DNA of 64,000 nt, taken from IMG/VR virus record IMGVR_UViG_3300039183_000005, positions 64,001-128,000 of that record; one strand, given 5' to 3'. The stretch's first letter is position 1, and each line of letters starts with the position of its first letter. Below are positions 1-64,000 of this stretch, one piece after another. The notes below the pieces were generated by a model, which was not told the DNA's origin, made no database searches, and worked only from the letters and a program-made list of their open reading frames with translations. The position numbers and the translations under genes were made by a program. This stretch comes from a virus.

Positions 1-1
1 T

Positions 2-1672
2 GGTGGTCAAGCGGCTTTTAATGATCCACAAAGTGGTATAATATTACCTTATGATTTTGATGTCGGTAATATCTATGAATCACAAATTCGCTGGATAAAT
101 CATGATAATAATCCAGAACCAAATCAACGTCGATCGCCACAACCAATTAAAACATTTACATACGAATTATATCCACAACATTATTCAGCATTGCCATATG
201 TTGATATATTCGAATTTAATGGTAGCGGTATTTTCTTCGGTGGATCAATTGGCAGTGGAACGTTTGATCTAGAAACTATTAACGATAAGATATTGATTAC
301 CAGTGGACTGACTGGTGGTATTATACAAAACGGATGTTCCTTGTATGTGTCTGGACCAATCGTATCCAGTGGAACAATCAATTTATATATTCGGACACAA
401 GAAACATTTACAAGCGCCTACATTGGTACAGCCCAAAAAACACCGACAATCACAGATTTTATCTTTGCAGCAGATGGTGCAGCCGCTATTGAATCCATGC
501 CAGGAATGGAATATGGTCCACCATTGTATACTAGGGGACCAATTCAGTATACAAATACATGTGATTTTGTTATATTTGGTCCAGAAGCCAACAATGTAGA
601 TTTCTTTATCCATGGATATGCGCACATTGACACTAGCGGAAACTATCCATCTGGTTTATCGCTGCATATTGGAAATGGCCATGAATCCTCTGTTGCGTCT
701 GGCAATTTGTTCATTAACGGTCCTGTCCTATCATCGGGCAATATGTATATGCACACTAGAGCTGGTGCCTTTGAACCGCCAATTGACTTGTTGACTATCG
801 GACATATACTATATTCTGGCGATATAAGTGGATATATTAAGGGGCCTGAATTTATTTGCTCAAGTGGTAATTTTTCATATCCAGGTAATCAGGATGATTT
901 TATATATCCATATGGTAATCCCAGTCCAACGTTATACATCCTACCACATACGAATGCTAGCGGAACATGTCCGTTATACATTGGTCCGCAGCGATTACGA
1001 GAAAATTGGATTCTATATTTAAAAACAGATAGCAATAGTAAAAATAATACATTAAATTTATTTGTTCATGGTTTTACATCAGTTTCCGGAGTAAATCAGA
1101 CATTCAATAATGCTTCTTTGTATATTGAAGCTATTGATGCTGATTATCCGTATACTGGAGGCGGGACAGAAAAGTGGACATTATTCCTCGATGCCCAAGA
1201 AGGTAATCCCACTAGTGACGAAGCGTGGTCACTATTTCTTAAGGCCGATTTAACGATACCAGCTAGTTATGATATGTATATTCGTGGCCATGCTTCTGGT
1301 CAGGCTCCAAATGGTATAGAAATTACTGATTTTATTGGTCTTGTATGTAGTGTTAATCCTGACGATCCAAGGCGAATTGGATTTATACCACATAATTCTG
1401 ATAATGATCCATGGACACTATTTTTGAAATGTGTTCCTGGTCATTTTGGCATAACTACACTTTATATGTCTGGTGCAGCTCCCACACTACTTGCTTCGTC
1501 TGGCAATTTATTTGTAGAAGGACTATTTGAACAAGAAACAGCCGCATTACAGCTTTATCTGATGGGAATCTCAGGAATATTTAATAACGGTCCAAGTGGG
1601 CTTTATCTATTTATTGATGCTGGTAGGCAGGTGTATAATACCAGCGGGAACATGTACACACATGGATATTAA
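2..1672 (+). CDS. Putative virion fibre/structural protein, 5'-partial, with repeated (S)SG-x(1-3)-L-[FY]-[IV]-x-G units
   Basis: Frame is open from position 2 (GGQAAFNDPQSG...), so the gene starts upstream of the window. Gly/Ser-rich repeats; located in the structural operon. Confidence 0.6.
   Translation, partial: GGQAAFNDPQSGIILPYDFDVGNIYESQIRWINHDNNPEPNQRRSPQPIKTFTYELYPQHYSALPYVDIFEFNGSGIFFGGSIGSGTFDLETINDKILITSGLTGGIIQNGCSLYVSGPIVSSGTINLYIRTQETFTSAYIGTAQKTPTITDFIFAADGAAAIESMPGMEYGPPLYTRGPIQYTNTCDFVIFGPEANNVDFFIHGYAHIDTSGNYPSGLSLHIGNGHESSVASGNLFINGPVLSSGNMYMHTRAGAFEPPIDLLTIGHILYSGDISGYIKGPEFICSSGNFSYPGNQDDFIYPYGNPSPTLYILPHTNASGTCPLYIGPQRLRENWILYLKTDSNSKNNTLNLFVHGFTSVSGVNQTFNNASLYIEAIDADYPYTGGGTEKWTLFLDAQEGNPTSDEAWSLFLKADLTIPASYDMYIRGHASGQAPNGIEITDFIGLVCSVNPDDPRRIGFIPHNSDNDPWTLFLKCVPGHFGITTLYMSGAAPTLLASSGNLFVEGLFEQETAALQLYLMGISGIFNNGPSGLYLFIDAGRQVYNTSGNMYTHGY
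1630..1639 (+). promoter_or_regulatory. Putative late promoter motif GGTGTATAAT
   Basis: Same motif at 7631 and 11842, each shortly upstream of a structural gene start with an SD. Confidence 0.45.
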
Positions 1673-1683
1673 GAGGAGATAAC

Positions 1684-3426
1684 ATGGCTTCAGTTGTATA
1701 TGATAATAAAGCAATTATTCCGGCACCATTAGTGTCAGTAAATAAAGTTTATCGCGCTGCCGGTGACGGCAGAAAACACGGAGTAGGATATGAAATTTCT
1801 TTAATAGGGACTATTTTACCATTTCGTGGTTCTCCAAGTGGTAATTATACGCTTGGTAATCCATCAGATGCTTTTTGGACTATCGGTGGATATCCGCCAG
1901 ACGAAACTTATATTGGTGGAGACGAACCTTTCGTTCGCCTTGAACGAAAACAAGAAGCTTTACGGTGGCTATTTAGTGAAGACGGTCTACAATTGGAATG
2001 GTATGGTGGTGCAGGTTCTCCTGTCAAATGCCGTCCAAAAATTAAATCAATCATTTTTCCAGAGGGACAATGGGCTGATCGTTGCGAATATCGTATTGAA
2101 TTAGAAGCCGAGTATCTTACCGGAATAATTGACGAAGATAGTTTTGATGGTTCTGGTATAAAAGATGTGTCAGAAGAATGGCAATTTAATGAAGTTCCCG
2201 GATATAGTGGTCAGGTTTATGAAATTAATCATATTGTAAGCGCTAAGGGAGAAATGACTTTTGATGAAGTTACTGGCAATCAGATTAACGCATGGAGTAA
2301 TGCTAAATCTTGGTGTGATTCGCGTATTACGGGTTTGCCAGATACAACATTTGTGCAATATGCTACCAATTTTGCTAATTGGGTAAATGGTGGTTATACT
2401 AAAAGTACCAATATAGCCGAAAATGATGGTAGCTATGCGATAACAGAAACATGGACTATTAGGTCTGCCAGCTTGGGCGAGACAGCAACAACCTATATTG
2501 AAAAATCTTTTACAGTTATTCATAATGCGGATACGGATTCGGTTGATATCAGTTATAACGGTACCATTTATGGTCTTAAAAATCAGGGGCGTACCGGTGG
2601 TGTTTCTGCTATAGCAGCAGCGAAAGCTGCTGTTCCGACAAATTCCGTAGCCAGGACAGCAACAATTTCCGCACTTGGCACATTGCTTGGCGAATATGTT
2701 ATTGCTACATCGCCGACACAGAAAAATGTTACAATAAATAATAAAGATGCTGTTGTAACCTTTAGTTTTAATTGGTCGGCTGGAGATGATGCTGATTATG
2801 GTCAGACCAATGAAGCTGTTATATCATACAACTCTGGAGATGGAGTTTATACCCTCGTTCTTAATGTTGATATTGATGGCAATGGTGATACAGCAGCTCA
2901 ACGTTTAATAAATGCTCGCAATAATATTCCGTCTGATTCTACCGCATTAACACTAGCACAATCATTAGTCGGAGCACAAAAGCCTGTTGGTGTTGTTTTC
3001 TCATCAGAATATACATCTAAATCAAGTGCTATTAATGAAGCTCAGGGTTCTTCTAGAACATCATGGACATGGACAGATAAGGATGACAATAACGTAGAAA
3101 TAGCTGTTGAAATTGCATATCCACAAATTGTTGCTGCTAAAATATCAATTCCTGGCCGTATAGCTGGACCAATTATACAAAGGATTAATACGGCAACAGC
3201 CAAGCAGATTACAGTAACATATCGTTCTGAAGGACATAGCGATAAACCAGATTCGGATATTATAGCTGATACAATGGATGATGCTGGTGGTGTTCCATAT
3301 GGACCTATGATTAGTCCATGGTATCCTGGGTCGTATATTCTTGATAATGATAGAGAAAACTGGAGTCCTACTACTGGAAAATATTCTAGAACTCGTGTTC
3401 ACACTGTTACGGAGAGTGGATCATAA
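1684..3426 (+). CDS. Putative virion structural (tail/baseplate) protein
   Basis: 580 aa, SD AGAGGAG, Thr/Ser-rich beta-type composition, structural operon context. Confidence 0.55.
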   Translation: MASVVYDNKAIIPAPLVSVNKVYRAAGDGRKHGVGYEISLIGTILPFRGSPSGNYTLGNPSDAFWTIGGYPPDETYIGGDEPFVRLERKQEALRWLFSEDGLQLEWYGGAGSPVKCRPKIKSIIFPEGQWADRCEYRIELEAEYLTGIIDEDSFDGSGIKDVSEEWQFNEVPGYSGQVYEINHIVSAKGEMTFDEVTGNQINAWSNAKSWCDSRITGLPDTTFVQYATNFANWVNGGYTKSTNIAENDGSYAITETWTIRSASLGETATTYIEKSFTVIHNADTDSVDISYNGTIYGLKNQGRTGGVSAIAAAKAAVPTNSVARTATISALGTLLGEYVIATSPTQKNVTINNKDAVVTFSFNWSAGDDADYGQTNEAVISYNSGDGVYTLVLNVDIDGNGDTAAQRLINARNNIPSDSTALTLAQSLVGAQKPVGVVFSSEYTSKSSAINEAQGSSRTSWTWTDKDDNNVEIAVEIAYPQIVAAKISIPGRIAGPIIQRINTATAKQITVTYRSEGHSDKPDSDIIADTMDDAGGVPYGPMISPWYPGSYILDNDRENWSPTTGKYSRTRVHTVTESGS

Positions 3427-5828
3427 TGGCTACCGTTATTTACGATGATACATTTGGTGCTAGATCAACGAAGGTCTTTGGATGTTCATTTAAGAGTATT
3501 ACTGCGCAAATGGGTTTTAATAGTCAGCCAATTGTTTTTACTGTTACGGTTGTAGAAGAAGAAGATCAGGATTTCACGCTCGATCAATATGATGTCCGTT
3601 CTGCCCAATACATATCATTTGGTGAACTGAGTATTCTTGGTATTGTACAAGGGTGGGAGGGTCCATCTGTCGATCCCAATGGTACTGGTGTCTATGCCGT
3701 ACGCTTAACAGATTGTAGAACAGTTTTAGATTCCGCAAATATTGCTAATGTTTATGTTGATGAACCTGAATCAAATGTTGCTTTGATCAATAGCAATATT
3801 GTTTACGTAGGTACAACAGGAAATGCTTCTGAGAATGTTGGGTCAAATCGTGAAGAAAATACTGGTGTATTATTTAGTACAATTATGGAACGAGTAGAAG
3901 CTGCGACACTACATTATGGCGATGATGTATTTGAAGTAGATATGAGTGAATTAGCTACTCTTACAAATTGGAGAGGTGAAGGTGTCAATCAGTACTATAT
4001 CGAAGGTGAAGTACGATCATTAGTATCAACAATTACAGAATTTTGCAATGCAGTTGGTGCTGAATGGTGGGTTGAATCTCGTAGAAAAAGTGTTATAGAT
4101 AATACAGTTGTAATACAAATTAAAGTTATACGTAGGCTTGATGGTATTGGAAATCCATTAGCACTAGAAATGGATAATTTAGTTGCTCTTCATGATGGTC
4201 ATGTGATTCGCAGAAAAGATGGCTATGAAAATCAGGATATTATTACACATAAAGTTATTTGGGGTGGAGTAAAACGTAAATTAAATCAAGTAAGCGATGT
4301 AGAAATTAAACAATTTTGGGGTTTTGATTCTGATGGTCAACCATTAACAACACCATCGTATACCATGCCAGATGAACCACAATCTCGCCGCATTCAAACA
4401 AGCGTTGCAGAGATGGAAAATGTTCTCAATGGAGACCTTGATGACATTATGGATGCAGATCAATTATCATCACTAAAAAGATATATTGATGATTTTTGGG
4501 GAAAAAGATTTTACTATACATTAAACAAAAATACCCTATCTGATTCCGGCAATGATTTACCTAATTATCCAGAGATTATACCTGCTGGATGGTGGGAGGG
4601 TACGACACCACCACATGGGGTACGTCAATTTGATCCTGATATTCTATTAAAAATGACTACAGAAGATGGTCGTTGGGGTCCATTTGTTCGTTTGTCTGAA
4701 CTTTTTCTAACAGGATCAGGAACAGTTGAATATCCCCTTATTCCACATTATATTACTTGGGCGCCAATTATACAAAATTCAAATAATTTAATTACGCGAG
4801 AAAGTGAATCGTATATGAAATGTACTTTAGAGCAATATGGTAGATATGTAATTATGGTTTTACCTACTGCTCTTACTCGTTATTTTGTTAACACAGAAAC
4901 CAACGAGATAGATAGTGATCGCGTAACTCGTCATAGCGCATTGTCATCTGCGTGGATACCTCTTATGGATCGTGGTATTCATTATGGACCATGGAGCAAT
5001 ACGTCTCTTGCTCGCAGTAGAGTTCCATCGCCAGGTGCTTCTGAGGTGTGTGTAGATAGAGATTTAGTTCCATGGACTTTTGGTGTTCGCGGTTTATCTC
5101 ATACTATAGCTATGTCGCAATTAACAGATATGGCAGAACAAAAAATAGATACTTTACCAGGATTGTCTATTATTAACACAGGGCAGCTTGAGGTAGCAGA
5201 TGTTCCAAAAGTTAACATAGGTCAAGCTGTCGGCCTTGGTGGAAGTATTACGGAAATATTTATACGTTTTGATACTAACGGCGTTTTAACTCGTTATGTT
5301 ATGAATTTATACACACGAGAACTTGGTGAGTTTAAACGTAGAAAACAGAGAGAACGCGAAGAGCAACAAGAAGAAGACGAAAAACAATTAGAAGACAAAT
5401 TTCCTGACAATAAAGATGATTTTGAAGAACCACCAGAGCCAGAACCCGCTCCAGAAGCGGAGGAAGCTCCAACCGGTCCAACGCCAGAAGTAATGGATTA
5501 TGTTTATCAAAAACCAGAAGGTGGTTTGGGTGTTATTTCCGTAAAGGAAGGTGGTCCATTTTATTCGGTTAGACGACTTAGCTATGCAGATATTGATCCA
5601 GATACATTTGCGGGTGGTCTTGATATAACAGGTTCATATTTTTTAGCAGAATGGAACAATGTAAGAAATCTTGCTGAGGCTGAAAACAGTCCTGGTCTAT
5701 TACCAGTTGGGACAAGAGTTACAGTTAGTATTTTTTCCGAATACGACGAACACGGCCCATACGTGGCATATATAGAACAAACTCCACAAGTATTTACTCC
5801 ACCAGTGGTCGATGAGGATGGAGGATAA
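3426..5828 (+). CDS. Putative tail/baseplate hub-like structural protein with acidic Pro/Glu linker
   Basis: 800 aa, TAATG coupling to the upstream gene, low-complexity EEPPEPEPAPEAEE segment. Confidence 0.5.
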   Translation: MATVIYDDTFGARSTKVFGCSFKSITAQMGFNSQPIVFTVTVVEEEDQDFTLDQYDVRSAQYISFGELSILGIVQGWEGPSVDPNGTGVYAVRLTDCRTVLDSANIANVYVDEPESNVALINSNIVYVGTTGNASENVGSNREENTGVLFSTIMERVEAATLHYGDDVFEVDMSELATLTNWRGEGVNQYYIEGEVRSLVSTITEFCNAVGAEWWVESRRKSVIDNTVVIQIKVIRRLDGIGNPLALEMDNLVALHDGHVIRRKDGYENQDIITHKVIWGGVKRKLNQVSDVEIKQFWGFDSDGQPLTTPSYTMPDEPQSRRIQTSVAEMENVLNGDLDDIMDADQLSSLKRYIDDFWGKRFYYTLNKNTLSDSGNDLPNYPEIIPAGWWEGTTPPHGVRQFDPDILLKMTTEDGRWGPFVRLSELFLTGSGTVEYPLIPHYITWAPIIQNSNNLITRESESYMKCTLEQYGRYVIMVLPTALTRYFVNTETNEIDSDRVTRHSALSSAWIPLMDRGIHYGPWSNTSLARSRVPSPGASEVCVDRDLVPWTFGVRGLSHTIAMSQLTDMAEQKIDTLPGLSIINTGQLEVADVPKVNIGQAVGLGGSITEIFIRFDTNGVLTRYVMNLYTRELGEFKRRKQREREEQQEEDEKQLEDKFPDNKDDFEEPPEPEPAPEAEEAPTGPTPEVMDYVYQKPEGGLGVISVKEGGPFYSVRRLSYADIDPDTFAGGLDITGSYFLAEWNNVRNLAEAENSPGLLPVGTRVTVSIFSEYDEHGPYVAYIEQTPQVFTPPVVDEDGG

Positions 5829-5833
5829 TATAT

Positions 5834-7630
5834 ATGTCGTTAGGTAATTTGCCAGATAATAAATTATTCAGTTTAGCTCTTCACGGTTATAACGCTTATC
5901 AACCAGAATGTGGTATTTTCTGTGGTGGATATCAAGGATTAATTTATCCCAATCCAACGACACTATCTTATCCTGGTTTTGATCCATATCAGTATCTTGA
6001 ATCGATAGCTTCGGAATATACACCAGATGTACAATATACTGGACTTGATATTGGTAATCCAGGTATCGACTATAAAAATCCAGGACACATTTTGGGTTTA
6101 CTGGATACATTTGGCAGAATGTCGTATGGAATTAGTATATTACGAGCGGTTCATAACGGAAATAGCGGTGATGATGGAATTAATCCTATAGTTGCGATAA
6201 ATATTCCAATGATTGGATTAGACGAAAATACAACACTGGGTTTAGACGACATCTATCCATCTATATCGGAAGCACCAGGTGACTGGGTAAATAGTTATTT
6301 GATTCTTGCAAATGGGACAGTTACCCCTGATCCGCGACCTTTCATATCTTTTTCTGCCGGTTCTGGTCATTCACCAATATTAAACCCATTAGACGCAGAA
6401 GCATTTAATAATCTTTTCTTGAATAAAACTATTTTGTCATATTACGGAATGCCTCAATATTTTAGATCAATAATCGAAGCACTATATTCTGCTGCTGAAC
6501 CGTTAGTGAGTAAAGCAGAATTGGATTTTACACTCAATAGTCCTCACATGTTTAATAATTATGCTCATTTAACTAATTTTTTCCCGAATATCAGCTCTTT
6601 AGATAATCACGAATTGCTTCCCGGTGGATTAGCTGTTAACCAATGTAAGGTATTGACTCCATCGGAGGCTCTAAAGATTACTACAGGCTTCGACAACTAT
6701 CATGATGGCGCAGATGGCATGAACGAATATAGGTCATTAACTGAGTTAAATTCTGTTATTAATCTTGTTCCGATACAAATGATAGGCGCCACCTATTGGT
6801 TGGATGATCATACTTCCCGTGTAGTTTATCCACCAGGTGGTGGCATTGTATATGAGGTTGATGAATGGACCGGACGAAGTTTTACAGTTGCTTCATACAT
6901 GATAGTTGATTTAGTTATAAATATTAGTGATATACCCATTGATCTTGACAATCCCGATCCTGGAACAGTTACCATTGAGGGTATTGTAAAGGTAAAACCT
7001 ATTATTACTAATCCAGAGGCTTATCGTTGGAATTTTACACATAGGCCCATTCCAGACCCCGATCCTGGATGGGAATATGATTCGCCATTATCTACGTTAA
7101 TAGATGGTGCCGAAGAATCGATAAATAGACAAGTACACATAGCTATGTCAATGACCAATAAGTATACTTGGGACAGAAGTTGGCTTGGTAGTGATCAAAT
7201 TTCCAGTGGAGAAACTTTCGGAGATCAGATTGAGGACTGGACACTTGGTGGCAATAGTAATATAGGTTTTTCGCCAGCAGATACAACAATACTTGAAGTT
7301 CCGTTTTCAAAAACTTTTACTCTTTGTGCTGGATGTACTAGTGTACGAATGCGTATTTTTTGCCGTAATCAACATAAAATCGGTTATGATGGTGACCTAA
7401 TGGTTCATCCAGATTATTGGGTTCCATATTCCATGCTTTATCCAGACTGGGTTTTATTATTGCCTAATATTGGCGAATATATTACTGTATATCCACGCGG
7501 TACAATATCTACAGGCTGGGAAAATGATCCAACTGCTGTAAAAAATGCAATGGATATGTCAAATATAGAAGTATCATTTACTATGGCTGGCACTAAATTT
7601 GACCCAATTGTTTATGAGGTGTCATTGTAA
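5834..7630 (+). CDS. Putative virion structural protein
   Basis: 598 aa, SD GGAGG, structural operon context. Confidence 0.5.
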   Translation: MSLGNLPDNKLFSLALHGYNAYQPECGIFCGGYQGLIYPNPTTLSYPGFDPYQYLESIASEYTPDVQYTGLDIGNPGIDYKNPGHILGLLDTFGRMSYGISILRAVHNGNSGDDGINPIVAINIPMIGLDENTTLGLDDIYPSISEAPGDWVNSYLILANGTVTPDPRPFISFSAGSGHSPILNPLDAEAFNNLFLNKTILSYYGMPQYFRSIIEALYSAAEPLVSKAELDFTLNSPHMFNNYAHLTNFFPNISSLDNHELLPGGLAVNQCKVLTPSEALKITTGFDNYHDGADGMNEYRSLTELNSVINLVPIQMIGATYWLDDHTSRVVYPPGGGIVYEVDEWTGRSFTVASYMIVDLVINISDIPIDLDNPDPGTVTIEGIVKVKPIITNPEAYRWNFTHRPIPDPDPGWEYDSPLSTLIDGAEESINRQVHIAMSMTNKYTWDRSWLGSDQISSGETFGDQIEDWTLGGNSNIGFSPADTTILEVPFSKTFTLCAGCTSVRMRIFCRNQHKIGYDGDLMVHPDYWVPYSMLYPDWVLLLPNIGEYITVYPRGTISTGWENDPTAVKNAMDMSNIEVSFTMAGTKFDPIVYEVSL

Positions 7631-7640
7631 GGTGTATAAA
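7631..7640 (+). promoter_or_regulatory. Putative late promoter motif GGTGTATAAA
   Basis: Intergenic; followed by SD GGGAGG and ATG at 7661. Confidence 0.5.
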
Positions 7641-7660
7641 AAATAGGGAGGTAGAAAATC

Positions 7661-8296
7661 ATGGCTACATTAGCAATATATGCTGGCGAAGACACCTTGG
7701 TCTCCGCGAGTTCTGGTTTGGGATTTTTTGGGGATAATGGTTTTGGAGATGCTATAGAAATAGGTGACTATAATGGCCATACATTCGTAACAAATGCAAG
7801 TGGTACTGTACAAGGATTTGAATGTAACAATAATAAATATGATGGTGCTTCTGGTGTTATTTATGGACAAGAAGGTTCTGGAATGGCTTTAAGGCAATTG
7901 CCAAATGAATTAGCTACCGTAAATGTACGATTCACTCACAATTCGGCAGTATATTGCCAGGAAGCCAGACTGTGGGTATTTGATGGAAGTTTTACGGGGG
8001 CATTAGCAAATAAAGAAACACCAGCAGAAAACCTTATTTTTTATGTCGCCGAGATACGCCATCCAAATAATTTACAAACAATAACCAGTCTTTATTCGGA
8101 TGCATCTTGGTCAAATGTAATCGCATCTGGTTCTAATTATATAGCATTAGTTAATTCTCCAGGTCTAAATGGCATTCGCCAGGGAGGTTTTGAGCAATTA
8201 AGCACTCAACATGATTGGTATGTTGCTATGACATGTACTCCAACACAATTAGGAGATAAATCCTTCGGAATGACATTTGAAATCGAATACCTATAG
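7661..8296 (+). CDS. Putative virion protein, paralog of 11892..12533
   Basis: Shared motifs YAG...SSGLGFFG, NxRFTxxSAV, HDWYV and C-terminal FG...EYL. Confidence 0.6.
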   Translation: MATLAIYAGEDTLVSASSGLGFFGDNGFGDAIEIGDYNGHTFVTNASGTVQGFECNNNKYDGASGVIYGQEGSGMALRQLPNELATVNVRFTHNSAVYCQEARLWVFDGSFTGALANKETPAENLIFYVAEIRHPNNLQTITSLYSDASWSNVIASGSNYIALVNSPGLNGIRQGGFEQLSTQHDWYVAMTCTPTQLGDKSFGMTFEIEYL

Positions 8297-8307
8297 GAGT
8301 TTAAATT

Positions 8308-11300
8308 ATGCGCATGTATACATTACATTATCCACCAGGTCTCATCCATCGTAGTCAGGTGTGTAGTGATTTAGCTCAAGGTAATATGCCATATAAAATT
8401 GATGGATTTGATAATGGTAATGGTAGAATTGGTCTTAACTTTCTGGGTGCTGATAATGCTCGCATAGTATCTAACAAAGAAATTGCTGATAATTATGATG
8501 TGAAAGGCGGACATGGAGAGTATTGTCTGGAAATAAAATCTGTTGATTTGATTGATTCACCTCAATATGCATTTTATTTACCACTTGGTGGATATGGTGG
8601 TACTATTGATGATATTGATGGTTTCTATCTAAAGTTTGATTTTATGTATACCAATACTAGTTCGGGAATAGTTATACAGTTTAACCGAGCTTATGTTGAC
8701 AATGTTTCAAGAGAATTTTCAATATATTTAGAAAATGGATATTTAACTGTCGCTGGATGCAAACATATCCATCCCAACCCAACAGATTCAGAACCTCCCA
8801 CATACAGACGAGATTCATGGATTTCTAGAGAAGATGGAAAATTAGGAACCATTTATATTGCCCCAGACAAATGGCATGAAATTCAGATGTTCATACAACC
8901 ACGAAAAGGGTGGGACGTAAGTGACGTTGGCCCAACACCAGGACCAATTGGTTACTATGCAGTTAATCCATTTGTTACATTTTTTGAGCGATATGAACAG
9001 GCTCCTGCTGCTATTCCTACCATAGCTAGTTCTGAAGCTTTGGGTAGTAGTGGTCTGTATGGTCTCAGGTTAAATTCATGGCCAGCCGATGGTCAACCAA
9101 TGTATCCTAATACTATGTTGCCAGGACAAGATCAGTCTGCTTGGCCACCAGAAAATTATGCTAGTGGACAATACTTCTATGCAGAAGAATTAGGTATGGT
9201 TTACATATGGGTAAATGGTAAACTTGATATTCAACATACCACTAACATGGTTAATGAAAGAGATGGTGAATATTTCGATAGTCATTTGCGGATATATCCT
9301 GGCTACTCCATAACTGGTAATGATGGTCGTTTCTTTTTCAATAATATTATACTTAATGATTTTCGTGATCCCTCTGGTTCATATCCTTCTAAAATATTTG
9401 ATCCATTATACTCAAACCATTCTGGTTTAGAATGGAATCCTGGATATAAATTAAAATTTACGGCCATTGAACTAGATACTGATTATTGGAGAGATGATTC
9501 TTTTGGTAGCTATTATGGCAGGAAACATAATACTTGGATGCCAGATTATCCCAGAGGTGCTTTGGTCCCAAGTGGAAATCCATATTTTGTTGACGCCCCA
9601 AATCGATTTGGTGCGCCTACAGATCGTATGATTCCACACGGAACTAAATTAACGTGTGTTCAAGTTGCCTTTGATGGTGAAATACAAGACTTTAAGTCAA
9701 ACAAAGGAAATAGTGGATGGCATACAGATTATCCACATCAAAATTATCATTACCAATTAGTACAGCCACAAGATAGTCAGCCCCTATCTAGTGCCAGCGA
9801 TAGACCTAGCTTAGAGGTACAAGCACAGGGCGATGTAGAACTATTTTATTTGAAACGCCCACTTTCTGTGTCTGGCGAACAACCATTGGCTGGTGGTTAT
9901 TTCGGCATGAATGGACCAAAAGATTATGCGCCAATAATTTATCCAGAATTAGGCGATACTGAATTGCCAACTATTTATCGTGTATGGACGTGTATTTGGG
10001 ATCACAATACCAGCCCACATACTCCAAAAGACCAAATGCATCATATGATTCGTGTACCGTCTGGTGTTAGTGGGCATGTTGATTATATATCTGACAATCC
10101 AACTGCTGGTACTAGGCTATGGTCTTCATATCCAAGCGGAAGTGCTGCTTTCACTGATGGCTTTTCAATGGCAGATTGGCCATACAATCCAATTACTGGT
10201 AATCCATGGACGTGGGATGATTTAGAAACACTTCAGATAGGTGCTTCTAGCGTCGTTCATAATATATTAAATAATCAATATCTTATAACTATCTATCTAT
10301 TAATTGAACATGCTAGTCATATTGATCCAAATATTAGTATTCTTGGAGATAATCTTCTGGAAGATAATGTTGCCGATGATATTCCATTTTTTATGCAAAC
10401 GAAAGAAATGTATCGTCCTGGGTGGAGATTATGGGAAGAGGGTATCAATCGTACATATTACAATAAATGGAATATTAGTCCAATATTCCAAATAAAAAGA
10501 ACTGATCGTCAATCAACAGATGGTCAAGCAACTATTATTAATCCTGTATACAGCGGTGTTATAGAATATGATTACAAAATACGATATATCAACGGAGAAA
10601 TTATACAGGGTGAAAATTATCGTCGTTTTGACGAACATTTTAACCAGGTTTGGGTCTATACCATTGATGGAATGACTCCATCAGAAACAATTCAACCTAG
10701 ATTACCGATGAGACAAGAAGTTATTACAGATGCCAGTGGAAATTATTTTTCTTATCTTGGTCATCCTGTTCTAGAATGGAATACTAAGCGATATCCAACG
10801 GATAGCAATTTATCTCCACTGGATTATTTTCCATATATTGTGTACGACTATAATACTATTTATGTAATTCCTTTGTCTGCACATAATATCTCAGATACTA
10901 TCGACCCCAACGATATTTATCGTACATGGACTGATGCAACATCAAGACCAAGTAATAGTGGCAATTGGACTATCAATAAACAACAAAATGTATTTAATTT
11001 TGCTATTAATCGAGATAGTTATTTTCATCCATTTAGCCCATCTGCTGTTGCTAATCATGCATTGACACATCCAAATGAAACTTTAGATTATACATTTCCA
11101 GAATCACGAAGCGGTCACGATTATTATTTTCAGGCGCCAAACTTGCCTTCTGGTTCAGTATCTCAATCCATATTGCTTACAGATAAGCTTGGTATTCCAG
11201 AAGAAGCTATTGATCATGGTTTATATAATTTCCACATGGGATTATATCAGACTACGGCGAATCAAGCCATCAACGATACGGGAGAGGGAAAATTTGATTT

Positions 11301-11802
11301 TTATAGTGGCGATCCAGGAATAGATACTCATATATCTGGATATACATTCGGGCAAGACGCAACAGTAGGGTGGCATCTTAATGAAACATCCGGTTCCTTA
11401 CCGTCTGGAACACGACAAGTTGTATTTACATTTAATGCCATTAGGAATACTGATGATGGCAAAAAATCTCCTGGCGGGACACTTGGTGGTACTTCAAATT
11501 TTGCTTCTTTTGATGAACCATTTTTTGTACTTAATTTAGCTTCTGATGTTGCTACTTATTCACATCATCCAGCGGATGTAAATCAAGATAATAGAATAAA
11601 TAACGTGGAATTAGCTAATTATATTTCTCAATGGCAAAACGGTGCATTATCCATTGGAGAAATGAAAAAATATCTCACAAAGGCTGAAGAAATTTGGCAA
11701 CATGGTCCAACCACTTTATTTAATGAACCATCTGGTGGTCTATATATTGATGCCGATGATGGACCAAATCCAGAAAATTGGGAACCTTCTGGATATGTGT
11801 AA
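8308..11802 (+). CDS. Large putative receptor-binding/tail-associated protein with ConA/LamG-like segment and C-terminal dockerin/EF-hand-like motif
   Basis: 1164 aa; KWHEIQ...VYIWVNGKLD (LamG-like); ADVNQDNRINNVEL (dockerin-type Ca-binding loop). Confidence 0.5.
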   Translation: MRMYTLHYPPGLIHRSQVCSDLAQGNMPYKIDGFDNGNGRIGLNFLGADNARIVSNKEIADNYDVKGGHGEYCLEIKSVDLIDSPQYAFYLPLGGYGGTIDDIDGFYLKFDFMYTNTSSGIVIQFNRAYVDNVSREFSIYLENGYLTVAGCKHIHPNPTDSEPPTYRRDSWISREDGKLGTIYIAPDKWHEIQMFIQPRKGWDVSDVGPTPGPIGYYAVNPFVTFFERYEQAPAAIPTIASSEALGSSGLYGLRLNSWPADGQPMYPNTMLPGQDQSAWPPENYASGQYFYAEELGMVYIWVNGKLDIQHTTNMVNERDGEYFDSHLRIYPGYSITGNDGRFFFNNIILNDFRDPSGSYPSKIFDPLYSNHSGLEWNPGYKLKFTAIELDTDYWRDDSFGSYYGRKHNTWMPDYPRGALVPSGNPYFVDAPNRFGAPTDRMIPHGTKLTCVQVAFDGEIQDFKSNKGNSGWHTDYPHQNYHYQLVQPQDSQPLSSASDRPSLEVQAQGDVELFYLKRPLSVSGEQPLAGGYFGMNGPKDYAPIIYPELGDTELPTIYRVWTCIWDHNTSPHTPKDQMHHMIRVPSGVSGHVDYISDNPTAGTRLWSSYPSGSAAFTDGFSMADWPYNPITGNPWTWDDLETLQIGASSVVHNILNNQYLITIYLLIEHASHIDPNISILGDNLLEDNVADDIPFFMQTKEMYRPGWRLWEEGINRTYYNKWNISPIFQIKRTDRQSTDGQATIINPVYSGVIEYDYKIRYINGEIIQGENYRRFDEHFNQVWVYTIDGMTPSETIQPRLPMRQEVITDASGNYFSYLGHPVLEWNTKRYPTDSNLSPLDYFPYIVYDYNTIYVIPLSAHNISDTIDPNDIYRTWTDATSRPSNSGNWTINKQQNVFNFAINRDSYFHPFSPSAVANHALTHPNETLDYTFPESRSGHDYYFQAPNLPSGSVSQSILLTDKLGIPEEAIDHGLYNFHMGLYQTTANQAINDTGEGKFDFYSGDPGIDTHISGYTFGQDATVGWHLNETSGSLPSGTRQVVFTFNAIRNTDDGKKSPGGTLGGTSNFASFDEPFFVLNLASDVATYSHHPADVNQDNRINNVELANYISQWQNGALSIGEMKKYLTKAEEIWQHGPTTLFNEPSGGLYIDADDGPNPENWEPSGYV

Positions 11803-11841
11803 GAAATTAAGTATCACTTAAATATGATTTTGTGTGATATT

Positions 11842-11851
11842 GGTGTATAAT
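11842..11851 (+). promoter_or_regulatory. Putative late promoter motif GGTGTATAAT
   Basis: Intergenic; followed by SD AGGAGGTG and ATG at 11892. Confidence 0.5.
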
Positions 11852-11891
11852 ATAGTGATAAAATATATGTTTTAGAAAGGAGGTGAAAGAT

Positions 11892-12533
11892 ATGGCAGCA
11901 GCGATTGATTTCTATGCAGGGCAAGGTGGTGGAACATGGGTAGACCTAAATTCGTCTGGTCTAGGCTTTTTCGGTGCATCATTTGGGACTTCGGTTCAAG
12001 TCGGGGAGTATCAAGATAGTACCTATATTAGCGCGAGTGATGGTAGTGCCCCAGCAGGTCCAGAAGCTACTAACTGCAAGTATGATACCGTGACTTCCGG
12101 TGTAATTATCGATGGTGCTGCGGCAATAGTGCCGTCAGCGGTAGTGATTAACTCCGGTACACTGAATATCCGTTTCACATTTGATTCAGCAGTTAAGACT
12201 CAAAACTGTGAACTTCGCATTTTTGATAGAGTTAGTATTACCAATGGGGCTGAAGGTGTAACGACTCAAGTGCTTCAGGTGTGCAATGGTGGTTCTGGTG
12301 TTAGTTCTAGCGGTACCGCACTCGCACCAGCCAGTCACCCAGGTTGGGTAGCTCCATCTGGTTCTGGTGTTACTGTTCCGCTTCTAAGCAGCGCTGGTAG
12401 TGGTGGTCTAAGTCCATCTGGAACGGATACTCAGGATACACGACACGACTGGTACGTTTGTCTTTCTGCTAGTCCGTTGAGTATTGGGTCTAAAGAGGCG
12501 TTCGGACTCTATGTGCAACTTGAGTATTTGTAA
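11892..12533 (+). CDS. Putative abundant virion protein, paralog of 7661..8296
   Basis: Strong SD, own promoter-like motif and downstream terminator; Ser/Gly-rich. ATG at 11892 preferred over GTG 11883, which lies inside the SD. Confidence 0.6.
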   Translation: MAAAIDFYAGQGGGTWVDLNSSGLGFFGASFGTSVQVGEYQDSTYISASDGSAPAGPEATNCKYDTVTSGVIIDGAAAIVPSAVVINSGTLNIRFTFDSAVKTQNCELRIFDRVSITNGAEGVTTQVLQVCNGGSGVSSSGTALAPASHPGWVAPSGSGVTVPLLSSAGSGGLSPSGTDTQDTRHDWYVCLSASPLSIGSKEAFGLYVQLEYL

Positions 12534-12556
12534 ACTATTGTAACATAAGAACTTAT

Positions 12557-12603
12557 GGGAGGATATTGGTTGACCCGACGATCATAGTCCTCCCTTTTCT
12601 TTT
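12557..12603 (+). terminator. Rho-independent terminator
   Basis: GGGAGGA (12557-63) pairs with TCCTCCC (12588-94), imperfect inner stem, followed by TTTTCTTTT. Confidence 0.65.
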
Positions 12604-12656
12604 GGGGATATAATAGGACACGAAGACTAATATATCGATATTTTTGAAAGTATTTT

Positions 12657-12971
12657 ATGTGGCAAAAAGAAATAGGATTGGATGGAGAGGTTTACGATTC
12701 AAAATCGGAAGCTAATGTAGCAGATTGGTTTTTTTTAAATGACATTACATATGAGCCTCACAAACGACTTCCGAAGCCAAGTCGTAGCATTTGTGATTTT
12801 TATTTACCGGATTATGATTTATGGGTTGAATATGATGGTTTGATGGAAGTTCGTTCAGATGACAAACTAAATAGAAAAAGTATATTCTATAAGAAACATG
12901 GCCTGAAATTTTTAATCATTACAAGGAACAATTGGCAGAGAGACTTGTTGGAACGGATAGAATTGGGATAA
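12657..12971 (+). CDS. Small PD-(D/E)XK-type endonuclease
   Basis: YDSKSE...CDFYLPDYDLWVEYDG pattern. Confidence 0.6.
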   Translation: MWQKEIGLDGEVYDSKSEANVADWFFLNDITYEPHKRLPKPSRSICDFYLPDYDLWVEYDGLMEVRSDDKLNRKSIFYKKHGLKFLIITRNNWQRDLLERIELG

Positions 12972-12975
12972 TAAA

Positions 12976-13326
12976 ATGACAAAGAAACAGCAGACCTTAT
13001 ATGCAGTAATTAGTTTGTTGGTAGGTATTTTCGGAGGCGTAATTGGGACAGCATTTTGCATGGGTGCAGAAAAACAACGTATTCAAGATTCTATTATGGC
13101 AACAAATGTCCGTATTACTAATGTGGAAGAAAAACAAAATATTTCTAAGACGAATGCCGAAAAAGAGATAAATCACTATGTAGAAGTAATAGCAGCCAAC
13201 ATGACTCAATTACAAGAAAATATAATCAGATTAAATATCATAGTCGGGAATTTACGAACAGATGTTCAAGTATTAAAGGCGTTAATGGAACGAATGGAAG
13301 ATTATCTGAAAATTATAAAAGATTAA
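12976..13326 (+). CDS. Membrane-anchored coiled-coil protein (possibly lysis-related)
   Basis: N-terminal hydrophobic helix LYAVISLLVGIFGGVIGTAF followed by a heptad-like region; last gene of the + arm. Confidence 0.45.
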   Translation: MTKKQQTLYAVISLLVGIFGGVIGTAFCMGAEKQRIQDSIMATNVRITNVEEKQNISKTNAEKEINHYVEVIAANMTQLQENIIRLNIIVGNLRTDVQVLKALMERMEDYLKIIKD

Positions 13327-13328
13327 TT

Positions 13329-13802
13329 TTAACGCCATTGATATATAATTTCTATAGCATGACGCAATAGTGTACCAAGCACACATGCCTCCCCATTACT
13401 AATAGTATGTTGTACTACCGTTTTCTCTTCTCCCCTTTTGACACTTAAATAGATACGAAGTCTTCCGTGTTCATCTTTTGCAAAATATAACACAGCGTTA
13501 CCATTTTGATTTGAATGGAATAAACCCTTGTGTTTTTTCTTGCTATTATCGAATGGTCCTACTCCATTTTGCAATCCCACCAAAACTGCTAAGAGTTCGC
13601 CAATATCGGAATCTCCCAGTTTAAATCTGATTTTGTTTTCCCATGAAAATTTAGCATTGCCTTTAGTATCTTTCTCGGCCTGATTTGCCATCTCCAAGAA
13701 AACGCAATCTTTCTTTGAGCTTAGAGACCATTGGCTAGCCGCTCCATTTCCATCATTTTTAGCCTTATATAATATAAAATTTTCAGGAAATTCTTTTGCC
13801 AT
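13329..13802 (-). CDS. Whirly-like ssDNA-binding protein
   Basis: FLEMA...FSWENKIRFKLGDSDIGELL...LFH...ISNGEACVLGTLLRHAIEIIYQW resembles the Whirly domain. ATG 13802 overlaps the upstream stop (TAATG). Confidence 0.55.
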   Translation of the reverse strand: MAKEFPENFILYKAKNDGNGAASQWSLSSKKDCVFLEMANQAEKDTKGNAKFSWENKIRFKLGDSDIGELLAVLVGLQNGVGPFDNSKKKHKGLFHSNQNGNAVLYFAKDEHGRLRIYLSVKRGEEKTVVQHTISNGEACVLGTLLRHAIEIIYQWR

Positions 13803-14428
13803 TATTTTTTCCTTTCTACTGGTGTTGTTAAAGACTTTTCTACTGACCACTTACGACGAATACGACCTTTTAGAACATTGATAGGAATTCCGGTTTCTTC
13901 ACTCCATTCGACTAGAAGCTGTGTTCTATTATTATACGTTAAGTAATGATTATCTCTTCTATTCCTTGCTTGTTCTTTTTTTGTTGCCCATCGACAATTT
14001 TCTTTGCAATAATTGCCATTATTATTTATTCGATCAATTGAATGATTTTTAGTTGGACGCTCCCCAATATCATTGAGAAAATTTATAAATTTCGTCCAAT
14101 GCTTACAAACCTTAATGCCTCGACCACCATATAGATAATAATTCCTAGCATTTGGATCATTGCATCGTTGAATCATTGCCTCCCAAGACTGATAAGTTTT
14201 GTTATTTTGACTTCTGCCATGTATTGTGAAACGTTTTGATGCTTCTTTTTTCTGTACACATCCACAACTTTTAGTATGTCCACTTTTAAGATTGGAATTA
14301 AGGACAATTATTTCACTTTTATCTATACAGTTACATCTGCATAACCAACGAGTATGTCCCCATTTATTCTTCCCAACCTGTTTTATTACTTCAAGCCTTC
14401 CAAATTTTTGTCCCACTAGATCAATCAC
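13802..14428 (-). CDS. Free-standing HNH homing endonuclease
   Basis: IDLVGQKFGRL, WLCRCNC, SCGC, YGGRGIKVC, SIDRINNNGNYCKENCRWAT. Confidence 0.85.
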   Translation of the reverse strand: MIDLVGQKFGRLEVIKQVGKNKWGHTRWLCRCNCIDKSEIIVLNSNLKSGHTKSCGCVQKKEASKRFTIHGRSQNNKTYQSWEAMIQRCNDPNARNYYLYGGRGIKVCKHWTKFINFLNDIGERPTKNHSIDRINNNGNYCKENCRWATKKEQARNRRDNHYLTYNNRTQLLVEWSEETGIPINVLKGRIRRKWSVEKSLTTPVERKK

Positions 14429-15326
14429 TTTTTGAAGTTCCTTCTTTCATCTTCCGCATTTCAGTAGCAGTAGCAAGTGCATCTTCGTACGTTAATGATT
14501 GTAGGTTGACATCACCTGTTTTCTCATTTAGCTTGTAGTCAATTCCAAGTTTATTTAATACTTCTGCAATATCAAAACCATGGCGTTCTGATATCAGCCT
14601 AATCATACTGATTTGACTTGTGTGAATTGGACCGCCCTTTTGAATATCAGATGCCGTTGCTACCGTTTTATTAACTTCCTCGGCAGAAACAGTTTTCTTT
14701 AGACACAGGGCATTTCGAAATACCCGCCCCTTTGCCCGAGTATCCGCCATGGCCACCAAATATGTCGCATAATCTTCTAAACAATTTTCGCTATGTGCAT
14801 CGGCCAATGCTTCAAATCTTTTTTCTCTTCCTTCTGGTGTTAGAAATACGCACCACGCTTTTGCACATGCGCGAAATCTATTTTCTTCGGTTGGAACAGC
14901 ATCGAGATTACATCCTTCCTCTATTATTTCTCCCACCAATTTCCCAGCAACACGCCTAAGTCCTTCTACCCGTGGATTTTGACCGTCCATCTCGTCATCT
15001 AAAAATTTTCCGAGAACATATTGTGTCCATCCAGGATCATTTGGCGTTGGCGGATCAATCTCTTCTGGATTATTGTCGCTATAATGGTCGTTCTCCAAAT
15101 TTAATTCTACTGCCACACCAACATCATCATCTTCTTTTGCTTCAGTAAGCACCTCCAATCCCAGTTCACCCTGTTTATGCGCTTGAAGTTTTTCTAATAA
15201 TGCCGGTCTTTTGAGACTCTTGCCTTGTGCGTCTAGCAGTTGTTCCTCAGTATATCCAGCGCTAAGAAGTGCTTCTTTAAGTTCTAATTTACCCATCCTT
15301 GTCGGTGGTTTCAATTCTGTCTGCAT
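14421..15326 (-). CDS. Rad52/ERF-superfamily single-strand annealing protein (putative)
   Basis: VEGLRRVA...ALADA...LVAMADTRAKGRVFRNAL motif typical of phage SSAPs. Confidence 0.55.
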   Translation of the reverse strand: MQTELKPPTRMGKLELKEALLSAGYTEEQLLDAQGKSLKRPALLEKLQAHKQGELGLEVLTEAKEDDDVGVAVELNLENDHYSDNNPEEIDPPTPNDPGWTQYVLGKFLDDEMDGQNPRVEGLRRVAGKLVGEIIEEGCNLDAVPTEENRFRACAKAWCVFLTPEGREKRFEALADAHSENCLEDYATYLVAMADTRAKGRVFRNALCLKKTVSAEEVNKTVATASDIQKGGPIHTSQISMIRLISERHGFDIAEVLNKLGIDYKLNEKTGDVNLQSLTYEDALATATEMRKMKEGTSKSD

Positions 15327-15906
15327 TTTTCATCTCCGTTAATACGAATTTCGTAAGTTTTTCTGCGTTACAATCTGATATAACATCATCACATATTTTG
15401 ATTTTAAATTCATTTTCAATTAATTCTTTGTGTGATTCATGTCTAGCAATGATTCTAACTCTCTGGTCGCAAAAAGCAGAAAGTAAATCACTTGATTCGA
15501 TGTGCGGTTTATCAATAAATTCAGGATCAAAAGCATAATGATAAACTAAAGATGCATTACTTGCCAAAGCTTCAATTGTGGTACCAATACTAGTGGTTAT
15601 CAGCGGATAATGATGCCACCTTATCAATTCAGACATACCAAAAATTGGACAAAGAGGTGGTAAACACGGTGGAATAAGATGTTGTGTAAAAATACATATA
15701 TCCAAACCAGCATAAGTGCGACACAATAAATTTATACTGTTAAGTCCCAAATATGTTAAATGTGATACGGCTAAGTGATTAAACACAAAGCCTACGACTG
15801 CTCTATCATCATTCAATTTTAAACCAAATTTTGCCATTTCTTTCGATGCTTGTTTCTTGCGATTAACGGCTTCTTTGTGTTTTGTGTTTTTTTGTTTTTT
15901 AGCCAC
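15289..15906 (-). CDS. Hypothetical protein (glycosylation cluster)
   Basis: 205 aa ORF overlapping its neighbours in the operon. Confidence 0.5.
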   Translation of the reverse strand: MAKKQKNTKHKEAVNRKKQASKEMAKFGLKLNDDRAVVGFVFNHLAVSHLTYLGLNSINLLCRTYAGLDICIFTQHLIPPCLPPLCPIFGMSELIRWHHYPLITTSIGTTIEALASNASLVYHYAFDPEFIDKPHIESSDLLSAFCDQRVRIIARHESHKELIENEFKIKICDDVISDCNAEKLTKFVLTEMKNADRIETTDKDG

Positions 15907-16669
15907 CTTGGTTGCCCCTACGTTGAGATGTAATTTGTTTTGCCATCATTTCGCATTGAGCAATAGACTGTGATGTGGCTTGGTCTACTTCTGTTACTAT
16001 ATTATGATGTAATGGTGCCGGAATGTGATAAATTAATCCGATTTCAGATATTCTGAGTAGCAATTCATAATCATATCGGAATTGCATTTGTTCATTAAAA
16101 CCACTTTTAAGTTTTGGAAATATTTGCGGTCGCACAAAAAAATTCATATCATATGGAAAATTGGTTAACAATCTTTGCATATCAAATGAACATCTGAAAA
16201 CTCTTTCTTCCCTTCCATCTGGATAGTGATTATCACAATCACTAACAACACAAGCGATAGCCGGTTGCTGGCTACAAACATAAATAGCCTGAGATATTTT
16301 GTCCGGTGTATACCAACTTGTTGGGTCCATAAAACCAAATAGTGTTATACCTTGCCACTTCATTTGTAGAGCAATATTTAATGTATGACCAATTGTGCTA
16401 AGTTGTTTCCTAAAAATTCTTATTGGTACTCCATCTAATTCGCCATCAAATTGTGGTGGTAAACCAGTTTTGTCGTCAATTGTGATTGGTTTGGCATCTA
16501 GCAGTTTACACAATACGTCGTATGTATTATCTGTGCTATCGTTGTCGCCCACAATAATTTGGTCGGCTGGACGGATACTTTTCGTTACCGATCTAATTGC
16601 TCTTTCTATCGTCGTTGCATTATTATGAGTAGCTATGATTATACAAACCTTTTCTTTATCTTTTATCAT
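15899..16669 (-). CDS. Glycosyltransferase family 2 (GT-A)
   Basis: IIIATHNNATTIERAIRSV, IIVGDNDSTDNT, DYELLLRI. Start at MIKDK (ATGA overlap). Confidence 0.85.
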   Translation of the reverse strand: MIKDKEKVCIIIATHNNATTIERAIRSVTKSIRPADQIIVGDNDSTDNTYDVLCKLLDAKPITIDDKTGLPPQFDGELDGVPIRIFRKQLSTIGHTLNIALQMKWQGITLFGFMDPTSWYTPDKISQAIYVCSQQPAIACVVSDCDNHYPDGREERVFRCSFDMQRLLTNFPYDMNFFVRPQIFPKLKSGFNEQMQFRYDYELLLRISEIGLIYHIPAPLHHNIVTEVDQATSQSIAQCEMMAKQITSQRRGNQGG

Positions 16670-17430
16670 ACCAGCCATGACTCCGCAAACAACCAGGAAA
16701 GACCCATACCAGTTTCTTCTTCTTCTATCCATAGTCTTTGTGTAAAAGATTCTTTTATTGGAGATTTCATCAATTCTTTGTATGGCATGGTAATGAATAA
16801 TCCATAATTAAGTTCTTGTGGTATAGTAGCTGTTGAACCGATCGCAAACGGAAAAGTCCAGTGAATAACACGACTAGAAACATGTTGAACCTTCCTGGCC
16901 AGTGTATGAAGATTAAATAATGTATTTCCAGCAGAAATTGCCATAAAAAATGGAGACTTAACCTGTTTGGAAACTCTTCGCAAAGTATCTCCACGTTGAT
17001 CAATAGTCTCGTGTTCACTACTGCTATCCACTACTGTTTGGATCGAATGCTTTTTGGCTTGTAAATATTGAAGTGCTAAATTTTTTCTTTCACCAAAACC
17101 AGTAGTATCCATAATAATAACTTTTTTGGCATATGGACGATACCAATTTGGACCCAATGTTTTCTCTAAGTCTCCTGCGGTGTTATGAGCTTCATCAAAA
17201 AATACCAATAAATCAAATCTCAACGCCATTTCGTCGATTACTTTCTCGTGTAATTGAGACATATCGGCAGTATTCTGTTTTTTAGCCCACTTGCGACTTC
17301 TGCACATTCGACAATAACCAGGAGCGAATACACGACCATTCTTAGAAACGCATAATTGTTTTATTGCACAGCCTTTTCCTGTATCGTCACTAACGAAAAA
17401 ACAGCAACCTTCACAACCAGTTGTTATCAT
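16666..17430 (-). CDS. Hypothetical protein with N-terminal Cys cluster
   Basis: CEGCCF...C...C...CRMCR; operon-coupled. Confidence 0.5.
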   Translation of the reverse strand: MITTGCEGCCFFVSDDTGKGCAIKQLCVSKNGRVFAPGYCRMCRSRKWAKKQNTADMSQLHEKVIDEMALRFDLLVFFDEAHNTAGDLEKTLGPNWYRPYAKKVIIMDTTGFGERKNLALQYLQAKKHSIQTVVDSSSEHETIDQRGDTLRRVSKQVKSPFFMAISAGNTLFNLHTLARKVQHVSSRVIHWTFPFAIGSTATIPQELNYGLFITMPYKELMKSPIKESFTQRLWIEEEETGMGLSWLFAESWLV

Positions 17431-17897
17431 TTTATTGCCTCTACATAAATTGCCACACCTTCGTAACGTTTAAGAGTTATCGTTAATCCGATTTCTTGTA
17501 ATAAATCCACTAATGTCATTGCGTCAATAACGGATATCCTAGAATCAACGCCCTCTTGTGTTCCGAAAATCATTTGTGAATATTCTGATAAATTGAATTG
17601 TCCTTGAGAAAAGGCTTTGGCTATAGCGTAACAATCCGGCACTAGTATTTTAAGTATACCACCTGCGACTAATTTCTGTGACCAATTTGTTAGGGTTCGT
17701 CTAATCGCTTTTATGGGCAAATATTCAAGACAATCTATAGCTAAAATTTCGTTAACAGTTTCATACTCAGTTAACCAATCTAGCGTCTGTATATCTCCTT
17801 GTCGATATATTTCCGGTGGTACCTGACCAGGAGGCAAACGGTCGATATTTATATATCCTGATCTAATGTCGTTGCCGCAGCCCAAGTTTAACTTCAT
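17427..17897 (-). CDS. Class I SAM-dependent methyltransferase (Methyltransf_11-like)
   Basis: KLNLGCG...GYINID...LVAGGILKILVPD. Confidence 0.8.
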   Translation of the reverse strand: MKLNLGCGNDIRSGYINIDRLPPGQVPPEIYRQGDIQTLDWLTEYETVNEILAIDCLEYLPIKAIRRTLTNWSQKLVAGGILKILVPDCYAIAKAFSQGQFNLSEYSQMIFGTQEGVDSRISVIDAMTLVDLLQEIGLTITLKRYEGVAIYVEAIK

Positions 17898-17907
17898 TAT
17901 TTATCTC

Positions 17908-18927
17908 CTATACCCAACGACCTGCTGGACATTTTGCCACTTTCCAAAATACCCTGTTCCACTCATCAAGAAACTTTTGTTGACCGAAATTTTTCAATAT
18001 TGTTTTCCTACCGGCAGCACCAATTTCGCGAGCCATATCTTGATCTGCTATTAATTCTTGAAGTCTTTCTTTCATGGTTATTGGATCATTGGTTATAAAA
18101 CCATTAATACCATCCTCGATAAATTCTGGCATTGCAGTAGTTGCTGTCGTAACAATAGGACATCCCACAGACATAGCTTCTAGTAAGCTGAATGGAGTTG
18201 TCGACCATAAAGTTGTATTCAGAAAAACCGAAGCATGACGATAAAGTTCCCTTAGATGATCAACGTTATCGGCATTTTTTGAAAATCCAGGACTATCTCC
18301 CCATGGATTTGTTGCCAAGCCATTTGTCACTTCCTGATATAGGTCAAATCCGCAAATTCTGTTTCTTTGTGGGTAATTCCACACAGCAGTCATGACTTTA
18401 CCATCGCCACCAATCCATCCATTCCAGTAGTCAGTTTGCATACCGTGCTTTATAACCGTAATATTTGGATCATTTAAATCACGGAACCATGCTCCAACAC
18501 TGAAATCGGCCATGAAAATGTCATGATCGCACGGTAAACTTCCTATTCGTTTTATGGTTTCATCATCCCAATCTGGCCACGGTAAAGTATGTTGAGCACA
18601 TAATAGTGGACAATTAAGTTGCTGTGATAATTGAACCATTATTGGATAATGATCAATTGAATTCTGAGAAAGTACCAAATCAAAGGCGATATCAATTTTT
18701 AGTTGATCGCGGATATCTTGACCTTGCAAGACAAAGAAATTAGGTGGTAATTTTCGTTCGCTAGAATTCCATCGATGGAATTTGGGATGTTGTAAAACAT
18801 AAAAATTATGGCCTGTTTCGGCTAATGTTGCACTGTACCCCTCGTGATTGTTGGCATATAGAATATTTAGGGGACGTTTGGGGTCGCGATTAATACTTCT
18901 CAAAGCTGTGGAAAGCGGTGCGGTCAT
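17908..18927 (-). CDS. Glycosyltransferase family 4 (GT-B)
   Basis: VFLNTT...PFSLLEAMSVGCPIVTT...IEDGINGF. Start MTAPL by TAATG overlap. Confidence 0.9.
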   Translation of the reverse strand: MTAPLSTALRSINRDPKRPLNILYANNHEGYSATLAETGHNFYVLQHPKFHRWNSSERKLPPNFFVLQGQDIRDQLKIDIAFDLVLSQNSIDHYPIMVQLSQQLNCPLLCAQHTLPWPDWDDETIKRIGSLPCDHDIFMADFSVGAWFRDLNDPNITVIKHGMQTDYWNGWIGGDGKVMTAVWNYPQRNRICGFDLYQEVTNGLATNPWGDSPGFSKNADNVDHLRELYRHASVFLNTTLWSTTPFSLLEAMSVGCPIVTTATTAMPEFIEDGINGFITNDPITMKERLQELIADQDMAREIGAAGRKTILKNFGQQKFLDEWNRVFWKVAKCPAGRWV

Positions 18928-19112
18928 TATTCGTTCTCCCTTGGTCGTCCATGACATATAGCACGATCTGCATTGCATTGAGCACAAACATCACGACCAG
19001 CTTTTGTTTCTGAATAAATTAATGGACCAGCTATTTCTGGTGGAAGTGTACATGTTTCGGGCACATATCCTTGTTGTATCATCAATTTTTTACCTAATTT
19101 TCCCCTAAACAT
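18927..19112 (-). CDS. Small Cys-rich hypothetical protein
   Basis: 61 aa, C...CxxC...C; coupled to both neighbours. Confidence 0.5.
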   Translation of the reverse strand: MFRGKLGKKLMIQQGYVPETCTLPPEIAGPLIYSETKAGRDVCAQCNADRAICHGRPRENE

Positions 19113-19357
19113 TATGATGTTCCTGTAATTTCTTTTAATTCTATATCATTTAAAGCCAATTGTAAATCAATTACCATCGCCATTAAAGATACAATCTCTT
19201 TATCTTTATCTGAATTAATACCACCATGAATCAGTCTTTTGGCTTGATTAGTTTTGACGCCATTAATATGCCAATAATCTCTAAGTGTTTGCAAAGCTTC
19301 ATCTTGAAGTCTAGTCATTCTCACTTTTTTCTCTAATTCTGTCATCATACTCTCCAC
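19112..19357 (-). CDS. Hypothetical protein
   Basis: 81 aa ORF in operon. Confidence 0.45.
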   Translation of the reverse strand: MESMMTELEKKVRMTRLQDEALQTLRDYWHINGVKTNQAKRLIHGGINSDKDKEIVSLMAMVIDLQLALNDIELKEITGTS

Positions 19358-19360
19358 AAA

Positions 19361-20536
19361 TTATATCAAGTATTTTTTGGCTATTTGTCCAACCTTGTCA
19401 TAGCTAAATTCTGCTACACGTTTTTTAGCAGCTTCTCCCTTAATATGCAATTTTCCGTCTTGCCATTCAGAATACGCCTGCTTCATACAATAAATTAAAT
19501 GTTCTATATCTGGATCGTACCAATATTCATCCCCAGTATATAAATCTGGGAACGAATCAGTCATGCCGAAACAGGGCGTCAATTGGCCCCTTATCAGCCA
19601 TCCACAGTTAACCTCTCCGGGATATTTGAACATATGTTTTTTGGGTTCCCAATATCTAAATGCTTGTGGATAAGTAAGTTCTGGAAAATAACCCCAGTTG
19701 CTCAAAATTACCGGATTTCCAAATCCAAGACTATCAAATGCCCCTAATCCAATTGCCTCACCATGGCTGGCCGAAACAAAAACATCACACGCACGATGAA
19801 GCTGATCAAGCTTTTGATCTGGTAGAAAATCCGTGATACACACTACTGGAGGATAATGTGGATGCTTAGCATATATATGTAGTGATTTTTTCACATCTTC
19901 AATTGTTGTTTTTAATATGTTAGTCACTTCGTCTGACGTTTTGCTTGGAATATGTACCTTTAGCACAAGGGCAACATCATCTCTAATACTGAATGCTGAA
20001 TAGAATGCTCTTAAAATTGCTACAACATTTTTCCTACGATTCATTTCTCCAATAGTATAAAATACGCACTTATTTTTGAGTTGTGGTATAGATAATGGTT
20101 CTGGAGCATTATCAAACCTGGCGGTGTCACATGAACATGGAAATATTTTAACGGGTACATTTACATCACTGTCCTTGACAGCTTGCGCATTTTGTATCGA
20201 TGGTACCCATATCTCATCCATAAGATTGCAACAATGGCTCCAGTTTGATCTTTTAAAATTTGTAGTTTCGCAACAAAACAAACCTATATTTCTTACTCCG
20301 AATTTATATTCAAACATATGTGGAAGCACATGCTGTATAACTACATCAACATTATCAGTATCTTTGTTTTCAAGATGTTCTACTTTCCGTGCTAATTCGT
20401 TATTTCTGGATTGAGATAATCTAACAGCACGCGATACAACATTAATATCACCCGCCTCAAGTGCCAACATATTATGTACGGCTTGATTAGAATATCCAGT
20501 ACCGTCGCGAAGTGGTGAAATATAGCATATTTTCAT
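19361..20536 (-). CDS. Glycosyltransferase family 4 (GT-B)
   Basis: DGTGYS, RRKNV, CDVFVSASHGEAIGLGAFDSLGFGNPVI. Confidence 0.85.
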   Translation of the reverse strand: MKICYISPLRDGTGYSNQAVHNMLALEAGDINVVSRAVRLSQSRNNELARKVEHLENKDTDNVDVVIQHVLPHMFEYKFGVRNIGLFCCETTNFKRSNWSHCCNLMDEIWVPSIQNAQAVKDSDVNVPVKIFPCSCDTARFDNAPEPLSIPQLKNKCVFYTIGEMNRRKNVVAILRAFYSAFSIRDDVALVLKVHIPSKTSDEVTNILKTTIEDVKKSLHIYAKHPHYPPVVCITDFLPDQKLDQLHRACDVFVSASHGEAIGLGAFDSLGFGNPVILSNWGYFPELTYPQAFRYWEPKKHMFKYPGEVNCGWLIRGQLTPCFGMTDSFPDLYTGDEYWYDPDIEHLIYCMKQAYSEWQDGKLHIKGEAAKKRVAEFSYDKVGQIAKKYLI

Positions 20537-23431
20537 TTAAATCACCGTCACATTTACTTGGTCTAGGACTTCACGCTTTAGTGATGCGAGTCGTTTTTCT
20601 TCCATTATATTCGCTTGGTGAACCATCTCCATAAAATGTTCAACAAATGCTTTTCGATCAAATGGTACACGACGATCACCAACAGTTTTCGATCCGCTAT
20701 TAAGTGATTTTAACCATTCACCGGCAAAATGCGTTTGTAACATATCGGGTCGATTCCAAACTTTACCAATAACCCAGTTTACAAATTCGCTATTGTTCAT
20801 ATTGTTATTTGGCGGAACTAAATTCGGACGATGAATACGAGGTGTCGGACATAACCAAGTAGTTTTCTGATCTTTAATGGGTGTTTCACGTATTACTTGA
20901 CCCCAAATTGCTGCTGTTCTTTCCCACCCACGACGACGCATTGGTTGGTCTTGTCCGTATGTCGGCACTAATTCTTCAGCGTATGCTCTTGTTCGTTTAG
21001 ATTTTTCCCCCCTAACAGTTTCATTTTGTTTAAGAAATTTATCTAATTTATTAGCAAAATCAATATTGCTAGGGAGAGCACGTTTTTGTTCTGTTTCTAT
21101 GATTGCCTCCCAGAAAAAACGTTCTACATCAATTGGGATACTTGTGGGACATTGAAAATAATCTTCCATAGCCGAATATTTTGGTGCAGCGACAGGAACA
21201 CCACAAGCCATTGCTTCCCAAGCTGGCATACCTGCTCCTTCGCAATTGTGCTGTAATCCTTCAAGTGTTACGTAATGATGATCATCCTCTACGTCTATAT
21301 TAACAACTTCACCACTAAAATCACTTTTTTCGCATGATTCAATTTTTACAAAAACAAATCCATCTTTATACAGGGTTTCGTGTGATTTCCGTTGTCCATC
21401 TATTCTTATTTCAAAACGATACATTGGTAATCTATTATCTCGATACGTTATAGAACAATTATAGTACCAACCAATTTTTTCTAATATTGGACCCAATAAT
21501 TTAGCAATATGCAAAGATGTTGTACTATATGTGTTGGTCCATGGTCGCTTTTTATTTTTTTGGGAACCATCTCCAGCTATCAATCCCCTTATAAGTGCTT
21601 CTTGTAATCCAGTGGGCCACAAATGGCATCCATACGGTAATTGCTTTGTATTATCCTTGTGATATAGCAGTGGTCTAAGCTGTTTCGTAAAGTCGACACT
21701 ATTAATATCAACATCCTTAGCATTTCTACCATGTTTAGTACAATCCCTAATACATCTCCGCTTTCCCATTTTATTTGCAATTTTTTGTATTTTTTCTAAA
21801 TTGATATTATCACTACCATGTAGAGTAATACGATTGTTGCCATTGCTAATATTAGCCTTGCCGTCAGCCGCAAATAATCCCAAATAGTACGCCATATCTT
21901 CATCTAAAAATGGTAGATCATAATTTGGTATAATTTCTTCTGTTGGTATGCGATTGACTAATAAATCACCTGGCTGCAATTCATCTGTTCTTTTGTATAT
22001 AAATGTGAGTTCAGGACAAGTAAATTCAGTACCGACCTGCACAGATGGAATATTTTCGAAACCAAACTCATTGGCTATTGGAACAACGATTTGTTGCTCA
22101 ATGCGGTCGGAGATACGATTGTGAAAATTTTGCATTTCTGCACTAACCATATTTTTGTTTTGATGATAATGTTCTCTGTTAACAATACTTTCTATTCCTT
22201 TGGATAGTCCAGTTCTATCTACAACCAGCCATGGATGATTATCCGTTGCCGTAATTGACCACGGTCTTCCCTTAATTTTTACATCGAAACATTTGTCGGA
22301 TGGATTTCTCATAGTCTTATAAACACGATGTAATTTACCATCCTTGCCGACAACCATATTGCCCACTTGAATATCGCCAATCGCTTCCCATCCATCCGAA
22401 GTCATAATGGGTGTGTCAGGATGCAAACAGATAGAATATTGAACGTATAGATCAAACGTTTTCATAATATCTGCTAACACATTACGTGGACATGAATGAT
22501 TTGCATTCGGTGGATGAGCAGCCAATTTTCCACATTTACGACAAACCATCATTTCACCATTGAAAAATGATGGATAGGCAGTTTGACAATTGCTACACAA
22601 ATAAGTCATAATGACCTTATTGCCAATTTTGAAATCGCGAATAGCTTTTCCTATGTCGTATCCGACATCTGGATAGCTAGTGTGAAGATAAAGGAATGTT
22701 CGTTTTGCTAATTCTAAGTGCCCCTTGGTTTTGGATTGATGGAGCCACATCGAAAATGCTTCTATTAAATCATAATACAGCTTGCGCTTTTGGTTTCGCA
22801 TGACCGTACCGACAATTAAAGAATTTGGATCAATTCCCAATCTGGCTTTATGATCCCTTTTATTTTCTGGCGGTTTAAACATTTCAAGATCAACACCAGG
22901 AGATGCTATCGTAACAAGATTTGTTCCTCGTCTGCCAGTTCTCTTTAGTAAATCCATACCATATTCAGAATATGTGAGAACACGATCGCATCGTTTATAT
23001 GTATCTAACCACAATTCTCTTTCGGGTTCTCCATCAATTGTCGGCATCCAAATAAATTTAAAATTATTGCGCAATGGCGAACGTTCAATAAATTCATCCA
23101 TCCACCAATCTCGGATCGAACAAACAATATCAGGCTTGAAATCCAAACATACATCATCAAATTTTGCTTCACCAAACTGATTTGTTGGGCTAGACATATA
23201 TTGCTGCATAGCCGCTTGATTGCTTCGAGCAGGTGCTACTGGATAAAATTTCCACGGAACTTGTTGGCAACGTGGATCATCATCGTGCGCGTAAGACCCC
23301 ATCTCAGCGCATAAAAATTCTCCAGTCGCATGTAATCGGCTAATTACTTCATTTAAATACGTGCTGAAACCAGTAGCAAGAAAACTCGCCTCACCGGTGA
23401 ATAAAACTCTACGCTTGCGATTAGACTCCAT
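20537..23431 (-). CDS. Glycosyltransferase family 4 with Zn-ribbon insert, interrupted by an intein
   Basis: TGFS, VMRNQKRK, CSNC/CRKC; spliced motif DLYVQYSI|CEGAGMPAWEAMACGVPV. Confidence 0.9.
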   Translation of the reverse strand: MESNRKRRVLFTGEASFLATGFSTYLNEVISRLHATGEFLCAEMGSYAHDDDPRCQQVPWKFYPVAPARSNQAAMQQYMSSPTNQFGEAKFDDVCLDFKPDIVCSIRDWWMDEFIERSPLRNNFKFIWMPTIDGEPERELWLDTYKRCDRVLTYSEYGMDLLKRTGRRGTNLVTIASPGVDLEMFKPPENKRDHKARLGIDPNSLIVGTVMRNQKRKLYYDLIEAFSMWLHQSKTKGHLELAKRTFLYLHTSYPDVGYDIGKAIRDFKIGNKVIMTYLCSNCQTAYPSFFNGEMMVCRKCGKLAAHPPNANHSCPRNVLADIMKTFDLYVQYSICLHPDTPIMTSDGWEAIGDIQVGNMVVGKDGKLHRVYKTMRNPSDKCFDVKIKGRPWSITATDNHPWLVVDRTGLSKGIESIVNREHYHQNKNMVSAEMQNFHNRISDRIEQQIVVPIANEFGFENIPSVQVGTEFTCPELTFIYKRTDELQPGDLLVNRIPTEEIIPNYDLPFLDEDMAYYLGLFAADGKANISNGNNRITLHGSDNINLEKIQKIANKMGKRRCIRDCTKHGRNAKDVDINSVDFTKQLRPLLYHKDNTKQLPYGCHLWPTGLQEALIRGLIAGDGSQKNKKRPWTNTYSTTSLHIAKLLGPILEKIGWYYNCSITYRDNRLPMYRFEIRIDGQRKSHETLYKDGFVFVKIESCEKSDFSGEVVNIDVEDDHHYVTLEGLQHNCEGAGMPAWEAMACGVPVAAPKYSAMEDYFQCPTSIPIDVERFFWEAIIETEQKRALPSNIDFANKLDKFLKQNETVRGEKSKRTRAYAEELVPTYGQDQPMRRRGWERTAAIWGQVIRETPIKDQKTTWLCPTPRIHRPNLVPPNNNMNNSEFVNWVIGKVWNRPDMLQTHFAGEWLKSLNSGSKTVGDRRVPFDRKAFVEHFMEMVHQANIMEEKRLASLKREVLDQVNVTVI
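21245..22429 (-). mobile_element. Intein (395 aa) with LAGLIDADG homing endonuclease
   Basis: Block A CLHPDTPI, block B TDNHPW, LAGLIDADG motifs YYLGLFAADG and LIRGLIAGDGS, block F/G VVNIDVEDDHHY...QHN followed by extein Cys. Confidence 0.95.
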
Positions 23432-24008
23432 AATCACTCCGCATTAATTTAGGTCGTAAATTTTTAATCCTAGAATACCGTTGATTACGACTAAGTTCCA
23501 AATGTTCTAAATTTTCATCAAATTGTGCCTGTAAAAATTCTTTGTCTTCTGACGTAAGATCATCACATAACAAAAGATCATCAAAGACAAAAAATGGCTC
23601 AGATTCGTACGTAGGTTCTTGAAATAACATATGCCAAGGTTCGGTAAAAATAAGTCGGCGTAAATTAGCTAATTTCTCACTGGTGATATTCAATTCTTGA
23701 CATATCTCCTGTTCTGTCTTGCCTTCAGCCAATAATATTTCCAATTGATGAACTTTCTTTTTGATTCTACGTGGCGCAGATATAGTATACATAGCATCTA
23801 ATGCTGCATTTCTCATTGTATTTGCTATTGCTATAATTGCATATGCCTTTAAATTACGATGTTTTTGTTTCTTGCCACGAATCGTTGCTAATGTTAAATG
23901 CCCTATCTGTATGTAATCTTCTTCATTAGCGCAATTACTGGAATAAATAGCAGCAATTCTTTTTGCTAAGCAAACTATGAATTTATCTAAAGACTGCCAT
24001 CTTCCCAT
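23421..24008 (-). CDS. Sigma-70 family RNA polymerase sigma factor-like protein
   Basis: EEDYIQIG region 2, AYA...I...MR, ISAPRR, HTH TEQEICQELNIT. Confidence 0.65.
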   Translation of the reverse strand: MGRWQSLDKFIVCLAKRIAAIYSSNCANEEDYIQIGHLTLATIRGKKQKHRNLKAYAIIAIANTMRNAALDAMYTISAPRRIKKKVHQLEILLAEGKTEQEICQELNITSEKLANLRRLIFTEPWHMLFQEPTYESEPFFVFDDLLLCDDLTSEDKEFLQAQFDENLEHLELSRNQRYSRIKNLRPKLMRSDYGV

Positions 24009-24021
24009 TAATGTTCATTTC

Positions 24022-24438
24022 TTAAAACGGAATATCATCATTATCGACAGGAGGCGGCGCTGACATAGTATTAGTAGTTGACGATTTTGATTCGCCAGAT
24101 TTCTTCTTTCCATTCTTTTCGCACAATTGAAAATCTCGAATAGTTACGGAATATGCTACTCGCTTCTGACCATCCTTTTCCCATGAATCCTGCTTCATAT
24201 ATCCGCATACATAAATCGGCTGACCCTTCTTAACCAACTCCATCATTTTTTCAGCACGAGTACCCCAAACTTGAGCGCGTAAAAAACATGCCTCCTGTTG
24301 CCATTTTTGATCCCTATCCTGATAACTCCGATTGAATGCCAAATTAACGGTACACACAGATGTCCCATTCTGTCCAACACTTCTTAGTTCTGGGTCTGCC
24401 GTTGCGACACCCACACCAAATACACCTAATTCTGCCAT
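24022..24438 (-). CDS. ssb: Single-stranded DNA-binding protein
   Basis: ADPELR, OB-fold motifs, C-terminal DDIPF tail. Confidence 0.95.
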   Translation of the reverse strand: MAELGVFGVGVATADPELRSVGQNGTSVCTVNLAFNRSYQDRDQKWQQEACFLRAQVWGTRAEKMMELVKKGQPIYVCGYMKQDSWEKDGQKRVAYSVTIRDFQLCEKNGKKKSGESKSSTTNTMSAPPPVDNDDIPF

Positions 24439-24478
24439 TTTATTATCCTTTACACAAGTAGACTGACCAATTCTTCTT

Positions 24479-24510
24479 ATTATACGTTAAAGTCTAATAT
24501 TTGTTTCATA
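24479..24510 (-). promoter_or_regulatory. Putative phage promoter TATGAAAC-N18-TATAAT upstream of ssb
   Basis: One of four intergenic copies with an identical 18-nt spacer. Confidence 0.65.
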
Positions 24511-24513
24511 AAA

Positions 24514-26361
24514 TTACATTAATTTTTGCATGTCGCGAATTATAAAGCTACCATTTTTTTTCTCTCCGTAGATTAAACATATCAGATCATCCTTACAAAA
24601 TGCTTTTAGTCGCCCAAACGCATCGGGAAATACCACAGCATGATCAATCGAATATGTAGAATCGGATATAGTCAAAAAACACATGGGTTGCCCTGGATTA
24701 CTACCTCTCTTTGTTTTCGTATGTTTTACTCTATCTATAATGGCACAAACCACAATAGATTCGTTATTCGGAGCTTTAGCTATTTCTAAACAAGTATGAG
24801 TTGCTAGACTATCATCCGCATCATCTGCTGGTGAACATGATAAAGCTATTCCTAAGAAATGTTTCTCTGCTGTTGCATTCGCGGCATTACTATCTTCTAT
24901 TGGATTTTCCAGCATAGCCGCTTTCGCTGCTATTATTTTTCGCCTGTTATCGCTTGCGCATGGAGGTTTAACAACATCGTCTCGGTAGCCATTTTCAAGC
25001 ATTAATTCTTCTATTTTTTTCTTAGTCCTACTACCTATTCCGTCTAGCCATGTCTTCTTCTCAGCTAAAGATGTGCATACAAATTTACTATCTCCATCCC
25101 TAATGCCGTCAAATGCCGAATCAGCTTGATCTAAGTAATTAACTGCGGCGGTTACAAGTTCTTTTTTTGTCATTTGGCTCAAAGTTTTTGTTTTACTTCC
25201 TGGCGGTTGGGCCATTTGATTTAAGATTTCTTGTGTTGACATTTCGCCCTGTTTTAATTGCTCAAAAAAATAAATTTTCTCTTTATTTGTTAGGCCCTTA
25301 ATTTCTATTTTTTTACCAGTTGAATCGTGTCCGGTGGTGCCAAGAATAACTTCTAATTCTCGAACCATTTCACTACGACCCATATTATAACAATCGCAAG
25401 CGCCAGCTTTAATTAGTGCTATACCAACATTGCGATGAAAGTCTGGAACTGCTGACAAAAAATTGGCCCAAGTATCTAGAGAGTCCTTTCCTGACGTTTC
25501 TGAGGCCGCTGTGACAATCTTTTGAATAGCAGATGTCCCAACACCCCTAATATGCGCTAGGCCGAAAGCAACGCCATTTTGTGGTTTTGGAGTCATCTGA
25601 AAATGAATGTTTCCACGTCGAATATCAGGTGGAAGAATTTCCACTCCAAATAATCTTGCGTCCTGTACTAATTTATAAATTTCTTCTTTTGGATCACCCT
25701 TGTATTGTGAATAGGTAAGATAGCTGGTGAAAAATTCTTGTGGAAAGTGACATTTAATCCAAGCCGTTTGATAAGCTATAAATGCATAAGATACAGCATG
25801 ACTTTTATTGAATGAATATCGTTGACACTTTTCTATCCATCCAAAAATTTCTTCTGCAATACCACGAGCAATTTTACTATGCTTTTGAGCCCCATTGACA
25901 AATCTATTTTTAAGTTTCGCCATAAGTTCCGGCTTCTTTTTGCCTATGGCTTTTCTTAATTCGTCAGCAACTTCAAGACTAAATCCAGCAATATCTGTAG
26001 CAATTTTGATCGCCTGTTCTTGATAAACGAGACAACCATATGTAGACTCAAGAATCGGCTTTAAGGATTGATGTAGATATACGTGTTTTTTCCTTCCAAA
26101 TTTAATGTCTACATAATCTTGAGTCATCGAACTTTCAAGGGGTCCAGGTCTTAAGAGAGCAGTTAATGCGGCAAGTTCTTCTATATTTTGTGGTTTTACT
26201 TTCTTAGCCCAATCTTGACCTAGATTTTTTTCAAGTTGAAAAACTCCAACGGTATGGCCACCACCAATTAACCGCCATACAGCGGGGCAATCCAGGGGAA
26301 TATCGTTTACACTAAATTTACCTTTCTCGACCTTGCATTTGCAATTTGTAAATTCGATCAT
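24514..26361 (-). CDS. dnaE: DNA polymerase III alpha subunit, C-terminal half (fingers, HhH, OB) of a split DnaE
   Basis: IPLD...GVFQLE, LLRPGP, YQEQAI, LRKAIGKK, YSFNKSHAVSY, FGLAHIRGVG, OB-fold MCFLTISD. Confidence 0.95.
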   Translation of the reverse strand: MIEFTNCKCKVEKGKFSVNDIPLDCPAVWRLIGGGHTVGVFQLEKNLGQDWAKKVKPQNIEELAALTALLRPGPLESSMTQDYVDIKFGRKKHVYLHQSLKPILESTYGCLVYQEQAIKIATDIAGFSLEVADELRKAIGKKKPELMAKLKNRFVNGAQKHSKIARGIAEEIFGWIEKCQRYSFNKSHAVSYAFIAYQTAWIKCHFPQEFFTSYLTYSQYKGDPKEEIYKLVQDARLFGVEILPPDIRRGNIHFQMTPKPQNGVAFGLAHIRGVGTSAIQKIVTAASETSGKDSLDTWANFLSAVPDFHRNVGIALIKAGACDCYNMGRSEMVRELEVILGTTGHDSTGKKIEIKGLTNKEKIYFFEQLKQGEMSTQEILNQMAQPPGSKTKTLSQMTKKELVTAAVNYLDQADSAFDGIRDGDSKFVCTSLAEKKTWLDGIGSRTKKKIEELMLENGYRDDVVKPPCASDNRRKIIAAKAAMLENPIEDSNAANATAEKHFLGIALSCSPADDADDSLATHTCLEIAKAPNNESIVVCAIIDRVKHTKTKRGSNPGQPMCFLTISDSTYSIDHAVVFPDAFGRLKAFCKDDLICLIYGEKKNGSFIIRDMQKLM

Positions 26362-26366
26362 ACCAT

Positions 26367-26398
26367 ATTATACCTCTAAATTCACCTGCTGTTCCATA
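26367..26398 (-). promoter_or_regulatory. Putative phage promoter TATGGAAC-N18-TATAAT upstream of the dnaE C-half
   Basis: Conserved motif and spacing; TATAAT ends 5 nt before the ATG. Confidence 0.65.
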
Positions 26399-26401
26399 AA
26401 G

Positions 26402-27229
26402 TTAAAAATTTTCGTATGCCAGAGCAATAGTCTTTAATATGCCTCCAATCTTTGGCGATAGGACCGATAACTGATAAAACAACGGTGTTTGCACAGCAGC
26501 TAAGATTTCTGGCTTATGAATTCGATAACCTCTGGCACCTTGAAGTCCTTTGATTCCACCACATTCAGCTAAACGAATATGTGTACCGTGATGGTTTGAC
26601 GTTGCGAGAGATGGCCAATATGTATCGGATAGATTGCCTGGTGGTTCTCCAAGGTCAGATTCTATAATTATTCGTAATAGTAGCTGTTCGTTAAAACCCT
26701 GTTCTGGAAAATCTATTGAACCATCTTTAAGCCTTGAACGATATTTATTTATTAGTGGCCTAATAGCTTCGAACCATTCTTTTGGCTTAATCACATGAAT
26801 TCCACCAAGTCGTCTAGGTCCGGCCTGTAGTGGACGAATAAAATTACTATATGGGATTCCCAACTCATTACAATGTGCAAGATGTTGATCCATATATGAT
26901 GGAATCTCTCGGTAAATTGCCATATCAACATCGCCGATGGACATACAATCATACTGATCGAATGATGGTTCATACACGAGCCATCGCAAGCATTTGATTG
27001 TATTAGCATCTGTATGTGTATATTCAGGAAATGCTCGTTCTCGAATTTCGAAATTGCCAGACAGCAAAGTGAGCATTTGGCGAATATTGTCCATCAAGTT
27101 TTCGTCAAGCAAAATTAATTTATGTGCCTTCGGATATGCTCGATTGAGGAAGTATAGGAACCACGGTATATATTTTTGGTATGGTTTATTAGCAACGGTC
27201 ATAAAACACATTCTACTTTCGTCAGCCAT
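26402..27229 (-). CDS. Putative GT-A fold glycosyltransferase
   Basis: LRWL...SIGDVD (DxD), NEQLL; cluster context. Confidence 0.55.
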   Translation of the reverse strand: MADESRMCFMTVANKPYQKYIPWFLYFLNRAYPKAHKLILLDENLMDNIRQMLTLLSGNFEIRERAFPEYTHTDANTIKCLRWLVYEPSFDQYDCMSIGDVDMAIYREIPSYMDQHLAHCNELGIPYSNFIRPLQAGPRRLGGIHVIKPKEWFEAIRPLINKYRSRLKDGSIDFPEQGFNEQLLLRIIIESDLGEPPGNLSDTYWPSLATSNHHGTHIRLAECGGIKGLQGARGYRIHKPEILAAVQTPLFYQLSVLSPKIGGILKTIALAYENF

Positions 27230-27975
27230 TAAATATTCATTGCCTTTCTAAAAATTTGTCCAATCAAAGTCGAAGAGTTCAACAATTGTTGTTCGGTCAT
27301 ATTAAGTATTGGACTGCGAGTCTGTTTAAACATTTGATGATATAACATAAATCCATATACTTCTTGTGTAGAATACTTATCAAGGCATTCTATCCCGTCA
27401 AATAAATATGCATTCCAGGAGGCAATGGGCATAATCATTTTACAGTCAAGGTGATGATACTTCTGTCCTCTGACGGCATGACGAATTACCGCTGGGCCGA
27501 GACTGCCCCACTGAAAGACATGACCTTCTGGATGAAGCTCCAACATATGATCTATATACGCCGCCGCTTTTGTGATTATCTTTCCCTTTGGTTCAGACAC
27601 CAATAAGCCACTTTCTGGCTCTCCATATTTGAGTGATGGAGATGCTGTTGCTATCAAATCTATCCCATCCCTCAATAGTTCAAACATTGGAAAAAGACTT
27701 TTGAATAGAACCAAGTCGGAATCTAGCCAGATGCCACCATGCTCTGCTAAAAGATGGTATCTTAAATAATTCGATTTATTGTTAATTTGCGCAATTTTGA
27801 AGAAACTATCTGGTATATTTGGTAGGAATTGCTTTACATTTTCTGGGGTAACCAAATAAATATCAAAATCATTCCCACAGTGTTTAGATATTATCTTCCA
27901 GCAAAGCTGGACATATGCCGGAGGTTCTGATTGTCCTGGTGGGTTTTCCCAAAATAGCCATATTGCATTTTGCAT
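27229..27975 (-). CDS. Capsular polysaccharide synthesis protein / GT32-like glycosyltransferase
   Basis: IWLFWE, KSNYLRYHLLAEHGGIWLDSD, WGSLGP. Confidence 0.85.
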   Translation of the reverse strand: MQNAIWLFWENPPGQSEPPAYVQLCWKIISKHCGNDFDIYLVTPENVKQFLPNIPDSFFKIAQINNKSNYLRYHLLAEHGGIWLDSDLVLFKSLFPMFELLRDGIDLIATASPSLKYGEPESGLLVSEPKGKIITKAAAYIDHMLELHPEGHVFQWGSLGPAVIRHAVRGQKYHHLDCKMIMPIASWNAYLFDGIECLDKYSTQEVYGFMLYHQMFKQTRSPILNMTEQQLLNSSTLIGQIFRKAMNI

Positions 27976-27987
27976 TACATATTCCCT

Positions 27988-28563
27988 TTATCTTAATACT
28001 GATGGTAATAACATGTGTCGATAGTCTCCAGCATAAATATGTAGATTGCTAATGCCTTCGGCCTTTAGTCGTTCTCGCAATTCATCTTCTTGATGTTTTG
28101 CTGTAGGAGATTTTCTAACATCGAAATCTATTAACACAGCTTTTACCTTATTGTATTCTCCAGAATCGAGTAGATTCGTGACAATAGAACATTCACTTCC
28201 TTCGCAATTCAATTTCAAAAATACTTCATCTTCTTTTGATATATTATTTCTAAACCACTCTGAAGCTTCAACAAAATAACACAAGTCATCTTTCTTCTGT
28301 GGATTACAGGTTGTTTGGTAATCATCCCAAATCGTTCCACCTTGTGAACCAGAGTTATGCAGTATCATATCGCACGTTTTAGAGAACAGCCCAAAGCCGC
28401 AAACTGTTACTTTCGGATTATTGTCAAATTTTCGGTGCAATATTTTTAGACATACAGGAGATGGTTCAAAAGTAAATATATGATCTATTTTAAATCGTGG
28501 TTGCAACAATAATTCCACTGTTTGCCCTTCGTGCCCTCCGACATCAAGGAATATTCGACTCAT
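27988..28563 (-). CDS. FkbM family methyltransferase
   Basis: FLDVGGHEG, FEPSP, LKLNCEGSE. SD GGAGG before MSRIF. Confidence 0.85.
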   Translation of the reverse strand: MSRIFLDVGGHEGQTVELLLQPRFKIDHIFTFEPSPVCLKILHRKFDNNPKVTVCGFGLFSKTCDMILHNSGSQGGTIWDDYQTTCNPQKKDDLCYFVEASEWFRNNISKEDEVFLKLNCEGSECSIVTNLLDSGEYNKVKAVLIDFDVRKSPTAKHQEDELRERLKAEGISNLHIYAGDYRHMLLPSVLR

Positions 28564-29407
28564 GCCATTTCCTCCAATCCGTATAAACAAAACGAGCTAA
28601 AAAAACATCGTCATGTATATGAAATGCAAATTTTAATTTGGGCAATAAGCCCGTGACTTTAAGTTGCTTAAAAGCAAATTCATGATTTGACGGCACACCC
28701 TGCCTAAGAAAAGTTTCTATGTTTTTATATAAGTTACCGAATTTATCCATAATTTCAGAACCACCAAAAAACCAATAATCGGCCAGTGCTTGATAATGTG
28801 GGTTATGTGGGTATCCGATATGGGTATGATGAAGTGTCGGATCATTTTTCTTATTCCATCCGTGGAAAAACCAATCTTCGTGTCTAATGCCTTGTCCGTT
28901 TGGCATCTTCATTACACACCAATTTGATGCATAAAAATTATTTGGATCAAATTGATCGAAATGCACGTCTGTAAGCCAAGCTACATCAAATCGTCCGATC
29001 ATAACCATATCATATTTGAATCCATGCTGTTGTTCATAATTTCGCTTAAGCTTCATGCACTGATAAATACTATACCATCTAGCAATCGTAATCTGCGTTT
29101 TGGAGGTAACGCCATCGGGATAATCCTTATCGACCATACCTCCTTTAATGTTAAATTTTGGATCATGTTCAAACATAGCGTCTTTTGGATTATATGCCTC
29201 TATTAGCGATTGTTTTACTTCGATACTTGGCGTGTGCATAAATACGTCTATATCGTTATGGGCGAACAGATGCTTTTTGTAGTGTTCAAAACCCCTTTCC
29301 CACTCAACGGGCGTTCTCTTTCCTGTCTTGCCATTCCACATTTGGCCACCCACAACCTTTTTGCCGGGGTGTGAAGCCATACCGTTTAAACATAGTGCTA
29401 TTTTCAA
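28544..29407 (-). CDS. Putative glycosyltransferase-like protein
   Basis: KIALCLNG, DVFMHT, RWYS, YDMVMIGRFD, DYWFFG pattern common in viral glycan clusters. Confidence 0.55.
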   Translation of the reverse strand: MKIALCLNGMASHPGKKVVGGQMWNGKTGKRTPVEWERGFEHYKKHLFAHNDIDVFMHTPSIEVKQSLIEAYNPKDAMFEHDPKFNIKGGMVDKDYPDGVTSKTQITIARWYSIYQCMKLKRNYEQQHGFKYDMVMIGRFDVAWLTDVHFDQFDPNNFYASNWCVMKMPNGQGIRHEDWFFHGWNKKNDPTLHHTHIGYPHNPHYQALADYWFFGGSEIMDKFGNLYKNIETFLRQGVPSNHEFAFKQLKVTGLLPKLKFAFHIHDDVFLARFVYTDWRKWHESNIP

Positions 29408-30120
29408 AACAACCTCCTTGCTGTTCCTATTCCATAATCTGGGAATTTTTCATTAATCATTTTGTCATTCACTAATTGTTTGTTGAACAAAGTTTCATCA
29501 ATTGCATCAAATACTGCTTTCGGACCTATGTGAATATTTGTATCACGCATAATAACAGTACCGAATGGTGATAAAAATTCCGTGAAACACCAATCATTGA
29601 TAGTCATTTCTATTGAATGATCACCATCAATCATAAGCAAATCTATTGTTGACATTCCAAGTTTTAACATATATTCCCGTATTCTATGTCTGAATTTGGA
29701 ATCAATAGTTATGGTGTATATGTTTTGGGCTGGATTGTTTATAGCAGAATTATCATTTATGTCGACACCAAGATACACGCAATTACAATGTTTTTCTTCT
29801 AATATGGCTCTGGTTGTTGACAATAATGGTTCTTGATATACATTTATTCCAATTTCCAATATATTTTTAGTTGATGGTAGCACTAAACTTCTTATTAGAT
29901 CGGTATGAACTTTTCTTACAGATGGTCCGTTGTGAACTAGAGGTATATTTGGTTCTATATTCGATTCAATGCACATTGGTAATCCAAAACCCTCCCCAAC
30001 ACGTGTAAACATTCTTTGCTCTTTATCGGAATACTCTGGTTCTATTGTTGGACAATATTTTAGACCATGAATTATAGATGGTTTTCTTTTCCAGTTTCGC
30101 ATCATATCTTTTTCTGACAT
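29404..30120 (-). CDS. Class I SAM-dependent methyltransferase (Methyltransf_24-like)
   Basis: ILEIG, GVD, IDLLMIDGDHS, GTVIMRD. Confidence 0.8.
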   Translation of the reverse strand: MSEKDMMRNWKRKPSIIHGLKYCPTIEPEYSDKEQRMFTRVGEGFGLPMCIESNIEPNIPLVHNGPSVRKVHTDLIRSLVLPSTKNILEIGINVYQEPLLSTTRAILEEKHCNCVYLGVDINDNSAINNPAQNIYTITIDSKFRHRIREYMLKLGMSTIDLLMIDGDHSIEMTINDWCFTEFLSPFGTVIMRDTNIHIGPKAVFDAIDETLFNKQLVNDKMINEKFPDYGIGTARRLF

Positions 30121-30122
30121 TT

Positions 30123-30716
30123 TTACTCCAATACTTTAAATATCTTACGTTCTTCTCCGGATGTAGTCATATCTACAAAAGAAACTACTTCACACTTTCT
30201 ATTGAATTTAGATACCCATTCGTTAAATGCCTTTTCTTCGTGATCATTAAATTCTGGATCATGTTTATAGAACCATTCATCAAAAACAATAATAGTTCCA
30301 TTTACAATGTAATCATTTAAAGTCCACAGTACTTCTTTCGCAGAACTGTAAATGTCTGAGTCAATATGTAATAATGCAATCGGCTGTGCAGTTTTCAAAT
30401 ATTCAGGTAATGTATCGGAAAACCATCCAACATAGAATTTTACACCGTCTATTTGTGGTACCTCGCCATCTGTAGAAAAATATCCAGGTGGCACAACTTC
30501 CTTTCCGTTTTTGTCAATCCATGGTTCTGGCAGACCAGCGAAAGAATCGAATCCAAACACCAGAAACGAATTATCTAGCGTCTGCCTTATGGTGCGAATA
30601 GTATCGCCCCTACAAACACCGAATTCTAAAACGTGTTTATATCGATCGTTTAATAGTGTGAGTCCATATTGCAAGCTAGAATATTTCACGACAAGACCTT
30701 TCTTTATAGATATCAA
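30123..30716 (-). CDS. TylF/MycF family sugar O-methyltransferase
   Basis: LEFGV, GFDSFAGLPE, GWFSDTL, ALLHIDSDIYSS, IVFDE. Start may be GTG 30689. Confidence 0.85.
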   Translation of the reverse strand: MISIKKGLVVKYSSLQYGLTLLNDRYKHVLEFGVCRGDTIRTIRQTLDNSFLVFGFDSFAGLPEPWIDKNGKEVVPPGYFSTDGEVPQIDGVKFYVGWFSDTLPEYLKTAQPIALLHIDSDIYSSAKEVLWTLNDYIVNGTIIVFDEWFYKHDPEFNDHEEKAFNEWVSKFNRKCEVVSFVDMTTSGEERKIFKVLE

Positions 30717-31344
30717 ATACTTTACTAAAATTAGCTAAAAATTCTTGATCTTCAGTTGAAACATCAAACGGTTTATTATTGGGCGGATGCCAGCCAACTG
30801 TTTTTGTTATTGTAAACGATGATTTTCTTTTCCATCCGAGTCGTTGTTGAACCTTATCAAGAATAACTTCTTGGTCTTTTCGCATTTGTTCATAGGTTAT
30901 GGTCAAATCTGCATACGACAACCAAAACATATTTGTTAACAACCATAATTCTGGTGGCGTTGCGAGTTGGTCCTGTATCCAACTTCTTCTTGGTTGAGAT
31001 ACTATTTTGTCATCAAAATAAATTTTGCAATCACCTGTTATTCTAGGCATTTTTCTATATGGCGTTCTTATAAAATCTGAAAAATTATTTAATTTAATAC
31101 CATTTCGTTCTCTCATTCTAAATACAGACATTAAAACGTGTTGGATATTGCGGCTACAATGAAATATATATGCTCGTCTAAATTTTTCTCGTATCTCGGT
31201 ATCAAATTTATGTCCACCAAACATATCCATATACTTTTTATATGGAGTGACGAAATTGTCAAATATAGTTTTTAGTACCCAATGTGTTCCGCTTCTTGGA
31301 TGTGTAACCAGTCGCAATCTGTCTTTCTTAAATTTTGGCTTCAT
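30676..31344 (-). CDS. Sulfotransferase domain protein
   Basis: PAPS-binding loop THPRSGTHW, RN...VLMS, ITYEQM. Confidence 0.75.
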   Translation of the reverse strand: MKPKFKKDRLRLVTHPRSGTHWVLKTIFDNFVTPYKKYMDMFGGHKFDTEIREKFRRAYIFHCSRNIQHVLMSVFRMRERNGIKLNNFSDFIRTPYRKMPRITGDCKIYFDDKIVSQPRRSWIQDQLATPPELWLLTNMFWLSYADLTITYEQMRKDQEVILDKVQQRLGWKRKSSFTITKTVGWHPPNNKPFDVSTEDQEFLANFSKVFDIYKERSCREIF

Positions 31345-32905
31345 TATTAACCTCTAAAAGATTCATTAACATCAATTTTCCCAAATGAAACAACATATCG
31401 GCATATGGCTGGTGATGCAGTACTGCTATATTTAAATAAATCAAAGCAGTTAAAACTTCTACTTTATGAAAATCATAGTGATTTTTTATGAGATATTTAC
31501 GAAACCAGGCTTCGCAATCAATAAGCGTTTGTCGCCTAAGTAGATCAAAATTAACTATATTACCATCTACATTAGCTTTATATAAACCATTGCGTATGAT
31601 ACCATGCGCAACAATTAGACCATGCCGCAATTTGGCCAGATCATAGTATATATCTCCGTAACCTATAAGACCACCAAAATTTTGTCGCCAGTCTAGCAGC
31701 TTAAAATCATTACCAGTATCTATTGTATTTTCAAAATGTAAATCACCGTGAAATCTTACTGGAATACCTTCCGATATCCATTTCCAGTTTACGCTATTGA
31801 GTAATTCTTTTATTGGTGGAACAACAACACTATTAATACATTGTGATGAATCTCTGCGACAAAATCGTTCAAAATATTCCCGTACTCGCCGAAATGTTTT
31901 GTCTTGATAAAATTTACGGTAGATTTCTCTTACTTCGACGGTAAGAAGTTGTCGATCTTCCCATAAACCTTCCAACCATTCTAAAAAGTCTTTAAATCTA
32001 GATAAAGTAATAGTGTCAGATAATACTTTACCATTTACTTTTCTATAACAATACATATTTTGTGTACTGTTTTCTATCTGTGGAATATATCCATTTAAAG
32101 ATAATTTAGCTCGCTGTACTCTTTGTGCTATAAATTTTTTATCAGTAGAAAATTTAATAACACGATTATTACAAAACCAAATATGTTCTTGTGTTTTTGG
32201 TAAGATATTTGGATCATCTTCTTTGCTAAATATTTTATTAGCACAATTCAACGCTTCAACAGTACCGGTGTCATACCACGTAAATTTTATTCCATGTACG
32301 GGTTGATTTTTTATCATTAACGCTAATGCAAATGATTCTCCCTGATTGATTGTTCCTTCTTCTAGTGCTTGGTCCATAGCAATCCAAAATGTTCTATAAT
32401 CATTGATACCACAAACGCCAACATATGCTTTTGCTTCTGTGTGGTCCCCCTTTTCCCCTATGTTTTTAATTATGGTATTATCCCAAGAATCAACAACGAC
32501 TGAACGATAATCATTGCCAGCTCGAATATCTGCATAGCCTATCCAATCACAATCGGGCGGTGGAACATCTTCTGTCACAATAGCATCGTTGGTAAAAAAG
32601 ATAAATGGACATTGCAATATATCTTTATAATTACATAAATCCGCCGTAAGACCCTTTCTCTTAGCCCAAACAAAAGTAAAATTGCGATCAGGATAAGCTA
32701 ATGTGAGAAATTCTTTTACCAATTCCCCTTTGTGTCCTAAGTCGATAATGATTTCTATATCCTTAGGAAACTTTTCTATAATATATGAAATAATGGGGCG
32801 ATTGGCAACTGGAACCAATGTTTTGTTCACATGGTCACAATGATTACCAAGCCTAGAGCCTACACCGGCAGTTGGTATTAATACTTTATATTTATTTGCG
32901 TCCAT
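31328..32905 (-). CDS. Sugar nucleotidyltransferase fused to an APH/choline-kinase-like phosphotransferase
   Basis: IPTAGVGSRL...NKTLVPV, WYDTG; C-terminal FHGDLHFEN, LLDWR, GDIYYDLAKL. Confidence 0.85.
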   Translation of the reverse strand: MDANKYKVLIPTAGVGSRLGNHCDHVNKTLVPVANRPIISYIIEKFPKDIEIIIDLGHKGELVKEFLTLAYPDRNFTFVWAKRKGLTADLCNYKDILQCPFIFFTNDAIVTEDVPPPDCDWIGYADIRAGNDYRSVVVDSWDNTIIKNIGEKGDHTEAKAYVGVCGINDYRTFWIAMDQALEEGTINQGESFALALMIKNQPVHGIKFTWYDTGTVEALNCANKIFSKEDDPNILPKTQEHIWFCNNRVIKFSTDKKFIAQRVQRAKLSLNGYIPQIENSTQNMYCYRKVNGKVLSDTITLSRFKDFLEWLEGLWEDRQLLTVEVREIYRKFYQDKTFRRVREYFERFCRRDSSQCINSVVVPPIKELLNSVNWKWISEGIPVRFHGDLHFENTIDTGNDFKLLDWRQNFGGLIGYGDIYYDLAKLRHGLIVAHGIIRNGLYKANVDGNIVNFDLLRRQTLIDCEAWFRKYLIKNHYDFHKVEVLTALIYLNIAVLHHQPYADMLFHLGKLMLMNLLEVNNEAKI

Positions 32906-33239
32906 AATCATCTTTAACACGAACTACATCGTCCAATTCTGGAGTCGATGTCTCTAGATATATTACGTCAGTTATTCCTTCCATACGATGTGTTCTACCA
33001 GGAACAATAGTATGGCAATCTCCAGGATTTAAAACTATATCTTCCCAAGTTGAATCCGAACCTTCAAAATTTGTGGTGAATAATAATGTACCACTTATTA
33101 CCAAAATTGTTTCCCTTTTTTGTTCGTGATATTGTAAACTACAGCGATTTCCAGCTTTCATAAATAGTCGTTTTACAACGTACTTATCGTTAACTTCTAA
33201 AATTTCTTCATAACCCCATGGCTTTTCTATTCTTTTCAT
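32892..33239 (-). CDS. Cupin protein (mannose-6-phosphate isomerase type II C-terminal-like)
   Basis: EKPWGYE, SLQYHEQKRET, HRM, ETSTPELDDVVR. Confidence 0.85.
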   Translation of the reverse strand: MKRIEKPWGYEEILEVNDKYVVKRLFMKAGNRCSLQYHEQKRETILVISGTLLFTTNFEGSDSTWEDIVLNPGDCHTIVPGRTHRMEGITDVIYLETSTPELDDVVRVKDDYGRK

Positions 33240-33243
33240 ATTA

Positions 33244-34284
33244 TTATCCTAACGCAAATAAATAATGTTCAATTACCTTGCTTATCTCATTAACTATATT
33301 TTCCTTGATATTAATTTTTTTAGCCAATTTTTCAACTAACTCCTGATATGTTGACCCATTAAAATGGTAATGACCAGCAATAAGTGTAAATAACATCCAC
33401 TGCGGATTAGTCGAAAACCAGTCTACATTAAATCCGCGAACAACAGCAATGCGTGATTGATCAACCCATTTGCGCCATCGATCACCATTCATGACTTCTG
33501 AAACAAATTTCCGTGTGTCAATACCATAAATCAGAGCTTGCGACAATACATAGTTTGTTTGTACAACACCGAGCTGTGGCGCTATATTAACTGCATCAAC
33601 AACTCCCTTTCTCCAATTTATATCTTCTGTACTTAGGTAATCTGCATTATGTTCCTTTAATTTCACATTAAGGGTTTTTAATTCATAATGTATTATGCCA
33701 GTATGATACACTTTGAAGTTGCTAGTATTATGAATTTCTCGCACTAGGCTTCCAGTTTGCACGACATAAAAGAGAGGGTTAGCCACTTGCTGACACGTTT
33801 TAACGTCTGAAACAATTTTGTCCACATCTGTTTCTGTCACGCCGATATTTTCATCTGTACCAATTTCAAACATTACATCTGATTTAATTCCAATAGCAAA
33901 TTTCATCAATTCTTGGGTATGCCGTAATTTTTCTTCGTGCGATACTTTCATGTGGCATAAGTCAATATGAATCAAATCGAATCCATTTTCTAGGTCGTTT
34001 CGTATAGTTTCTCTTGTCGCATCTAAATTGTATTCTGGTTCCAATCCAAAACCTGGACCACAATGATCGCGACAGATCATAATTTTTGCTTTTCGATATT
34101 TTCTGCGCATTTTGGCTACATATTCAACATATTCTTTTGTGGTAAAAACATATCCATTTTTTGCATTGACTTGATTGCGAGAACAAATTAGCATTAATGG
34201 TTGCTTAAATTTATGAGAATACCTAAAAACAGCTTCAACAACTTCTTTACTCATCGGTCCACAGGCTAACTTAGATATTGACAT
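33244..34284 (-). CDS. GatZ/KbaZ-like (tagatose-6-phosphate epimerase/aldolase family) protein
   Basis: SRNQV...GY, RDHCGP, IHID, EIGTDE, KEHNADY, NIAPQLG. Confidence 0.75.
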   Translation of the reverse strand: MSISKLACGPMSKEVVEAVFRYSHKFKQPLMLICSRNQVNAKNGYVFTTKEYVEYVAKMRRKYRKAKIMICRDHCGPGFGLEPEYNLDATRETIRNDLENGFDLIHIDLCHMKVSHEEKLRHTQELMKFAIGIKSDVMFEIGTDENIGVTETDVDKIVSDVKTCQQVANPLFYVVQTGSLVREIHNTSNFKVYHTGIIHYELKTLNVKLKEHNADYLSTEDINWRKGVVDAVNIAPQLGVVQTNYVLSQALIYGIDTRKFVSEVMNGDRWRKWVDQSRIAVVRGFNVDWFSTNPQWMLFTLIAGHYHFNGSTYQELVEKLAKKINIKENIVNEISKVIEHYLFALG

Positions 34285-34642
34285 CGGTCATACCCTCATT
34301 TCGTTTCAAGTTAACACATGCCGCTGTTTTCCCTTTACGATCAAGTTTTACGTCATTAATTACCACACGTTGTCCCCGTGGCAGATTCATTATTAAATTA
34401 TGATAATGCAAATCTACCTCATTCAATTGTTGCTCTGTAATCAATCTAAGACTTTCTGGCCGACCAGTTGTTAAGATAATAGTATATCCCTTTCTAATCC
34501 ACTCACAGAATTTGTCCTTTACTCCTGGTAGTACCACTGGTTTTTGGGTCGCTATGGCTAGTTTACCAGGATGGAAAAAAATACAACCATCGATATCGCA
34601 AAAAATTGTTTTGACATGAATTGCATGGTCAATTCGTGACAT
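34271..34642 (-). CDS. HAD-superfamily phosphatase
   Basis: FCDIDG, TTGR, VVIND. Confidence 0.85.
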   Translation of the reverse strand: MSRIDHAIHVKTIFCDIDGCIFFHPGKLAIATQKPVVLPGVKDKFCEWIRKGYTIILTTGRPESLRLITEQQLNEVDLHYHNLIMNLPRGQRVVINDVKLDRKGKTAACVNLKRNEGMTDVNI

Positions 34643-36974
34643 TTACAGGCTCCTCGTCAAAAATTTCATTTCCATTATCTTCGTTTATTAAATCCTGAGC
34701 TTTCCAAAGTTTATCCAATGCTGTAACTCCAAGAAGATCAAATTTAACAGCACCCATAGCTTCAGCGCTTGACATTTCTAAACCAACTACACGATCCTTA
34801 TTTTTAACATCATATACTAGTGGAACCAATTCTGCTATTGGTCTATCTGCAATTACAACTCCAGCGGCATGTTTTGATTGAGATTTTTTAGTTCCTTCAA
34901 TTCTCATCGCTTGGTCAAATAATGGTTTATACCATTCGTAGGCGTCCTGAACTTGTTCTACATGATGTATAGCCCACTGTAAAATACCGTAATTATCACC
35001 CTGTTCTTCTCTGGCTTGTCTCAATTCATCTGCTATCGTTGCTTCGTCTGGAATATGCTGTGTAATATCGTTGCATAAATCATGAGGTGTCATATTTACA
35101 TCATCTGGACTTTTCCCTTCTTTCACAGCTTTAACTTTCATAAGACGCTTTACTTCATCAGGATTAGCTCTGAATACCTCTTTGAGTGCTGCCTTTCCCT
35201 GTAGTCGTCCAAATGTAATCATTTGCGCCACATATTCTTCGCCCCATCGCTTTTTGAGATAGGAAATAACTTCACTGCGGAATATAACGCCTATATCTGT
35301 GTCTATGTCTGGGAGGCTAATGTGGCCATCATGGGTTTTAACCTTTTTATTTATATCAAGCTCATTACGTCCAGCTAATGTCAACCCAAGTCCACATGCT
35401 AAGTGAGAATTTGAAAGATTATCGGCAGGTTTTTCTTTGATCATATCGAATAGATACATCCACATACGTGGGTTCTTTTTATCAATCCATTCGACTTCTT
35501 CTCTCATGGTATCTGTAAATTCTACTTTTCCCCATTTTATTCGTCTAGCAAGATGCATGGCCACAGCTTTGCGCTCAGCATCAACATCTCTAGTATGCAA
35601 CATTTCGAAGTTATCAGACATCCACGACATAAAATCAATTGATCCTACATCGAAATGCGGCGGAATATTACGACTTACGTTATAGAATCGTTCAAAGTAA
35701 AGACCATATTCGATTGGATCAATTCCAGTAATCCCTGTCAAATAATTAACTAACGATCCAGCACCAGAGCCACGCCCCTTACCTCTTGGGCCGTTACGGC
35801 TATCAATAAACTTACAAACATCCCAAACAATAAGGAAGTAATCTGCCAGTCCAGCTTCTTGTATAACGATTAATTCTTTTTGTAATCGATCCCAATAGAT
35901 TTTTTTCTGTCTAGAATCTAGATTGGCAAGTTTTGACTTAGCCCCCTCTATACATAAGTACTTAAGGTAGGCGTTGGAATCAAGTCCTAGTTTAGTAGCT
36001 TCTTGATTTGTAAATACTGGTAGATACGGATTGTGTCCAAGCGACGAATATTCTATTCGATCAGCAATATTTAGCGTTGCTTGAAGTTCCGCTTCGGTAA
36101 ATTTTTTGCGCATTTCTTCATATGATGGAATGTAGTAGTTATCTGAAATGAAAAAATCCATTACGTCACCAGTCTGTTGTCTCCTTCTTTCTTGATCTTC
36201 CTTAGTTGTGTGGAGCTGTGCGCACAACAATAGTCGTTGATCTTCTGCATCTTCTCTTTTACAATAATGAGCATCAATTGTAGCTACTGTTGGAACTCCT
36301 GTTTCTTTGCTTAATTCCCTTAAGCACTCTACTACTACTGTTTGAATTCCCATCCCCTCATCTTGTAGTTCTAAATAATAGTTGTCTGCCCCGAAAATTG
36401 ATATATGTTTTTGGATAATCGCTTTGCCAACATCTTTCCAGTTTGGTTTAAGATATTTTCTTGCCTCGGAAACGTTGTTGTTATGACCAGCTATAATAGC
36501 GGCTTTAAAATCTACAAACAGAGATGTAGGCAACTCTCCTGCAATACACGCCGTCAGGAAAATAAAATTTCCACGCTTAGCAAACGGAGCAATGCCTTCT
36601 AAGTGTATACGTGGTTTGCGGTAAAAATAGTCCGGCCTGTTCATTTCCGAAACCAAAGCCATCAAATCTTTAATTCCATTATCATTTTTTGCTAGAATAA
36701 TAAGATGATATCTTTTGTTGTTTTCTGTTGTTTTGATATCGGCTTCCAGTGGACAAATATATGCTTCTATTCCAATAATTGGTTTAATTTTTTTCTTTTT
36801 TGCTGCGTCGTAAAATGCTTTCATACCGGCAATCGATCCATGATCTGTCAGCGCACATTCCGGCAGACCTAATTCTACGCATCGATTTACGATATCTTTT
36901 GGGGATGGTACTCCATCAAGAAGGCTATAGTACGAATGAAGGTGGAGTGGAATATATACAGTTTGACTCATCAT
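34629..36974 (-). CDS. dnaE: DNA polymerase III alpha subunit, N-terminal half (PHP + palm/thumb) of a split DnaE
   Basis: LHLHSYYSLLDG, LTDHG, DAHY, GRGSGAGSLV, LPDIDTD, SKHAAGVVI, VKFDLLG, then a stop. Confidence 0.95.
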   Translation of the reverse strand: MMSQTVYIPLHLHSYYSLLDGVPSPKDIVNRCVELGLPECALTDHGSIAGMKAFYDAAKKKKIKPIIGIEAYICPLEADIKTTENNKRYHLIILAKNDNGIKDLMALVSEMNRPDYFYRKPRIHLEGIAPFAKRGNFIFLTACIAGELPTSLFVDFKAAIIAGHNNNVSEARKYLKPNWKDVGKAIIQKHISIFGADNYYLELQDEGMGIQTVVVECLRELSKETGVPTVATIDAHYCKREDAEDQRLLLCAQLHTTKEDQERRRQQTGDVMDFFISDNYYIPSYEEMRKKFTEAELQATLNIADRIEYSSLGHNPYLPVFTNQEATKLGLDSNAYLKYLCIEGAKSKLANLDSRQKKIYWDRLQKELIVIQEAGLADYFLIVWDVCKFIDSRNGPRGKGRGSGAGSLVNYLTGITGIDPIEYGLYFERFYNVSRNIPPHFDVGSIDFMSWMSDNFEMLHTRDVDAERKAVAMHLARRIKWGKVEFTDTMREEVEWIDKKNPRMWMYLFDMIKEKPADNLSNSHLACGLGLTLAGRNELDINKKVKTHDGHISLPDIDTDIGVIFRSEVISYLKKRWGEEYVAQMITFGRLQGKAALKEVFRANPDEVKRLMKVKAVKEGKSPDDVNMTPHDLCNDITQHIPDEATIADELRQAREEQGDNYGILQWAIHHVEQVQDAYEWYKPLFDQAMRIEGTKKSQSKHAAGVVIADRPIAELVPLVYDVKNKDRVVGLEMSSAEAMGAVKFDLLGVTALDKLWKAQDLINEDNGNEIFDEEPVNVTN

Positions 36975-37680
36975 CTCTCCTTATGTGTTTGATGTTTTTT
37001 TATACGATCTATGGTGACAATATGTACGTTGAACAGTTTAGCAATTTCTTTTGAAGAAACTTGTTTTTTAATCAATAATCTAATTTCCGTCAAATCATCT
37101 GTTGTTAATTTAGAACTACCAATATTAATACGATTTTTAATTGATAATCCATGAGTTAAATGTTTCCACAATCTCCCATTTTCAATATTTGATATTGTTG
37201 ATTGACTTACATTGAATTGTTTTGCTATTTGATGTTGAGGCATACCATTCGCTACAAGTTTCAGAATCTCTATTACATGTTTTTCATGAAGTTTAGAATT
37301 ACCATTTTTTGGCCACGACTTATATCTGGATTATTAGAAAACCAATGGTTACCATCCTTTATCATATCTTGCATATTATTTTGATGAGTATCCCATCTTA
37401 AATTCTCTATTGAATTATTTTCAGAATTACCATCATTGTGACAAACTTCCATATTATTTACACGAGGCCCAACAAAAGCTAATAATATCAACTGATGAAC
37501 ATAAAATTTTGTTTTAATTTTATTTTTCCACAATGAAACCATTAATCTATATTTATTTCCATTTTTGTTTTTCCATGGTTTTAATATTTTATTGCGTAAT
37601 ATGCTTTTTATTCTACCAGAATTAGAAGCTTGATACAATCCTTCATACCCAGGAATATCTTTCCATTGTTCTTTATCCAT
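36971..37680 (-). pseudogene. NUMOD4-HNH homing endonuclease, frameshifted at an A6 run (37305-37310)
   Basis: WKDIPGYEGLYQASNSG and HNH motif. One extra A joins RGQK to NGNSKLHEKHVIEILKL and ORF 36971..37243, matching paralog 48774..49277 (RGQRNGKSKL). Confidence 0.8.
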
Positions 37681-38632
37681 TAGCTATCTCCACGGATTTA
37701 CCAGTGATCACTTGGTCTCCACAGTCAAAACCAGCGTACCGATCCTCAACATACTCACTTCCCAATGTGTGTAAATCACTCCATATTCTATCGCATATAC
37801 CATTATTATTAAAGCCACACATCCGACAAGTCCATTTTCGATTACGTCTTACCAAAGTGTCTTTTTTTATTGTTGTAAAAAAACGATGGAGAGCAGCTAT
37901 AGTCATAGCTATATCTTCCTGGGACAAAGCAATTGTTATTGGGCCACCATCGTTAGTATAGTAGAAGGTAATAAGAATGTTTTTATATTTAGGGTATAGG
38001 AAATATGCTGCTAAATGATATAATCTTGATTGAACTTCTCTCATTAACAATACTTCGTCCATTGGTTTTTGAGTATAAAAATCCTTTCGGTTTCCTGTCT
38101 TCCAATCAACAATTTCAATAGTTTCTTCGTCAAGCTCATGAACAAGGTCGATAAAACCACGAACAGCAAATTGATGTGGCTTACCATCTTTATCTTGGCA
38201 TAGCCATTCTTCTCCTGGCAGTTCTATTGCGAACCAACGCTCTATATCAATAATACCGTTGAGGTTATATGGATTATAAAATGGATCATCTAATACAGTT
38301 TCTAACGCAATCCTACACTTTTTGAAATCAGCAGCTTCTTTATATTCACCAGTATTTTTATCAATTCGAGTAGTCACGCGACGAATAATAACTTCTGGCG
38401 ATTTGGCCGTCAGTTCATCCCATGCACGATTCAATAACCACATTGGATCAACATTTGTTTTACCACGTTTGCGAAGCCTAGCCATCCACTCTAGTGTTTG
38501 GTGAACAATTTTACCCTGCAAGGCCGCTTTTCCGGTACCTGATTCTATTCCCAATATATATTGAAGAAAATAGGAAAACGGACAATGGTTATATAATTTA
38601 ATTGCACTTGCACTACATTTAACCACTCTCAT
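37673..38632 (-). CDS. PD-(D/E)XK nuclease, Cas4/RecB-like with 4-Cys cluster
   Basis: SASAIKLYNHCP, GFIDLV, IVDWKTG, CRMC...C. Confidence 0.85.
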   Translation of the reverse strand: MRVVKCSASAIKLYNHCPFSYFLQYILGIESGTGKAALQGKIVHQTLEWMARLRKRGKTNVDPMWLLNRAWDELTAKSPEVIIRRVTTRIDKNTGEYKEAADFKKCRIALETVLDDPFYNPYNLNGIIDIERWFAIELPGEEWLCQDKDGKPHQFAVRGFIDLVHELDEETIEIVDWKTGNRKDFYTQKPMDEVLLMREVQSRLYHLAAYFLYPKYKNILITFYYTNDGGPITIALSQEDIAMTIAALHRFFTTIKKDTLVRRNRKWTCRMCGFNNNGICDRIWSDLHTLGSEYVEDRYAGFDCGDQVITGKSVEIANG

Positions 38633-38636
38633 TATG

Positions 38637-39326
38637 TCAATCCCCGGAAGTTTGTTCTTGTCTCATTCTTTTCAGCTCATAATTTATATCTATATTAGAT
38701 AGTTTATTATGTGATGCTTGTTTCCATTCCTCAATTCTTGGAGTCACATCATCTAAATCTGTTCTTCCAATGATAGTAAAATGTAGAATACATGCCGCAT
38801 TAAAAAAGATTGCACTAAGATGGTCTTCGTCTGTCATATCGTTCATAACAGCAAATATATGTCTCATCAAACTAGCATGAAAAACGCTTAATGGCATTCC
38901 CTTGGACCAATTCCATGGGTCATATTTTTTGGCACCACCACCATAATGATTGGCAAGACGTAAATATGTCTTTGGTGAAATTAAATGTAAACCACCGTAT
39001 GAATTATCTGGTATTTTCAAAAAACGATCTGTTTCCTGGTTTCTGATAGCTTCTAGGACAATCCATATCAGTTCTAATAAAAGATCGTTATTGACTGTTT
39101 CTCCCCATGATAATCCTAAATTCCACATGATTAATTTCAAATCATTACTAATAGATTCTGGTAAATCTCTAATCATCTTTTTGCGCGGATAAAAATCAAT
39201 TACTTTACGAATCACTGTCATTGGTATCAGATCAAATCGTGGTTTATCGTGATCAACATCCCTTTTGGCTCCGGTATCAAAATCACGTCTTTCACCAGAG
39301 TCCTTAATATCAAATCGATTCGACAT
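38637..39326 (-). CDS. dATP/dGTP diphosphohydrolase domain protein (DUF5664-like)
   Basis: FDTGAKRD, KPRFDLIP, GAKKYDPWNWSKG, SLMRH, EDHLSA. Start MSNRF. Confidence 0.8.
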   Translation of the reverse strand: MSNRFDIKDSGERRDFDTGAKRDVDHDKPRFDLIPMTVIRKVIDFYPRKKMIRDLPESISNDLKLIMWNLGLSWGETVNNDLLLELIWIVLEAIRNQETDRFLKIPDNSYGGLHLISPKTYLRLANHYGGGAKKYDPWNWSKGMPLSVFHASLMRHIFAVMNDMTDEDHLSAIFFNAACILHFTIIGRTDLDDVTPRIEEWKQASHNKLSNIDINYELKRMRQEQTSGD

Positions 39327-40482
39327 TTTCCATCTCCATCCTATAACTATCCGACAATATTTTTGACTTAGATGTTTGCTGCAAAATAGGACCAATTTTT
39401 TCTGCTATATCGTCTGGCAACATTTCCCCAATATCTTTTACATCATCTGGTGTAATACAAAATACTCTAAAATAATGCGTCAAATCTTGTTCTAATTTCA
39501 CCATAGCCCTTTTGCCAGCTTCATCATTATCAACCGTACAGATAATGGTTAAAGCTCCAGTATTTTGCAACATTAACCGTTGTTGTCGCGACATATTCAG
39601 ACCCAATAAAGCTACACTATTTCGTATACCAGCCATTTCGTAAGCCCACACATCTCCTGGACCTTCACACAAAATTGCTGTACCAGTTTTGCTAATGAAC
39701 GGCTTGGCATACCAAATATTATAAAGGCATGATTCGCCGTGAAAATCTTTGGAGTGTTTCCATTTCGTATATAATCCACTATATTGTGAGTCTGGACACG
39801 ACAATCGTTCTGGGTGATGATGCATTCCGCACTTGGGACATTTATCGTAAATACTTCTACCAGACCAACCCACTACATACCTTCCAGTAATATCTAATAT
39901 CGGGAAAAACGCTCGTTTATACATTGATTTATTTTTGGTGTTGCAAAATGATATATGATACTTAGCAATTATTTCAGGTGATACTCCACGGTTTGGATAA
40001 TATACTTGATCTGGTTTTAATTGAGAAACAACTGTTGCTAGCGGTATCCCTTTTTTTCGTGTTGCTATTTGTCGTTTTTTATGTTGCTTAATAATTTTGG
40101 CTATTTCCACATCTTGGGCAGTTGTAGCATTTTGGTTAAACTCACTTAATCCAAGCGTTTGAGCTACGAAATTAACGGCTTGCTGAAAACTCCATTGCTT
40201 TTCTGTCTTGCGACTCATGGCACCACGAACTAAACCGAATACACTATTTGACGGACCAGTAACAGGGTCGCGATGACATCCCCTAGTTTTACATTGCCAA
40301 TGATTGGATTTAATAGCCCAAAAAACAGCACGGCAATTATCGCCACCATGAACTGGACATGCCATTTGTAAATAGTCGTGTCGTTCCGTGTACTCTATTC
40401 CCATCGAGTCTAAAACTTCGGCTATTCGCTCACAAGCACGATCCTGAATAAAAGATACATCCGAAGACCTAAACCTTTTCAT
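39310..40482 (-). CDS. dnaG: DNA primase (CHC2 Zn finger + TOPRIM)
   Basis: CPVHGGDN, GWSGR, LCEGPGD, DNDEAG. Confidence 0.9.
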   Translation of the reverse strand: MKRFRSSDVSFIQDRACERIAEVLDSMGIEYTERHDYLQMACPVHGGDNCRAVFWAIKSNHWQCKTRGCHRDPVTGPSNSVFGLVRGAMSRKTEKQWSFQQAVNFVAQTLGLSEFNQNATTAQDVEIAKIIKQHKKRQIATRKKGIPLATVVSQLKPDQVYYPNRGVSPEIIAKYHISFCNTKNKSMYKRAFFPILDITGRYVVGWSGRSIYDKCPKCGMHHHPERLSCPDSQYSGLYTKWKHSKDFHGESCLYNIWYAKPFISKTGTAILCEGPGDVWAYEMAGIRNSVALLGLNMSRQQRLMLQNTGALTIICTVDNDEAGKRAMVKLEQDLTHYFRVFCITPDDVKDIGEMLPDDIAEKIGPILQQTSKSKILSDSYRMEMENVESI

Positions 40483-41911
40483 TAACCTTATTCTCCAAGA
40501 TGGATTGTGCAATTACAGAAAATGATTTGCCTTCAGATAATTTTCCAATTTCAAGTTTGTCTATAATGTTGATATATTCTCCACTTTCCATACCAGCGCC
40601 AAATCGTGTATCTGTCACTACAAGTTTTTTGGTTCCATTCGATGGTGGGTCTTCATTTAATTCTGTTTGGCTTTTTTTCTTTAAAATTGTAAAATTAGAA
40701 CATAGCCATCCAATTCTATCTGATCCAGAAACTACCTCAGCACCTTCTTTTGCTACGCCATCACGATTCAATTGAACCGTAGCAAGAACTGGAAGTTTAA
40801 ATTTTGTAGCAAAATTATGTAAAGCTGTTATTAAAAAACCCAGCAATTGATATTCTTGTAAATTATTTTTAAACCCACTAGCATCCATTAGTTTCAAATA
40901 ATCATAGATAATCAAACATGGTTTTGCTGCGCCACTATTAGTAAATCCAACGGTTTTAGACAACCATCTTCTGGCTATGGACATGATAGAATGTGGAGCC
41001 AAACCCGCTACTGAGAAATGATCTATGGATAAACTTTCTATATGTTTTTGGCATCCCCATATGGCTTCTGATTCATGTTCGTTGTGTTTAAATTGACCAG
41101 TTTCTACATGATGTAAATCCACACCAGAAACCAAGGAAGACAATCTATGCAATTGTGTGTCACTGGTAAGCTCTGTATCCAAATATAATACGGGTATTCC
41201 ATTTTCTGCCATATTACGGGCCACATTAATGCAAAAAAACGACTTCCCAGCCTTTTGCCTCGCGCCAACCACATTAACTGTAGCTGGCCTAAAACCCCCA
41301 CCTATTGCAATATCCCATGCAGGAAATCCAGTTGGTAAACCAATAATATCTTTTGGTGTTTCAGATAGAGCCGTCATCACATTACCGAATTTTTTGCCAA
41401 GAGATATAATAGCTGCATCTTGATTCATTATTTGACCAGTGAATTCAAATACCGGTTCTTCTATTTGAGCGATAATATCATCTATATTTTCTACACCAGT
41501 TATTTTTTTTAAATTAGATTGAATTGTTGCCGCAGCTAAATATCCACGTCTGGCTAGAGAAAGTTTGTATACTGCTACAACTAATGATCGGATATTATCT
41601 TTATATGATCCGACTTCTTCAACTATAGCATCTAAGTATTCCGAATATTTACCATCATTGGCAAAATTATCATATCCCAAAATTTTTGCCGCAGCCCGAA
41701 TACTTGGAACATCAAAAGTTTTAGTATCTTCTTCATGAACCAAATAAGAAATAATGCTAAATAATTCCTGATTATATTTCCAATAAAAATCTTTAACACC
41801 TATTATGTCTTCGACTTCGAAGAAGCAGTCAGCACCATACGTAGTAATACCAGCGAGTATCGCTCGTTCCATGCCTGAATCTTGCAATATGGCGTTGGAT
41901 TTATTTCCCAT
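40469..41911 (-). CDS. dnaB: Replicative DNA helicase
   Basis: GLPTGF, GARQKAGKS, LDTE, IYDYLKL, QLNR. Confidence 0.92.
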   Translation of the reverse strand: MGNKSNAILQDSGMERAILAGITTYGADCFFEVEDIIGVKDFYWKYNQELFSIISYLVHEEDTKTFDVPSIRAAAKILGYDNFANDGKYSEYLDAIVEEVGSYKDNIRSLVVAVYKLSLARRGYLAAATIQSNLKKITGVENIDDIIAQIEEPVFEFTGQIMNQDAAIISLGKKFGNVMTALSETPKDIIGLPTGFPAWDIAIGGGFRPATVNVVGARQKAGKSFFCINVARNMAENGIPVLYLDTELTSDTQLHRLSSLVSGVDLHHVETGQFKHNEHESEAIWGCQKHIESLSIDHFSVAGLAPHSIMSIARRWLSKTVGFTNSGAAKPCLIIYDYLKLMDASGFKNNLQEYQLLGFLITALHNFATKFKLPVLATVQLNRDGVAKEGAEVVSGSDRIGWLCSNFTILKKKSQTELNEDPPSNGTKKLVVTDTRFGAGMESGEYINIIDKLEIGKLSEGKSFSVIAQSILENKVNEKV

Positions 41912-42513
41912 TAACCTAATTTACTTCTTTTACCACGAAGACATTTTGAACACTTTTGACCCATTTCACCATCTGGTCTGTCGGATTCAAATATTTCTTC
42001 ACACTCATTACATTTAACCTTATAGGTTTCCATCGACCTTCGTTTGAGTTTCAATTTATTTTTCTTGGCTTTTTCTGCTTTAATTTTATTGTGTTCTACC
42101 TCTTCTGAACTTGGATTGTTTGTAATAAACCTAACACCATCGGTTTTCTTTTGTATTACTGTCTTTTTATTATCATCAAGTTGAAGAGTTGAATCGTTTG
42201 CGTCTAAAATAATTTCCTTCTTTATTTTTTTCTTCCCACTCGTTTTGGGCCGACCGCGTTTTTTTCTTTTTGGTTGTTTAGGTTCTACAATTATTGAGTG
42301 TACAATGGTTTCTTCTGTCGGTAAAGCTTCAGAAGCTATATTAACAATTTGCTGTAAAACATTATGTAACTGCTGTGTTTGATTAGATTGCTCAGAGTAT
42401 AACTGTTCTGCCGGTAACGACAAAGCTATCCCGGTTAATCGTTCATAACCTTTACAAACAGTTTCCCAATTACCTTGACGTATACCTTCTGCAATATATT
42501 CAATTGGACTCAT
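41911..42513 (-). CDS. Hypothetical protein with C-terminal Zn ribbon
   Basis: CNEC...CSKC, Lys-rich. Confidence 0.55.
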   Translation of the reverse strand: MSPIEYIAEGIRQGNWETVCKGYERLTGIALSLPAEQLYSEQSNQTQQLHNVLQQIVNIASEALPTEETIVHSIIVEPKQPKRKKRGRPKTSGKKKIKKEIILDANDSTLQLDDNKKTVIQKKTDGVRFITNNPSSEEVEHNKIKAEKAKKNKLKLKRRSMETYKVKCNECEEIFESDRPDGEMGQKCSKCLRGKRSKLG

Positions 42514-42929
42514 CGATTGTTTCCTTCATTATATCTGGCCCTTATTAGACTGCCAATACTTTGTCCTATCAGTTCTATCCTACGAGCTAAATATGCTATA
42601 CGTTCTATCCTTAATTCCGCCAATCGCACCCATTGATTTAATTTTGGACGATCATCTCCGAACAGGCGATTTATCACTTGATTCGACCATTTTATAAATG
42701 TCTGACATTCATTGGCTTTTTGTTGTATAAACAACGCATATTGTGCTAAAATAACTGTATCTTCTGATAATTGTATAGACGATCGTTCTCTAAGTTTTTC
42801 TCTCGTAAATTCTAAAATAGTTTCTACTTCTGTGCTGGATGGCCGATATTGTGGCAATCCCAGAGATTTAATCCATTCATCAATTTGATCTCGATATTTT
42901 TTTTTCTCATCGATTAAACTACTCATCAT
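42510..42929 (-). CDS. Hypothetical helical protein
   Basis: 139 aa, coupled within the replication operon. Confidence 0.5.
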   Translation of the reverse strand: MMSSLIDEKKKYRDQIDEWIKSLGLPQYRPSSTEVETILEFTREKLRERSSIQLSEDTVILAQYALFIQQKANECQTFIKWSNQVINRLFGDDRPKLNQWVRLAELRIERIAYLARRIELIGQSIGSLIRARYNEGNNR

Positions 42930-43278
42930 AAATCTCTATAAGTTTAAATCCATTAAGATTACACCAGTCACGTTTTTTTTGATCAATATCTTGTTGGCGA
43001 TGAAAATCTTGTTTGGTTGCATGAAAATGTTTAATATGTTTAGTGTGTTGTCTACCATGACATTCTATTATCAAATTAATGGATGGTATAAAAAAATCAA
43101 GAATAAAATTATCTCCAGGAATTATTACCTCTTCGTAAATCATATCATGAGGATATTGAGACATTAATTGTTGGCCAATATTATGTTGAAATTTTGATTT
43201 TGATTTTTCTCTTGTGCGAATAAGCTTATTTTTCAAACGTAATCTGACTGTTCCCCCGTTTAATAATTTTACTTCCAT
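42919..43278 (-). CDS. DUF559/Vsr-like endonuclease
   Basis: SKFQ...LDFFIP...IECHGRQH...DQKKRDWC. Confidence 0.7.
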   Translation of the reverse strand: MEVKLLNGGTVRLRLKNKLIRTREKSKSKFQHNIGQQLMSQYPHDMIYEEVIIPGDNFILDFFIPSINLIIECHGRQHTKHIKHFHATKQDFHRQQDIDQKKRDWCNLNGFKLIEIYDE

Positions 43279-43280
43279 AG

Positions 43281-43835
43281 TTACACTGCGATATCTTTAT
43301 CATTAAATTTAGTCATCAAACCTATCATACCATTATACAAAACACATTCTATCCCGGCTTCATACATCATTTTCCATGCATATCTTATTGATTCTACCCA
43401 AGTATTATGCGATGATGCTATAGCCATAAGTTGAGCATGGCCCACCACTCGTCTAATTCCAGCTTCTATAATAGCTTTAGCGCATTCCGAACACGCATAA
43501 AATGGGCAATACAAAATGGCATTATTGGTCGATTTGCCATGGCGAGCCGCGTTGAATATAGCGCCATTTTCTGCATGTATTATCGTTTGTAATTTTATTG
43601 ATCTATTATCGAGACGAGATATTGTTTCTTTTACGCCGATAGGAAATTTGTTTGTTGAATATGTAATAATTTTATTATTTGATCCTACTAATATTGCTCC
43701 ATTTTTTGTTCTTGGATCAGGACTCATAGCATTACCGTGTGTATATGCAAGACGCAAAAAGTGTCCATCATCGCTCCTAGTGCTAACAGCGAATGGTGTC
43801 TGTAACCAGTTGAGTTGTTCCATGAGATTGTCCAT
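43281..43835 (-). CDS. dCMP deaminase
   Basis: SPDPRTKNGA, HAENGAI, CSECAKAIIEAGI. Confidence 0.9.
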   Translation of the reverse strand: MDNLMEQLNWLQTPFAVSTRSDDGHFLRLAYTHGNAMSPDPRTKNGAILVGSNNKIITYSTNKFPIGVKETISRLDNRSIKLQTIIHAENGAIFNAARHGKSTNNAILYCPFYACSECAKAIIEAGIRRVVGHAQLMAIASSHNTWVESIRYAWKMMYEAGIECVLYNGMIGLMTKFNDKDIAV

Positions 43836-43848
43836 TTTATTTTCCTTA

Positions 43849-44892
43849 TTATTGTGAAAATATTGTATTTCTTATTTCTGTCTCTATTATTTTTAGTTCA
43901 TTGTGTTTACTTTCTTTTAGAAAATTAGAAAGTTTAGCTAATCCGTGAAACTTAGGACAACTTTTCCCATTGTCAGACGCAAGCATAGGAATAGAATACC
44001 ATGCACCGGCTTTTTCAATTAATCCAAGATTTTCTGCTACCGTTATAACATCTCTTATAACATCGATACCGCTACCATATCTGAGGGGTAATATACATGG
44101 TAAGAATGGTCGTCCTAACGCGGATGATTGAATTGTAATATGCATATCATGACCGTCTGGAGCATTAGTTTCTTCATTCCGCTCCCATTGTTGTGCCCAT
44201 GTCACTTTTAGCCAAACAGAACATGCATATTGAATAGCAACTCCACCCTTTTCTATATATTTTGGACCACGAGGTTCTCTATTTGTCATCATCTGTGATA
44301 TAAAAATAAGTATTATATTATTTGCATCTACGATCTGTTGTGCTCGACGAAAAAATGCTGATAGTAATTTCGCTGGTCCAGCCATATCTTTATTTGATCC
44401 GATTTGTTCTTCTTGTTCTGTCATCGTTGAAAGTGCAGCAAGACTATCAACAACTATAACAGCTTTTTTTTGAGTTTTCACAATGCGCTCTATAATATTA
44501 AGATAATCTTCTGCTGTAAGTGGTTTATCTATCTGATGTGGAACTACCTGCAATTTATGCTGATTAAGTCCCTGAATAGTTGACAACAGTGATGGTGTAC
44601 ATCTCTTTTCAGCATTAATATAAAATGTTGGACGATTGAGAATTTGTGCATTTCTAAGCAACTCTAAACAAAGAGTAGTTTTGCCGATTTTTTGTTTACC
44701 GGTGATAAGACATATAGTTCCATCGGGAATACCGCCGTTTAATGCAATATCCAAAGAAAGCGGAGTATTTAAAACCTCTTTAGTTCTTGGTGGCATGGCC
44801 TTATCTGCCGTTGCAATAATACCTTCTCCATACATTCTCTTTAGAAAATCATCAAGAGATTCCTCGATAACTTTAGATTTACCTTTAGCCAT
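43849..44892 (-). CDS. recA: RecA/UvsX-like recombinase
   Basis: LDIALNGGIP, GKQKIGKTT, VVDSLAAL, IFISQ, GGVAIQY, KAGAWY. Confidence 0.92.
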   Translation of the reverse strand: MAKGKSKVIEESLDDFLKRMYGEGIIATADKAMPPRTKEVLNTPLSLDIALNGGIPDGTICLITGKQKIGKTTLCLELLRNAQILNRPTFYINAEKRCTPSLLSTIQGLNQHKLQVVPHQIDKPLTAEDYLNIIERIVKTQKKAVIVVDSLAALSTMTEQEEQIGSNKDMAGPAKLLSAFFRRAQQIVDANNIILIFISQMMTNREPRGPKYIEKGGVAIQYACSVWLKVTWAQQWERNEETNAPDGHDMHITIQSSALGRPFLPCILPLRYGSGIDVIRDVITVAENLGLIEKAGAWYSIPMLASDNGKSCPKFHGLAKLSNFLKESKHNELKIIETEIRNTIFSQ

Positions 44893-45355
44893 TTTCCGCT
44901 TCTCTCAATTTTGTTAACACATTTTTTTCACCAGTATCTACGAAAGTGGCATTTTTCTTTTGATCAATTTCTTTATGTGGTGATTTTTGAGCCAATGTCG
45001 TTCGTTGTTCGTTTAATTGTCCTATCCTAATATTTGTAAGTCTAATAACTTTGTTTATTGTTTTTTTGGAAACAAGTGCTTTTATGTTATATTCTTTTAT
45101 AATTTGAATTAATGCTGTTCTAGTAATAATATCAGTAAAATCTAATGATTTATTAAGATTCGATATTCCACGTATTTCTCGCTTATATTTAGGTGCCCAA
45201 TATTTTTTGTCTGACCAAAATCTAGCGCTAATTCTTGGGTTTGTATTGAGACATACCAATTCTATGATATAATTGCGAAATGTAACGTATAACCCAGGTG
45301 TAGTTGGGGAAGCATATTGATGTTTATCGTCTTTAGATTGATTTCGTACTGCCAC
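44885..45355 (-). CDS. Hypothetical protein
   Basis: 156 aa, operon-coupled. Confidence 0.55.
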   Translation of the reverse strand: MAVRNQSKDDKHQYASPTTPGLYVTFRNYIIELVCLNTNPRISARFWSDKKYWAPKYKREIRGISNLNKSLDFTDIITRTALIQIIKEYNIKALVSKKTINKVIRLTNIRIGQLNEQRTTLAQKSPHKEIDQKKNATFVDTGEKNVLTKLREAENG

Positions 45356-45780
45356 TAAAGATTCCGTATTAAAAAGAAGCCTGAATTAGAAACTGTACGA
45401 TCTTCGGTAAACGAATGATCAAAGCTAGGCTGTCGATACCAAGCGACATTAACCTTTTGCCCATCATAATAACCTATGCCTAAATATTCGTGCTGTGCGC
45501 CATTCCAGATAGCATATCTTTTTCGACCAAAAAAATACCCCTTTTGATTAGGTGGCATTGTAATGTTTACACCGTTAGGTGCCTGAAGTCTCAGTTCTGT
45601 AATAGCAATACTCGGATTATCTTTTATCCATTCGGCGAGTCTCGCCCAAGCGTGCCTTTGGTTTGGACGATTATCCTGAATTACTGTCCGACCATTTGAC
45701 AAAGAGGCTAAAAATCGTATCTTAGGTGTATAAGGTACGACAGCAAATGATAACTTATTGTCATTTATAGTATTATCCAT
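45355..45780 (-). CDS. Hypothetical protein
   Basis: Start MDNTI preferred; operon-coupled. Confidence 0.5.
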   Translation of the reverse strand: MDNTINDNKLSFAVVPYTPKIRFLASLSNGRTVIQDNRPNQRHAWARLAEWIKDNPSIAITELRLQAPNGVNITMPPNQKGYFFGRKRYAIWNGAQHEYLGIGYYDGQKVNVAWYRQPSFDHSFTEDRTVSNSGFFLIRNL

Positions 45781-46105
45781 CTTTGTTTTGTCCATATGGT
45801 GAACGACCCAATTGTTCATCTGCCCTTGCTGATTCTGGAGATGTCATGGCGTGAACACCTTTGCCAATATTTAACCCCTTACGACCGTCTGGTGGCTTAA
45901 TACACATGACACTATCACTCATAGGATTAGATTTCGACGGACCTTTTGAATCCTTTTCTGTGGTTGCACTGGAGACAAAAGTCTCAAATTTGGCCACTGC
46001 TTTGTCAATAAAAGCCTGTCTTGTCTTTGCCGTCTTGCGGCCAAGATTTACGGTCGAATTTTCCAAAAATTTTAAAAAATCTTCTTTAAATTCATCGAAT
46101 GTCAT
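45773..46105 (-). CDS. Hypothetical protein
   Basis: 110 aa, SD AGGAG. Confidence 0.55.
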   Translation of the reverse strand: MTFDEFKEDFLKFLENSTVNLGRKTAKTRQAFIDKAVAKFETFVSSATTEKDSKGPSKSNPMSDSVMCIKPPDGRKGLNIGKGVHAMTSPESARADEQLGRSPYGQNKDG

Positions 46106-46403
46106 TTCTAAATCTCCTTTGTGCTAAGATATATGGGGTTCTATTCCGACTTCTCAAAAATGCCGTATACTGTTGATAACACTCATGGCTACATGTCCTA
46201 AGCTTCCAAAACATTCCACCACGTTCCCTATCTCGTTTATGTAAATTACTATTTGTTTCTAGCGGATCAAATAGGTCTCCATCATTAGAAGCTAAAACTA
46301 AAAATCTAGTCCCAGATCGCTTAGCCAAAATATCAAAATTTTGTTTCGCATTTTTTGCAATCTCATGTGGTGTACCATTGATGTCAACAACAATTATTTT
46401 CAC
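46092..46403 (-). CDS. Hypothetical protein
   Basis: 103 aa, operon-coupled. Confidence 0.55.
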   Translation of the reverse strand: MKIIVVDINGTPHEIAKNAKQNFDILAKRSGTRFLVLASNDGDLFDPLETNSNLHKRDRERGGMFWKLRTCSHECYQQYTAFLRSRNRTPYILAQRRFRNDIR

Positions 46404-46726
46404 TTATTCCACGCCTTAAATAAAACATCTGCTTCTGGAGCATCAATATCATTATCTAGGATATCAAATCCCATTTGATCACTAGGCGCACCTGGATGAA
46501 ATTGTCCAGGAATTTGTTTTACATATGAAAAGCCATTACATTCACAGCACTTTACTGCCACACGTGTTAAGACTTCCGTTTTATTACTCCCGTCAACGGT
46601 GGTTAACTGAAGTACTAAAAGTCTTTTCCCACAGTCGGCACAATCAAAATCAATTAAACCTCTACTTTGTAATCCTTTAAGTTGCTTATCATCTCCGTTA
46701 ACTTGATTTGTTCGAATCTCTGCCAT
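46400..46726 (-). CDS. Zn-ribbon hypothetical protein
   Basis: CADC...CCEC. Confidence 0.55.
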   Translation of the reverse strand: MAEIRTNQVNGDDKQLKGLQSRGLIDFDCADCGKRLLVLQLTTVDGSNKTEVLTRVAVKCCECNGFSYVKQIPGQFHPGAPSDQMGFDILDNDIDAPEADVLFKAWNK

Positions 46727-47040
46727 TAATCTATTTCTCCATATTCTATATATTTTTTCGGATTTTTCAGCACACTCTTATTTATTGGTCCATCTCGCCA
46801 AAATGGTTTTTCATTCTTGTTTTTCCCCTCGCTTAGTCTATCGAGTTTCTTTTTATTACTTCTACCTCCGTGACACGGTGTCTCGGTCCCTTTAATAATT
46901 ACAGCACCACCAATACCTATTAATTTTATTAATTCATGTCTATGACAATCTGGACATTCAATCAATGGTTCGGCGGACATAGCGTGAAATGTCTCAAACG
47001 TGTAACCGCAAGCTTTACATTCGTACTCATAGGTTGGCAT
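46726..47040 (-). CDS. FmdB family zinc-ribbon protein
   Basis: MPTYEYECKACG...CPDC. Confidence 0.85.
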   Translation of the reverse strand: MPTYEYECKACGYTFETFHAMSAEPLIECPDCHRHELIKLIGIGGAVIIKGTETPCHGGRSNKKKLDRLSEGKNKNEKPFWRDGPINKSVLKNPKKYIEYGEID

Positions 47041-47045
47041 GTATT

Positions 47046-47077
47046 ATTATACCTCCAAATAACTATTTTGTTTCATA
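47046..47077 (-). promoter_or_regulatory. Putative phage promoter TATGAAAC-N18-TATAAT
   Basis: Conserved motif and spacing; TATAAT ends 5 nt before ATG 47040. Confidence 0.65.
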
Positions 47078-47124
47078 AAAATCTTTTTTTTATAAAAATA
47101 GCATGACACACAAGGTATGGATTG

Positions 47125-47547
47125 TCATCGTCGTTTTTTTGAACATTTTCCACTTTTTCTATTAAATACTTCGTTTACTAAAGCATCTGCGCATTTGTTT
47201 TCTCGTCGTGGAACCCATTTGATTGTGTGGTCTTCGAATTGTTCTAACAGTTCTAGCACACAATCTCTGTGTTTTATAAGTTCTGGTTTATTGGTTTTAA
47301 AAGCCATGGTAACTTGTTTTATTACCAATTGACTATCGCCAATAATATGAACGATATCTACTCCAGCTTTTAAACATCCTCGTAGGCCAGCAATAAGGGC
47401 TCTGTATTCGCTAACATTTGATGATCCAGTCCCACATGTTTTATTCCCCGATGCTATAACTTCTCGATCATCTATTGACGTTAAAATCCAGCCATATACC
47501 ATTTGCCCTCGCCTAACACCTCCGTCAAAATGTAAAATACATTCCAA
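47125..47547 (-). CDS. rnhA: Ribonuclease HI (archaeal/actinobacterial type)
   Basis: HFDGG, NVSEYRAL, GDSQLV, WVPRRENKCADAL. Confidence 0.9.
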   Translation of the reverse strand: MECILHFDGGVRRGQMVYGWILTSIDDREVIASGNKTCGTGSSNVSEYRALIAGLRGCLKAGVDIVHIIGDSQLVIKQVTMAFKTNKPELIKHRDCVLELLEQFEDHTIKWVPRRENKCADALVNEVFNRKSGKCSKKRR

Positions 47548-47560
47548 TACAATTTACCTT

Positions 47561-47701
47561 TCATTTGAGTAATTTACTTGATGCTATTGTTTCATTTCCG
47601 CAATCACATTTACAAAGCCATAGAATTCTTTTATCTTTGTTCTTTCCATGTGCCTTGATAGCAGTCAACCTGCCAAACTTTTTTTCTGTTAAATCTATCA
47701 A
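47561..47701 (-). pseudogene. Truncated HNH homing endonuclease remnant (46 aa)
   Basis: Own translation MIDLTEKKFGRLTAIKAHGKNKDKRILWLCKCDCGNETIASSKLLK* matches the N-termini of 13802..14428 and 61059..61706; no nuclease domain. Confidence 0.8.
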
Positions 47702-48651
47702 AACGGAGTCTCCCCATCTTCAACTTCAGTTTTCGCGCCACTACACATATCTTTGAAGAAACATCTTTCACATGCATGTTCGTTATCTGTTTTGGAAAAA
47801 TAATCCGGATTATCTTTGTTTTCAAATGCTTCTTTAAGGAGTGGATATTCACTACGTATGATACCAGCTTGTCTTTTTATGTGTTGCATGGTTACATTAA
47901 GGTGTGGTGCCGCCCGTTCCCCAAGCTCTGCATATGCGGCTAGATATACTGGAATGATTATAATATCTTCTGGCTTTTTCGCCCATCCTTGTTTGAGTGC
48001 ATACATACTATATGTCGTTAATTGATCTATTGCACTATCGCTGACACGACCGGTTTTCCAATCTAAAAGATATACTTTTCCACGATACCGAAATCCACAG
48101 TCAATTTTTACACTTACTTCTTCACCTGTGTTTAATTGGAATTTTTGGAAGTCCTCAAGAGTCAGCCAATCATCCTTATCTAGACTCTGTAAAATTTCGA
48201 ACAACGGTATATTATAGAACGCTTTTATGGACGCCAGAACTTTATGTTTGTAGCTATCTAGGCGGTCTTTGGAAATTTCTTCTTGATAGAAATGTTCTGC
48301 TAGGTTAACATTTTGCTTTGGACTACTATGCCATCTCTTATCTTTTGACTGCTTCCAACCTTTACGAAGTGCTTGGATACCATCGTGTTGTGCTTGCTCA
48401 AGCGTTCTCCATTTTCCCGTTTGACGACCAGTTGTAATGATGCCTTCAATAATATTGTGAACTACGGAGCCGACGAACATTGGAAGATTGGTCATGTTTT
48501 TTAGCATATATGCTCGACGTTTTTCTTGCGGTGCGTTAGTTAACCACCCATTCCACGCAACGTGATACGTTAGATGATATCTCCATAAACATTCGCGGAG
48601 ACATCTCACTCTTGATTCACTCCATGCATATGTTTGTTCTATTTTACTCAT
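47698..48651 (-). CDS. PD-(D/E)XK nuclease, Cas4/RecB-like
   Basis: WSESR...EC, GSVVH, KID, LLDWKTG, QL..Y, CERCFFKDMC. Confidence 0.85.
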   Translation of the reverse strand: MSKIEQTYAWSESRVRCLRECLWRYHLTYHVAWNGWLTNAPQEKRRAYMLKNMTNLPMFVGSVVHNIIEGIITTGRQTGKWRTLEQAQHDGIQALRKGWKQSKDKRWHSSPKQNVNLAEHFYQEEISKDRLDSYKHKVLASIKAFYNIPLFEILQSLDKDDWLTLEDFQKFQLNTGEEVSVKIDCGFRYRGKVYLLDWKTGRVSDSAIDQLTTYSMYALKQGWAKKPEDIIIIPVYLAAYAELGERAAPHLNVTMQHIKRQAGIIRSEYPLLKEAFENKDNPDYFSKTDNEHACERCFFKDMCSGAKTEVEDGETPF

Positions 48652-48773
48652 TATCTTAACTTTCTATCGACAATATTTGCATTTAACAGTTCTATTCTCT
48701 CCACAAGTGGCCTGAGCACAACTAGCTTCATCGTCTACTATTCGCATAGATCACATTTACAAATTTTCATTTT

Positions 48774-49277
48774 TTATCCTTTGCAATATCGCCACGATCT
48801 TCCACATTTAATATCGGAGATAGTCATTCGAGCAACACCAAAAATATCAGCAATTTGTCTCTGTAATAAATTGCCTTTTAGCAATAATTCTTTTATTTGC
48901 ATAACTTGTTTTGTTGTTAATTTTGATTTTCCATTTCTTTGACCCCTATTTGTTCTCTTGTGTCGTATTTTATCTCGCTCATTATCACGGCGTGTTCCCC
49001 AAGTTAAATTATCGACATAATTATTTTGCTTATCTCCGTCCAAATGTCGTACTTCATAATTGGCTGTTGGTGGGAAGCCGATAAAAGCAAAAGCTACTAA
49101 ACGGTGTATTCTACAATATTTTCTGTTGTTATTAGCTCTTAGGTCTACTAAACAATATCCGTTTGATATACGCGGTTTTAATATTTTTCCAGTTTGTATC
49201 CTTTTCACATGACCGATATTAGATACTTCATAATAATTTTCGTATCCAATGATTGGTTTCCAAATTTCTCTATTCAT
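48774..49277 (-). CDS. NUMOD4-HNH homing endonuclease
   Basis: WKPIIGYENYYEVSNIG, HRLVAFAF, RHLDGDKQNNYVDNLTW, C-terminal HTH. Confidence 0.88.
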   Translation of the reverse strand: MNREIWKPIIGYENYYEVSNIGHVKRIQTGKILKPRISNGYCLVDLRANNNRKYCRIHRLVAFAFIGFPPTANYEVRHLDGDKQNNYVDNLTWGTRRDNERDKIRHKRTNRGQRNGKSKLTTKQVMQIKELLLKGNLLQRQIADIFGVARMTISDIKCGRSWRYCKG

Positions 49278-49307
49278 TCAATATCTACCAATATGTAATT
49301 TTATTAA

Positions 49308-50495
49308 CTAGTCAACCCAAATTGGTGCTTCTACAGTTTTCCCGTGTTTAGGATGTACCAAGAAAAATGTTTGTTGCGGTTTTTCAAACGGCGCTTTTAT
49401 ATTGATACTATATGGTCCATATCCGATAATAGACCCATTCCCAACGAAATTCTTGGCAGACAATCTTTGATGCCAATGGCCAAAAACGTCGATATCTGCT
49501 TTCCTACCCTTGTTCCATTCCGCAATGGCCTTATTGAGTGGAATGGTAATTCCTCCAACACCACCAGCATAACGAATATAATTACCATGATGAAACCTTA
49601 AATTATATCCATACACATTGAGGTAATTAAAATATCCTCTAGATAACTTAAATTCTACAGTATCAGATTGTTCATAATGAGACATGAGGAAGTTATATAT
49701 CAACCATTCAAAACTGTTTTCTACGCTGGTTGAAATTCTGATTTTTTTCGTTGTCCTACCATGATTTCCAATACTTGTAACTATAATTATCTTTTTAAAG
49801 CCACCATGTTCCACTAGAAAATTTATAGCAGAAATACACATTTTATAAACACCGATACTGGCTTCAACGGGAGATAGTGCGTTGCCCTCTATCAAATCTT
49901 CGTGGATATAACCACTAATTAAATCTCCACCAAGCCATAAAACTAAAGTATTAATATCTGACTTGCTTCTGCACATTTCAATTAGTTTTAGTCCATTCGT
50001 AAAAATATTATTGAATCTTTTTCCAGCTATTTCAATATTATATTCATTCAAGCCGTCTACCGTTTTCGGATCGACAGTTTCTTCGTAGTGTAAGTCTGAA
50101 CAACATAATACTGCGGTTGATTCTGATGATTTGCCATTTCTTACCACTTTGATTTCTTTGTGATTAATAAATTCCATATTTCTGCTGAACAAATCCATAG
50201 CACTAAGTCGTTGTTTCTGAGTGTCGAATATTCTTAAAAGTTCATCATATTTTCTTTGAAGTTCTCTTTTTTCTTTTGCTATAGATTTTAATTTAGAATC
50301 TAATCCAATTTGTTGGTCTGAAGACAACAATGGTGCTCCTGACACATATCCTTTGTCGATAGCTTTGTGATATCTGCCGCTTAGCGTTTTCCTTGCAATC
50401 CCAGTTTGCTTAGCCGCTTCTGTAATTGACCCGTATTTAGCAACCGCATCTACGGCTTCTTGCAAAATAATACGTTCACTATTCATCTGCATCAA
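49308..50495 (-). CDS. Calcineurin-like metallophosphoesterase with N-terminal HTH/coiled coil
   Basis: SDLH, GGDLISG, GNHGR, HHGN, GHWH. Confidence 0.8.
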   Translation of the reverse strand: MMQMNSERIILQEAVDAVAKYGSITEAAKQTGIARKTLSGRYHKAIDKGYVSGAPLLSSDQQIGLDSKLKSIAKEKRELQRKYDELLRIFDTQKQRLSAMDLFSRNMEFINHKEIKVVRNGKSSESTAVLCCSDLHYEETVDPKTVDGLNEYNIEIAGKRFNNIFTNGLKLIEMCRSKSDINTLVLWLGGDLISGYIHEDLIEGNALSPVEASIGVYKMCISAINFLVEHGGFKKIIIVTSIGNHGRTTKKIRISTSVENSFEWLIYNFLMSHYEQSDTVEFKLSRGYFNYLNVYGYNLRFHHGNYIRYAGGVGGITIPLNKAIAEWNKGRKADIDVFGHWHQRLSAKNFVGNGSIIGYGPYSINIKAPFEKPQQTFFLVHPKHGKTVEAPIWVD

Positions 50496-50505
50496 CGCCT
50501 TTCTT

Positions 50506-52281
50506 TTATCCTTCTATGTCGCATATTCCACTCGGGCAATCGTTTATTGCCGCTTCTTCTTTCATCTGCTTTAGGTATTGTTTTGCTTTTTCTAGTGGTA
50601 TTGGTACTAGCGGAGATTTCCCTCGACTGCCATCTCTGTACACAGTAATTCCTTTGAGTTTACCAATATATTGTCTTATTTCTTTCGATAATTTTTCGAC
50701 CGAATAATTAGCCGATAAATTAATTGTCTTTGATATAGAATTATCCACATGTCTTTGACAAATAGCCTGCATTGCTAGGTGATCTTCTGGTACAATATCA
50801 TGGGCACATTGAAAATGTTTTGTATCTCTATTAGTTTCCAAAAACTTTTTTAATAATGGATGCACTACCACTTCGACAGCCCCATCTCTTTTGCCGTTAT
50901 TATGCATATCTTTATGTTTATTAAAACGCCGTTCATAAACTGGTTGAAACAATGGTTCTATGCCAGACGAACAACCAGCCATAATAGATGTTGTACCGGT
51001 AGGAGCAATGCAAAGTAAAGCGCAATTACGAAGACCATGTTCTTTGATAAGACGATGATGTCTTCGCGGAAGACATTTTTTAACAAACCCTGTTTTTATA
51101 TGTTTGTTCGCATCAAATGCGTGAAATGATCCCTTTTCGATTGCCAAAGTAATACTTGCGTGATAAGCCTGTTTTTTTATAAAGTCCATCATTTTATCTA
51201 CGATATCTCTTGCTGCTTGACTAGAATATTTCATACCTAACTCTAATAGCATATCATGAAGACCCATCACCCCAAGACCAATACGACGATGGTTTTCTGA
51301 CGTTTCCTGAATAACTGGAAGTGGATAATTATTTTGATCTAATACGTTATCTAAAAATCGCACACCCATGGCCACTGTTTCTTCTAATAAATCCCAATCA
51401 ATTTTACCATTAATAATATGTGTATGAAGATTAATTGCCCCAAGGCAACAACATCCATATTCTTCCAAAGTTACTTCGCCACATGGATTAGTTGAAGAAA
51501 ATTCTCCACCTGATACATAAGCAATTGTGTTTTGTTCATTGATCAAACTAACATTCAAAAATCCAGGATCACCATTTCTCCATGCATTTTGAATAATTTT
51601 ATTCCAAATATCTTTAACTTCAATTTTCCCTCTTTCTTCTCCATGCCACCTGAAAACTATTTCACCATCCTCATCCAACAGTTTAAGAAATTCATTGTCA
51701 ATAAGTACAGAAATGTTGGCATTATTCAATTCTTTATTGTCAAGTTTTGCTTCTAAAAATTCCAACAAATCAGGGTGTCTCCAATCCAAACAATAAAGTA
51801 GAGCTGATCTCCTACCTCCTCCCTCCCTCAACTCATTGCAAATACCATTAATTGCCCTCATTAAACTAACTGAACCAGTAGCCTCACCGCCCGTACCTCT
51901 GATTTTAGTACCTCTTGGTCTTATTTTCGAAAAATTAAGTCCAACGCCGCCACCGGTGCCAGAAATAATAGTGACATTTCGTAGAGCATCCCCCCATCCT
52001 TCTCGACTATCATTAACAGGAATCACAAAGCAACCAAGCATTTGTCCTCTTGGTCGTCCAGCGCCTCTCCAAATTCTACCGCCAGGAGAGAAACGATTTG
52101 TTTGTAATATGTCTAAAAATCTCGTAAAATATTCATCTCGCTTAGTTCCCATCTCTGCATCTGCAATCGTACGAGCGACACGTTCACATGCTTGGGAAAA
52201 TGTTTCTTCTTCGTGAATAGCGTATCTATCTTGAAAAATCTTTAAGGCAAATCCTTGCGGTGAATATTTTGCGATACTCAA
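50506..52281 (-). CDS. nrdJ: Ribonucleotide reductase, probably class II (adenosylcobalamin-dependent)
   Basis: PGGRI, GGGVG, TNPCGE, RRIGLGVMG, APTGTTS, SISKTIN, C-terminal CPSGIC; no small subunit adjacent. Confidence 0.85.
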   Translation of the reverse strand: MSIAKYSPQGFALKIFQDRYAIHEEETFSQACERVARTIADAEMGTKRDEYFTRFLDILQTNRFSPGGRIWRGAGRPRGQMLGCFVIPVNDSREGWGDALRNVTIISGTGGGVGLNFSKIRPRGTKIRGTGGEATGSVSLMRAINGICNELREGGGRRSALLYCLDWRHPDLLEFLEAKLDNKELNNANISVLIDNEFLKLLDEDGEIVFRWHGEERGKIEVKDIWNKIIQNAWRNGDPGFLNVSLINEQNTIAYVSGGEFSSTNPCGEVTLEEYGCCCLGAINLHTHIINGKIDWDLLEETVAMGVRFLDNVLDQNNYPLPVIQETSENHRRIGLGVMGLHDMLLELGMKYSSQAARDIVDKMMDFIKKQAYHASITLAIEKGSFHAFDANKHIKTGFVKKCLPRRHHRLIKEHGLRNCALLCIAPTGTTSIMAGCSSGIEPLFQPVYERRFNKHKDMHNNGKRDGAVEVVVHPLLKKFLETNRDTKHFQCAHDIVPEDHLAMQAICQRHVDNSISKTINLSANYSVEKLSKEIRQYIGKLKGITVYRDGSRGKSPLVPIPLEKAKQYLKQMKEEAAINDCPSGICDIEG

Positions 52282-52916
52282 CTATTAATCCCTCCTTCTA
52301 TGTGTATGCTTCCTGTGCTATCTTGACAATCGTATTCTGGTTGGTCTGAATTAGGTTGCTGCTTTAAATATGATGTGACTGCTTTCCGAAATGGTTTTAT
52401 AAAATGATTATAATGTCGCTGATATCTGGTGTATGATTGAGAGTCTGCAATTCGTAAAGCAAACCAATCTTTGATATTTACTGGTCCTACCTCTGCGACA
52501 AATTTTCGTATTGTTTTTTCTTTCATATCTATACTCACGTCGTACATATGTGTTCGAACCAAACGCATTATTTTATCTGTTAAATTTGCTGATGTTTTCC
52601 ATTCTGCAAGTTTAACCTTCGCTATGTTGGTTGATTCTTCGGCATGACCAGGAAATCTCGACTTAGAATTATCATCAATCATAAATACTTTACACTTACC
52701 TAGATCATGAAATAAGCCAGACAACAAAGTGACTGGGGTTTTAGGTTCGATTAAATCTATAACCAACATTGTATGTTCCCAAACCGATTGGCCATTTTGT
52801 TGAATAATCGAACGACTATTTTCCAGCTCTGGGAATTCTATATTAGATGTAATCCAGTAATCACTAGGTAAATCCGAAGTTGTCATTCCATTAATAATTT
52901 CGTCTATTTTGTTCAT
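52278..52916 (-). CDS. HD-domain phosphohydrolase (CCA-adding enzyme HD module-like)
   Basis: VWEHTMLV, LFHDLGK, FPGHAEES, THM, IAD. Confidence 0.75.
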   Translation of the reverse strand: MNKIDEIINGMTTSDLPSDYWITSNIEFPELENSRSIIQQNGQSVWEHTMLVIDLIEPKTPVTLLSGLFHDLGKCKVFMIDDNSKSRFPGHAEESTNIAKVKLAEWKTSANLTDKIMRLVRTHMYDVSIDMKEKTIRKFVAEVGPVNIKDWFALRIADSQSYTRYQRHYNHFIKPFRKAVTSYLKQQPNSDQPEYDCQDSTGSIHIEGGINS

Positions 52917-53764
52917 TGACGAGATACCATATTTTGATTTATAAAATCTTTTGCCACTCCGACAGAAATAGCACGTGCTAAGTGCGGAATAATTTGGCCA
53001 TTACCAGCAACAACAACTCTAAATGGAATACCAATCATATAATAATGTTCATCATATTTTTTAAATAATCCACCACCACTTGATCCTGGAGTAATTTGGG
53101 CTGTGTTACCATAAATAGTCCATTCTTTTTCATTATTTTTCCCCGTAATTATTTGTGAGATAATTCCAGTTGTTGGTATAGGGCCACGTCCAAGCTGGCA
53201 CCCTATTGCAAATACCTCATCGAAAACACGTACTTTATTAAGCATATCTTCGTCTGCGATTTTGGCTACTGCAAATTTATATTGAGCACGAAATGATAAT
53301 AGTGCAAAATCATATTGCTTGTCCTCAGCAATCACTACTGCGTCATAGTGAAACAAATTTAAATTTGTGTGATCGAAAGCTGTTATATTGCAACCAGTAT
53401 CTATTTTTTTTGTTTCTATGACACCTGTTAGTGAATTAACTTTTAGTAGAATTATCATAAATCTACTATTGGTAATATGGGCGTTGGTTAGCACAATGTA
53501 TTCAAATGTTTCATCGATATCTGTTGTAAAACAATTAATAATAATTCCAGAACCACTACCAATACGAGTGCGCACTGAGACTGTTGTATCTCGCATTTCC
53601 AGTTGTTTAAGTGCTATTTTGTCAATTTTTATGGAAGTTTTTGTTGTATTATTTTTGTTAACACCAGCTTTGGTTATAGTGATAGAACCAATATACAAAA
53701 ATATGCCTAGAATTAATATGAAACTTATATACCACTTTGATCTATTCATAATGTTTATCCCCAC
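52913..53764 (-). CDS. Membrane-anchored/secreted trypsin-like serine protease
   Basis: N-terminal TM helix; GSG, LTNAH, DFALL, PGSSGGGL. Confidence 0.85.
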   Translation of the reverse strand: MGINIMNRSKWYISFILILGIFLYIGSITITKAGVNKNNTTKTSIKIDKIALKQLEMRDTTVSVRTRIGSGSGIIINCFTTDIDETFEYIVLTNAHITNSRFMIILLKVNSLTGVIETKKIDTGCNITAFDHTNLNLFHYDAVVIAEDKQYDFALLSFRAQYKFAVAKIADEDMLNKVRVFDEVFAIGCQLGRGPIPTTGIISQIITGKNNEKEWTIYGNTAQITPGSSGGGLFKKYDEHYYMIGIPFRVVVAGNGQIIPHLARAISVGVAKDFINQNMVSRQ

Positions 53765-53819
53765 AGCAATAAAAATTAAAATATCAAATATTAATAATAA
53801 TTATACAAAGTGTGTCAAA

Positions 53820-54266
53820 TTATTCAGAAAATTCATCTACCGCAGTAAGTGCCCCGTCGATAGCAGAGTAAATTAGAGATATAACTAATTCTTGATTTTC
53901 AGTAACATCTATGTTGGCAGATCGTAAATATCTTTCAATAACATCGATAATTGTTAATCCATAAATTTGACATTCATGTGGAAGCATTTCGTAAACCAAT
54001 TTTCTTGCACCAGCAAAATTTGGATTACCGGGCACCGCAAGCAAATCCCGCAAAGCAATTAAATATTTTTTAATTAGTTCTATATCATCTGGTGTTATTT
54101 CTGACTCAGTTAATGCTATACGAGTTGCTATTTTTGAAAACATGTTGATATCAATCTTAAGCTGTGCGACATTGTTTTGCCATCCATTATTATTGGATAT
54201 AGCGCAACCAATTATTGGAACAGATATAAATATTGATAAAACAAAAATAATCAGCCACTTCTTCAT
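53820..54266 (-). CDS. Putative lipoprotein
   Basis: MKKW + hydrophobic core + IIGC lipobox-like motif. Confidence 0.6.
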   Translation of the reverse strand: MKKWLIIFVLSIFISVPIIGCAISNNNGWQNNVAQLKIDINMFSKIATRIALTESEITPDDIELIKKYLIALRDLLAVPGNPNFAGARKLVYEMLPHECQIYGLTIIDVIERYLRSANIDVTENQELVISLIYSAIDGALTAVDEFSE

Positions 54267-54314
54267 TTTTTACACCTTCCTATTAATTAAGCAATAGATT
54301 AACTCACTAAAAAT

Positions 54315-54322
54315 TTATACAC
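54315..54322 (-). promoter_or_regulatory. Putative late promoter motif GTGTATAA
   Basis: Intergenic, upstream of the lipoprotein gene; same core as the + strand structural motif. Confidence 0.35.
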
Positions 54323-54328
54323 AATATA

Positions 54329-54658
54329 TCAATCATTTGGTTGATTTCTTTGCCACCTTTCACGACGTCTGTTCTTGGCTCGTTGATTTTCATTTTCTTC
54401 TTTTTGACGACCATATCTCCACGTACGTTTTTGTCGCTTTGTTCCACCAGGATTTATGGTTAGAGGATCAATCTGATAACAAGCTATACATTCAACCTCG
54501 CCACTTTTTGGATTTCTGTGGGCTTCCCTACATATTCCTTTGCACTTTGACTTATAGCCATCCCCGCAAGCACATAAGTCTACACCCACCAACCGCCTAA
54601 GTCGTTCAAATTTCTTCTTTTCTCTCTTTATTTTATTGCGCCCTCTTTCATTAGCCAT
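54329..54658 (-). CDS. Basic Cys-rich hypothetical protein
   Basis: 109 aa, Arg/Lys-rich, CAC...C...C...CIAC. Confidence 0.5.
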   Translation of the reverse strand: MANERGRNKIKREKKKFERLRRLVGVDLCACGDGYKSKCKGICREAHRNPKSGEVECIACYQIDPLTINPGGTKRQKRTWRYGRQKEENENQRAKNRRRERWQRNQPND

Positions 54659-54667
54659 AATTCATTT

Positions 54668-55174
54668 TCACCTCACAACACATACACGTCTCATTTTTCC
54701 AATCGCCCTTTCTCGAATGCGACATACTGTGGACGGAACGATATTTTGTTCAAGTGATACTTCCCTAATAGTTTTATCACCAAAAAATAGCCCATAAATT
54801 ATAGCTCGCTCATTGTCGCTAAGAAATGATATTAATTCCTCCACCATTATGCGCATATTTACATCAACGACAGGACTGGCTATGTCAAAAGCAGAATCAA
54901 TTGATACAATTTGGATACGTTTGGCCCTTTTTTCTGCGTCTAACATATGCATAAATAAACCATGTATTCTGCCATAAACAAAAGTTAAAAAAGAACCGCC
55001 TTGGCAATAACAAATCATACATTTTAATAATTCATCATTAGCTTTTGCTCTAAATTCTTCTGCCTGCAATCGATTAGATGCAATTCGAAATGCCAATTTG
55101 TTAATAAGTGGAGCATATTGCGAACAAGCAAAAGCGAAATATTGCTTTGTTATACGACGTTGTTGTTTTATCAT
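54668..55174 (-). CDS. Sigma-70/ECF-like sigma factor
   Basis: QYAPLINKLA, SFLTFVYGRI (region 2); LSDNERAII...TIREVS...STVCRIRERAIGKMR (region 4). Confidence 0.75.
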   Translation of the reverse strand: MIKQQRRITKQYFAFACSQYAPLINKLAFRIASNRLQAEEFRAKANDELLKCMICYCQGGSFLTFVYGRIHGLFMHMLDAEKRAKRIQIVSIDSAFDIASPVVDVNMRIMVEELISFLSDNERAIIYGLFFGDKTIREVSLEQNIVPSTVCRIRERAIGKMRRVCVVR

Positions 55175-55860
55175 ATTTTAAATCTCTTATTAATGTTTTG
55201 TTCCATTCGTGGAGTCCATATTCCGTCAATAAGCCCTATTTTAATTGCCTGTCTAGGAGACATCCATTCGGTTTCATTCATTAGTTTAGTCAATTGTTTA
55301 ACTGTTAATTCAGTTCTTCTAGCTAATGATGCAACTTTTCGACTATAATCTTCTTCTACATGACCTGTCATCTTCGAATGTCTTTCGATTGATTCTGTCT
55401 GATTTTGTATAATCACTGAATGCAACATCATCGATGAATTTGTTGTAGCATAACGACAACCTTTTGTTCCGAATGCTGCTATCATGGCTGCCATTGAATG
55501 AGCTTGACCACGAACAATTGTATATATAGGACAACTACACGCTAACATTTGATCAATAATAGCATAGCCAGATGCCATACAGCCACCAGGGCTGTGAATA
55601 TATATATATATTGGTTCTTTTAGTAGCGAAAAGAGTTGTAAATAATTACAAATATGCGTAGATGTTATTTCATTAATTTCGCCAACAATAGAAAGCCTGC
55701 GTGTCCTTACAAGAAATTCTTCAATTATTTCATCGACACTAATTGGGATTGATGAATTTGTGTCACTTTCATACTTGTCACAATACTCATGATCATCTTG
55801 ATTTTTACCTTTATTAAACTTCACTTTTGTCTCCAAATGGGTGATATTTTTTATGGACAC
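55171..55860 (-). CDS. clpP: ATP-dependent Clp protease proteolytic subunit
   Basis: IYIHSPGG, AHSMAAMI, MMLH, WMSPRQAIKIGLID. Confidence 0.88.
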   Translation of the reverse strand: MSIKNITHLETKVKFNKGKNQDDHEYCDKYESDTNSSIPISVDEIIEEFLVRTRRLSIVGEINEITSTHICNYLQLFSLLKEPIYIYIHSPGGCMASGYAIIDQMLACSCPIYTIVRGQAHSMAAMIAAFGTKGCRYATTNSSMMLHSVIIQNQTESIERHSKMTGHVEEDYSRKVASLARRTELTVKQLTKLMNETEWMSPRQAIKIGLIDGIWTPRMEQNINKRFKI

Positions 55861-56698
55861 CTATAAGTTTATTACTATCTATTGCAAGATAAGTTTGTGT
55901 TGTCGATAAGTATTGATGGCCCAACAGGGCTTGTATTAGTTCTAAATCTATATTGCGATTCATTAATTCTGTTGCACAACTTCTGCGCAACATATGTGCT
56001 GTAGTATGTCTTATGCCAGCCCGACGAGAAATAGATACTAACATATCGCTGATAGCGCGACGTGTCATTCGTTGTCCGTTTGATTTTACGAATACCGCAG
56101 TGGTTTTTGATTGACGGCCAGAATTTAAATACAATTTAATTGCTTCGGCACATCGCCAAGTTGTCGGAACCACCCTATCTCGACCACCCTTACCACGAAC
56201 ACGTATTTCACGTTTATTCAGATTAACGTCTTTGATATCTAAATTACACAATTCAGATACACGAAGACCACTGTGGTACATAGTTAATATAATAGCGATA
56301 TCACGGCGAATGTTAGTTGTTCTGCATGTGGATAAACGCTTTTCCACAGTGGCCACAAGAATATCCACATCTTTAGAATCCAATGCATTTGGTATTCTCC
56401 TGTTTATACGTATTGAGTCTATAGCATCGATGGTTCGAGAACTTAATAAGCCAAGACTTATGAGATGATGATATAAACATCTTATCGACATGCATTTTCT
56501 GCGAATTGTTGTTGGCTTATATCCAAGACTGCGAAGATGGCCCATAAAAGTTTCCACTAGTTGGGCAGTCAATTTTTGTGTTCCGCTAAAGTCGAGAAAT
56601 TCTTTGGCATCTTTTGTGTACGCAGATAGCGTTTCCTGTGTCAAACAAAGTTCAGTACGAATGTATGTTTCAAATCCATCCATAATTGCTGTGGACAT
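55814..56698 (-). CDS. XerC/XerD-like tyrosine recombinase
   Basis: N-terminal SAM-like domain; SGLRVSE, GKGGRDR, HMLRRSCAT, LLGH...TTQTY. Confidence 0.92.
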   Translation of the reverse strand: MSTAIMDGFETYIRTELCLTQETLSAYTKDAKEFLDFSGTQKLTAQLVETFMGHLRSLGYKPTTIRRKCMSIRCLYHHLISLGLLSSRTIDAIDSIRINRRIPNALDSKDVDILVATVEKRLSTCRTTNIRRDIAIILTMYHSGLRVSELCNLDIKDVNLNKREIRVRGKGGRDRVVPTTWRCAEAIKLYLNSGRQSKTTAVFVKSNGQRMTRRAISDMLVSISRRAGIRHTTAHMLRRSCATELMNRNIDLELIQALLGHQYLSTTQTYLAIDSNKLIGVHKKYHPFGDKSEV

Positions 56699-56714
56699 TA
56701 CAATTTCTCATTCT

Positions 56715-56746
56715 ATTATACGAACAACCGGGGTGTTTGTTCCGTA
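56715..56746 (-). promoter_or_regulatory. Putative phage promoter TACGGAAC-N18-TATAAT upstream of the recombinase
   Basis: Conserved motif and spacing. Confidence 0.6.
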
Positions 56747-56762
56747 TATTTTCTTTTTTTCT

Positions 56763-57590
56763 CTATGCTCTACGGTAAATCGATTCAATTCCTTTTGTTC
56801 CATCGTCTAACACAACTTCTTTCATTCCATGAACAAAAAGCGGAGCTTTATCTTGTAAAATACGAAACACTTTAACCGCTAATTTTCTAATTTCAACATC
56901 TGCTGCTGGATTTGCTCGAAGTTCTATAAGATGACGAACCGCCCTAGCATTCATTGTAACACCGATTTTAGTTTCTGTCGCATTCGGAAGTACCGATCTT
57001 GCAGCTTGACGAGCTTTCTTTCTACGCTCAAGCTTACTCGAAATATCGGCATACATATCAGATAATTTACTGGTTAATTCTTCGTAAAGTTGCTTTGATC
57101 GTTCGCAATGCTCTGTCCACTCGCGATATGCATCTGGGTCTGCTTCCGCCAACTCTTGAATCGCTGGCGGAATTATGAAGGATACGTTGGATGAATCTAC
57201 ATAACGCTGACTTAATTGTGAGTATCCAACTCCTATTCGATGCCTTACTAGTTCGTGTGTTAAACTTCTACTTACATTCCATATCGCGAAATTAAATGTC
57301 GCATGTTCAAGGCAGGCACCATGAAAAGACTCTATAAGATTTTTAACATGATCATCATGACATCTCCCCTTTGCTGTCTCGCCCTTTTTCGGCCAAGACT
57401 GGTAACACATTCTACCGTTAAATTCTACTAACCATTCTCCATCATTGTCCCCAAGACTCATCATAGATTTTATATTGTCTTCAAATTCTTTCCATTCATA
57501 TCCATGTTCATCAAGGAATTTCATAATTCCATCAATTTCGATAATAGGCTTCCCTATCATTTCTACTCTTGGTTCTGTTACAAAAGACAT
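56763..57590 (-). CDS. thyX: FAD-dependent thymidylate synthase
   Basis: GRMCY, H..LEH, SRSLTHELVRHR, SQLSQRY, ARSVLPNA, MNAR. Confidence 0.95.
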   Translation of the reverse strand: MSFVTEPRVEMIGKPIIEIDGIMKFLDEHGYEWKEFEDNIKSMMSLGDNDGEWLVEFNGRMCYQSWPKKGETAKGRCHDDHVKNLIESFHGACLEHATFNFAIWNVSRSLTHELVRHRIGVGYSQLSQRYVDSSNVSFIIPPAIQELAEADPDAYREWTEHCERSKQLYEELTSKLSDMYADISSKLERRKKARQAARSVLPNATETKIGVTMNARAVRHLIELRANPAADVEIRKLAVKVFRILQDKAPLFVHGMKEVVLDDGTKGIESIYRRA

Positions 57591-57606
57591 ATTGTTCTCC
57601 TTTCGG

Positions 57607-57975
57607 TTATATTTGTTTTTTTTTCTTGGTTTTATATGCTTTTTGATTTTTAATAGCTTTTTCCAACAAACGAATCATTGGTACTACTTTTCTGTGATCA
57701 AGTGCTAAGCCATATTCTTTCGAGCAACTACCCAATGGACATTTTTTGCATTCTTTGTGTAGATAATGCTGACACAATGCACAGGATTCGTCGTCTATCG
57801 TTAAACCATCATCATCATCATATATTTCAAGTCCGCTAAACTTAACATTATGTTTCTTTCTATTTCGATATAATAGCCCCCTCCATTTTCTAAGAGAATG
57901 TTTCAATGCAAATCTTTTTGATACTTCGTACGCTGGTGTTTTATAAAATTCTTTTTTCCATGAATCTAAACTCAT
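57607..57975 (-). CDS. Hypothetical Cys-rich protein
   Basis: CALC...CKKCPL. Confidence 0.55.
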   Translation of the reverse strand: MSLDSWKKEFYKTPAYEVSKRFALKHSLRKWRGLLYRNRKKHNVKFSGLEIYDDDDGLTIDDESCALCQHYLHKECKKCPLGSCSKEYGLALDHRKVVPMIRLLEKAIKNQKAYKTKKKKQI

Positions 57976-58233
57976 TTACTTATCCTTTCTCAATTCTTTT
58001 AACATTTGACGCTTTTCTTCTTCGACTTTGTCCAAATCTATATTGAAAAACTCTGCCAAAAGTTTTTCTGTATTCAAATACGTTGGACTATATTCCATTT
58101 CATCCTCACCATCTATCAACTGACATATGGTCATTTCTTTAATATTTTGTAACCATTCCAAAAACTCACCAATTGCTTGAGACTTATCTTTGATAGCCAC
58201 CATTTTTTCACATTCTGGATATTTGTTTTTCAT
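57976..58233 (-). CDS. Hypothetical phage protein
   Basis: 85 aa, SQAIGEFLEWL. Confidence 0.6.
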   Translation of the reverse strand: MKNKYPECEKMVAIKDKSQAIGEFLEWLQNIKEMTICQLIDGEDEMEYSPTYLNTEKLLAEFFNIDLDKVEEEKRQMLKELRKDK

Positions 58234-58243
58234 TTTTTTCTCA

Positions 58244-58606
58244 TTAATCCGCTATATATCCACCACAAGTTGCCAAGAACAACTGCCAATTCCTTACCCA
58301 TTTTATAAATTCTTCTGGTGTGCCACCCCATAGATGGTTAGCCTTATCCAAAACCTTCATTATTATTTCATCTGTGGTTCCAGCTATTTTGTCGGCTGTT
58401 GTCGCCGACATATGTTTATCCATTTGATATGGTACCCGGTGCCAGCCCTCCAACTTTCCTGTTTCTGGACAGGTAGGTAACCCTAGATGTTCATGAAGTA
58501 TTCCCAAGAGATCGCATCCGCATACATTTGCATCCCAACTACCATCGTCAAATTGAGACGAACAATGTGGTTTATTTTTTAAAATAGAACGATACGTTAA
58601 ACTCAT
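58244..58606 (-). CDS. Hypothetical protein
   Basis: 120 aa, ATGA coupling. Confidence 0.55.
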   Translation of the reverse strand: MSLTYRSILKNKPHCSSQFDDGSWDANVCGCDLLGILHEHLGLPTCPETGKLEGWHRVPYQMDKHMSATTADKIAGTTDEIIMKVLDKANHLWGGTPEEFIKWVRNWQLFLATCGGYIAD

Positions 58607-58944
58607 TTGATTTCCTTTCTAATATTTCGTATTGTTGTTCCAATTAAATCTCGTCGTGCTGGTTGATTATCCAAATAATCATCATAACGATCAATTTTTC
58701 TTATGAATTCTTTAAGCTTTATTTGTTGAGAACATAACACTATAAATCCAAACATATAGTTGTGCGGAACATCATTAGGCAATTTTTTAATTTTCATTAT
58801 TTCATTTTGCCAACCTTTTATATAATATCCATCTGGATACTTGATGTCAACAAAAAAATATCTATCTATATATGGTATTTGGCGATATCTAATTCTAAAA
58901 TAATATCCATTGATACTTTTTAATATCATAGTTGGTGGTTTCAT
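58603..58944 (-). CDS. Hypothetical protein, paralog of 58997..59254
   Basis: PTM...FRIRYR...KIDRYD. Confidence 0.5.
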   Translation of the reverse strand: MKPPTMILKSINGYYFRIRYRQIPYIDRYFFVDIKYPDGYYIKGWQNEIMKIKKLPNDVPHNYMFGFIVLCSQQIKLKEFIRKIDRYDDYLDNQPARRDLIGTTIRNIRKEIK

Positions 58945-58996
58945 TTTTGTTTCCTAAATTCATTCAACAACTGTACTTTTCTTTCAAATTTATTAT

Positions 58997-59254
58997 TTAA
59001 AATCCATCGAAATTACGATCGTATTTTTCTATTTTATCGAAAAAATCGTATAACTCTTTATACCATTCTACATGAATAAATGATAACAGTTGACATAAGA
59101 TTGATAAATTGCATTTACTCATATCAATTATAGATAATTCGTTAATATATCTATTTCCATCATTAATATCTATAATTAAAAGTCTATCCAATTTATTGCG
59201 AATTCTATACCTCAATCTAAATCTTCCTCTAACCATCGTTGGTGCTCTCATCAA
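58997..59254 (-). CDS. Hypothetical protein, paralog of 58603..58944
   Basis: PTM...FRLRYR...KIEKYD; SD AAGGAG. Confidence 0.5.
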   Translation of the reverse strand: MMRAPTMVRGRFRLRYRIRNKLDRLLIIDINDGNRYINELSIIDMSKCNLSILCQLLSFIHVEWYKELYDFFDKIEKYDRNFDGF

Positions 59255-59269
59255 AGTTTAACTCCTTAA

Positions 59270-59614
59270 TTATTTTTCTATTTTCATTTGTTTTAAGTCG
59301 ATTTGTTCAATATTTGACAACATTGTTTTCATCTTATTTATTTCTTTTTTAAGTAAACCGATACAATATCGCCTTGCTAATTCTGGATTTTTATATACAA
59401 ATTTTTTAGTTTCTGGCGCAGCAAAATCTTGATCGTCAGTACCAATCATAATTGTAGTAGTATTTGAATAATATCTTTTTGTAATGCCAACTACCCCACT
59501 TAACCTTTCAAACGATCGACAGCGTATTTTATATATTTTGCAACTACCTAACCAATAGCTTACCCAATAATAAACGTTTCCTTTTTTTATTTGATATCCA
59601 TCTTTGGTTTTCAT
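59270..59614 (-). CDS. Hypothetical protein
   Basis: 114 aa, ATGA coupling. Confidence 0.5.
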   Translation of the reverse strand: MKTKDGYQIKKGNVYYWVSYWLGSCKIYKIRCRSFERLSGVVGITKRYYSNTTTIMIGTDDQDFAAPETKKFVYKNPELARRYCIGLLKKEINKMKTMLSNIEQIDLKQMKIEK

Positions 59615-61062
59615 TTAATTTGATACTCCAGTTTAATACCACGAAACTCTCCGGGAGAAATTATCGCCAATTGATCTAATACTCTTTGTCTTAGACTAAC
59701 GGCAATATCCAAAACAGTTTTCAACTCATTTGGTTTAATTGTATCAACTCTCCTGTGCGGAAATATTAACTTTAACAATCCCGATCCTATTCGAATAAGT
59801 GATCTCTGATCTCTTTGACCCATTTGGCCAAAATTAACGTTTTGTAATATTACGTTGGCATAATTACGTTTTCTCATTCTATGCATTACTTCCGATATAT
59901 AATCAGCCATAAATCCAAAATCTTTTGCAAAATTAACTTCCCTAATTGGCCCAATGCGCCATCCAGGAACAAATCCGTGTATCCGATCAAGAAACGCCCT
60001 ATCTTGACTGACTATTTGAGGAAACGGAGAAAATAGATTTCGATATCTTGCGGTAACTTCTCTTTTTTCTCTATTGCAATCAATATTACCAACAAAAGTA
60101 ATGCTGCAATCAGATGCAAATTCGGCAGTTCCTCTACCAAACCTACCGCTATTCATAAAATCTTTCAATAAATCTATTAAATCTCCTTGTCCAGACCATT
60201 TATTGCCACCACGACTATTGGCAAATTCGTCGAAAGCAACAACATCTCGGTATCCTATTAATCCCAACCTATTACGAAGTTTATCGTAAAACAAAGAAGC
60301 AATGGTAGTTTGAGACCCAGAAATAACAAATCCGTAAGAGCTTAATGATTGATAGGCAAATGTCTTTCCAGTCATCGTAGGGCCTAGTTCAACCATATTC
60401 ACATTAGATTCAATAAAAGGAATCATCCTTACCATATACAACCATTTTTCTTCTTCAGAAAGATTGGTTGGATCAAACCCGATACTCGTTATCATTAAGT
60501 TGAGCCATTCTTCGTCTGAAAATTGTTCTCGACGCTTAATCCATATATCCACATTGATATCGGTTATTTGTATTGGTTTAAATTCGGTCAACAAAAACGG
60601 ATACAGTTTTTTCCTCATAACATAAGATTCGTCGTATACTATTTTAAAGATACCCCATGCTCCACTTGTTAATAACGTATCTCCGTATTCTACGATGAGG
60701 TGTGGATTGATGCGAACATACTGATTCCCTAGCGCCGTGACATCTACCCAATATTCATCCTTGCCTTCATCAAATCGACAACGGATACGACCAATCAGGG
60801 TGTACTCCCCCTGCTCCCTGATTCTGCTCTTAACCAATTCCTTTTTGTCAGACTCCATGAAATGCGCATCGAGAAGTTGGCTGATTTTTTCCATGCCAGG
60901 AGTGGGGTTTTCAGGGTTGACAGCTTCCGAAATCAAATAGTCGACCACGAAACTTGGGAGCTTACGAAATTGTTCGTTAAGACAGCCCAAACTTTTGTCT
61001 ATTATGATCCCGTGTTCAGGGAAAACCTCAGAAGCCTTTTGTTTCGCTGTAGTGACTGTCAT
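59611..61062 (-). CDS. brxL: BrxL-like AAA+ ATPase (BREX Lon-like protein family), lacking the Lon protease domain
   Basis: PSFVVDYL, ELGPTMTGKT, SGSQTTIASLFY, GLIGYRDVVAFDE, LKDFMNSGRFGRG, AFLDRIHGFVPGW, DYISE, RDQR. Confidence 0.8.
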   Translation of the reverse strand: MTVTTAKQKASEVFPEHGIIIDKSLGCLNEQFRKLPSFVVDYLISEAVNPENPTPGMEKISQLLDAHFMESDKKELVKSRIREQGEYTLIGRIRCRFDEGKDEYWVDVTALGNQYVRINPHLIVEYGDTLLTSGAWGIFKIVYDESYVMRKKLYPFLLTEFKPIQITDINVDIWIKRREQFSDEEWLNLMITSIGFDPTNLSEEEKWLYMVRMIPFIESNVNMVELGPTMTGKTFAYQSLSSYGFVISGSQTTIASLFYDKLRNRLGLIGYRDVVAFDEFANSRGGNKWSGQGDLIDLLKDFMNSGRFGRGTAEFASDCSITFVGNIDCNREKREVTARYRNLFSPFPQIVSQDRAFLDRIHGFVPGWRIGPIREVNFAKDFGFMADYISEVMHRMRKRNYANVILQNVNFGQMGQRDQRSLIRIGSGLLKLIFPHRRVDTIKPNELKTVLDIAVSLRQRVLDQLAIISPGEFRGIKLEYQIK

Positions 61063-61706
61063 CTATTCACCTCATTATTTTTTCTTATGGGCACTGTCAG
61101 AGCCCTTTCAGTTGTCCAACCACGTTTCAGTCTCATAGAAAGTGTACCGCATTTAATGTTGATTTCTTCTGCCCACATTGCTATACACTGAGTTTTACCA
61201 TTATGTGTAACCAAATGATTGTCCCGTCTATTTCTACTGTTTATCTTGGGAGTAGTCCATCTGCAATTTTCTTTACAATAATTATTATCGTTATCTATTC
61301 GATCAATCTGGCACTTATCAGTTGGTGGAAGACCCATGTCTTTCAAAAAATTCTCAAACTTTAACCATCTTTCACAAACAGTAATACCGCGAGCACCATA
61401 GTGTTTATATTCCTTATTGTTTGGATTAGTACATCTTTGTATTATGCCTGCCCACCTATAATAGATATTACTGTTGCTCAATCCGTGTGTAGTTCTGTCT
61501 ATGTTGCGGCTTATCGTTTTTTCTAGACATAAACATCCGCAACTTTGAATCCTGTGACTTCTGAGGTGATCGCTACGAACAACTTTTTCTTTTCCGCAAT
61601 CACATCTACATAACCAACAACAATTTCCATGTCTTTTTTCTTGAGACTGCTCAACAACGACAAGCCTTCCGAATCTTTTTCCAGTAAGATCAATCAATTT
61701 CGACAT
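61059..61706 (-). CDS. Free-standing HNH homing endonuclease
   Basis: IDLTGKRFGRL, WLCRCDCG, YGARGITVC, QIDRIDNDNNYCKENCRW. Confidence 0.87.
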   Translation of the reverse strand: MSKLIDLTGKRFGRLVVVEQSQEKRHGNCCWLCRCDCGKEKVVRSDHLRSHRIQSCGCLCLEKTISRNIDRTTHGLSNSNIYYRWAGIIQRCTNPNNKEYKHYGARGITVCERWLKFENFLKDMGLPPTDKCQIDRIDNDNNYCKENCRWTTPKINSRNRRDNHLVTHNGKTQCIAMWAEEINIKCGTLSMRLKRGWTTERALTVPIRKNNEVNR

Positions 61707-62042
61707 CTACAGATCAATCCCAACTTCATCTAACACTTTTTCTAGCATACCGGACATTTTTAATCCAGTTATAATTTCCGATCCGAAGCCTAAAAGGCAT
61801 TTTCTTGCTAAATTTTCTGCATCATTTTTTGCTTTTTCTAATGATTTTCTTATTTTAATTCCATTAATTGATTTGCCTTTACACCAAATTCTATGCGACC
61901 ATCCAATAAGTCGCCGTCGATCATAATAACCGTATGGATATACTATTTTTGGTGTGCAAAATGCTTCTACAAAACCTATTTTGGATTGATAGCATGGAAA
62001 ACCAGCATTATTACCGTAATTTTTCCACACTATATTTTTCAT
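61707..62042 (-). CDS. Hypothetical protein
   Basis: 111 aa, SD GGAGG. Confidence 0.5.
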   Translation of the reverse strand: MKNIVWKNYGNNAGFPCYQSKIGFVEAFCTPKIVYPYGYYDRRRLIGWSHRIWCKGKSINGIKIRKSLEKAKNDAENLARKCLLGFGSEIITGLKMSGMLEKVLDEVGIDL

Positions 62043-62380
62043 ATTTCAACCTCCCACAAAAGTGACAAAGCATCCGACCTAGCCACAACTGACTCTTCCA
62101 CCACAGGTTCACAAACAGCCGTATTTGGCTGTTTCGCTGCCTCTATTAAACTTTCTAGGCAGAATAGATGGATAGCCCCCATCAAACCATCTGAGGCCCC
62201 AGACGAGCTACAATCGATTTCTCCGTTCCCACAACACTCCATTTGACTACCCCAAAATATCTGTTCTCCAGACTTTATTTTTTGATGACAGACTATACAA
62301 TACATGATGTTCCAGCTCCGCGCGCACTGCCGTTTTTTTTGTATTTCTATTATTAAACTCTTATCTATTGGAATTTTCAA
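62039..62380 (-). CDS. Hypothetical Cys/His protein
   Basis: CIVC...HLFC; start uncertain. Confidence 0.45.
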   Translation of the reverse strand: MKIPIDKSLIIEIQKKRQCARSWNIMYCIVCHQKIKSGEQIFWGSQMECCGNGEIDCSSSGASDGLMGAIHLFCLESLIEAAKQPNTAVCEPVVEESVVARSDALSLLWEVEI

Positions 62381-62439
62381 TTCGAAACATCATATCAAGT
62401 TACTTCGAATCTAATTATCAAGTTCTTGTTAACTAGAAA

Positions 62440-62467
62440 GTAAATCATAATATATGTCATGCAAGAC
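62440..62467 (-). other. Candidate dif-like Xer recombination site
   Basis: Reverse strand GTCTTGCATGA-CATATA-TTATGATTTAC; 17/28 identity to E. coli dif by hand alignment; lies in the largest intergenic gap. Confidence 0.25.
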
Positions 62468-62661
62468 AAGGAAATGTATAGGGTGTTACAATATTCCAGT
62501 ACATCTTCACAGAGATTAACCAATCTTTCAATTAAGCATTTTATTGCGTGGACAATTATGTCCTTGAAAAGTTATTAAACTTCATAAGTATAGAGAGTTC
62601 ATTTTTGGCAAAAGCGCTTGAAGAATTTTGAAAAATTTTTAAAAAAGTTAATTGTTACAAT

Positions 62662-63168
62662 CTAGTCTTTATTTTGTCGAGTTACAACGTTTTTCAAAAG
62701 AGTGCGCAATACATTTTTATTAGCATTCCCGTCATCTAAATTCATGTTATCTATGATAAGCTTGCCGTTTAAATGATCGATTTCATGCTGCCAAATTCTA
62801 GTTGTAATTGCGTCTCCTATAAATTTTAGTGGCCTACCATTAATGCCGGTTCCGTCAAGTATTGACGATGTTGCTCTTTGTATTGTCACATTAACTCCTG
62901 GTATTGATAGACACCCTTCTCTGGACTCAATTTTGCCACTAATACAACTAAGTACTGGATTCCATATTGCTTGATCTTGTTCGTTTTGCTTCCAAACGAA
63001 CATGCGGATATTCAATCCGACTTGTGTCGCAGCAAGTCCTGCCCCATGGTTTTTTCTCATGATTTTCCACATTTTTGATACAAGTCTAGCTCTATCTTTT
63101 GGGGATTCCGTTGGTGCTTCAATACATTTGACCAACAATTTTGGGTTTGGATAATATATTAATCGCAT
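62662..63168 (-). CDS. def: Peptide deformylase
   Basis: GAGLAATQVG, EGCLS, QHEIDHLNG. Confidence 0.95.
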   Translation of the reverse strand: MRLIYYPNPKLLVKCIEAPTESPKDRARLVSKMWKIMRKNHGAGLAATQVGLNIRMFVWKQNEQDQAIWNPVLSCISGKIESREGCLSIPGVNVTIQRATSSILDGTGINGRPLKFIGDAITTRIWQHEIDHLNGKLIIDNMNLDDGNANKNVLRTLLKNVVTRQNKD

Positions 63169-63413
63169 TGCGATTCCTCCAACAAGTGATGATCGAATAC
63201 TGTGGTTGGGTCTGCCGACGAAGAAAAGTCATACCAATTAATTGCGTCTCGATATCGTGATAACCAATTGTTGAATTCTTCATCACTCACTTTTGTGTCT
63301 GGCAATTCTAATTTTTTGATTGGACCGAAATTTTGCAGTCTAAATGAATCTGGAATTTCTCCACGGCAAACTTCGACAGTGATTCCGTTTACATTATATC
63401 TTAGTATTGTCAT
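63159..63413 (-). CDS. Hypothetical protein
   Basis: Start MTILR preferred because the upstream part overlaps 63394..63564. Confidence 0.45.
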   Translation of the reverse strand: MTILRYNVNGITVEVCRGEIPDSFRLQNFGPIKKLELPDTKVSDEEFNNWLSRYRDAINWYDFSSSADPTTVFDHHLLEESQCD

Positions 63414-63564
63414 TTCTTTTCTTCTTTGCAAGTAAAGTTCCTGCAATTCTTTTGGCAGCACTACCAATTAACGCTGGATAAATTGGTCCATGAACGCGAA
63501 TTGTTTCTTTTAATGCTCCGACTATAATTTTATGTATTTTTTGTTTTTCTTTTTGTTGTTTCAC
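63394..63564 (-). CDS. Small basic hypothetical protein (56 aa, not in the ORF track)
   Basis: SD GGAG + GTG; MKQQKEKQKIHKIIVGALKETIRVHGPIYPALIGSAAKRIAGTLLAKKKRNDNTKI; fills the gap in the operon. Confidence 0.55.
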   Translation of the reverse strand: MKQQKEKQKIHKIIVGALKETIRVHGPIYPALIGSAAKRIAGTLLAKKKRNDNTKI

Positions 63565-63582
63565 GCGAATATACTCCAGCGA

Positions 63583-63855
63583 TTAACCCCAGGTTTTATG
63601 TTTTTCTGCAACCCATTCTATTCCGTCGTATTCTTCTATAGTGTATTCTATATCATCTGGGATTTCTATAATTTGTAGGTTGGCATGTGGACCGTTTGCT
63701 TCTGCGCCGAGTTGTTTAACACATTCTATTAATTTTGGATCATTACGAGATAACTCGTCACCGTGACCATATCCATCCCATTCGAGACCCATGAATTTCA
63801 TACCTTTTTCACTAACACCAAATCCACCATAACATTTATTAATTACAATTTCCAC
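63583..63855 (-). CDS. Conserved-type hypothetical phage protein
   Basis: SD GGAGG + GTG; IVINKCYGGFG...RNDPKLIECV...IEEYDGIEWVAE. Confidence 0.65.
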   Translation of the reverse strand: MEIVINKCYGGFGVSEKGMKFMGLEWDGYGHGDELSRNDPKLIECVKQLGAEANGPHANLQIIEIPDDIEYTIEEYDGIEWVAEKHKTWG

Positions 63856-64000
63856 TTTATATACCTCCAAGAAAAAAAACACACACAATAAACTGGTATA
63901 AGTCTGTAAACGTAAAATCCACAGCGCAAAGTCTAATGAAACAACCCGAGAGCATTACGAACATTGGTCTTGACTTCTTGTTTACCAATTTCTCTACCAT

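Follow-up and report, generated by a model that had tools for sequence, protein, structure and literature searches.

The chlorovirus PBCV-1 encodes cytoplasmic glycosyltransferases (GTs) along with enzymes for the O-methylation of sugars and for nucleotide sugars, GDP-mannose 4,6-dehydratase among them. Chloroviruses and other giant viruses infect eukaryotes and carry atypical N-linked glycans on the major capsid protein. In bacteria, the soluble autotransporter heptosyltransferases, GtfA/GtfB and SdgA/SdgB glycosylate many Ser residues of repetitive, β-rich adhesins prior to export. Mycobacteriophages use their own soluble GTs, often together with a methyltransferase, to glycosylate structural proteins in the cytoplasm, without export genes (Freeman et al. 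2023, Cell Host Microbe, as cited in PMC12619734). The targets are reportedly C-terminal tails, rich in Ser/Thr, on the capsid and tube subunits. The Afh systems of RB69, DLP3 and HY126 encode an isomerase, followed by a bifunctional nucleotidyltransferase-kinase and a small HAD phosphatase, and the GTs of DNA-arabinosylation systems are three GT-B enzymes of the GT4 type, whose fold neighbors include MshA, BshA and SPS (PMC13326640).

Here we analyze an uncultivated phage from sediment (168-kb genome, rated 100% complete), which, like its relatives, encodes exceptionally many enzymes for glycan assembly and none for export. Coordinates refer to the window, a 64-kb part of this genome (IMG/VR record IMGVR_UViG_3300039183_000005). 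The analysis directly establishes gene content, absences, conservation and Ser-Gly statistics. We read the locus as part of a three-block, export-less glycan system, the likeliest target of which is the phage's own virion, in particular the Ser-Gly serines of its tail fibres; we give this reading a probability of roughly 45%. Comparison of genomes indicates that the glycan genes belong to the core of a widespread lineage of uncultivated phages with genomes of about 140-180 kb, and synteny of the blocks is kept in every close relative.

Block 1, a conserved core beside DnaE and SSB

The minus strand of the window encodes seven GTs, four methyltransferases, one probable sulfotransferase and the four proteins of an NDP-sugar module, and a third block outside the window brings the system to eight GTs. 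The sequence-only reading had listed the same enzymes in two blocks. Its seven GTs were borne out by Pfam and AlphaFold2/Foldseek, apart from that at 26402..27229, recognized from language-model neighbors only; two of its methyltransferases are firm (FkbM and TylF), and two are recognized by motif (29404..30120 and 17427..17897). It had overlooked the variable dnaE island, the old link to DnaE and SSB, and the arabinosylation-like layout of the sugar module.

Block 1 (15289-23437, all genes on the minus strand) borders the fibre/lysis end of the structural arm. Its outermost member is a 205-aa protein (15289..15906), conserved in all close relatives (orthologs 35-78% identical), with no match in Pfam, NCBIfam, PHROG or PDB profiles. 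It is followed by a conserved GT2-family GT (15899..16732; Pfam Glycos_transf_2, E 1.8e-9) and a GT-A-fold GT (16666..17430) with an N-terminal Cys-rich, zinc ribbon-like domain and invariant Cys 6, 9, 10, 21 and 40. The AlphaFold2 model of the latter (pLDDT 85.6) matched the fucosyltransferase WrtF, SunS, TarP and SpsA in Foldseek (prob 1.0, TM about 0.5). The product of 17427..17897 is a probable small class I SAM methyltransferase, judged by eye from an N-terminal LNLGCG and a later LEYLP; HMM and PDB searches gave no support, and the gene is kept even in the distant relative G006 (26% identity). GT4a (17908..18987; GT4 family, Pfam Glyco_trans_1_4, E 1.8e-15) and GT4b (19361..20536; GT4/GT20-like, Pfam Glycos_transf_1, E 3.7e-8) lie between it and the core GT-B enzyme GT4i (20537..23437), an intein-interrupted GT4 recognized by Pfam and by intein-less orthologs.

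The GT4i extein is 572 aa long (572-587 aa in intein-less orthologs) and includes a zinc ribbon with four Cys as well as a helical domain at the C-terminus. Its class 1 LAGLIDADG intein (21245..22429, minus strand, residues 337-731; Pfam LAGLIDADG_3, Intein_splicing and Hint) interrupts the GT4 E-x7-E donor-binding motif, with boundaries YSI|C...HN|CEG set by alignment with an intein-less ortholog. In relatives, inteins occur elsewhere in GT4i, after residue 106, or occupy both sites. The AlphaFold2 model of a GT4i ortholog (pLDDT 90) best matched the chlorovirus NY2A GT 3oy2 in Foldseek, then MshA, GlgM and BshA, with SPS also a neighbor and many giant virus GT4 models further down. Membership of GT4i in the SdgA/GtfA family was considered and rejected: the NCBIfam SdgA similarity is generic to GT4, no GtfA/Sdg-type enzymes are among the Foldseek matches listed, and GT4i lacks the DUF1975-type insertion. 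Strong homologs of GT4i (more than 120) are found on metagenomic contigs of 140-180 kb.

Between block 1 and DnaE lie a sigma factor-like protein (NCBIfam SigB/F/G-type) and SSB (Pfam SSB, E 3.7e-22), together at 23421..24438 (minus strand). GT4i adjoins DnaE/SSB even where DnaE identity is 33-40%. Block 1 is an ancient core module, and its tie to DnaE and SSB extends to distant relatives.

Block 2, a variable island inside dnaE

Block 2 (26402-34642) is flanked on either side by one half of a split dnaE, all on the minus strand: the C-terminal half with finger and HhH domains (24514..26361; Pfam DNA_pol3_finger, E 1e-48) and the N-terminal half with PHP domain and polymerase core (34629..36974; Pfam DNA_pol3_alpha, E 8e-63; PHP, E 4e-38). 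As judged from the relatives, it is one version of a hypervariable glycan island. A probable GT-A enzyme (26402..27229; GT8/nucleotide-diphospho-sugar transferase-like, a lead from language-model neighbors with a DVD motif found by eye) stays beside the GT32 gene in several island variants. The latter (27229..27975; Pfam Caps_synth, E 7e-12, and Gly_transf_sug, E 7e-7) encodes a GT32-like GT with a DXD region. Then come an FkbM-family methyltransferase (27988..28590; NCBIfam TIGR01444, 40.9 bits with the cut-off at 37.7), a DUF7796-like protein that travels with the sugar module (28544..29407; weak Pfam DUF7796 match, PHROG 13607, E 1.3e-10), a Methyltransf_24 (CmcI/TylF-type) methyltransferase (29404..30120; Pfam E 0.002, below cut-off, with a DGDH motif) that is variable and found in only one relative (L005/L071), and a TylF-type sugar O-methyltransferase (30123..30716; Pfam TylF, E 2.3e-13).

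The product of 30676..31344 was previously called a sulfotransferase, and we retain it as a probable PAPS-dependent one. Motifs resembling the 5'-PSB (PRSGTHW) and 3'-PB (RN..V..S) are visible by eye, the Pfam Sulfotransfer_1 match falls below cut-off (E 4e-4, 20.3 bits against 22), and matches to solved sulfotransferases in the PDB cover only the P-loop (E 0.2-0.7), so that the assignment of sulfation is weak. The gene is variable among relatives, in which roughly half of full cassettes include it.

The NDP-sugar module, as earlier proposed, was confirmed by Pfam/NCBIfam and family profiles. It consists of a bifunctional protein (31328..32920) with an N-terminal sugar-1-phosphate nucleotidyltransferase (RmlA/GalU/MurU-type NCBIfam matches, residues 12-219) and a C-terminal APH-like sugar kinase (APH match, residues 379-431), with bacterial homologs 45-48% identical; a cupin of the type II phosphomannose isomerase kind (32892..33239; Pfam MannoseP_isomer, E 2.3e-9; NCBIfam GMP_PMI C-terminal, E 5e-10); a GatZ/KbaZ-like class II aldolase-fold protein (33244..34284; Pfam GatZ_KbaZ-like, E 3e-8; PDB 3txv and 2fiq), a candidate ketohexose-phosphate epimerase or aldolase; and a small GmhB/AfhF-like HAD-IIIA phosphatase with an invariant DxD motif (34271..34642; family-profile matches to the Pnkp1 phosphatase domain, E 9e-6, and the heptose-1,7-bisphosphate phosphatase GmhB, E 5e-4). 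We found no characterization of the sugar product of such a GatZ-cupin-kinase module in the literature.

The combination of isomerase, nucleotidyltransferase-APH-like kinase fusion and GmhB-like HAD is the layout of the AfhE/AfhF route to UDP-arabinose (PMC13326640), and bears on DNA hypermodification, in which the oligosaccharide would be built on a modified base, as in T4, RB69 and DLP3, with the island diversifying the glycan under restriction or modification-dependent defence. Consistent with this are the lineage-wide tie of block 1 to DnaE/SSB, the position of block 2 within dnaE, the zinc ribbon-like inserts in GT4i and the GT-A protein, and a kinase-nucleotidyltransferase homolog in Enterococcus phage 9183 (21% identity) encoded among thymidylate synthase, dUTPase, kinases and DNA polymerase. 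However, the ThyA family, the source of 5hmC, 5hmU and 5hoC, is absent genome-wide, which extends the earlier remark that the window lacks a base hydroxymethylase, and the genome has no TET/JBP dioxygenase, C5 methylase, TGT/DpdA or PurZ. It encodes ThyX and dCMP deaminase, indicating ordinary thymidine. In addition, eight GTs, four O-methyltransferases and a sulfotransferase exceed the needs of any DNA glycan in PMC13326640, and the module design is not DNA-specific, since bacterial surface polysaccharides use the same one. DNA, formerly named as the main alternative, is thus a weakened and improbable candidate, kept alive by the arabinosylation-like module layout.

The third block and the absence of export genes

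The third block lies directly upstream of TerL, in the packaging/head operon, and encodes a sigma-like protein, a 308-aa protein, a GT and an intein-interrupted GDP-mannose dehydratase (GMD). It is preceded by the motif GTGTATAAT, other occurrences of which are upstream of eight structural-arm genes, a link to the virion. Blocks 1 and 2 lack this promoter-like motif and share the replication strand with DnaE, SSB and further genes for DNA handling, which speaks against a virion target.

In a Kyte-Doolittle scan (19-residue window, mean of at least 1.6), no protein of the cluster has a membrane segment, as had been surmised, and genome-wide the number per protein never exceeds three, i.e. none is polytopic. 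The previously reported lack of export and priming genes in the window holds for the whole 168-kb genome: profile searches found no Bac_transf, ABC_membrane or ABC_tran, and flippase, polymerase, Wzz, ABC exporter and priming transferase are all missing. Two bacterial loci share the phage module (NTK 46%, cupin 49%, GatZ-like 29% and DUF7796-like 31% identity) and also encode a fused ABC exporter, Wzz, ManC and GMD. The contrast with the phage, which has neither exporter nor Wzz, strengthens the case for an intracellular acceptor, and the earlier proposal of a cytoplasmic one appears reasonable.

These loci also bear on remodelling of the host envelope, in which the phage enzymes would alter lipid-linked host intermediates (O-antigen, capsule or teichoic acid precursors) at the cytoplasmic face of the membrane, and a host flippase or ABC transporter would carry the altered polymer outward, changing the surface of the infected cell; superinfection might for example be blocked, or progeny kept from sticking to debris. 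Bacterial surface polysaccharide loci of the ABC transporter type contain direct counterparts of GMD, the methyltransferases, the DUF7796-like protein and the block 2 sugar module; GT2, GT4, GT32, FkbM and TylF enzymes are typical of surface polysaccharide loci; TarP, a structural neighbor of the GT-A protein, modifies lipid-linked polymers without membrane segments; and the window encodes a tyrosine recombinase (55814-56698). We nevertheless consider host remodelling unlikely, given the missing export and priming functions in a complete genome, a deeply conserved core with intein targets, unlike sporadic host-conversion genes, the location of the third block within the packaging/head operon, and the Ser-Gly pattern described below, which it leaves unexplained.

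Ser-Gly dipeptides in virion proteins

On the plus strand, the window opens with the C-terminal part (2..1672) of a 2216-aa fibre protein with YWTD/LDL-B repeats, in which SG occurs 66 times and GS 20 times (22.9 expected, P 2e-13). A 1164-aa virion protein (SG 22, GS 6, 7.5 expected) and a 216-aa one (SG 9, 3.9 expected), encoded at 8308..12533 (plus strand), where the structural arm ends and faces block 1, are likewise enriched, as are their orthologs; all three proteins are candidate acceptors. In three fibres, Gly follows Ser 131 times against 45 expected (about three-fold), with no enrichment of Asn-Gly or Asp-Gly, and the SG serines draw on both Ser codon boxes; the enrichment is Ser-specific and at the amino acid level. 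Ser within SG is conserved at 0.64-0.68, compared with 0.29-0.41 for other Ser, and when replaced gives way to Thr no more often than other Ser do. The T4 structural region shows no enrichment (60 SG, 50 GS, 51.5 expected).

The enrichment recurs in the fibres of six genomes (G001, G002, G005, G013, G014 and G015; P 1e-7 to 1e-11). Its correlation with the cluster, which the sequence-only reading proposed to test, is confounded by phylogeny, because G011 and G012 show little enrichment and G006 none, though each carries block 1, and because the two genomes lacking GT4i have nothing but DnaE in common with the lineage and are therefore poor controls. The Ser-Gly evidence is further weakened by the replacements at SG sites, which do not favor Thr, and Ser-Gly could instead be a structural motif of the fibres.

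The Ser-Gly pattern, its conservation in the clade, the conservation of the SG serines and the terminase-side block lend indirect support to virion glycosylation. Of the methylated and sulfated virion coat proposed earlier, the Ser-Gly statistics and the third block favor the coat itself, while its sulfation is weakly assigned and the gene is restricted to some relatives. None of the GTs falls in a recognized protein O-glycosyltransferase family, and the GT4i fold neighbors MshA, BshA, GlgM and SPS act on small molecules, which speaks against a virion target; phage DNA arabinosyltransferases are reported to have the same type of fold neighbors (PMC13326640).

The same neighbors would also fit a soluble or non-virion product, such as a methylated oligo- or polysaccharide in the cytoplasm, a small molecule carrying sugars, or non-structural phage or host proteins glycosylated during infection. 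Their acceptors are small (inositol phosphate, malate, sugar phosphates), a further neighbor of GT4i, 7qsg, is the mannosyltransferase of mycobacterial methylmannose polysaccharide, a cytoplasmic methylated polymer, and no acceptor-recognition domain was identifiable by Pfam or by Foldseek of GT4i and the GT-A protein. We regard such a product as the least probable of the readings considered: it has no known phage precedent, leaves the packaging-operon linkage and the Ser-Gly pattern unexplained, and sits poorly with a hypervariable island, which suggests a product exposed to recognition.

Proposed pathway

For virion glycosylation, we infer the order of steps, the identity of the sugar and the acceptor as follows. 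The block 2 module would produce an activated hexose without a phosphomutase: the GatZ-like enzyme may reshape a ketohexose phosphate, which the cupin would isomerize to an aldose-6-phosphate; the kinase domain would then phosphorylate C1, the HAD-IIIA phosphatase remove the 6-phosphate, and the nucleotidyltransferase domain form the NDP-sugar. The terminase-side GDP-mannose 4,6-dehydratase would contribute a 6-deoxyhexose branch. The oligosaccharide would be assembled in the cytoplasm by the eight soluble GTs, and decorated by the O-methyltransferases and, in some strains, the sulfotransferase. The likeliest acceptors would be Ser of the Ser-Gly dipeptides in the large tail fibre and other exposed virion proteins. 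Block 1 and the terminase-side block would form the conserved core, and the DnaE island the strain-variable part.

Comparison with known systems

Bacterial loci in Marinomonas colpomeniae and on a 253-kb metagenomic contig have the module in the same order as the phage (small hydrolase, GatZ-like protein, 115-aa cupin, kinase-nucleotidyltransferase), with methyltransferases, a DUF7796-like gene (the 31% identical one, in Marinomonas), ManC and GMD nearby; the fused ABC exporter, Wzz and a phosphomannomutase are found only in the bacteria. The Afh systems similarly have several GT4-type GT-B transferases and genes placed among replication and nucleotide genes. However, the ThyA-homologous 5-hydroxy-dCMP synthase that defines them is absent from this phage, as are dedicated nucleotide kinases, their isomerase is a SIS protein rather than a cupin, the phage has in addition a GatZ-like enzyme and methyl- and sulfotransferases, and BLAST detected no similarity to the RB69 enzyme. 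Although the chlorovirus enzyme 3oy2 is the best structural match of GT4i, the sequence identity of only 13% makes this a resemblance of fold and logic, not family membership.

Mycobacteriophage virion glycosylation likewise relies on phage-encoded soluble GTs and methyltransferases without export. In the cyanophage S-CBS4, a distant GT4i homolog, a second GT and a methyltransferase lie in the head module, between portal and protease. The mycobacteriophage cassettes comprise few genes inside the structural operon, whereas the present phage has eight GTs in three blocks, its own nucleotide-sugar synthesis, a possible sulfotransferase, the dnaE island and a putative dispersed Ser-Gly sequon. For such dispersed Ser-Gly sites in fibres, the O-glycosylation of bacterial adhesins offers a functional analogy.

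Genome and phage lineage

The genome under study (G000), from sediment metagenome DNA, is an IMG/VR phage record of 168,332 bp with a completeness rating of 100%, of which the window covers bases 64001–128000, and its first 100 bases are repeated near the record end. Genes for packaging and the virion occupy a plus-strand arm that extends to about window position 13,300, where the minus-strand arm with the replication and nucleotide genes begins. Megablast of a 21.7-kb region against isolated phages gives zero matches, and the lineage has no cultured member in the isolated-phage collection searched, in which GT4i, the intein-bearing GT4 of block 1, finds matches of only 22–24% identity. Strong homologs of GT4i number more than 120, many of them intein-bearing, on metagenomic contigs as long as 181 kb, and five related genomes of 160–180 kb keep blocks 1 and 2 in synteny. 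The 'moraphage' of PMC12619734 is a different lineage. Among the sequencing samples, DNA of G000 is found only in the probable source sediment sample, and no RNA sample is listed as containing it. The replication arm and left genome end also encode a tyrosine recombinase, a BrxL-like Lon ATPase (E 1e-103), two ClpP homologs and an N6/N4 DNA methyltransferase (window 55814–56698, 59611–61062 and 55171–55860; genome 8510–9223 and 9895–10644).

Enzymes of blocks 1 and 2

The gene content assigned to the two blocks in the sequence-only reading is real: seven glycosyltransferases, four methyltransferases and an NDP-sugar module, the weaker members being two methyltransferases and one glycosyltransferase. 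Block 1 (window 15289–23437, minus strand) encodes a conserved 205-aa protein, a GT2, a 254-aa GT-A protein, a 156-aa protein, two GT4 enzymes and the 966-aa GT4i. The 254-aa protein combines a GT-A fold with a Cys-rich N-terminal domain (pLDDT 86; neighbors WrtF, SunS, TarP and SpsA), and the 156-aa protein is assigned as a class I methyltransferase on motifs only.

GT4i is a GT4 carrying a LAGLIDADG intein (residues 337–731, bounded by comparison with intein-less orthologs of 572–587 aa), which begins with Cys1, ends in His-Asn followed by a +1 Cys, and interrupts the donor-binding motif YSI|CEGxGMP. These termini, the Hint and LAGLIDADG domains and the exact absence of the element in orthologs are those of a class 1 intein. 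In relatives the intein lies after residue 106 instead, or both sites are occupied. An ortholog model (pLDDT 90) shows a GT-B fold into which a four-Cys zinc ribbon is inserted, plus a helical domain at the C terminus; its best Foldseek matches are the chlorovirus glycosyltransferase 3oy2, MshA, GlgM, SPS and BshA, and PimB' is also matched. Its two Rossmann domains and E-x7-E motif are those of a retaining GT-B enzyme of family GT4; E337, within the conserved CEGxGMP, is invariant and is flanked by the nearly invariant C349. A protein-binding insertion of the GtfA/Sdg type was looked for in GT4i and is absent.

Block 2 (window 26402–34642) encodes, in transcription order, a small HAD-IIIA phosphatase, a GatZ/KbaZ-like protein, a 115-aa cupin of the phosphomannose isomerase type, a 530-aa fusion of a sugar-1-phosphate nucleotidyltransferase with an APH-like kinase, a sulfotransferase-like protein, a TylF O-methyltransferase, a Methyltransf_24-type protein, a DUF7796-like protein, an FkbM methyltransferase, a GT32-like protein and a probable GT8-like GT-A protein. 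The sulfotransferase also named in the sequence-only reading is only probable: 5'-PSB and 3'-PB motifs can be recognized by eye, the Pfam score of 20.3 bits misses the family-level cut-off of 22 bits, and matches in a PDB profile search span only the P-loop (E 0.2–0.7). PDB profile searches with the 205-aa, 156-aa and DUF7796-like proteins return no match. Two further genes in or beside block 1, an HNH endonuclease (window 13802–14428) and an 81-aa ORF (19112–19357), are missing at the matching positions in relatives, HNH copies occupy other positions in the islands of those relatives, and both genes thus act like mobile passengers.

The NDP-sugar module

The small HAD protein matches, by family profile, the heptose-1,7-bisphosphate phosphatase GmhB and the phosphatase domain of Pnkp1. 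Together with the kinase-nucleotidyltransferase fusion and an isomerase, it would constitute a mutase-independent NDP-sugar route, in which the order of steps and the sugar are inferred. A ketose phosphate would be isomerized to an aldose-6-phosphate, which would be phosphorylated to the 1,6-bisphosphate, dephosphorylated to the 1-phosphate, and finally converted to the NDP-sugar. The logic is that of the GDP-heptose pathway, and the same logic was recently reported for UDP-arabinose in phages RB69, DLP3 and HY126 (PMC13326640). The cupin resembles type II phosphomannose isomerase, and the phage also encodes a GDP-mannose 4,6-dehydratase (GMD); both suggest that the product may be a mannose-type hexose able to feed a 6-deoxyhexose branch. 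The GatZ-like enzyme is a candidate 4-epimerase or aldolase.

The four-gene module is not phage-specific. Small hydrolase, GatZ-like protein, 115-aa cupin and nucleotidyltransferase-kinase fusion occur in the same order in surface-polysaccharide loci of Marinomonas colpomeniae (L200, 7906–11572) and of a 253-kb metagenomic contig (L201, 5852–10569), the Marinomonas proteins being 46% (kinase-nucleotidyltransferase), 49% (cupin) and 29% (GatZ-like) identical to those of the phage. Between them the two bacterial loci encode ManC, ManB or GMD, Wzz, many methyltransferases, a DUF7796-like gene and a fused ABC exporter. The fused exporter gene adjoins the four-gene module. The bacterial loci thus have export and chain-length functions, whereas the phage copy has shed exactly those.

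The third block beside the terminase

A further block lies outside the window (genome 11355–16242, plus strand), directly upstream of the large terminase gene (terL), and encodes a sigma-region-2 protein, a 308-aa protein, a 374-aa Glyco_trans_1_2 glycosyltransferase and the 714-aa GMD (genome 14098–16242, plus strand; L027:14098-16239:+; Pfam E 4e-114). The GMD carries a LAGLIDADG intein of ∼345 aa inside its FNHE|SPRRG motif. In all close relatives the third block is kept beside terL, with an intein-less GMD. The TerL match is split in G005, G011, G012, G014 and G015 into two pieces ∼1.1–1.8 kb apart at residues 207–229, which suggests an intein or other insertion in those relatives; the G000 copy is uninterrupted.

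The motif GTGTATAAT is found upstream of the third block and of seven other structural-arm genes (genome 11177, 18861, 27072, 40249, 47299, 50811, 65632 and 75844, the last two being window 1632 and 11844). It lies 0–91 nt upstream of these plus-strand genes, with no -35 element, and is a candidate late promoter. A generic scan of the cluster for sigma-70 promoters and terminators gives no excess over shuffled controls. A second motif, TGAAACAA(A), occurs repeatedly ahead of minus-strand genes, among them that for SSB (window 24508). The placement of the cluster relative to the structural genes is mixed: the third block immediately precedes terL and block 1 borders the fiber/lysis end, yet blocks 1 and 2 occupy the replication strand.

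A variable island in split dnaE

The neighborhood of blocks 1 and 2 was compared across 79 loci retrieved with a DnaE profile. The distant records G007 and G010 have an unsplit DnaE of ∼1100–1170 aa (G007, 27227–30742) and lack GT4i. In G006 (28919–32592) DnaE is encoded by two adjacent ORFs separated by a 2-nt gap with nothing inserted, followed by GT4i, GT4b, GT4a, a small methyltransferase and a GT2 (GT4b and GT4a being the two shorter GT4 enzymes, window 19361–20536 and 17908–18987 in G000, where GT4i occupies 20537–23437). In the close clade DnaE is split, in G000 at window 24514–26361 and 34629–36974, and an island of 5–10 kb separates the halves. The island may hold the full G000-type cassette, with or without the sulfotransferase and Methyltransf_24 genes, or a reduced FkbM-GT32-GT-A set; that of G012 is quite different, with two Glyco_trans_1_2 proteins, three methyltransferases (one fused to a radical-SAM domain), a PfkB sugar kinase and a GT2. 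This gradient of DnaE and GT4i forms, and the variation of the island, argue that block 1 and the terminase-side block are an old core and block 2 one allele of a hypervariable glycan island.

A split intein between the DnaE halves is ruled out: the C-half opens directly in the finger domain and so leaves no room for one. In the N-half (window 34629–36974), DNA_pol3_alpha is matched in two pieces around an insertion of ∼108 aa.

The glycan acceptor

The absence of export genes noted in the sequence-only reading extends to the whole genome. Hydrophobic segments are lacking from every cluster protein, and no G000 protein contains more than three; Bac_transf, ABC_membrane and ABC_tran have no match genome-wide. 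No flippase, polymerase or ABC exporter is found in G000, nor a priming phosphoglycosyl transferase, Bac_transf being absent and no protein having enough membrane segments for a WecA/MraY-type enzyme. Modification of the host envelope, to which the surface-polysaccharide ancestry of the enzymes would point, is therefore unlikely, since priming and export functions are absent and the genes behave as a lineage core, unlike accessory conversion genes.

Glycosylation of the phage DNA is less likely still. Every known route to a glycosylatable base is absent: a ThyA homolog (for 5hmC, 5hmU or 5hoC), TET/JBP, a C5 methylase and TGT are all missing, ThyX and dCMP deaminase are present, and PF00303, PF12851 and PF00145 find no match at E up to 1 in a six-frame translation of G000. 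The lack of a base hydroxymethylase noted earlier for the window thus holds genome-wide, ThyX being the only thymidylate synthase. DNA retains some weight as acceptor because the design of the module and the fold neighbors of GT4i resemble DNA-arabinosylation systems (the supply of NDP-sugar by a nucleotidyltransferase-kinase and an HAD phosphatase has the same architecture in PMC13326640), because a distant homolog of the fusion enzyme lies among thymidylate synthase, dUTPase and DNA polymerase in Enterococcus phage 9183, and because the linkage to DnaE and SSB is old. A Z-base (2-aminoadenine) genome was considered and rejected, a PurZ/adenylosuccinate synthetase homolog being absent genome-wide. 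A protein with a MazZ-type dATP/dGTP diphosphohydrolase N-terminal domain (E 5e-16) and an HD-domain protein (window 38637–39395 and 52278–52916) recall Z-genome phages; a neighboring 395-aa protein has no informative match.

The best single reading, to which we give a probability of about 0.45, is self-glycosylation of exposed virion proteins. It is favored by a Ser-Gly (SG) bias in the fibers, the terminase-side block, the GTGTATAAT motif upstream of that block, and a cassette of two glycosyltransferases and a methyltransferase among the head genes of cyanophage S-CBS4. The glycosyltransferases are also phage-encoded and unaccompanied by export or priming genes, as in virion glycosylation. 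In three fiber proteins (2216, 1526 and 1164 aa) Gly follows Ser 131 times against 45 expected, with no excess of GS, NG, DG or TG. Both Ser codon families are represented at SG, and selection therefore acts at the protein level. A generic β-turn cause is rejected, as Asn-Gly and Asp-Gly are not enriched, and a DNA-motif cause likewise, as both Ser codon boxes are in use. In ortholog alignments the Ser of SG is conserved at 0.64–0.68, compared with 0.29–0.41 for other Ser. Internal controls, comprising a tape-measure-sized 1680-aa protein, TerL and the 800- and 598-aa proteins, lack the bias, as does the structural region of T4.

The bias is shared by the fibers of G001, G002, G005, G013, G014 and G015 (P 1e-7 to 1e-11), is less marked in G004, G011, G012 and G016, and is missing from G006, G007 and G010. 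As to the proposed correlation of SG with cluster presence, G006 has most of block 1 without the bias, and phylogeny confounds the comparison. A tie to a particular island cassette is rejected, since G013, G014 and G015 are strongly enriched with other cassettes. Ortholog replacements have no excess of Thr for Ser at SG sites, and none of the glycosyltransferases belongs to a known protein-O-glycosyltransferase family. Ser-Gly could instead be a fold-specific motif of YWTD-repeat fibers. TCA is nearly avoided before Gly in five SG-rich proteins (6 of 152 SG serines versus 100 of 389 other serines), which could be a codon-pair or DNA-motif effect.

A fuller version of the virion reading, more tentative than virion glycosylation as such, is that of a global, uncultivated lineage of ∼170-kb phages with fibers O-glycosylated at Ser-Gly sequons by a glycan of the phages' own making, methylated and, in some strains, also sulfated. 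An ancient, intein-colonized glycosyltransferase core would assemble its conserved portion, a hypervariable, O-antigen-locus-like island in split dnaE would provide the portion specific to each strain, and a mutase-independent NDP-hexose pathway would supply the sugar. If true, fiber glycosylation with a variable island would be the phage counterpart of serotype variation, and would bring with it a so far uncharacterized NDP-hexose pathway that bacterial surface-polysaccharide loci also have.

Comparison with known glycan systems

Several features are concrete whatever the target: a split dnaE framing a swap-in glycan island, homing inteins lodged in GMD and in the active site of a glycosyltransferase, a four-gene NDP-sugar module that also occurs in bacterial polysaccharide loci, and a Ser-specific dipeptide bias as candidate sequon. 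To our knowledge, virion self-glycosylation in tailed phages is known only from small actinobacteriophage cassettes. With a conserved machinery of ∼25 genes, which includes a dedicated supply of sugar nucleotides and an island that varies between strains, some environmental phages would be investing in a glycan coat as heavily as giant viruses do, with consequences for adsorption, stability, decoy avoidance and recognition. Phage self-glycosylation, the glycan machineries of giant viruses and phage DNA glycans are already known; what is new is the scale and architecture, with eight glycosyltransferases distributed over three blocks, two branches of sugar-nucleotide synthesis, O-methylation and perhaps sulfation, together with the conserved core and variable island in split dnaE, the inteins in a glycosyltransferase active site and GMD, and the candidate dipeptide sequon.

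Follow-up and report, generated by a model that had tools for sequence, protein, structure and literature searches.

In an uncultured 168-kb phage, a DnaE replicase of the bacterial Pol III alpha type is encoded by two separate open reading frames (ORFs), not as a single polypeptide, and the two halves are separated by a gap of 8,267 bp that contains 11 ORFs on the same strand. The DnaE surveys consulted describe the catalytic subunit as one polypeptide (PMC3919608, PMC12926913), and the solved family C replicases matched in the PDB likewise have a single-chain catalytic subunit. Our literature search turned up no account of full-length DnaE being split without an intein. We consider it likely (probability of roughly 0.8) that this replicase consists of two non-covalently assembled polypeptides, that the break between them is old, and that a slot for an exonuclease gene has become a glycan island in the clade of this phage.

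Results

Positions are counted along the window, that is, the whole 64,000-nt stretch of DNA that was analysed. The features of the two polymerase genes and their outer neighbours are as follows.

36971–37680, minus strand: free-standing HNH endonuclease (NUMOD4 and HNH_3) plus an HTH ORF, adjoining the N-half on its upstream side
34629–36974, minus strand: DnaE N-half, 781 aa, with PHP, palm, thumb, first finger helix and acidic tail
35325–35669, minus strand: helical insertion of ~115 aa, N-half residues 436–550, directly before the PDIDTD catalytic strand
34629–34682, minus strand: variable acidic C-terminal tail seen in the tail alignment, N-half residues 765–781 plus the TGA stop
26362–26401, minus strand: intergenic start region of the C-half, with TGGAACA, 17 nt and TATAAT, and GAGG before the ATG
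24514–26361, minus strand: DnaE C-half, 615 aa, with fingers, HhH/beta-binding domain and C-terminal OB fold
26263–26361, minus strand: N-terminal head of the C-half, residues 1–33, with conserved Cys7-x-Cys9 ... Cys33 and a beta-hairpin predicted by AF2
24022–24438, minus strand: SSB (PF00436), which always adjoins the C-half downstream by synteny in relatives

The N-half carries the Pfam domains PF02811 (PHP) and PF07733 (DNA_pol3_alpha) and matches residues 4–647 of Taq Pol III alpha (2HPI), with Taq residue 647 falling at its residue 774. All nine PHP metal ligands are kept (H11, H13, D20, H45, E70, H90, C143, D234 and H236), as are all three catalytic aspartates, D556 and D558 in PDIDTD and D746 in KFDLLG, which are invariant across relatives. 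The AF2 model (mean pLDDT 88.8) places the final helix at residues 751–763 and leaves the tail disordered. Five helices are predicted by AF2 for the insertion at residues 436–550, which is unmatched both in the alignment to Taq and in Pfam; it is clade-specific, being kept in relatives down to 51–58% identity and missing from exonuclease-bearing lineages and from contiguous DnaEs. When ~70 relatives are aligned, the N-half is conserved up to ...DLIN(G) and is variable and acidic beyond that point, with no sequence conservation in the tail. The start of the first gap gene overlaps the stop end of the N-half by 14 nt. On the upstream side, the HNH endonuclease plus HTH ORF is missing from this position in several relatives.

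The C-half carries PF17657 (DNA_pol3_finger) and PF14579 (HHH_6) in Pfam and aligns to residues 583–902 of E. coli alpha, with its residue 15–16, where the match begins, corresponding to Taq 643 and E. coli 583. Its AF2 model has a pLDDT of 85.9, and Foldseek matched its fold along its full length, in ~614 aligned columns, to the C-terminal part of Pol III alpha from M. tuberculosis, Taq and E. coli. The YSFNKSH motif, which on the basis of known DnaE structures we take to line the nucleotide-binding site, is unbroken at residues 182–188. The Cys7-x-Cys9 ... Cys33 head is conserved throughout the clade, and 98 of 145 related C-half representatives have a CxC within their first 35 residues. Ahead of the C-half, the -35/-10-like pair and GAGG box are kept in 14 of 16 relatives, whatever gene lies upstream, in line with an earlier suggestion that this half has its own start signals. 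The promoter word GGTATAAT is not enriched within the 64,000-nt window, and a phage-wide motif is not supported. With two start points 8.3 kb apart, the halves may be produced in unequal amounts.

Because the two halves meet at Taq residue ~643–647 in the alignments, the break is clean. The halves abut there and leave unaligned ~17 residues of N-half acidic tail and ~15 residues of C-half head; nothing is lost or duplicated, and these residues are far too few for a Hint domain. No Hint or intein match was found by Pfam on either half. The break falls where the palm meets the fingers, within a surface linker. The sequence-only reading of this locus had proposed a break with almost no loss or duplication, catalytic motifs retained in each half, absence of Hint fragments, a site other than that of the cyanobacterial split intein, and halves ~8.3 kb apart with 11 genes between them. 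The alignment of both halves to Taq 2HPI and E. coli alpha, the three aspartates on the N-half, the intact YSFNKSH inside the C-half, the few unaligned residues and the measured distance bear this out.

The 11 ORFs of the gap form the following cassette.

34271–34642, minus strand: gene 1, HAD-like phosphatase (weak Pfam, PHROG and NCBIfam matches)
33244–34284, minus strand: gene 2, class II aldolase-like (GatZ/KbaZ / FBP aldolase; family matches)
32892–33239, minus strand: gene 3, cupin of the mannose-6-phosphate isomerase C-terminal type (family matches)
31328–32920, minus strand: gene 4, sugar-1-phosphate nucleotidyltransferase and APH-like kinase fusion, predicted NDP-sugar activation
30676–31344, minus strand: gene 5, sulfotransferase-like (weak, below cut-off)
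30123–30716, minus strand: gene 6, TylF-type O-methyltransferase (family matches)
29404–30120, minus strand: gene 7, methyltransferase-like (weak match)
28544–29407, minus strand: gene 8, DUF7796-like (family matches)
27988–28590, minus strand: gene 9, FkbM-family methyltransferase (TIGR01444 above cut-off in NCBIfam; PHROG methyltransferase)
27229–27975, minus strand: gene 10, DXD glycosyltransferase (Caps_synth / Gly_transf_sug; family matches)
26402–27229, minus strand: gene 11, no family match, homologues in 10 relatives

Most of these ORFs match sugar-enzyme families, several of them weakly and below curated cut-offs, and two of the 11 have no match in any library searched. The nucleotidyltransferase–kinase fusion (NCBIfam RmlA/GalU/MurU-type matches at residues 12–119 and a weak Pfam APH match at 379–431), the DXD glycosyltransferase and the FkbM and TylF methyltransferases are matched, and several other assignments lie below curated cut-offs. 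Family searches found no endonuclease among the 11 genes, and profiles from other lineages found neither an exonuclease nor the conserved microprotein in the gap of this phage. The glycan genes are probably related to surface or virion decoration. DNA base glycosylation was also considered and has a low probability, given that the genome is without a thymidylate-synthase-type hydroxymethylase, a PurZ-type enzyme and a TGT/DpdA-type enzyme.

Throughout the clade of this phage the gap holds no exonuclease and is a hypervariable island of 5 to >10 kb that carries genes for NDP-sugar synthesis, glycosyltransferases and methyltransferases. Gene order in the flanks is strictly kept across relatives, with unrelated gene sets in the gap: cassettes differ between phages with 87–93% identical halves, the cassette type of this phage is also found in a phage with 63–78% identical halves, and an alternative cassette is likewise sugar-related. 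Gene 11 is the commonest cassette gene across the clade and always has the C-half as its neighbour. The cassette is thus only one among several cargoes that can take each other's place.

The split is common to hundreds of related phage sequences. N-halves of ~780 aa form >120 clusters at 90% identity, down to 49% identity, and among the 150 nearest cluster representatives at 50% identity, 137 are stand-alone C-halves starting at the break. In a diverse set of viral loci, the 70 that could be analysed all have the split form and none the fused form, and 67 of them have an exonuclease-like gene in the gap, of the DnaQ-like proofreading kind. A recurrent break with varying cargo, which the initial reading had marked for a survey of related phages, is what the relatives display. 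In a FastTree tree a few contiguous DnaEs are scattered among the split ones; therefore either the state switched at least twice or some of the gene calls are merged. The split is ancient and very widespread, in a very large group of uncultured phages. In a search for cultured relatives, 50,697 phage records were queried by tblastn with both halves and a distant C-half; identity did not exceed ~38%, and in the records that were inspected, those of a gut phage contig and a PB1-like phage, the sequence runs uninterrupted through the break position.

Profile searches of the genome, which is rated complete, detected no second DnaE, PolA or PolB (PF07733, PF17657, PF00476 and PF00136) and no RNase_T exonuclease (PF00929). 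Both halves are under strong purifying selection (pN 0.10–0.19 versus pS 0.72–0.87), and neither frequent frameshifts or stops nor a dN/dS near 1 was seen in relatives. An intact dnaE elsewhere with decaying halves here, the outcome against which the sequence-only reading had to be set, is thus not what we find. A family C polymerase of two subunits, with assembly of the halves as the inferred step, is supported because the halves always co-occur, are under purifying selection, constitute the sole detected polymerase and, in relatives, carry inteins at conserved positions in each half.

Discussion

Four other explanations were weighed against the two-subunit replicase. The one that survives best, though we regard it as improbable, is that the halves act separately, the N-half being a stand-alone PHP nuclease or minimal polymerase core and the C-half a factor of its own that binds DNA or the clamp. 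The distinct start signals of the halves would fit this, as would the fusion of some relatives' C-halves to unrelated Macro or NADAR domains. However, every locus with sufficient flanking sequence has both the N-half and the C-half, in that order, the genome has no other detected polymerase, and the fingers and palm aspartates share one active site in solved DnaE structures.

It is very unlikely that the halves, once made, become a normal single-chain DnaE through a split intein, RNA trans-splicing or ribosomal bypass or frameshift. Split-intein DnaE is known from cyanobacteria and from metagenomic 'fractured genes' (PMC2677866), and a frameshift fusion is conceivable in a distant relative, L029, in which the halves overlap by 11 nt. 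Here, however, the termini at the break have only ~17 and ~15 residues without a DnaE counterpart, and neither half has a Hint match; a Rfam search (E<1) across positions 23500–38000 gave no intron or RNA family apart from one chance-level match; 8.3 kb and 11 translated-looking ORFs separate the halves; and readthrough of the TGA would meet the next stop after ~25 codons.

We give equally little credence to the halves being decaying remnants in a phage that relies on the host polymerase for its replication. A search with one family detected neither a phage clamp nor a clamp loader, which would agree with dependence on the host, but the selection on the halves is strong, every catalytic residue is intact, the arrangement is kept in hundreds of divergent contigs, the genes lie within a full DnaB–DnaG–SSB module, and inteins persist at conserved sites. 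Finally, the source record is a metagenomic contig, but misassembly or misbinning is excluded for practical purposes because the order DnaE_N – cargo – DnaE_C – SSB recurs in many independent assemblies from different samples and sources.

In the two-subunit replicase, subunit N would supply the PHP domain (probable proofreading), the palm with its three aspartates, the thumb and the first finger helix, and subunit C would supply the remaining fingers including YSFNKSH, the HhH/clamp-binding domain and the OB fold. A complete active site is found in neither half by itself; the two would presumably dock through the terminal helix and the tails. In most lineages the slot is occupied by a DnaQ-like exonuclease gene; in the clade of this phage the exonuclease is gone and the slot has turned into a hypervariable island of sugar genes, probably swapped by recombination between phages with the polymerase halves as putative homology arms. 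The anatomy, conservation, selection and cargo turnover on which this scheme draws are direct observations.

More tentatively, and in our judgement doubtful as a whole, the break might itself be a protected cargo slot, with the halves as homology arms for cassette swaps and the new termini as a docking module. Swaps of glycan or other cassettes would then occur between co-infecting phages, and the slot would resemble capsule or O-antigen loci between conserved flanking genes. The Cys-x-Cys...Cys hairpin of the C-half may bind metal, and docking by the acidic tail and hairpin would have made fission viable.

Compared with single-chain DnaE (Taq 2HPI/4IQJ, E. coli 2HNH/5FKU and M. tuberculosis 7PU7), the domains and their order are identical and the catalytic Asp triad, PHP ligands and FNKSH motif are shared, whereas the phage enzyme has two polypeptides from genes 8.3 kb apart, an acidic tail, a CxC head and a 115-aa palm insertion. 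Cyanobacterial and 'fractured' DnaEs are also encoded by two genes, but their split Hint domains are trans-spliced to give one chain, the cyanobacterial break lies just before CFNKSH, and the 'fractured genes' have a homing endonuclease between the halves (PMC2677866); here there is no intein, the break site differs and the cargo is metabolic. The gp43A/gp43B polymerase of Aeromonas phages 25 and 44RR and NrdA-a/NrdA-b of Aeh1 are intein-less and reassemble non-covalently; the pieces of phage 25 gp43A/B and Aeh1 NrdA assemble and work, and in Aeh1 NrdA the new tails at the cut are required for function (PMC2988022, PMC3045599). Like these, the phage DnaE is an essential enzyme made as two conserved ORFs with new terminal sequences at the cut. 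In those T4-like enzymes, a family B polymerase and a ribonucleotide reductase (RNR) found in few phages, the gap contains no more than a homing endonuclease gene or a short untranslated spacer (PMC2988022, PMC3045599), whereas here a family C enzyme has a multi-gene cassette in its gap.

Group 2.2 jumbo phages encode a minimal Pol III catalytic module as two proteins, predicted to reconstitute, from distant genes (Iyer et al. 2021, PMC7824862). The likeness lies in a Pol III alpha-type module in two separate proteins, but theirs is without PHP and other domains and stands alongside a family B polymerase (PMC7824862), whereas the enzyme described here has the full domain set, is the sole polymerase detected, with no PolB, and is cut between palm and fingers. 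Related uncultured phages with the order DnaE_N – DnaQ-like exonuclease – DnaE_C share the break site and flanking module, whereas here there is no exonuclease in the slot or the genome and a variable glycan cassette of 5 to >10 kb takes its place.

A natural phage group cut between the palm and the nucleotide-binding fingers would mark this junction as a viable fission point, which would be useful for understanding the mechanics of Pol III alpha and for split-polymerase engineering. The split DnaE would also be a model for the tolerance of essential genes to fracture without inteins. For the phages themselves, the slot would be a place where fast-evolving accessory genes, here for glycan chemistry, are parked within the most conserved module of the genome.

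Results

The IMG/VR virus record, of which the window covers bases 64001-128000, is 168,332 bp and is rated complete by CheckV. Its replication module lies on the minus strand of the window, with the genes in order from DnaB to SSB and DnaE present as two halves that are 8,267 bp apart.

Replication module in the window, in module order (all on the minus strand)
40469-41911, minus: DnaB helicase
39310-40512, minus: DnaG-type primase
38637-39395, minus: dATP/dGTP-diphosphohydrolase-like gene with a MazZ-type N-terminal domain
Between the diphosphohydrolase-like gene and the HNH endonuclease, minus: PD-(D/E)XK nuclease gene
Just before the DnaE N-half, minus: free-standing HNH endonuclease and HTH ORF
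34629-36974, minus: DnaE N-half, 781 aa (Pfam PHP and DNA_pol3_alpha)
26402-34642, minus: eleven ORFs in the slot between the halves
24514-26361, minus: DnaE C-half, 615 aa (Pfam DNA_pol3_finger and HHH_6)
24022-24438, minus: SSB
After SSB, minus: three GT-B-type glycosyltransferase-like genes, one interrupted by a LAGLIDADG intein

A 966-aa GT-B-like protein (20537-23437, minus), conserved beside SSB, carries a LAGLIDADG/Hint intein; its intein-free relatives are ~570 aa. Despite the MazZ-type gene, the genome gave no hit for PurZ, TGT/DpdA or thymidylate-synthase-type enzymes.

The two halves abut, given that the N-half aligns to Taq Pol III alpha up to residue 647 and the C-half begins at Taq residue 643, which corresponds to E. 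coli 583. The extra residues at the break, ~17 in an acidic tail on the N-half and ~15 in a Cys-x-Cys head on the C-half, are far too short for a Hint domain. With the fingers of E. coli alpha starting at 561, as its domains are delimited in the literature, the cut lies ~20 residues into the fingers, and the first finger helix therefore stays on the N-half, where it is helix 751-763 of the AF2-predicted structure. The three catalytic Asp and the nine PHP ligands are all on the N-half; YSFNKSH, the HhH domain and the OB fold lie on the C-half. No RNA family, introns included, matches within or around the gap. The last 14 nt of the N-half gene, stop codon included, are also the start of the first cassette gene. 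Neither half has an intein match, which sets this DnaE apart from the split-intein DnaE of cyanobacteria and of ‘fractured genes’ (PMC2677866).

Both halves also have features of their own. A ~115-aa insertion in the palm of the N-half (35325-35669, minus), all-helical in the AF2 prediction and without a Pfam match, lies immediately ahead of the catalytic PDIDTD strand and occurs only in the clade that lacks an exonuclease in the slot, including its UDG-slot relatives, and not in other lineages. PHP ligand 7 (N-half Cys143) is Cys in the exonuclease-less clade and in contiguous DnaEs, and His in exonuclease-bearing lineages. The new N-terminal head of the C-half (26263-26361, minus) has a Cys-x-Cys ... 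Cys pattern, conserved in related C-halves and predicted as a beta-hairpin, that may be a metal site, and Cys33 in IPLDC of the window stands where the E. coli IPLDD motif has its second Asp. In one related locus (L005:4890-4892) a TGA stands at the codon of an invariant N-half Trp (FLIVWD), and a near-identical locus from another sample (L008) has no stop there; the TGA is either an error of sequencing, a read-through codon or a nonsense variant.

The split is widespread among relatives, and in four divergent lineages the break falls within one and the same linker of ~8 residues. Among the best 120 N-half clusters at 90% identity (identity down to 49%), lengths are without exception either ~780 aa, with no finger domain, or ~1,150 aa where an intein is present. 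On the C-half side, 137 of the 150 nearest 50%-identity representatives are stand-alone and start at the break, and only 8 of the 150 have N-half sequence of any extent. In IMG/VR, a pattern scan turned up at least 595 related stretches; all loci with enough flank (70/70) are split and none is fused (0/70). A few contiguous forms are scattered among the split ones in a FastTree tree, a quick tree that is unrooted in practice, in which well-supported branches force at least four changes of state, which makes repeated fission or fusion probable. Of the cultured phages in the phage-record collection, none is closer than ~38% identity. In a further related locus (L007:10001-12965, from IMGVR_UViG_3300031578_000260), DnaE is in three pieces because a free-standing HNH endonuclease gene (11371-12030; PHROG match, E 2e-49) cuts the N-half again inside the ~115-aa insertion, an arrangement that shows the process of fracture in action.

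No second DnaE domain, PolA, PolB or RNase_T-type exonuclease was detected in the genome. Compared with relatives, both halves have pN of 0.10-0.19 and pS of 0.72-0.87, at which synonymous sites are saturated. Inteins occur at three C-half sites in relatives, namely after RPGPLE (76/77), near 135-141 and at FNK/SH (186/187), the last being three residues from the cyanobacterial site. They are in frame in five loci (L016, L018, L021, L025 and L027), and one C-half ORF with two inteins reaches 1,289 aa; LAGLIDADG inteins are found in four related N-halves (P0009, P0010, P0012 and P0103). Inteins at conserved sites like these typically mark indispensable proteins.

Ahead of the C-half, a 40-nt spacer contains TGGAACA, 17 nt, TATAAT and a GAGG box, start signals that 14 of 16 relatives retain irrespective of the upstream gene. 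This conservation supports independent initiation of the C-half by a predicted promoter and/or ribosome-binding region. The word GGTATAAT is found again at 47046-47053 (minus), at the same 5-nt spacing to ATG, before the ORF at 46726-47040, and may be a shared start signal.

In 67 of 70 loci a ~230-aa DEDD exonuclease gene lies immediately upstream of the C-half, often preceded by a 60-80-aa ORF; all four sampled slot exonucleases match Pfam RNase_T (E 1e-9 to 1e-14). Other loci range from halves overlapping by 11 nt (L029) through NT5C with a degenerate exonuclease-like gene (L030) to 6.8-kb slots in which genes such as an aldehyde dehydrogenase and a class-III aminotransferase accompany the exonuclease (L039, L047 and L089). 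A UDG-family gene occupies the slot in L035, L037 and L038, the outgroups nearest to the window's clade, and one slot (L094) holds an 834-aa RCC1-repeat protein. Three stand-alone C-halves (P0131, P0132 and P0138) have an N-terminal NADAR or Macro domain, both ADP-ribose-processing folds, which suggests that slot genes sometimes fuse to a polymerase half.

In the window's clade neither an exonuclease nor a microprotein was found in the slot, which is 5.0 to >10 kb long, has colinear flanks of 55-90% identity and is filled by at least four gene sets that are unrelated to one another. The set in the window, shared partly or wholly by seven relatives, includes a fusion of a sugar-1-phosphate nucleotidyltransferase with an APH-like kinase, a cupin isomerase, an aldolase-like protein, a HAD-like phosphatase, methyltransferases of the TylF and FkbM types, a DXD glycosyltransferase and, as a weak match, a sulfotransferase-like protein. 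An alternative set has a PfkB sugar kinase, a radical-SAM/methyltransferase fusion, three more methyltransferases and two glycosyltransferases. Since both sets hold sugar, glycosyltransferase and methyltransferase-type matches, several of them weak, ‘glycan cassette’ seems a fair label. Three relatives (L009, L016 and L021) have polymerase halves 87-93% identical but different cassettes, yet L019, with halves only 63-78% identical, has a cassette of the window's type. Judged from these loci, the mismatch indicates that cassettes are exchanged between phages.

Discussion

We propose that Pol III alpha would here be a non-covalent two-subunit enzyme, in which the last helix of the N-half would dock into the fingers of the C-half and the new termini at the break would help the halves come together, a role that the tails have in split Aeh1 NrdA (PMC3045599). 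In phage 25, the two parts of split gp43A/B purify together and have activity (see the review PMC2988022). T4-like jumbo phages have a minimal, domain-poor split Pol III module alongside PolB (PMC7824862), whereas the phage described here has a full-length DnaE and no PolB detected in its genome. We found no description in the literature of an intein-less split of full-length DnaE. The points we hold to be new are the exonuclease-free, cargo-bearing state of the slot and the turnover of its cargo.
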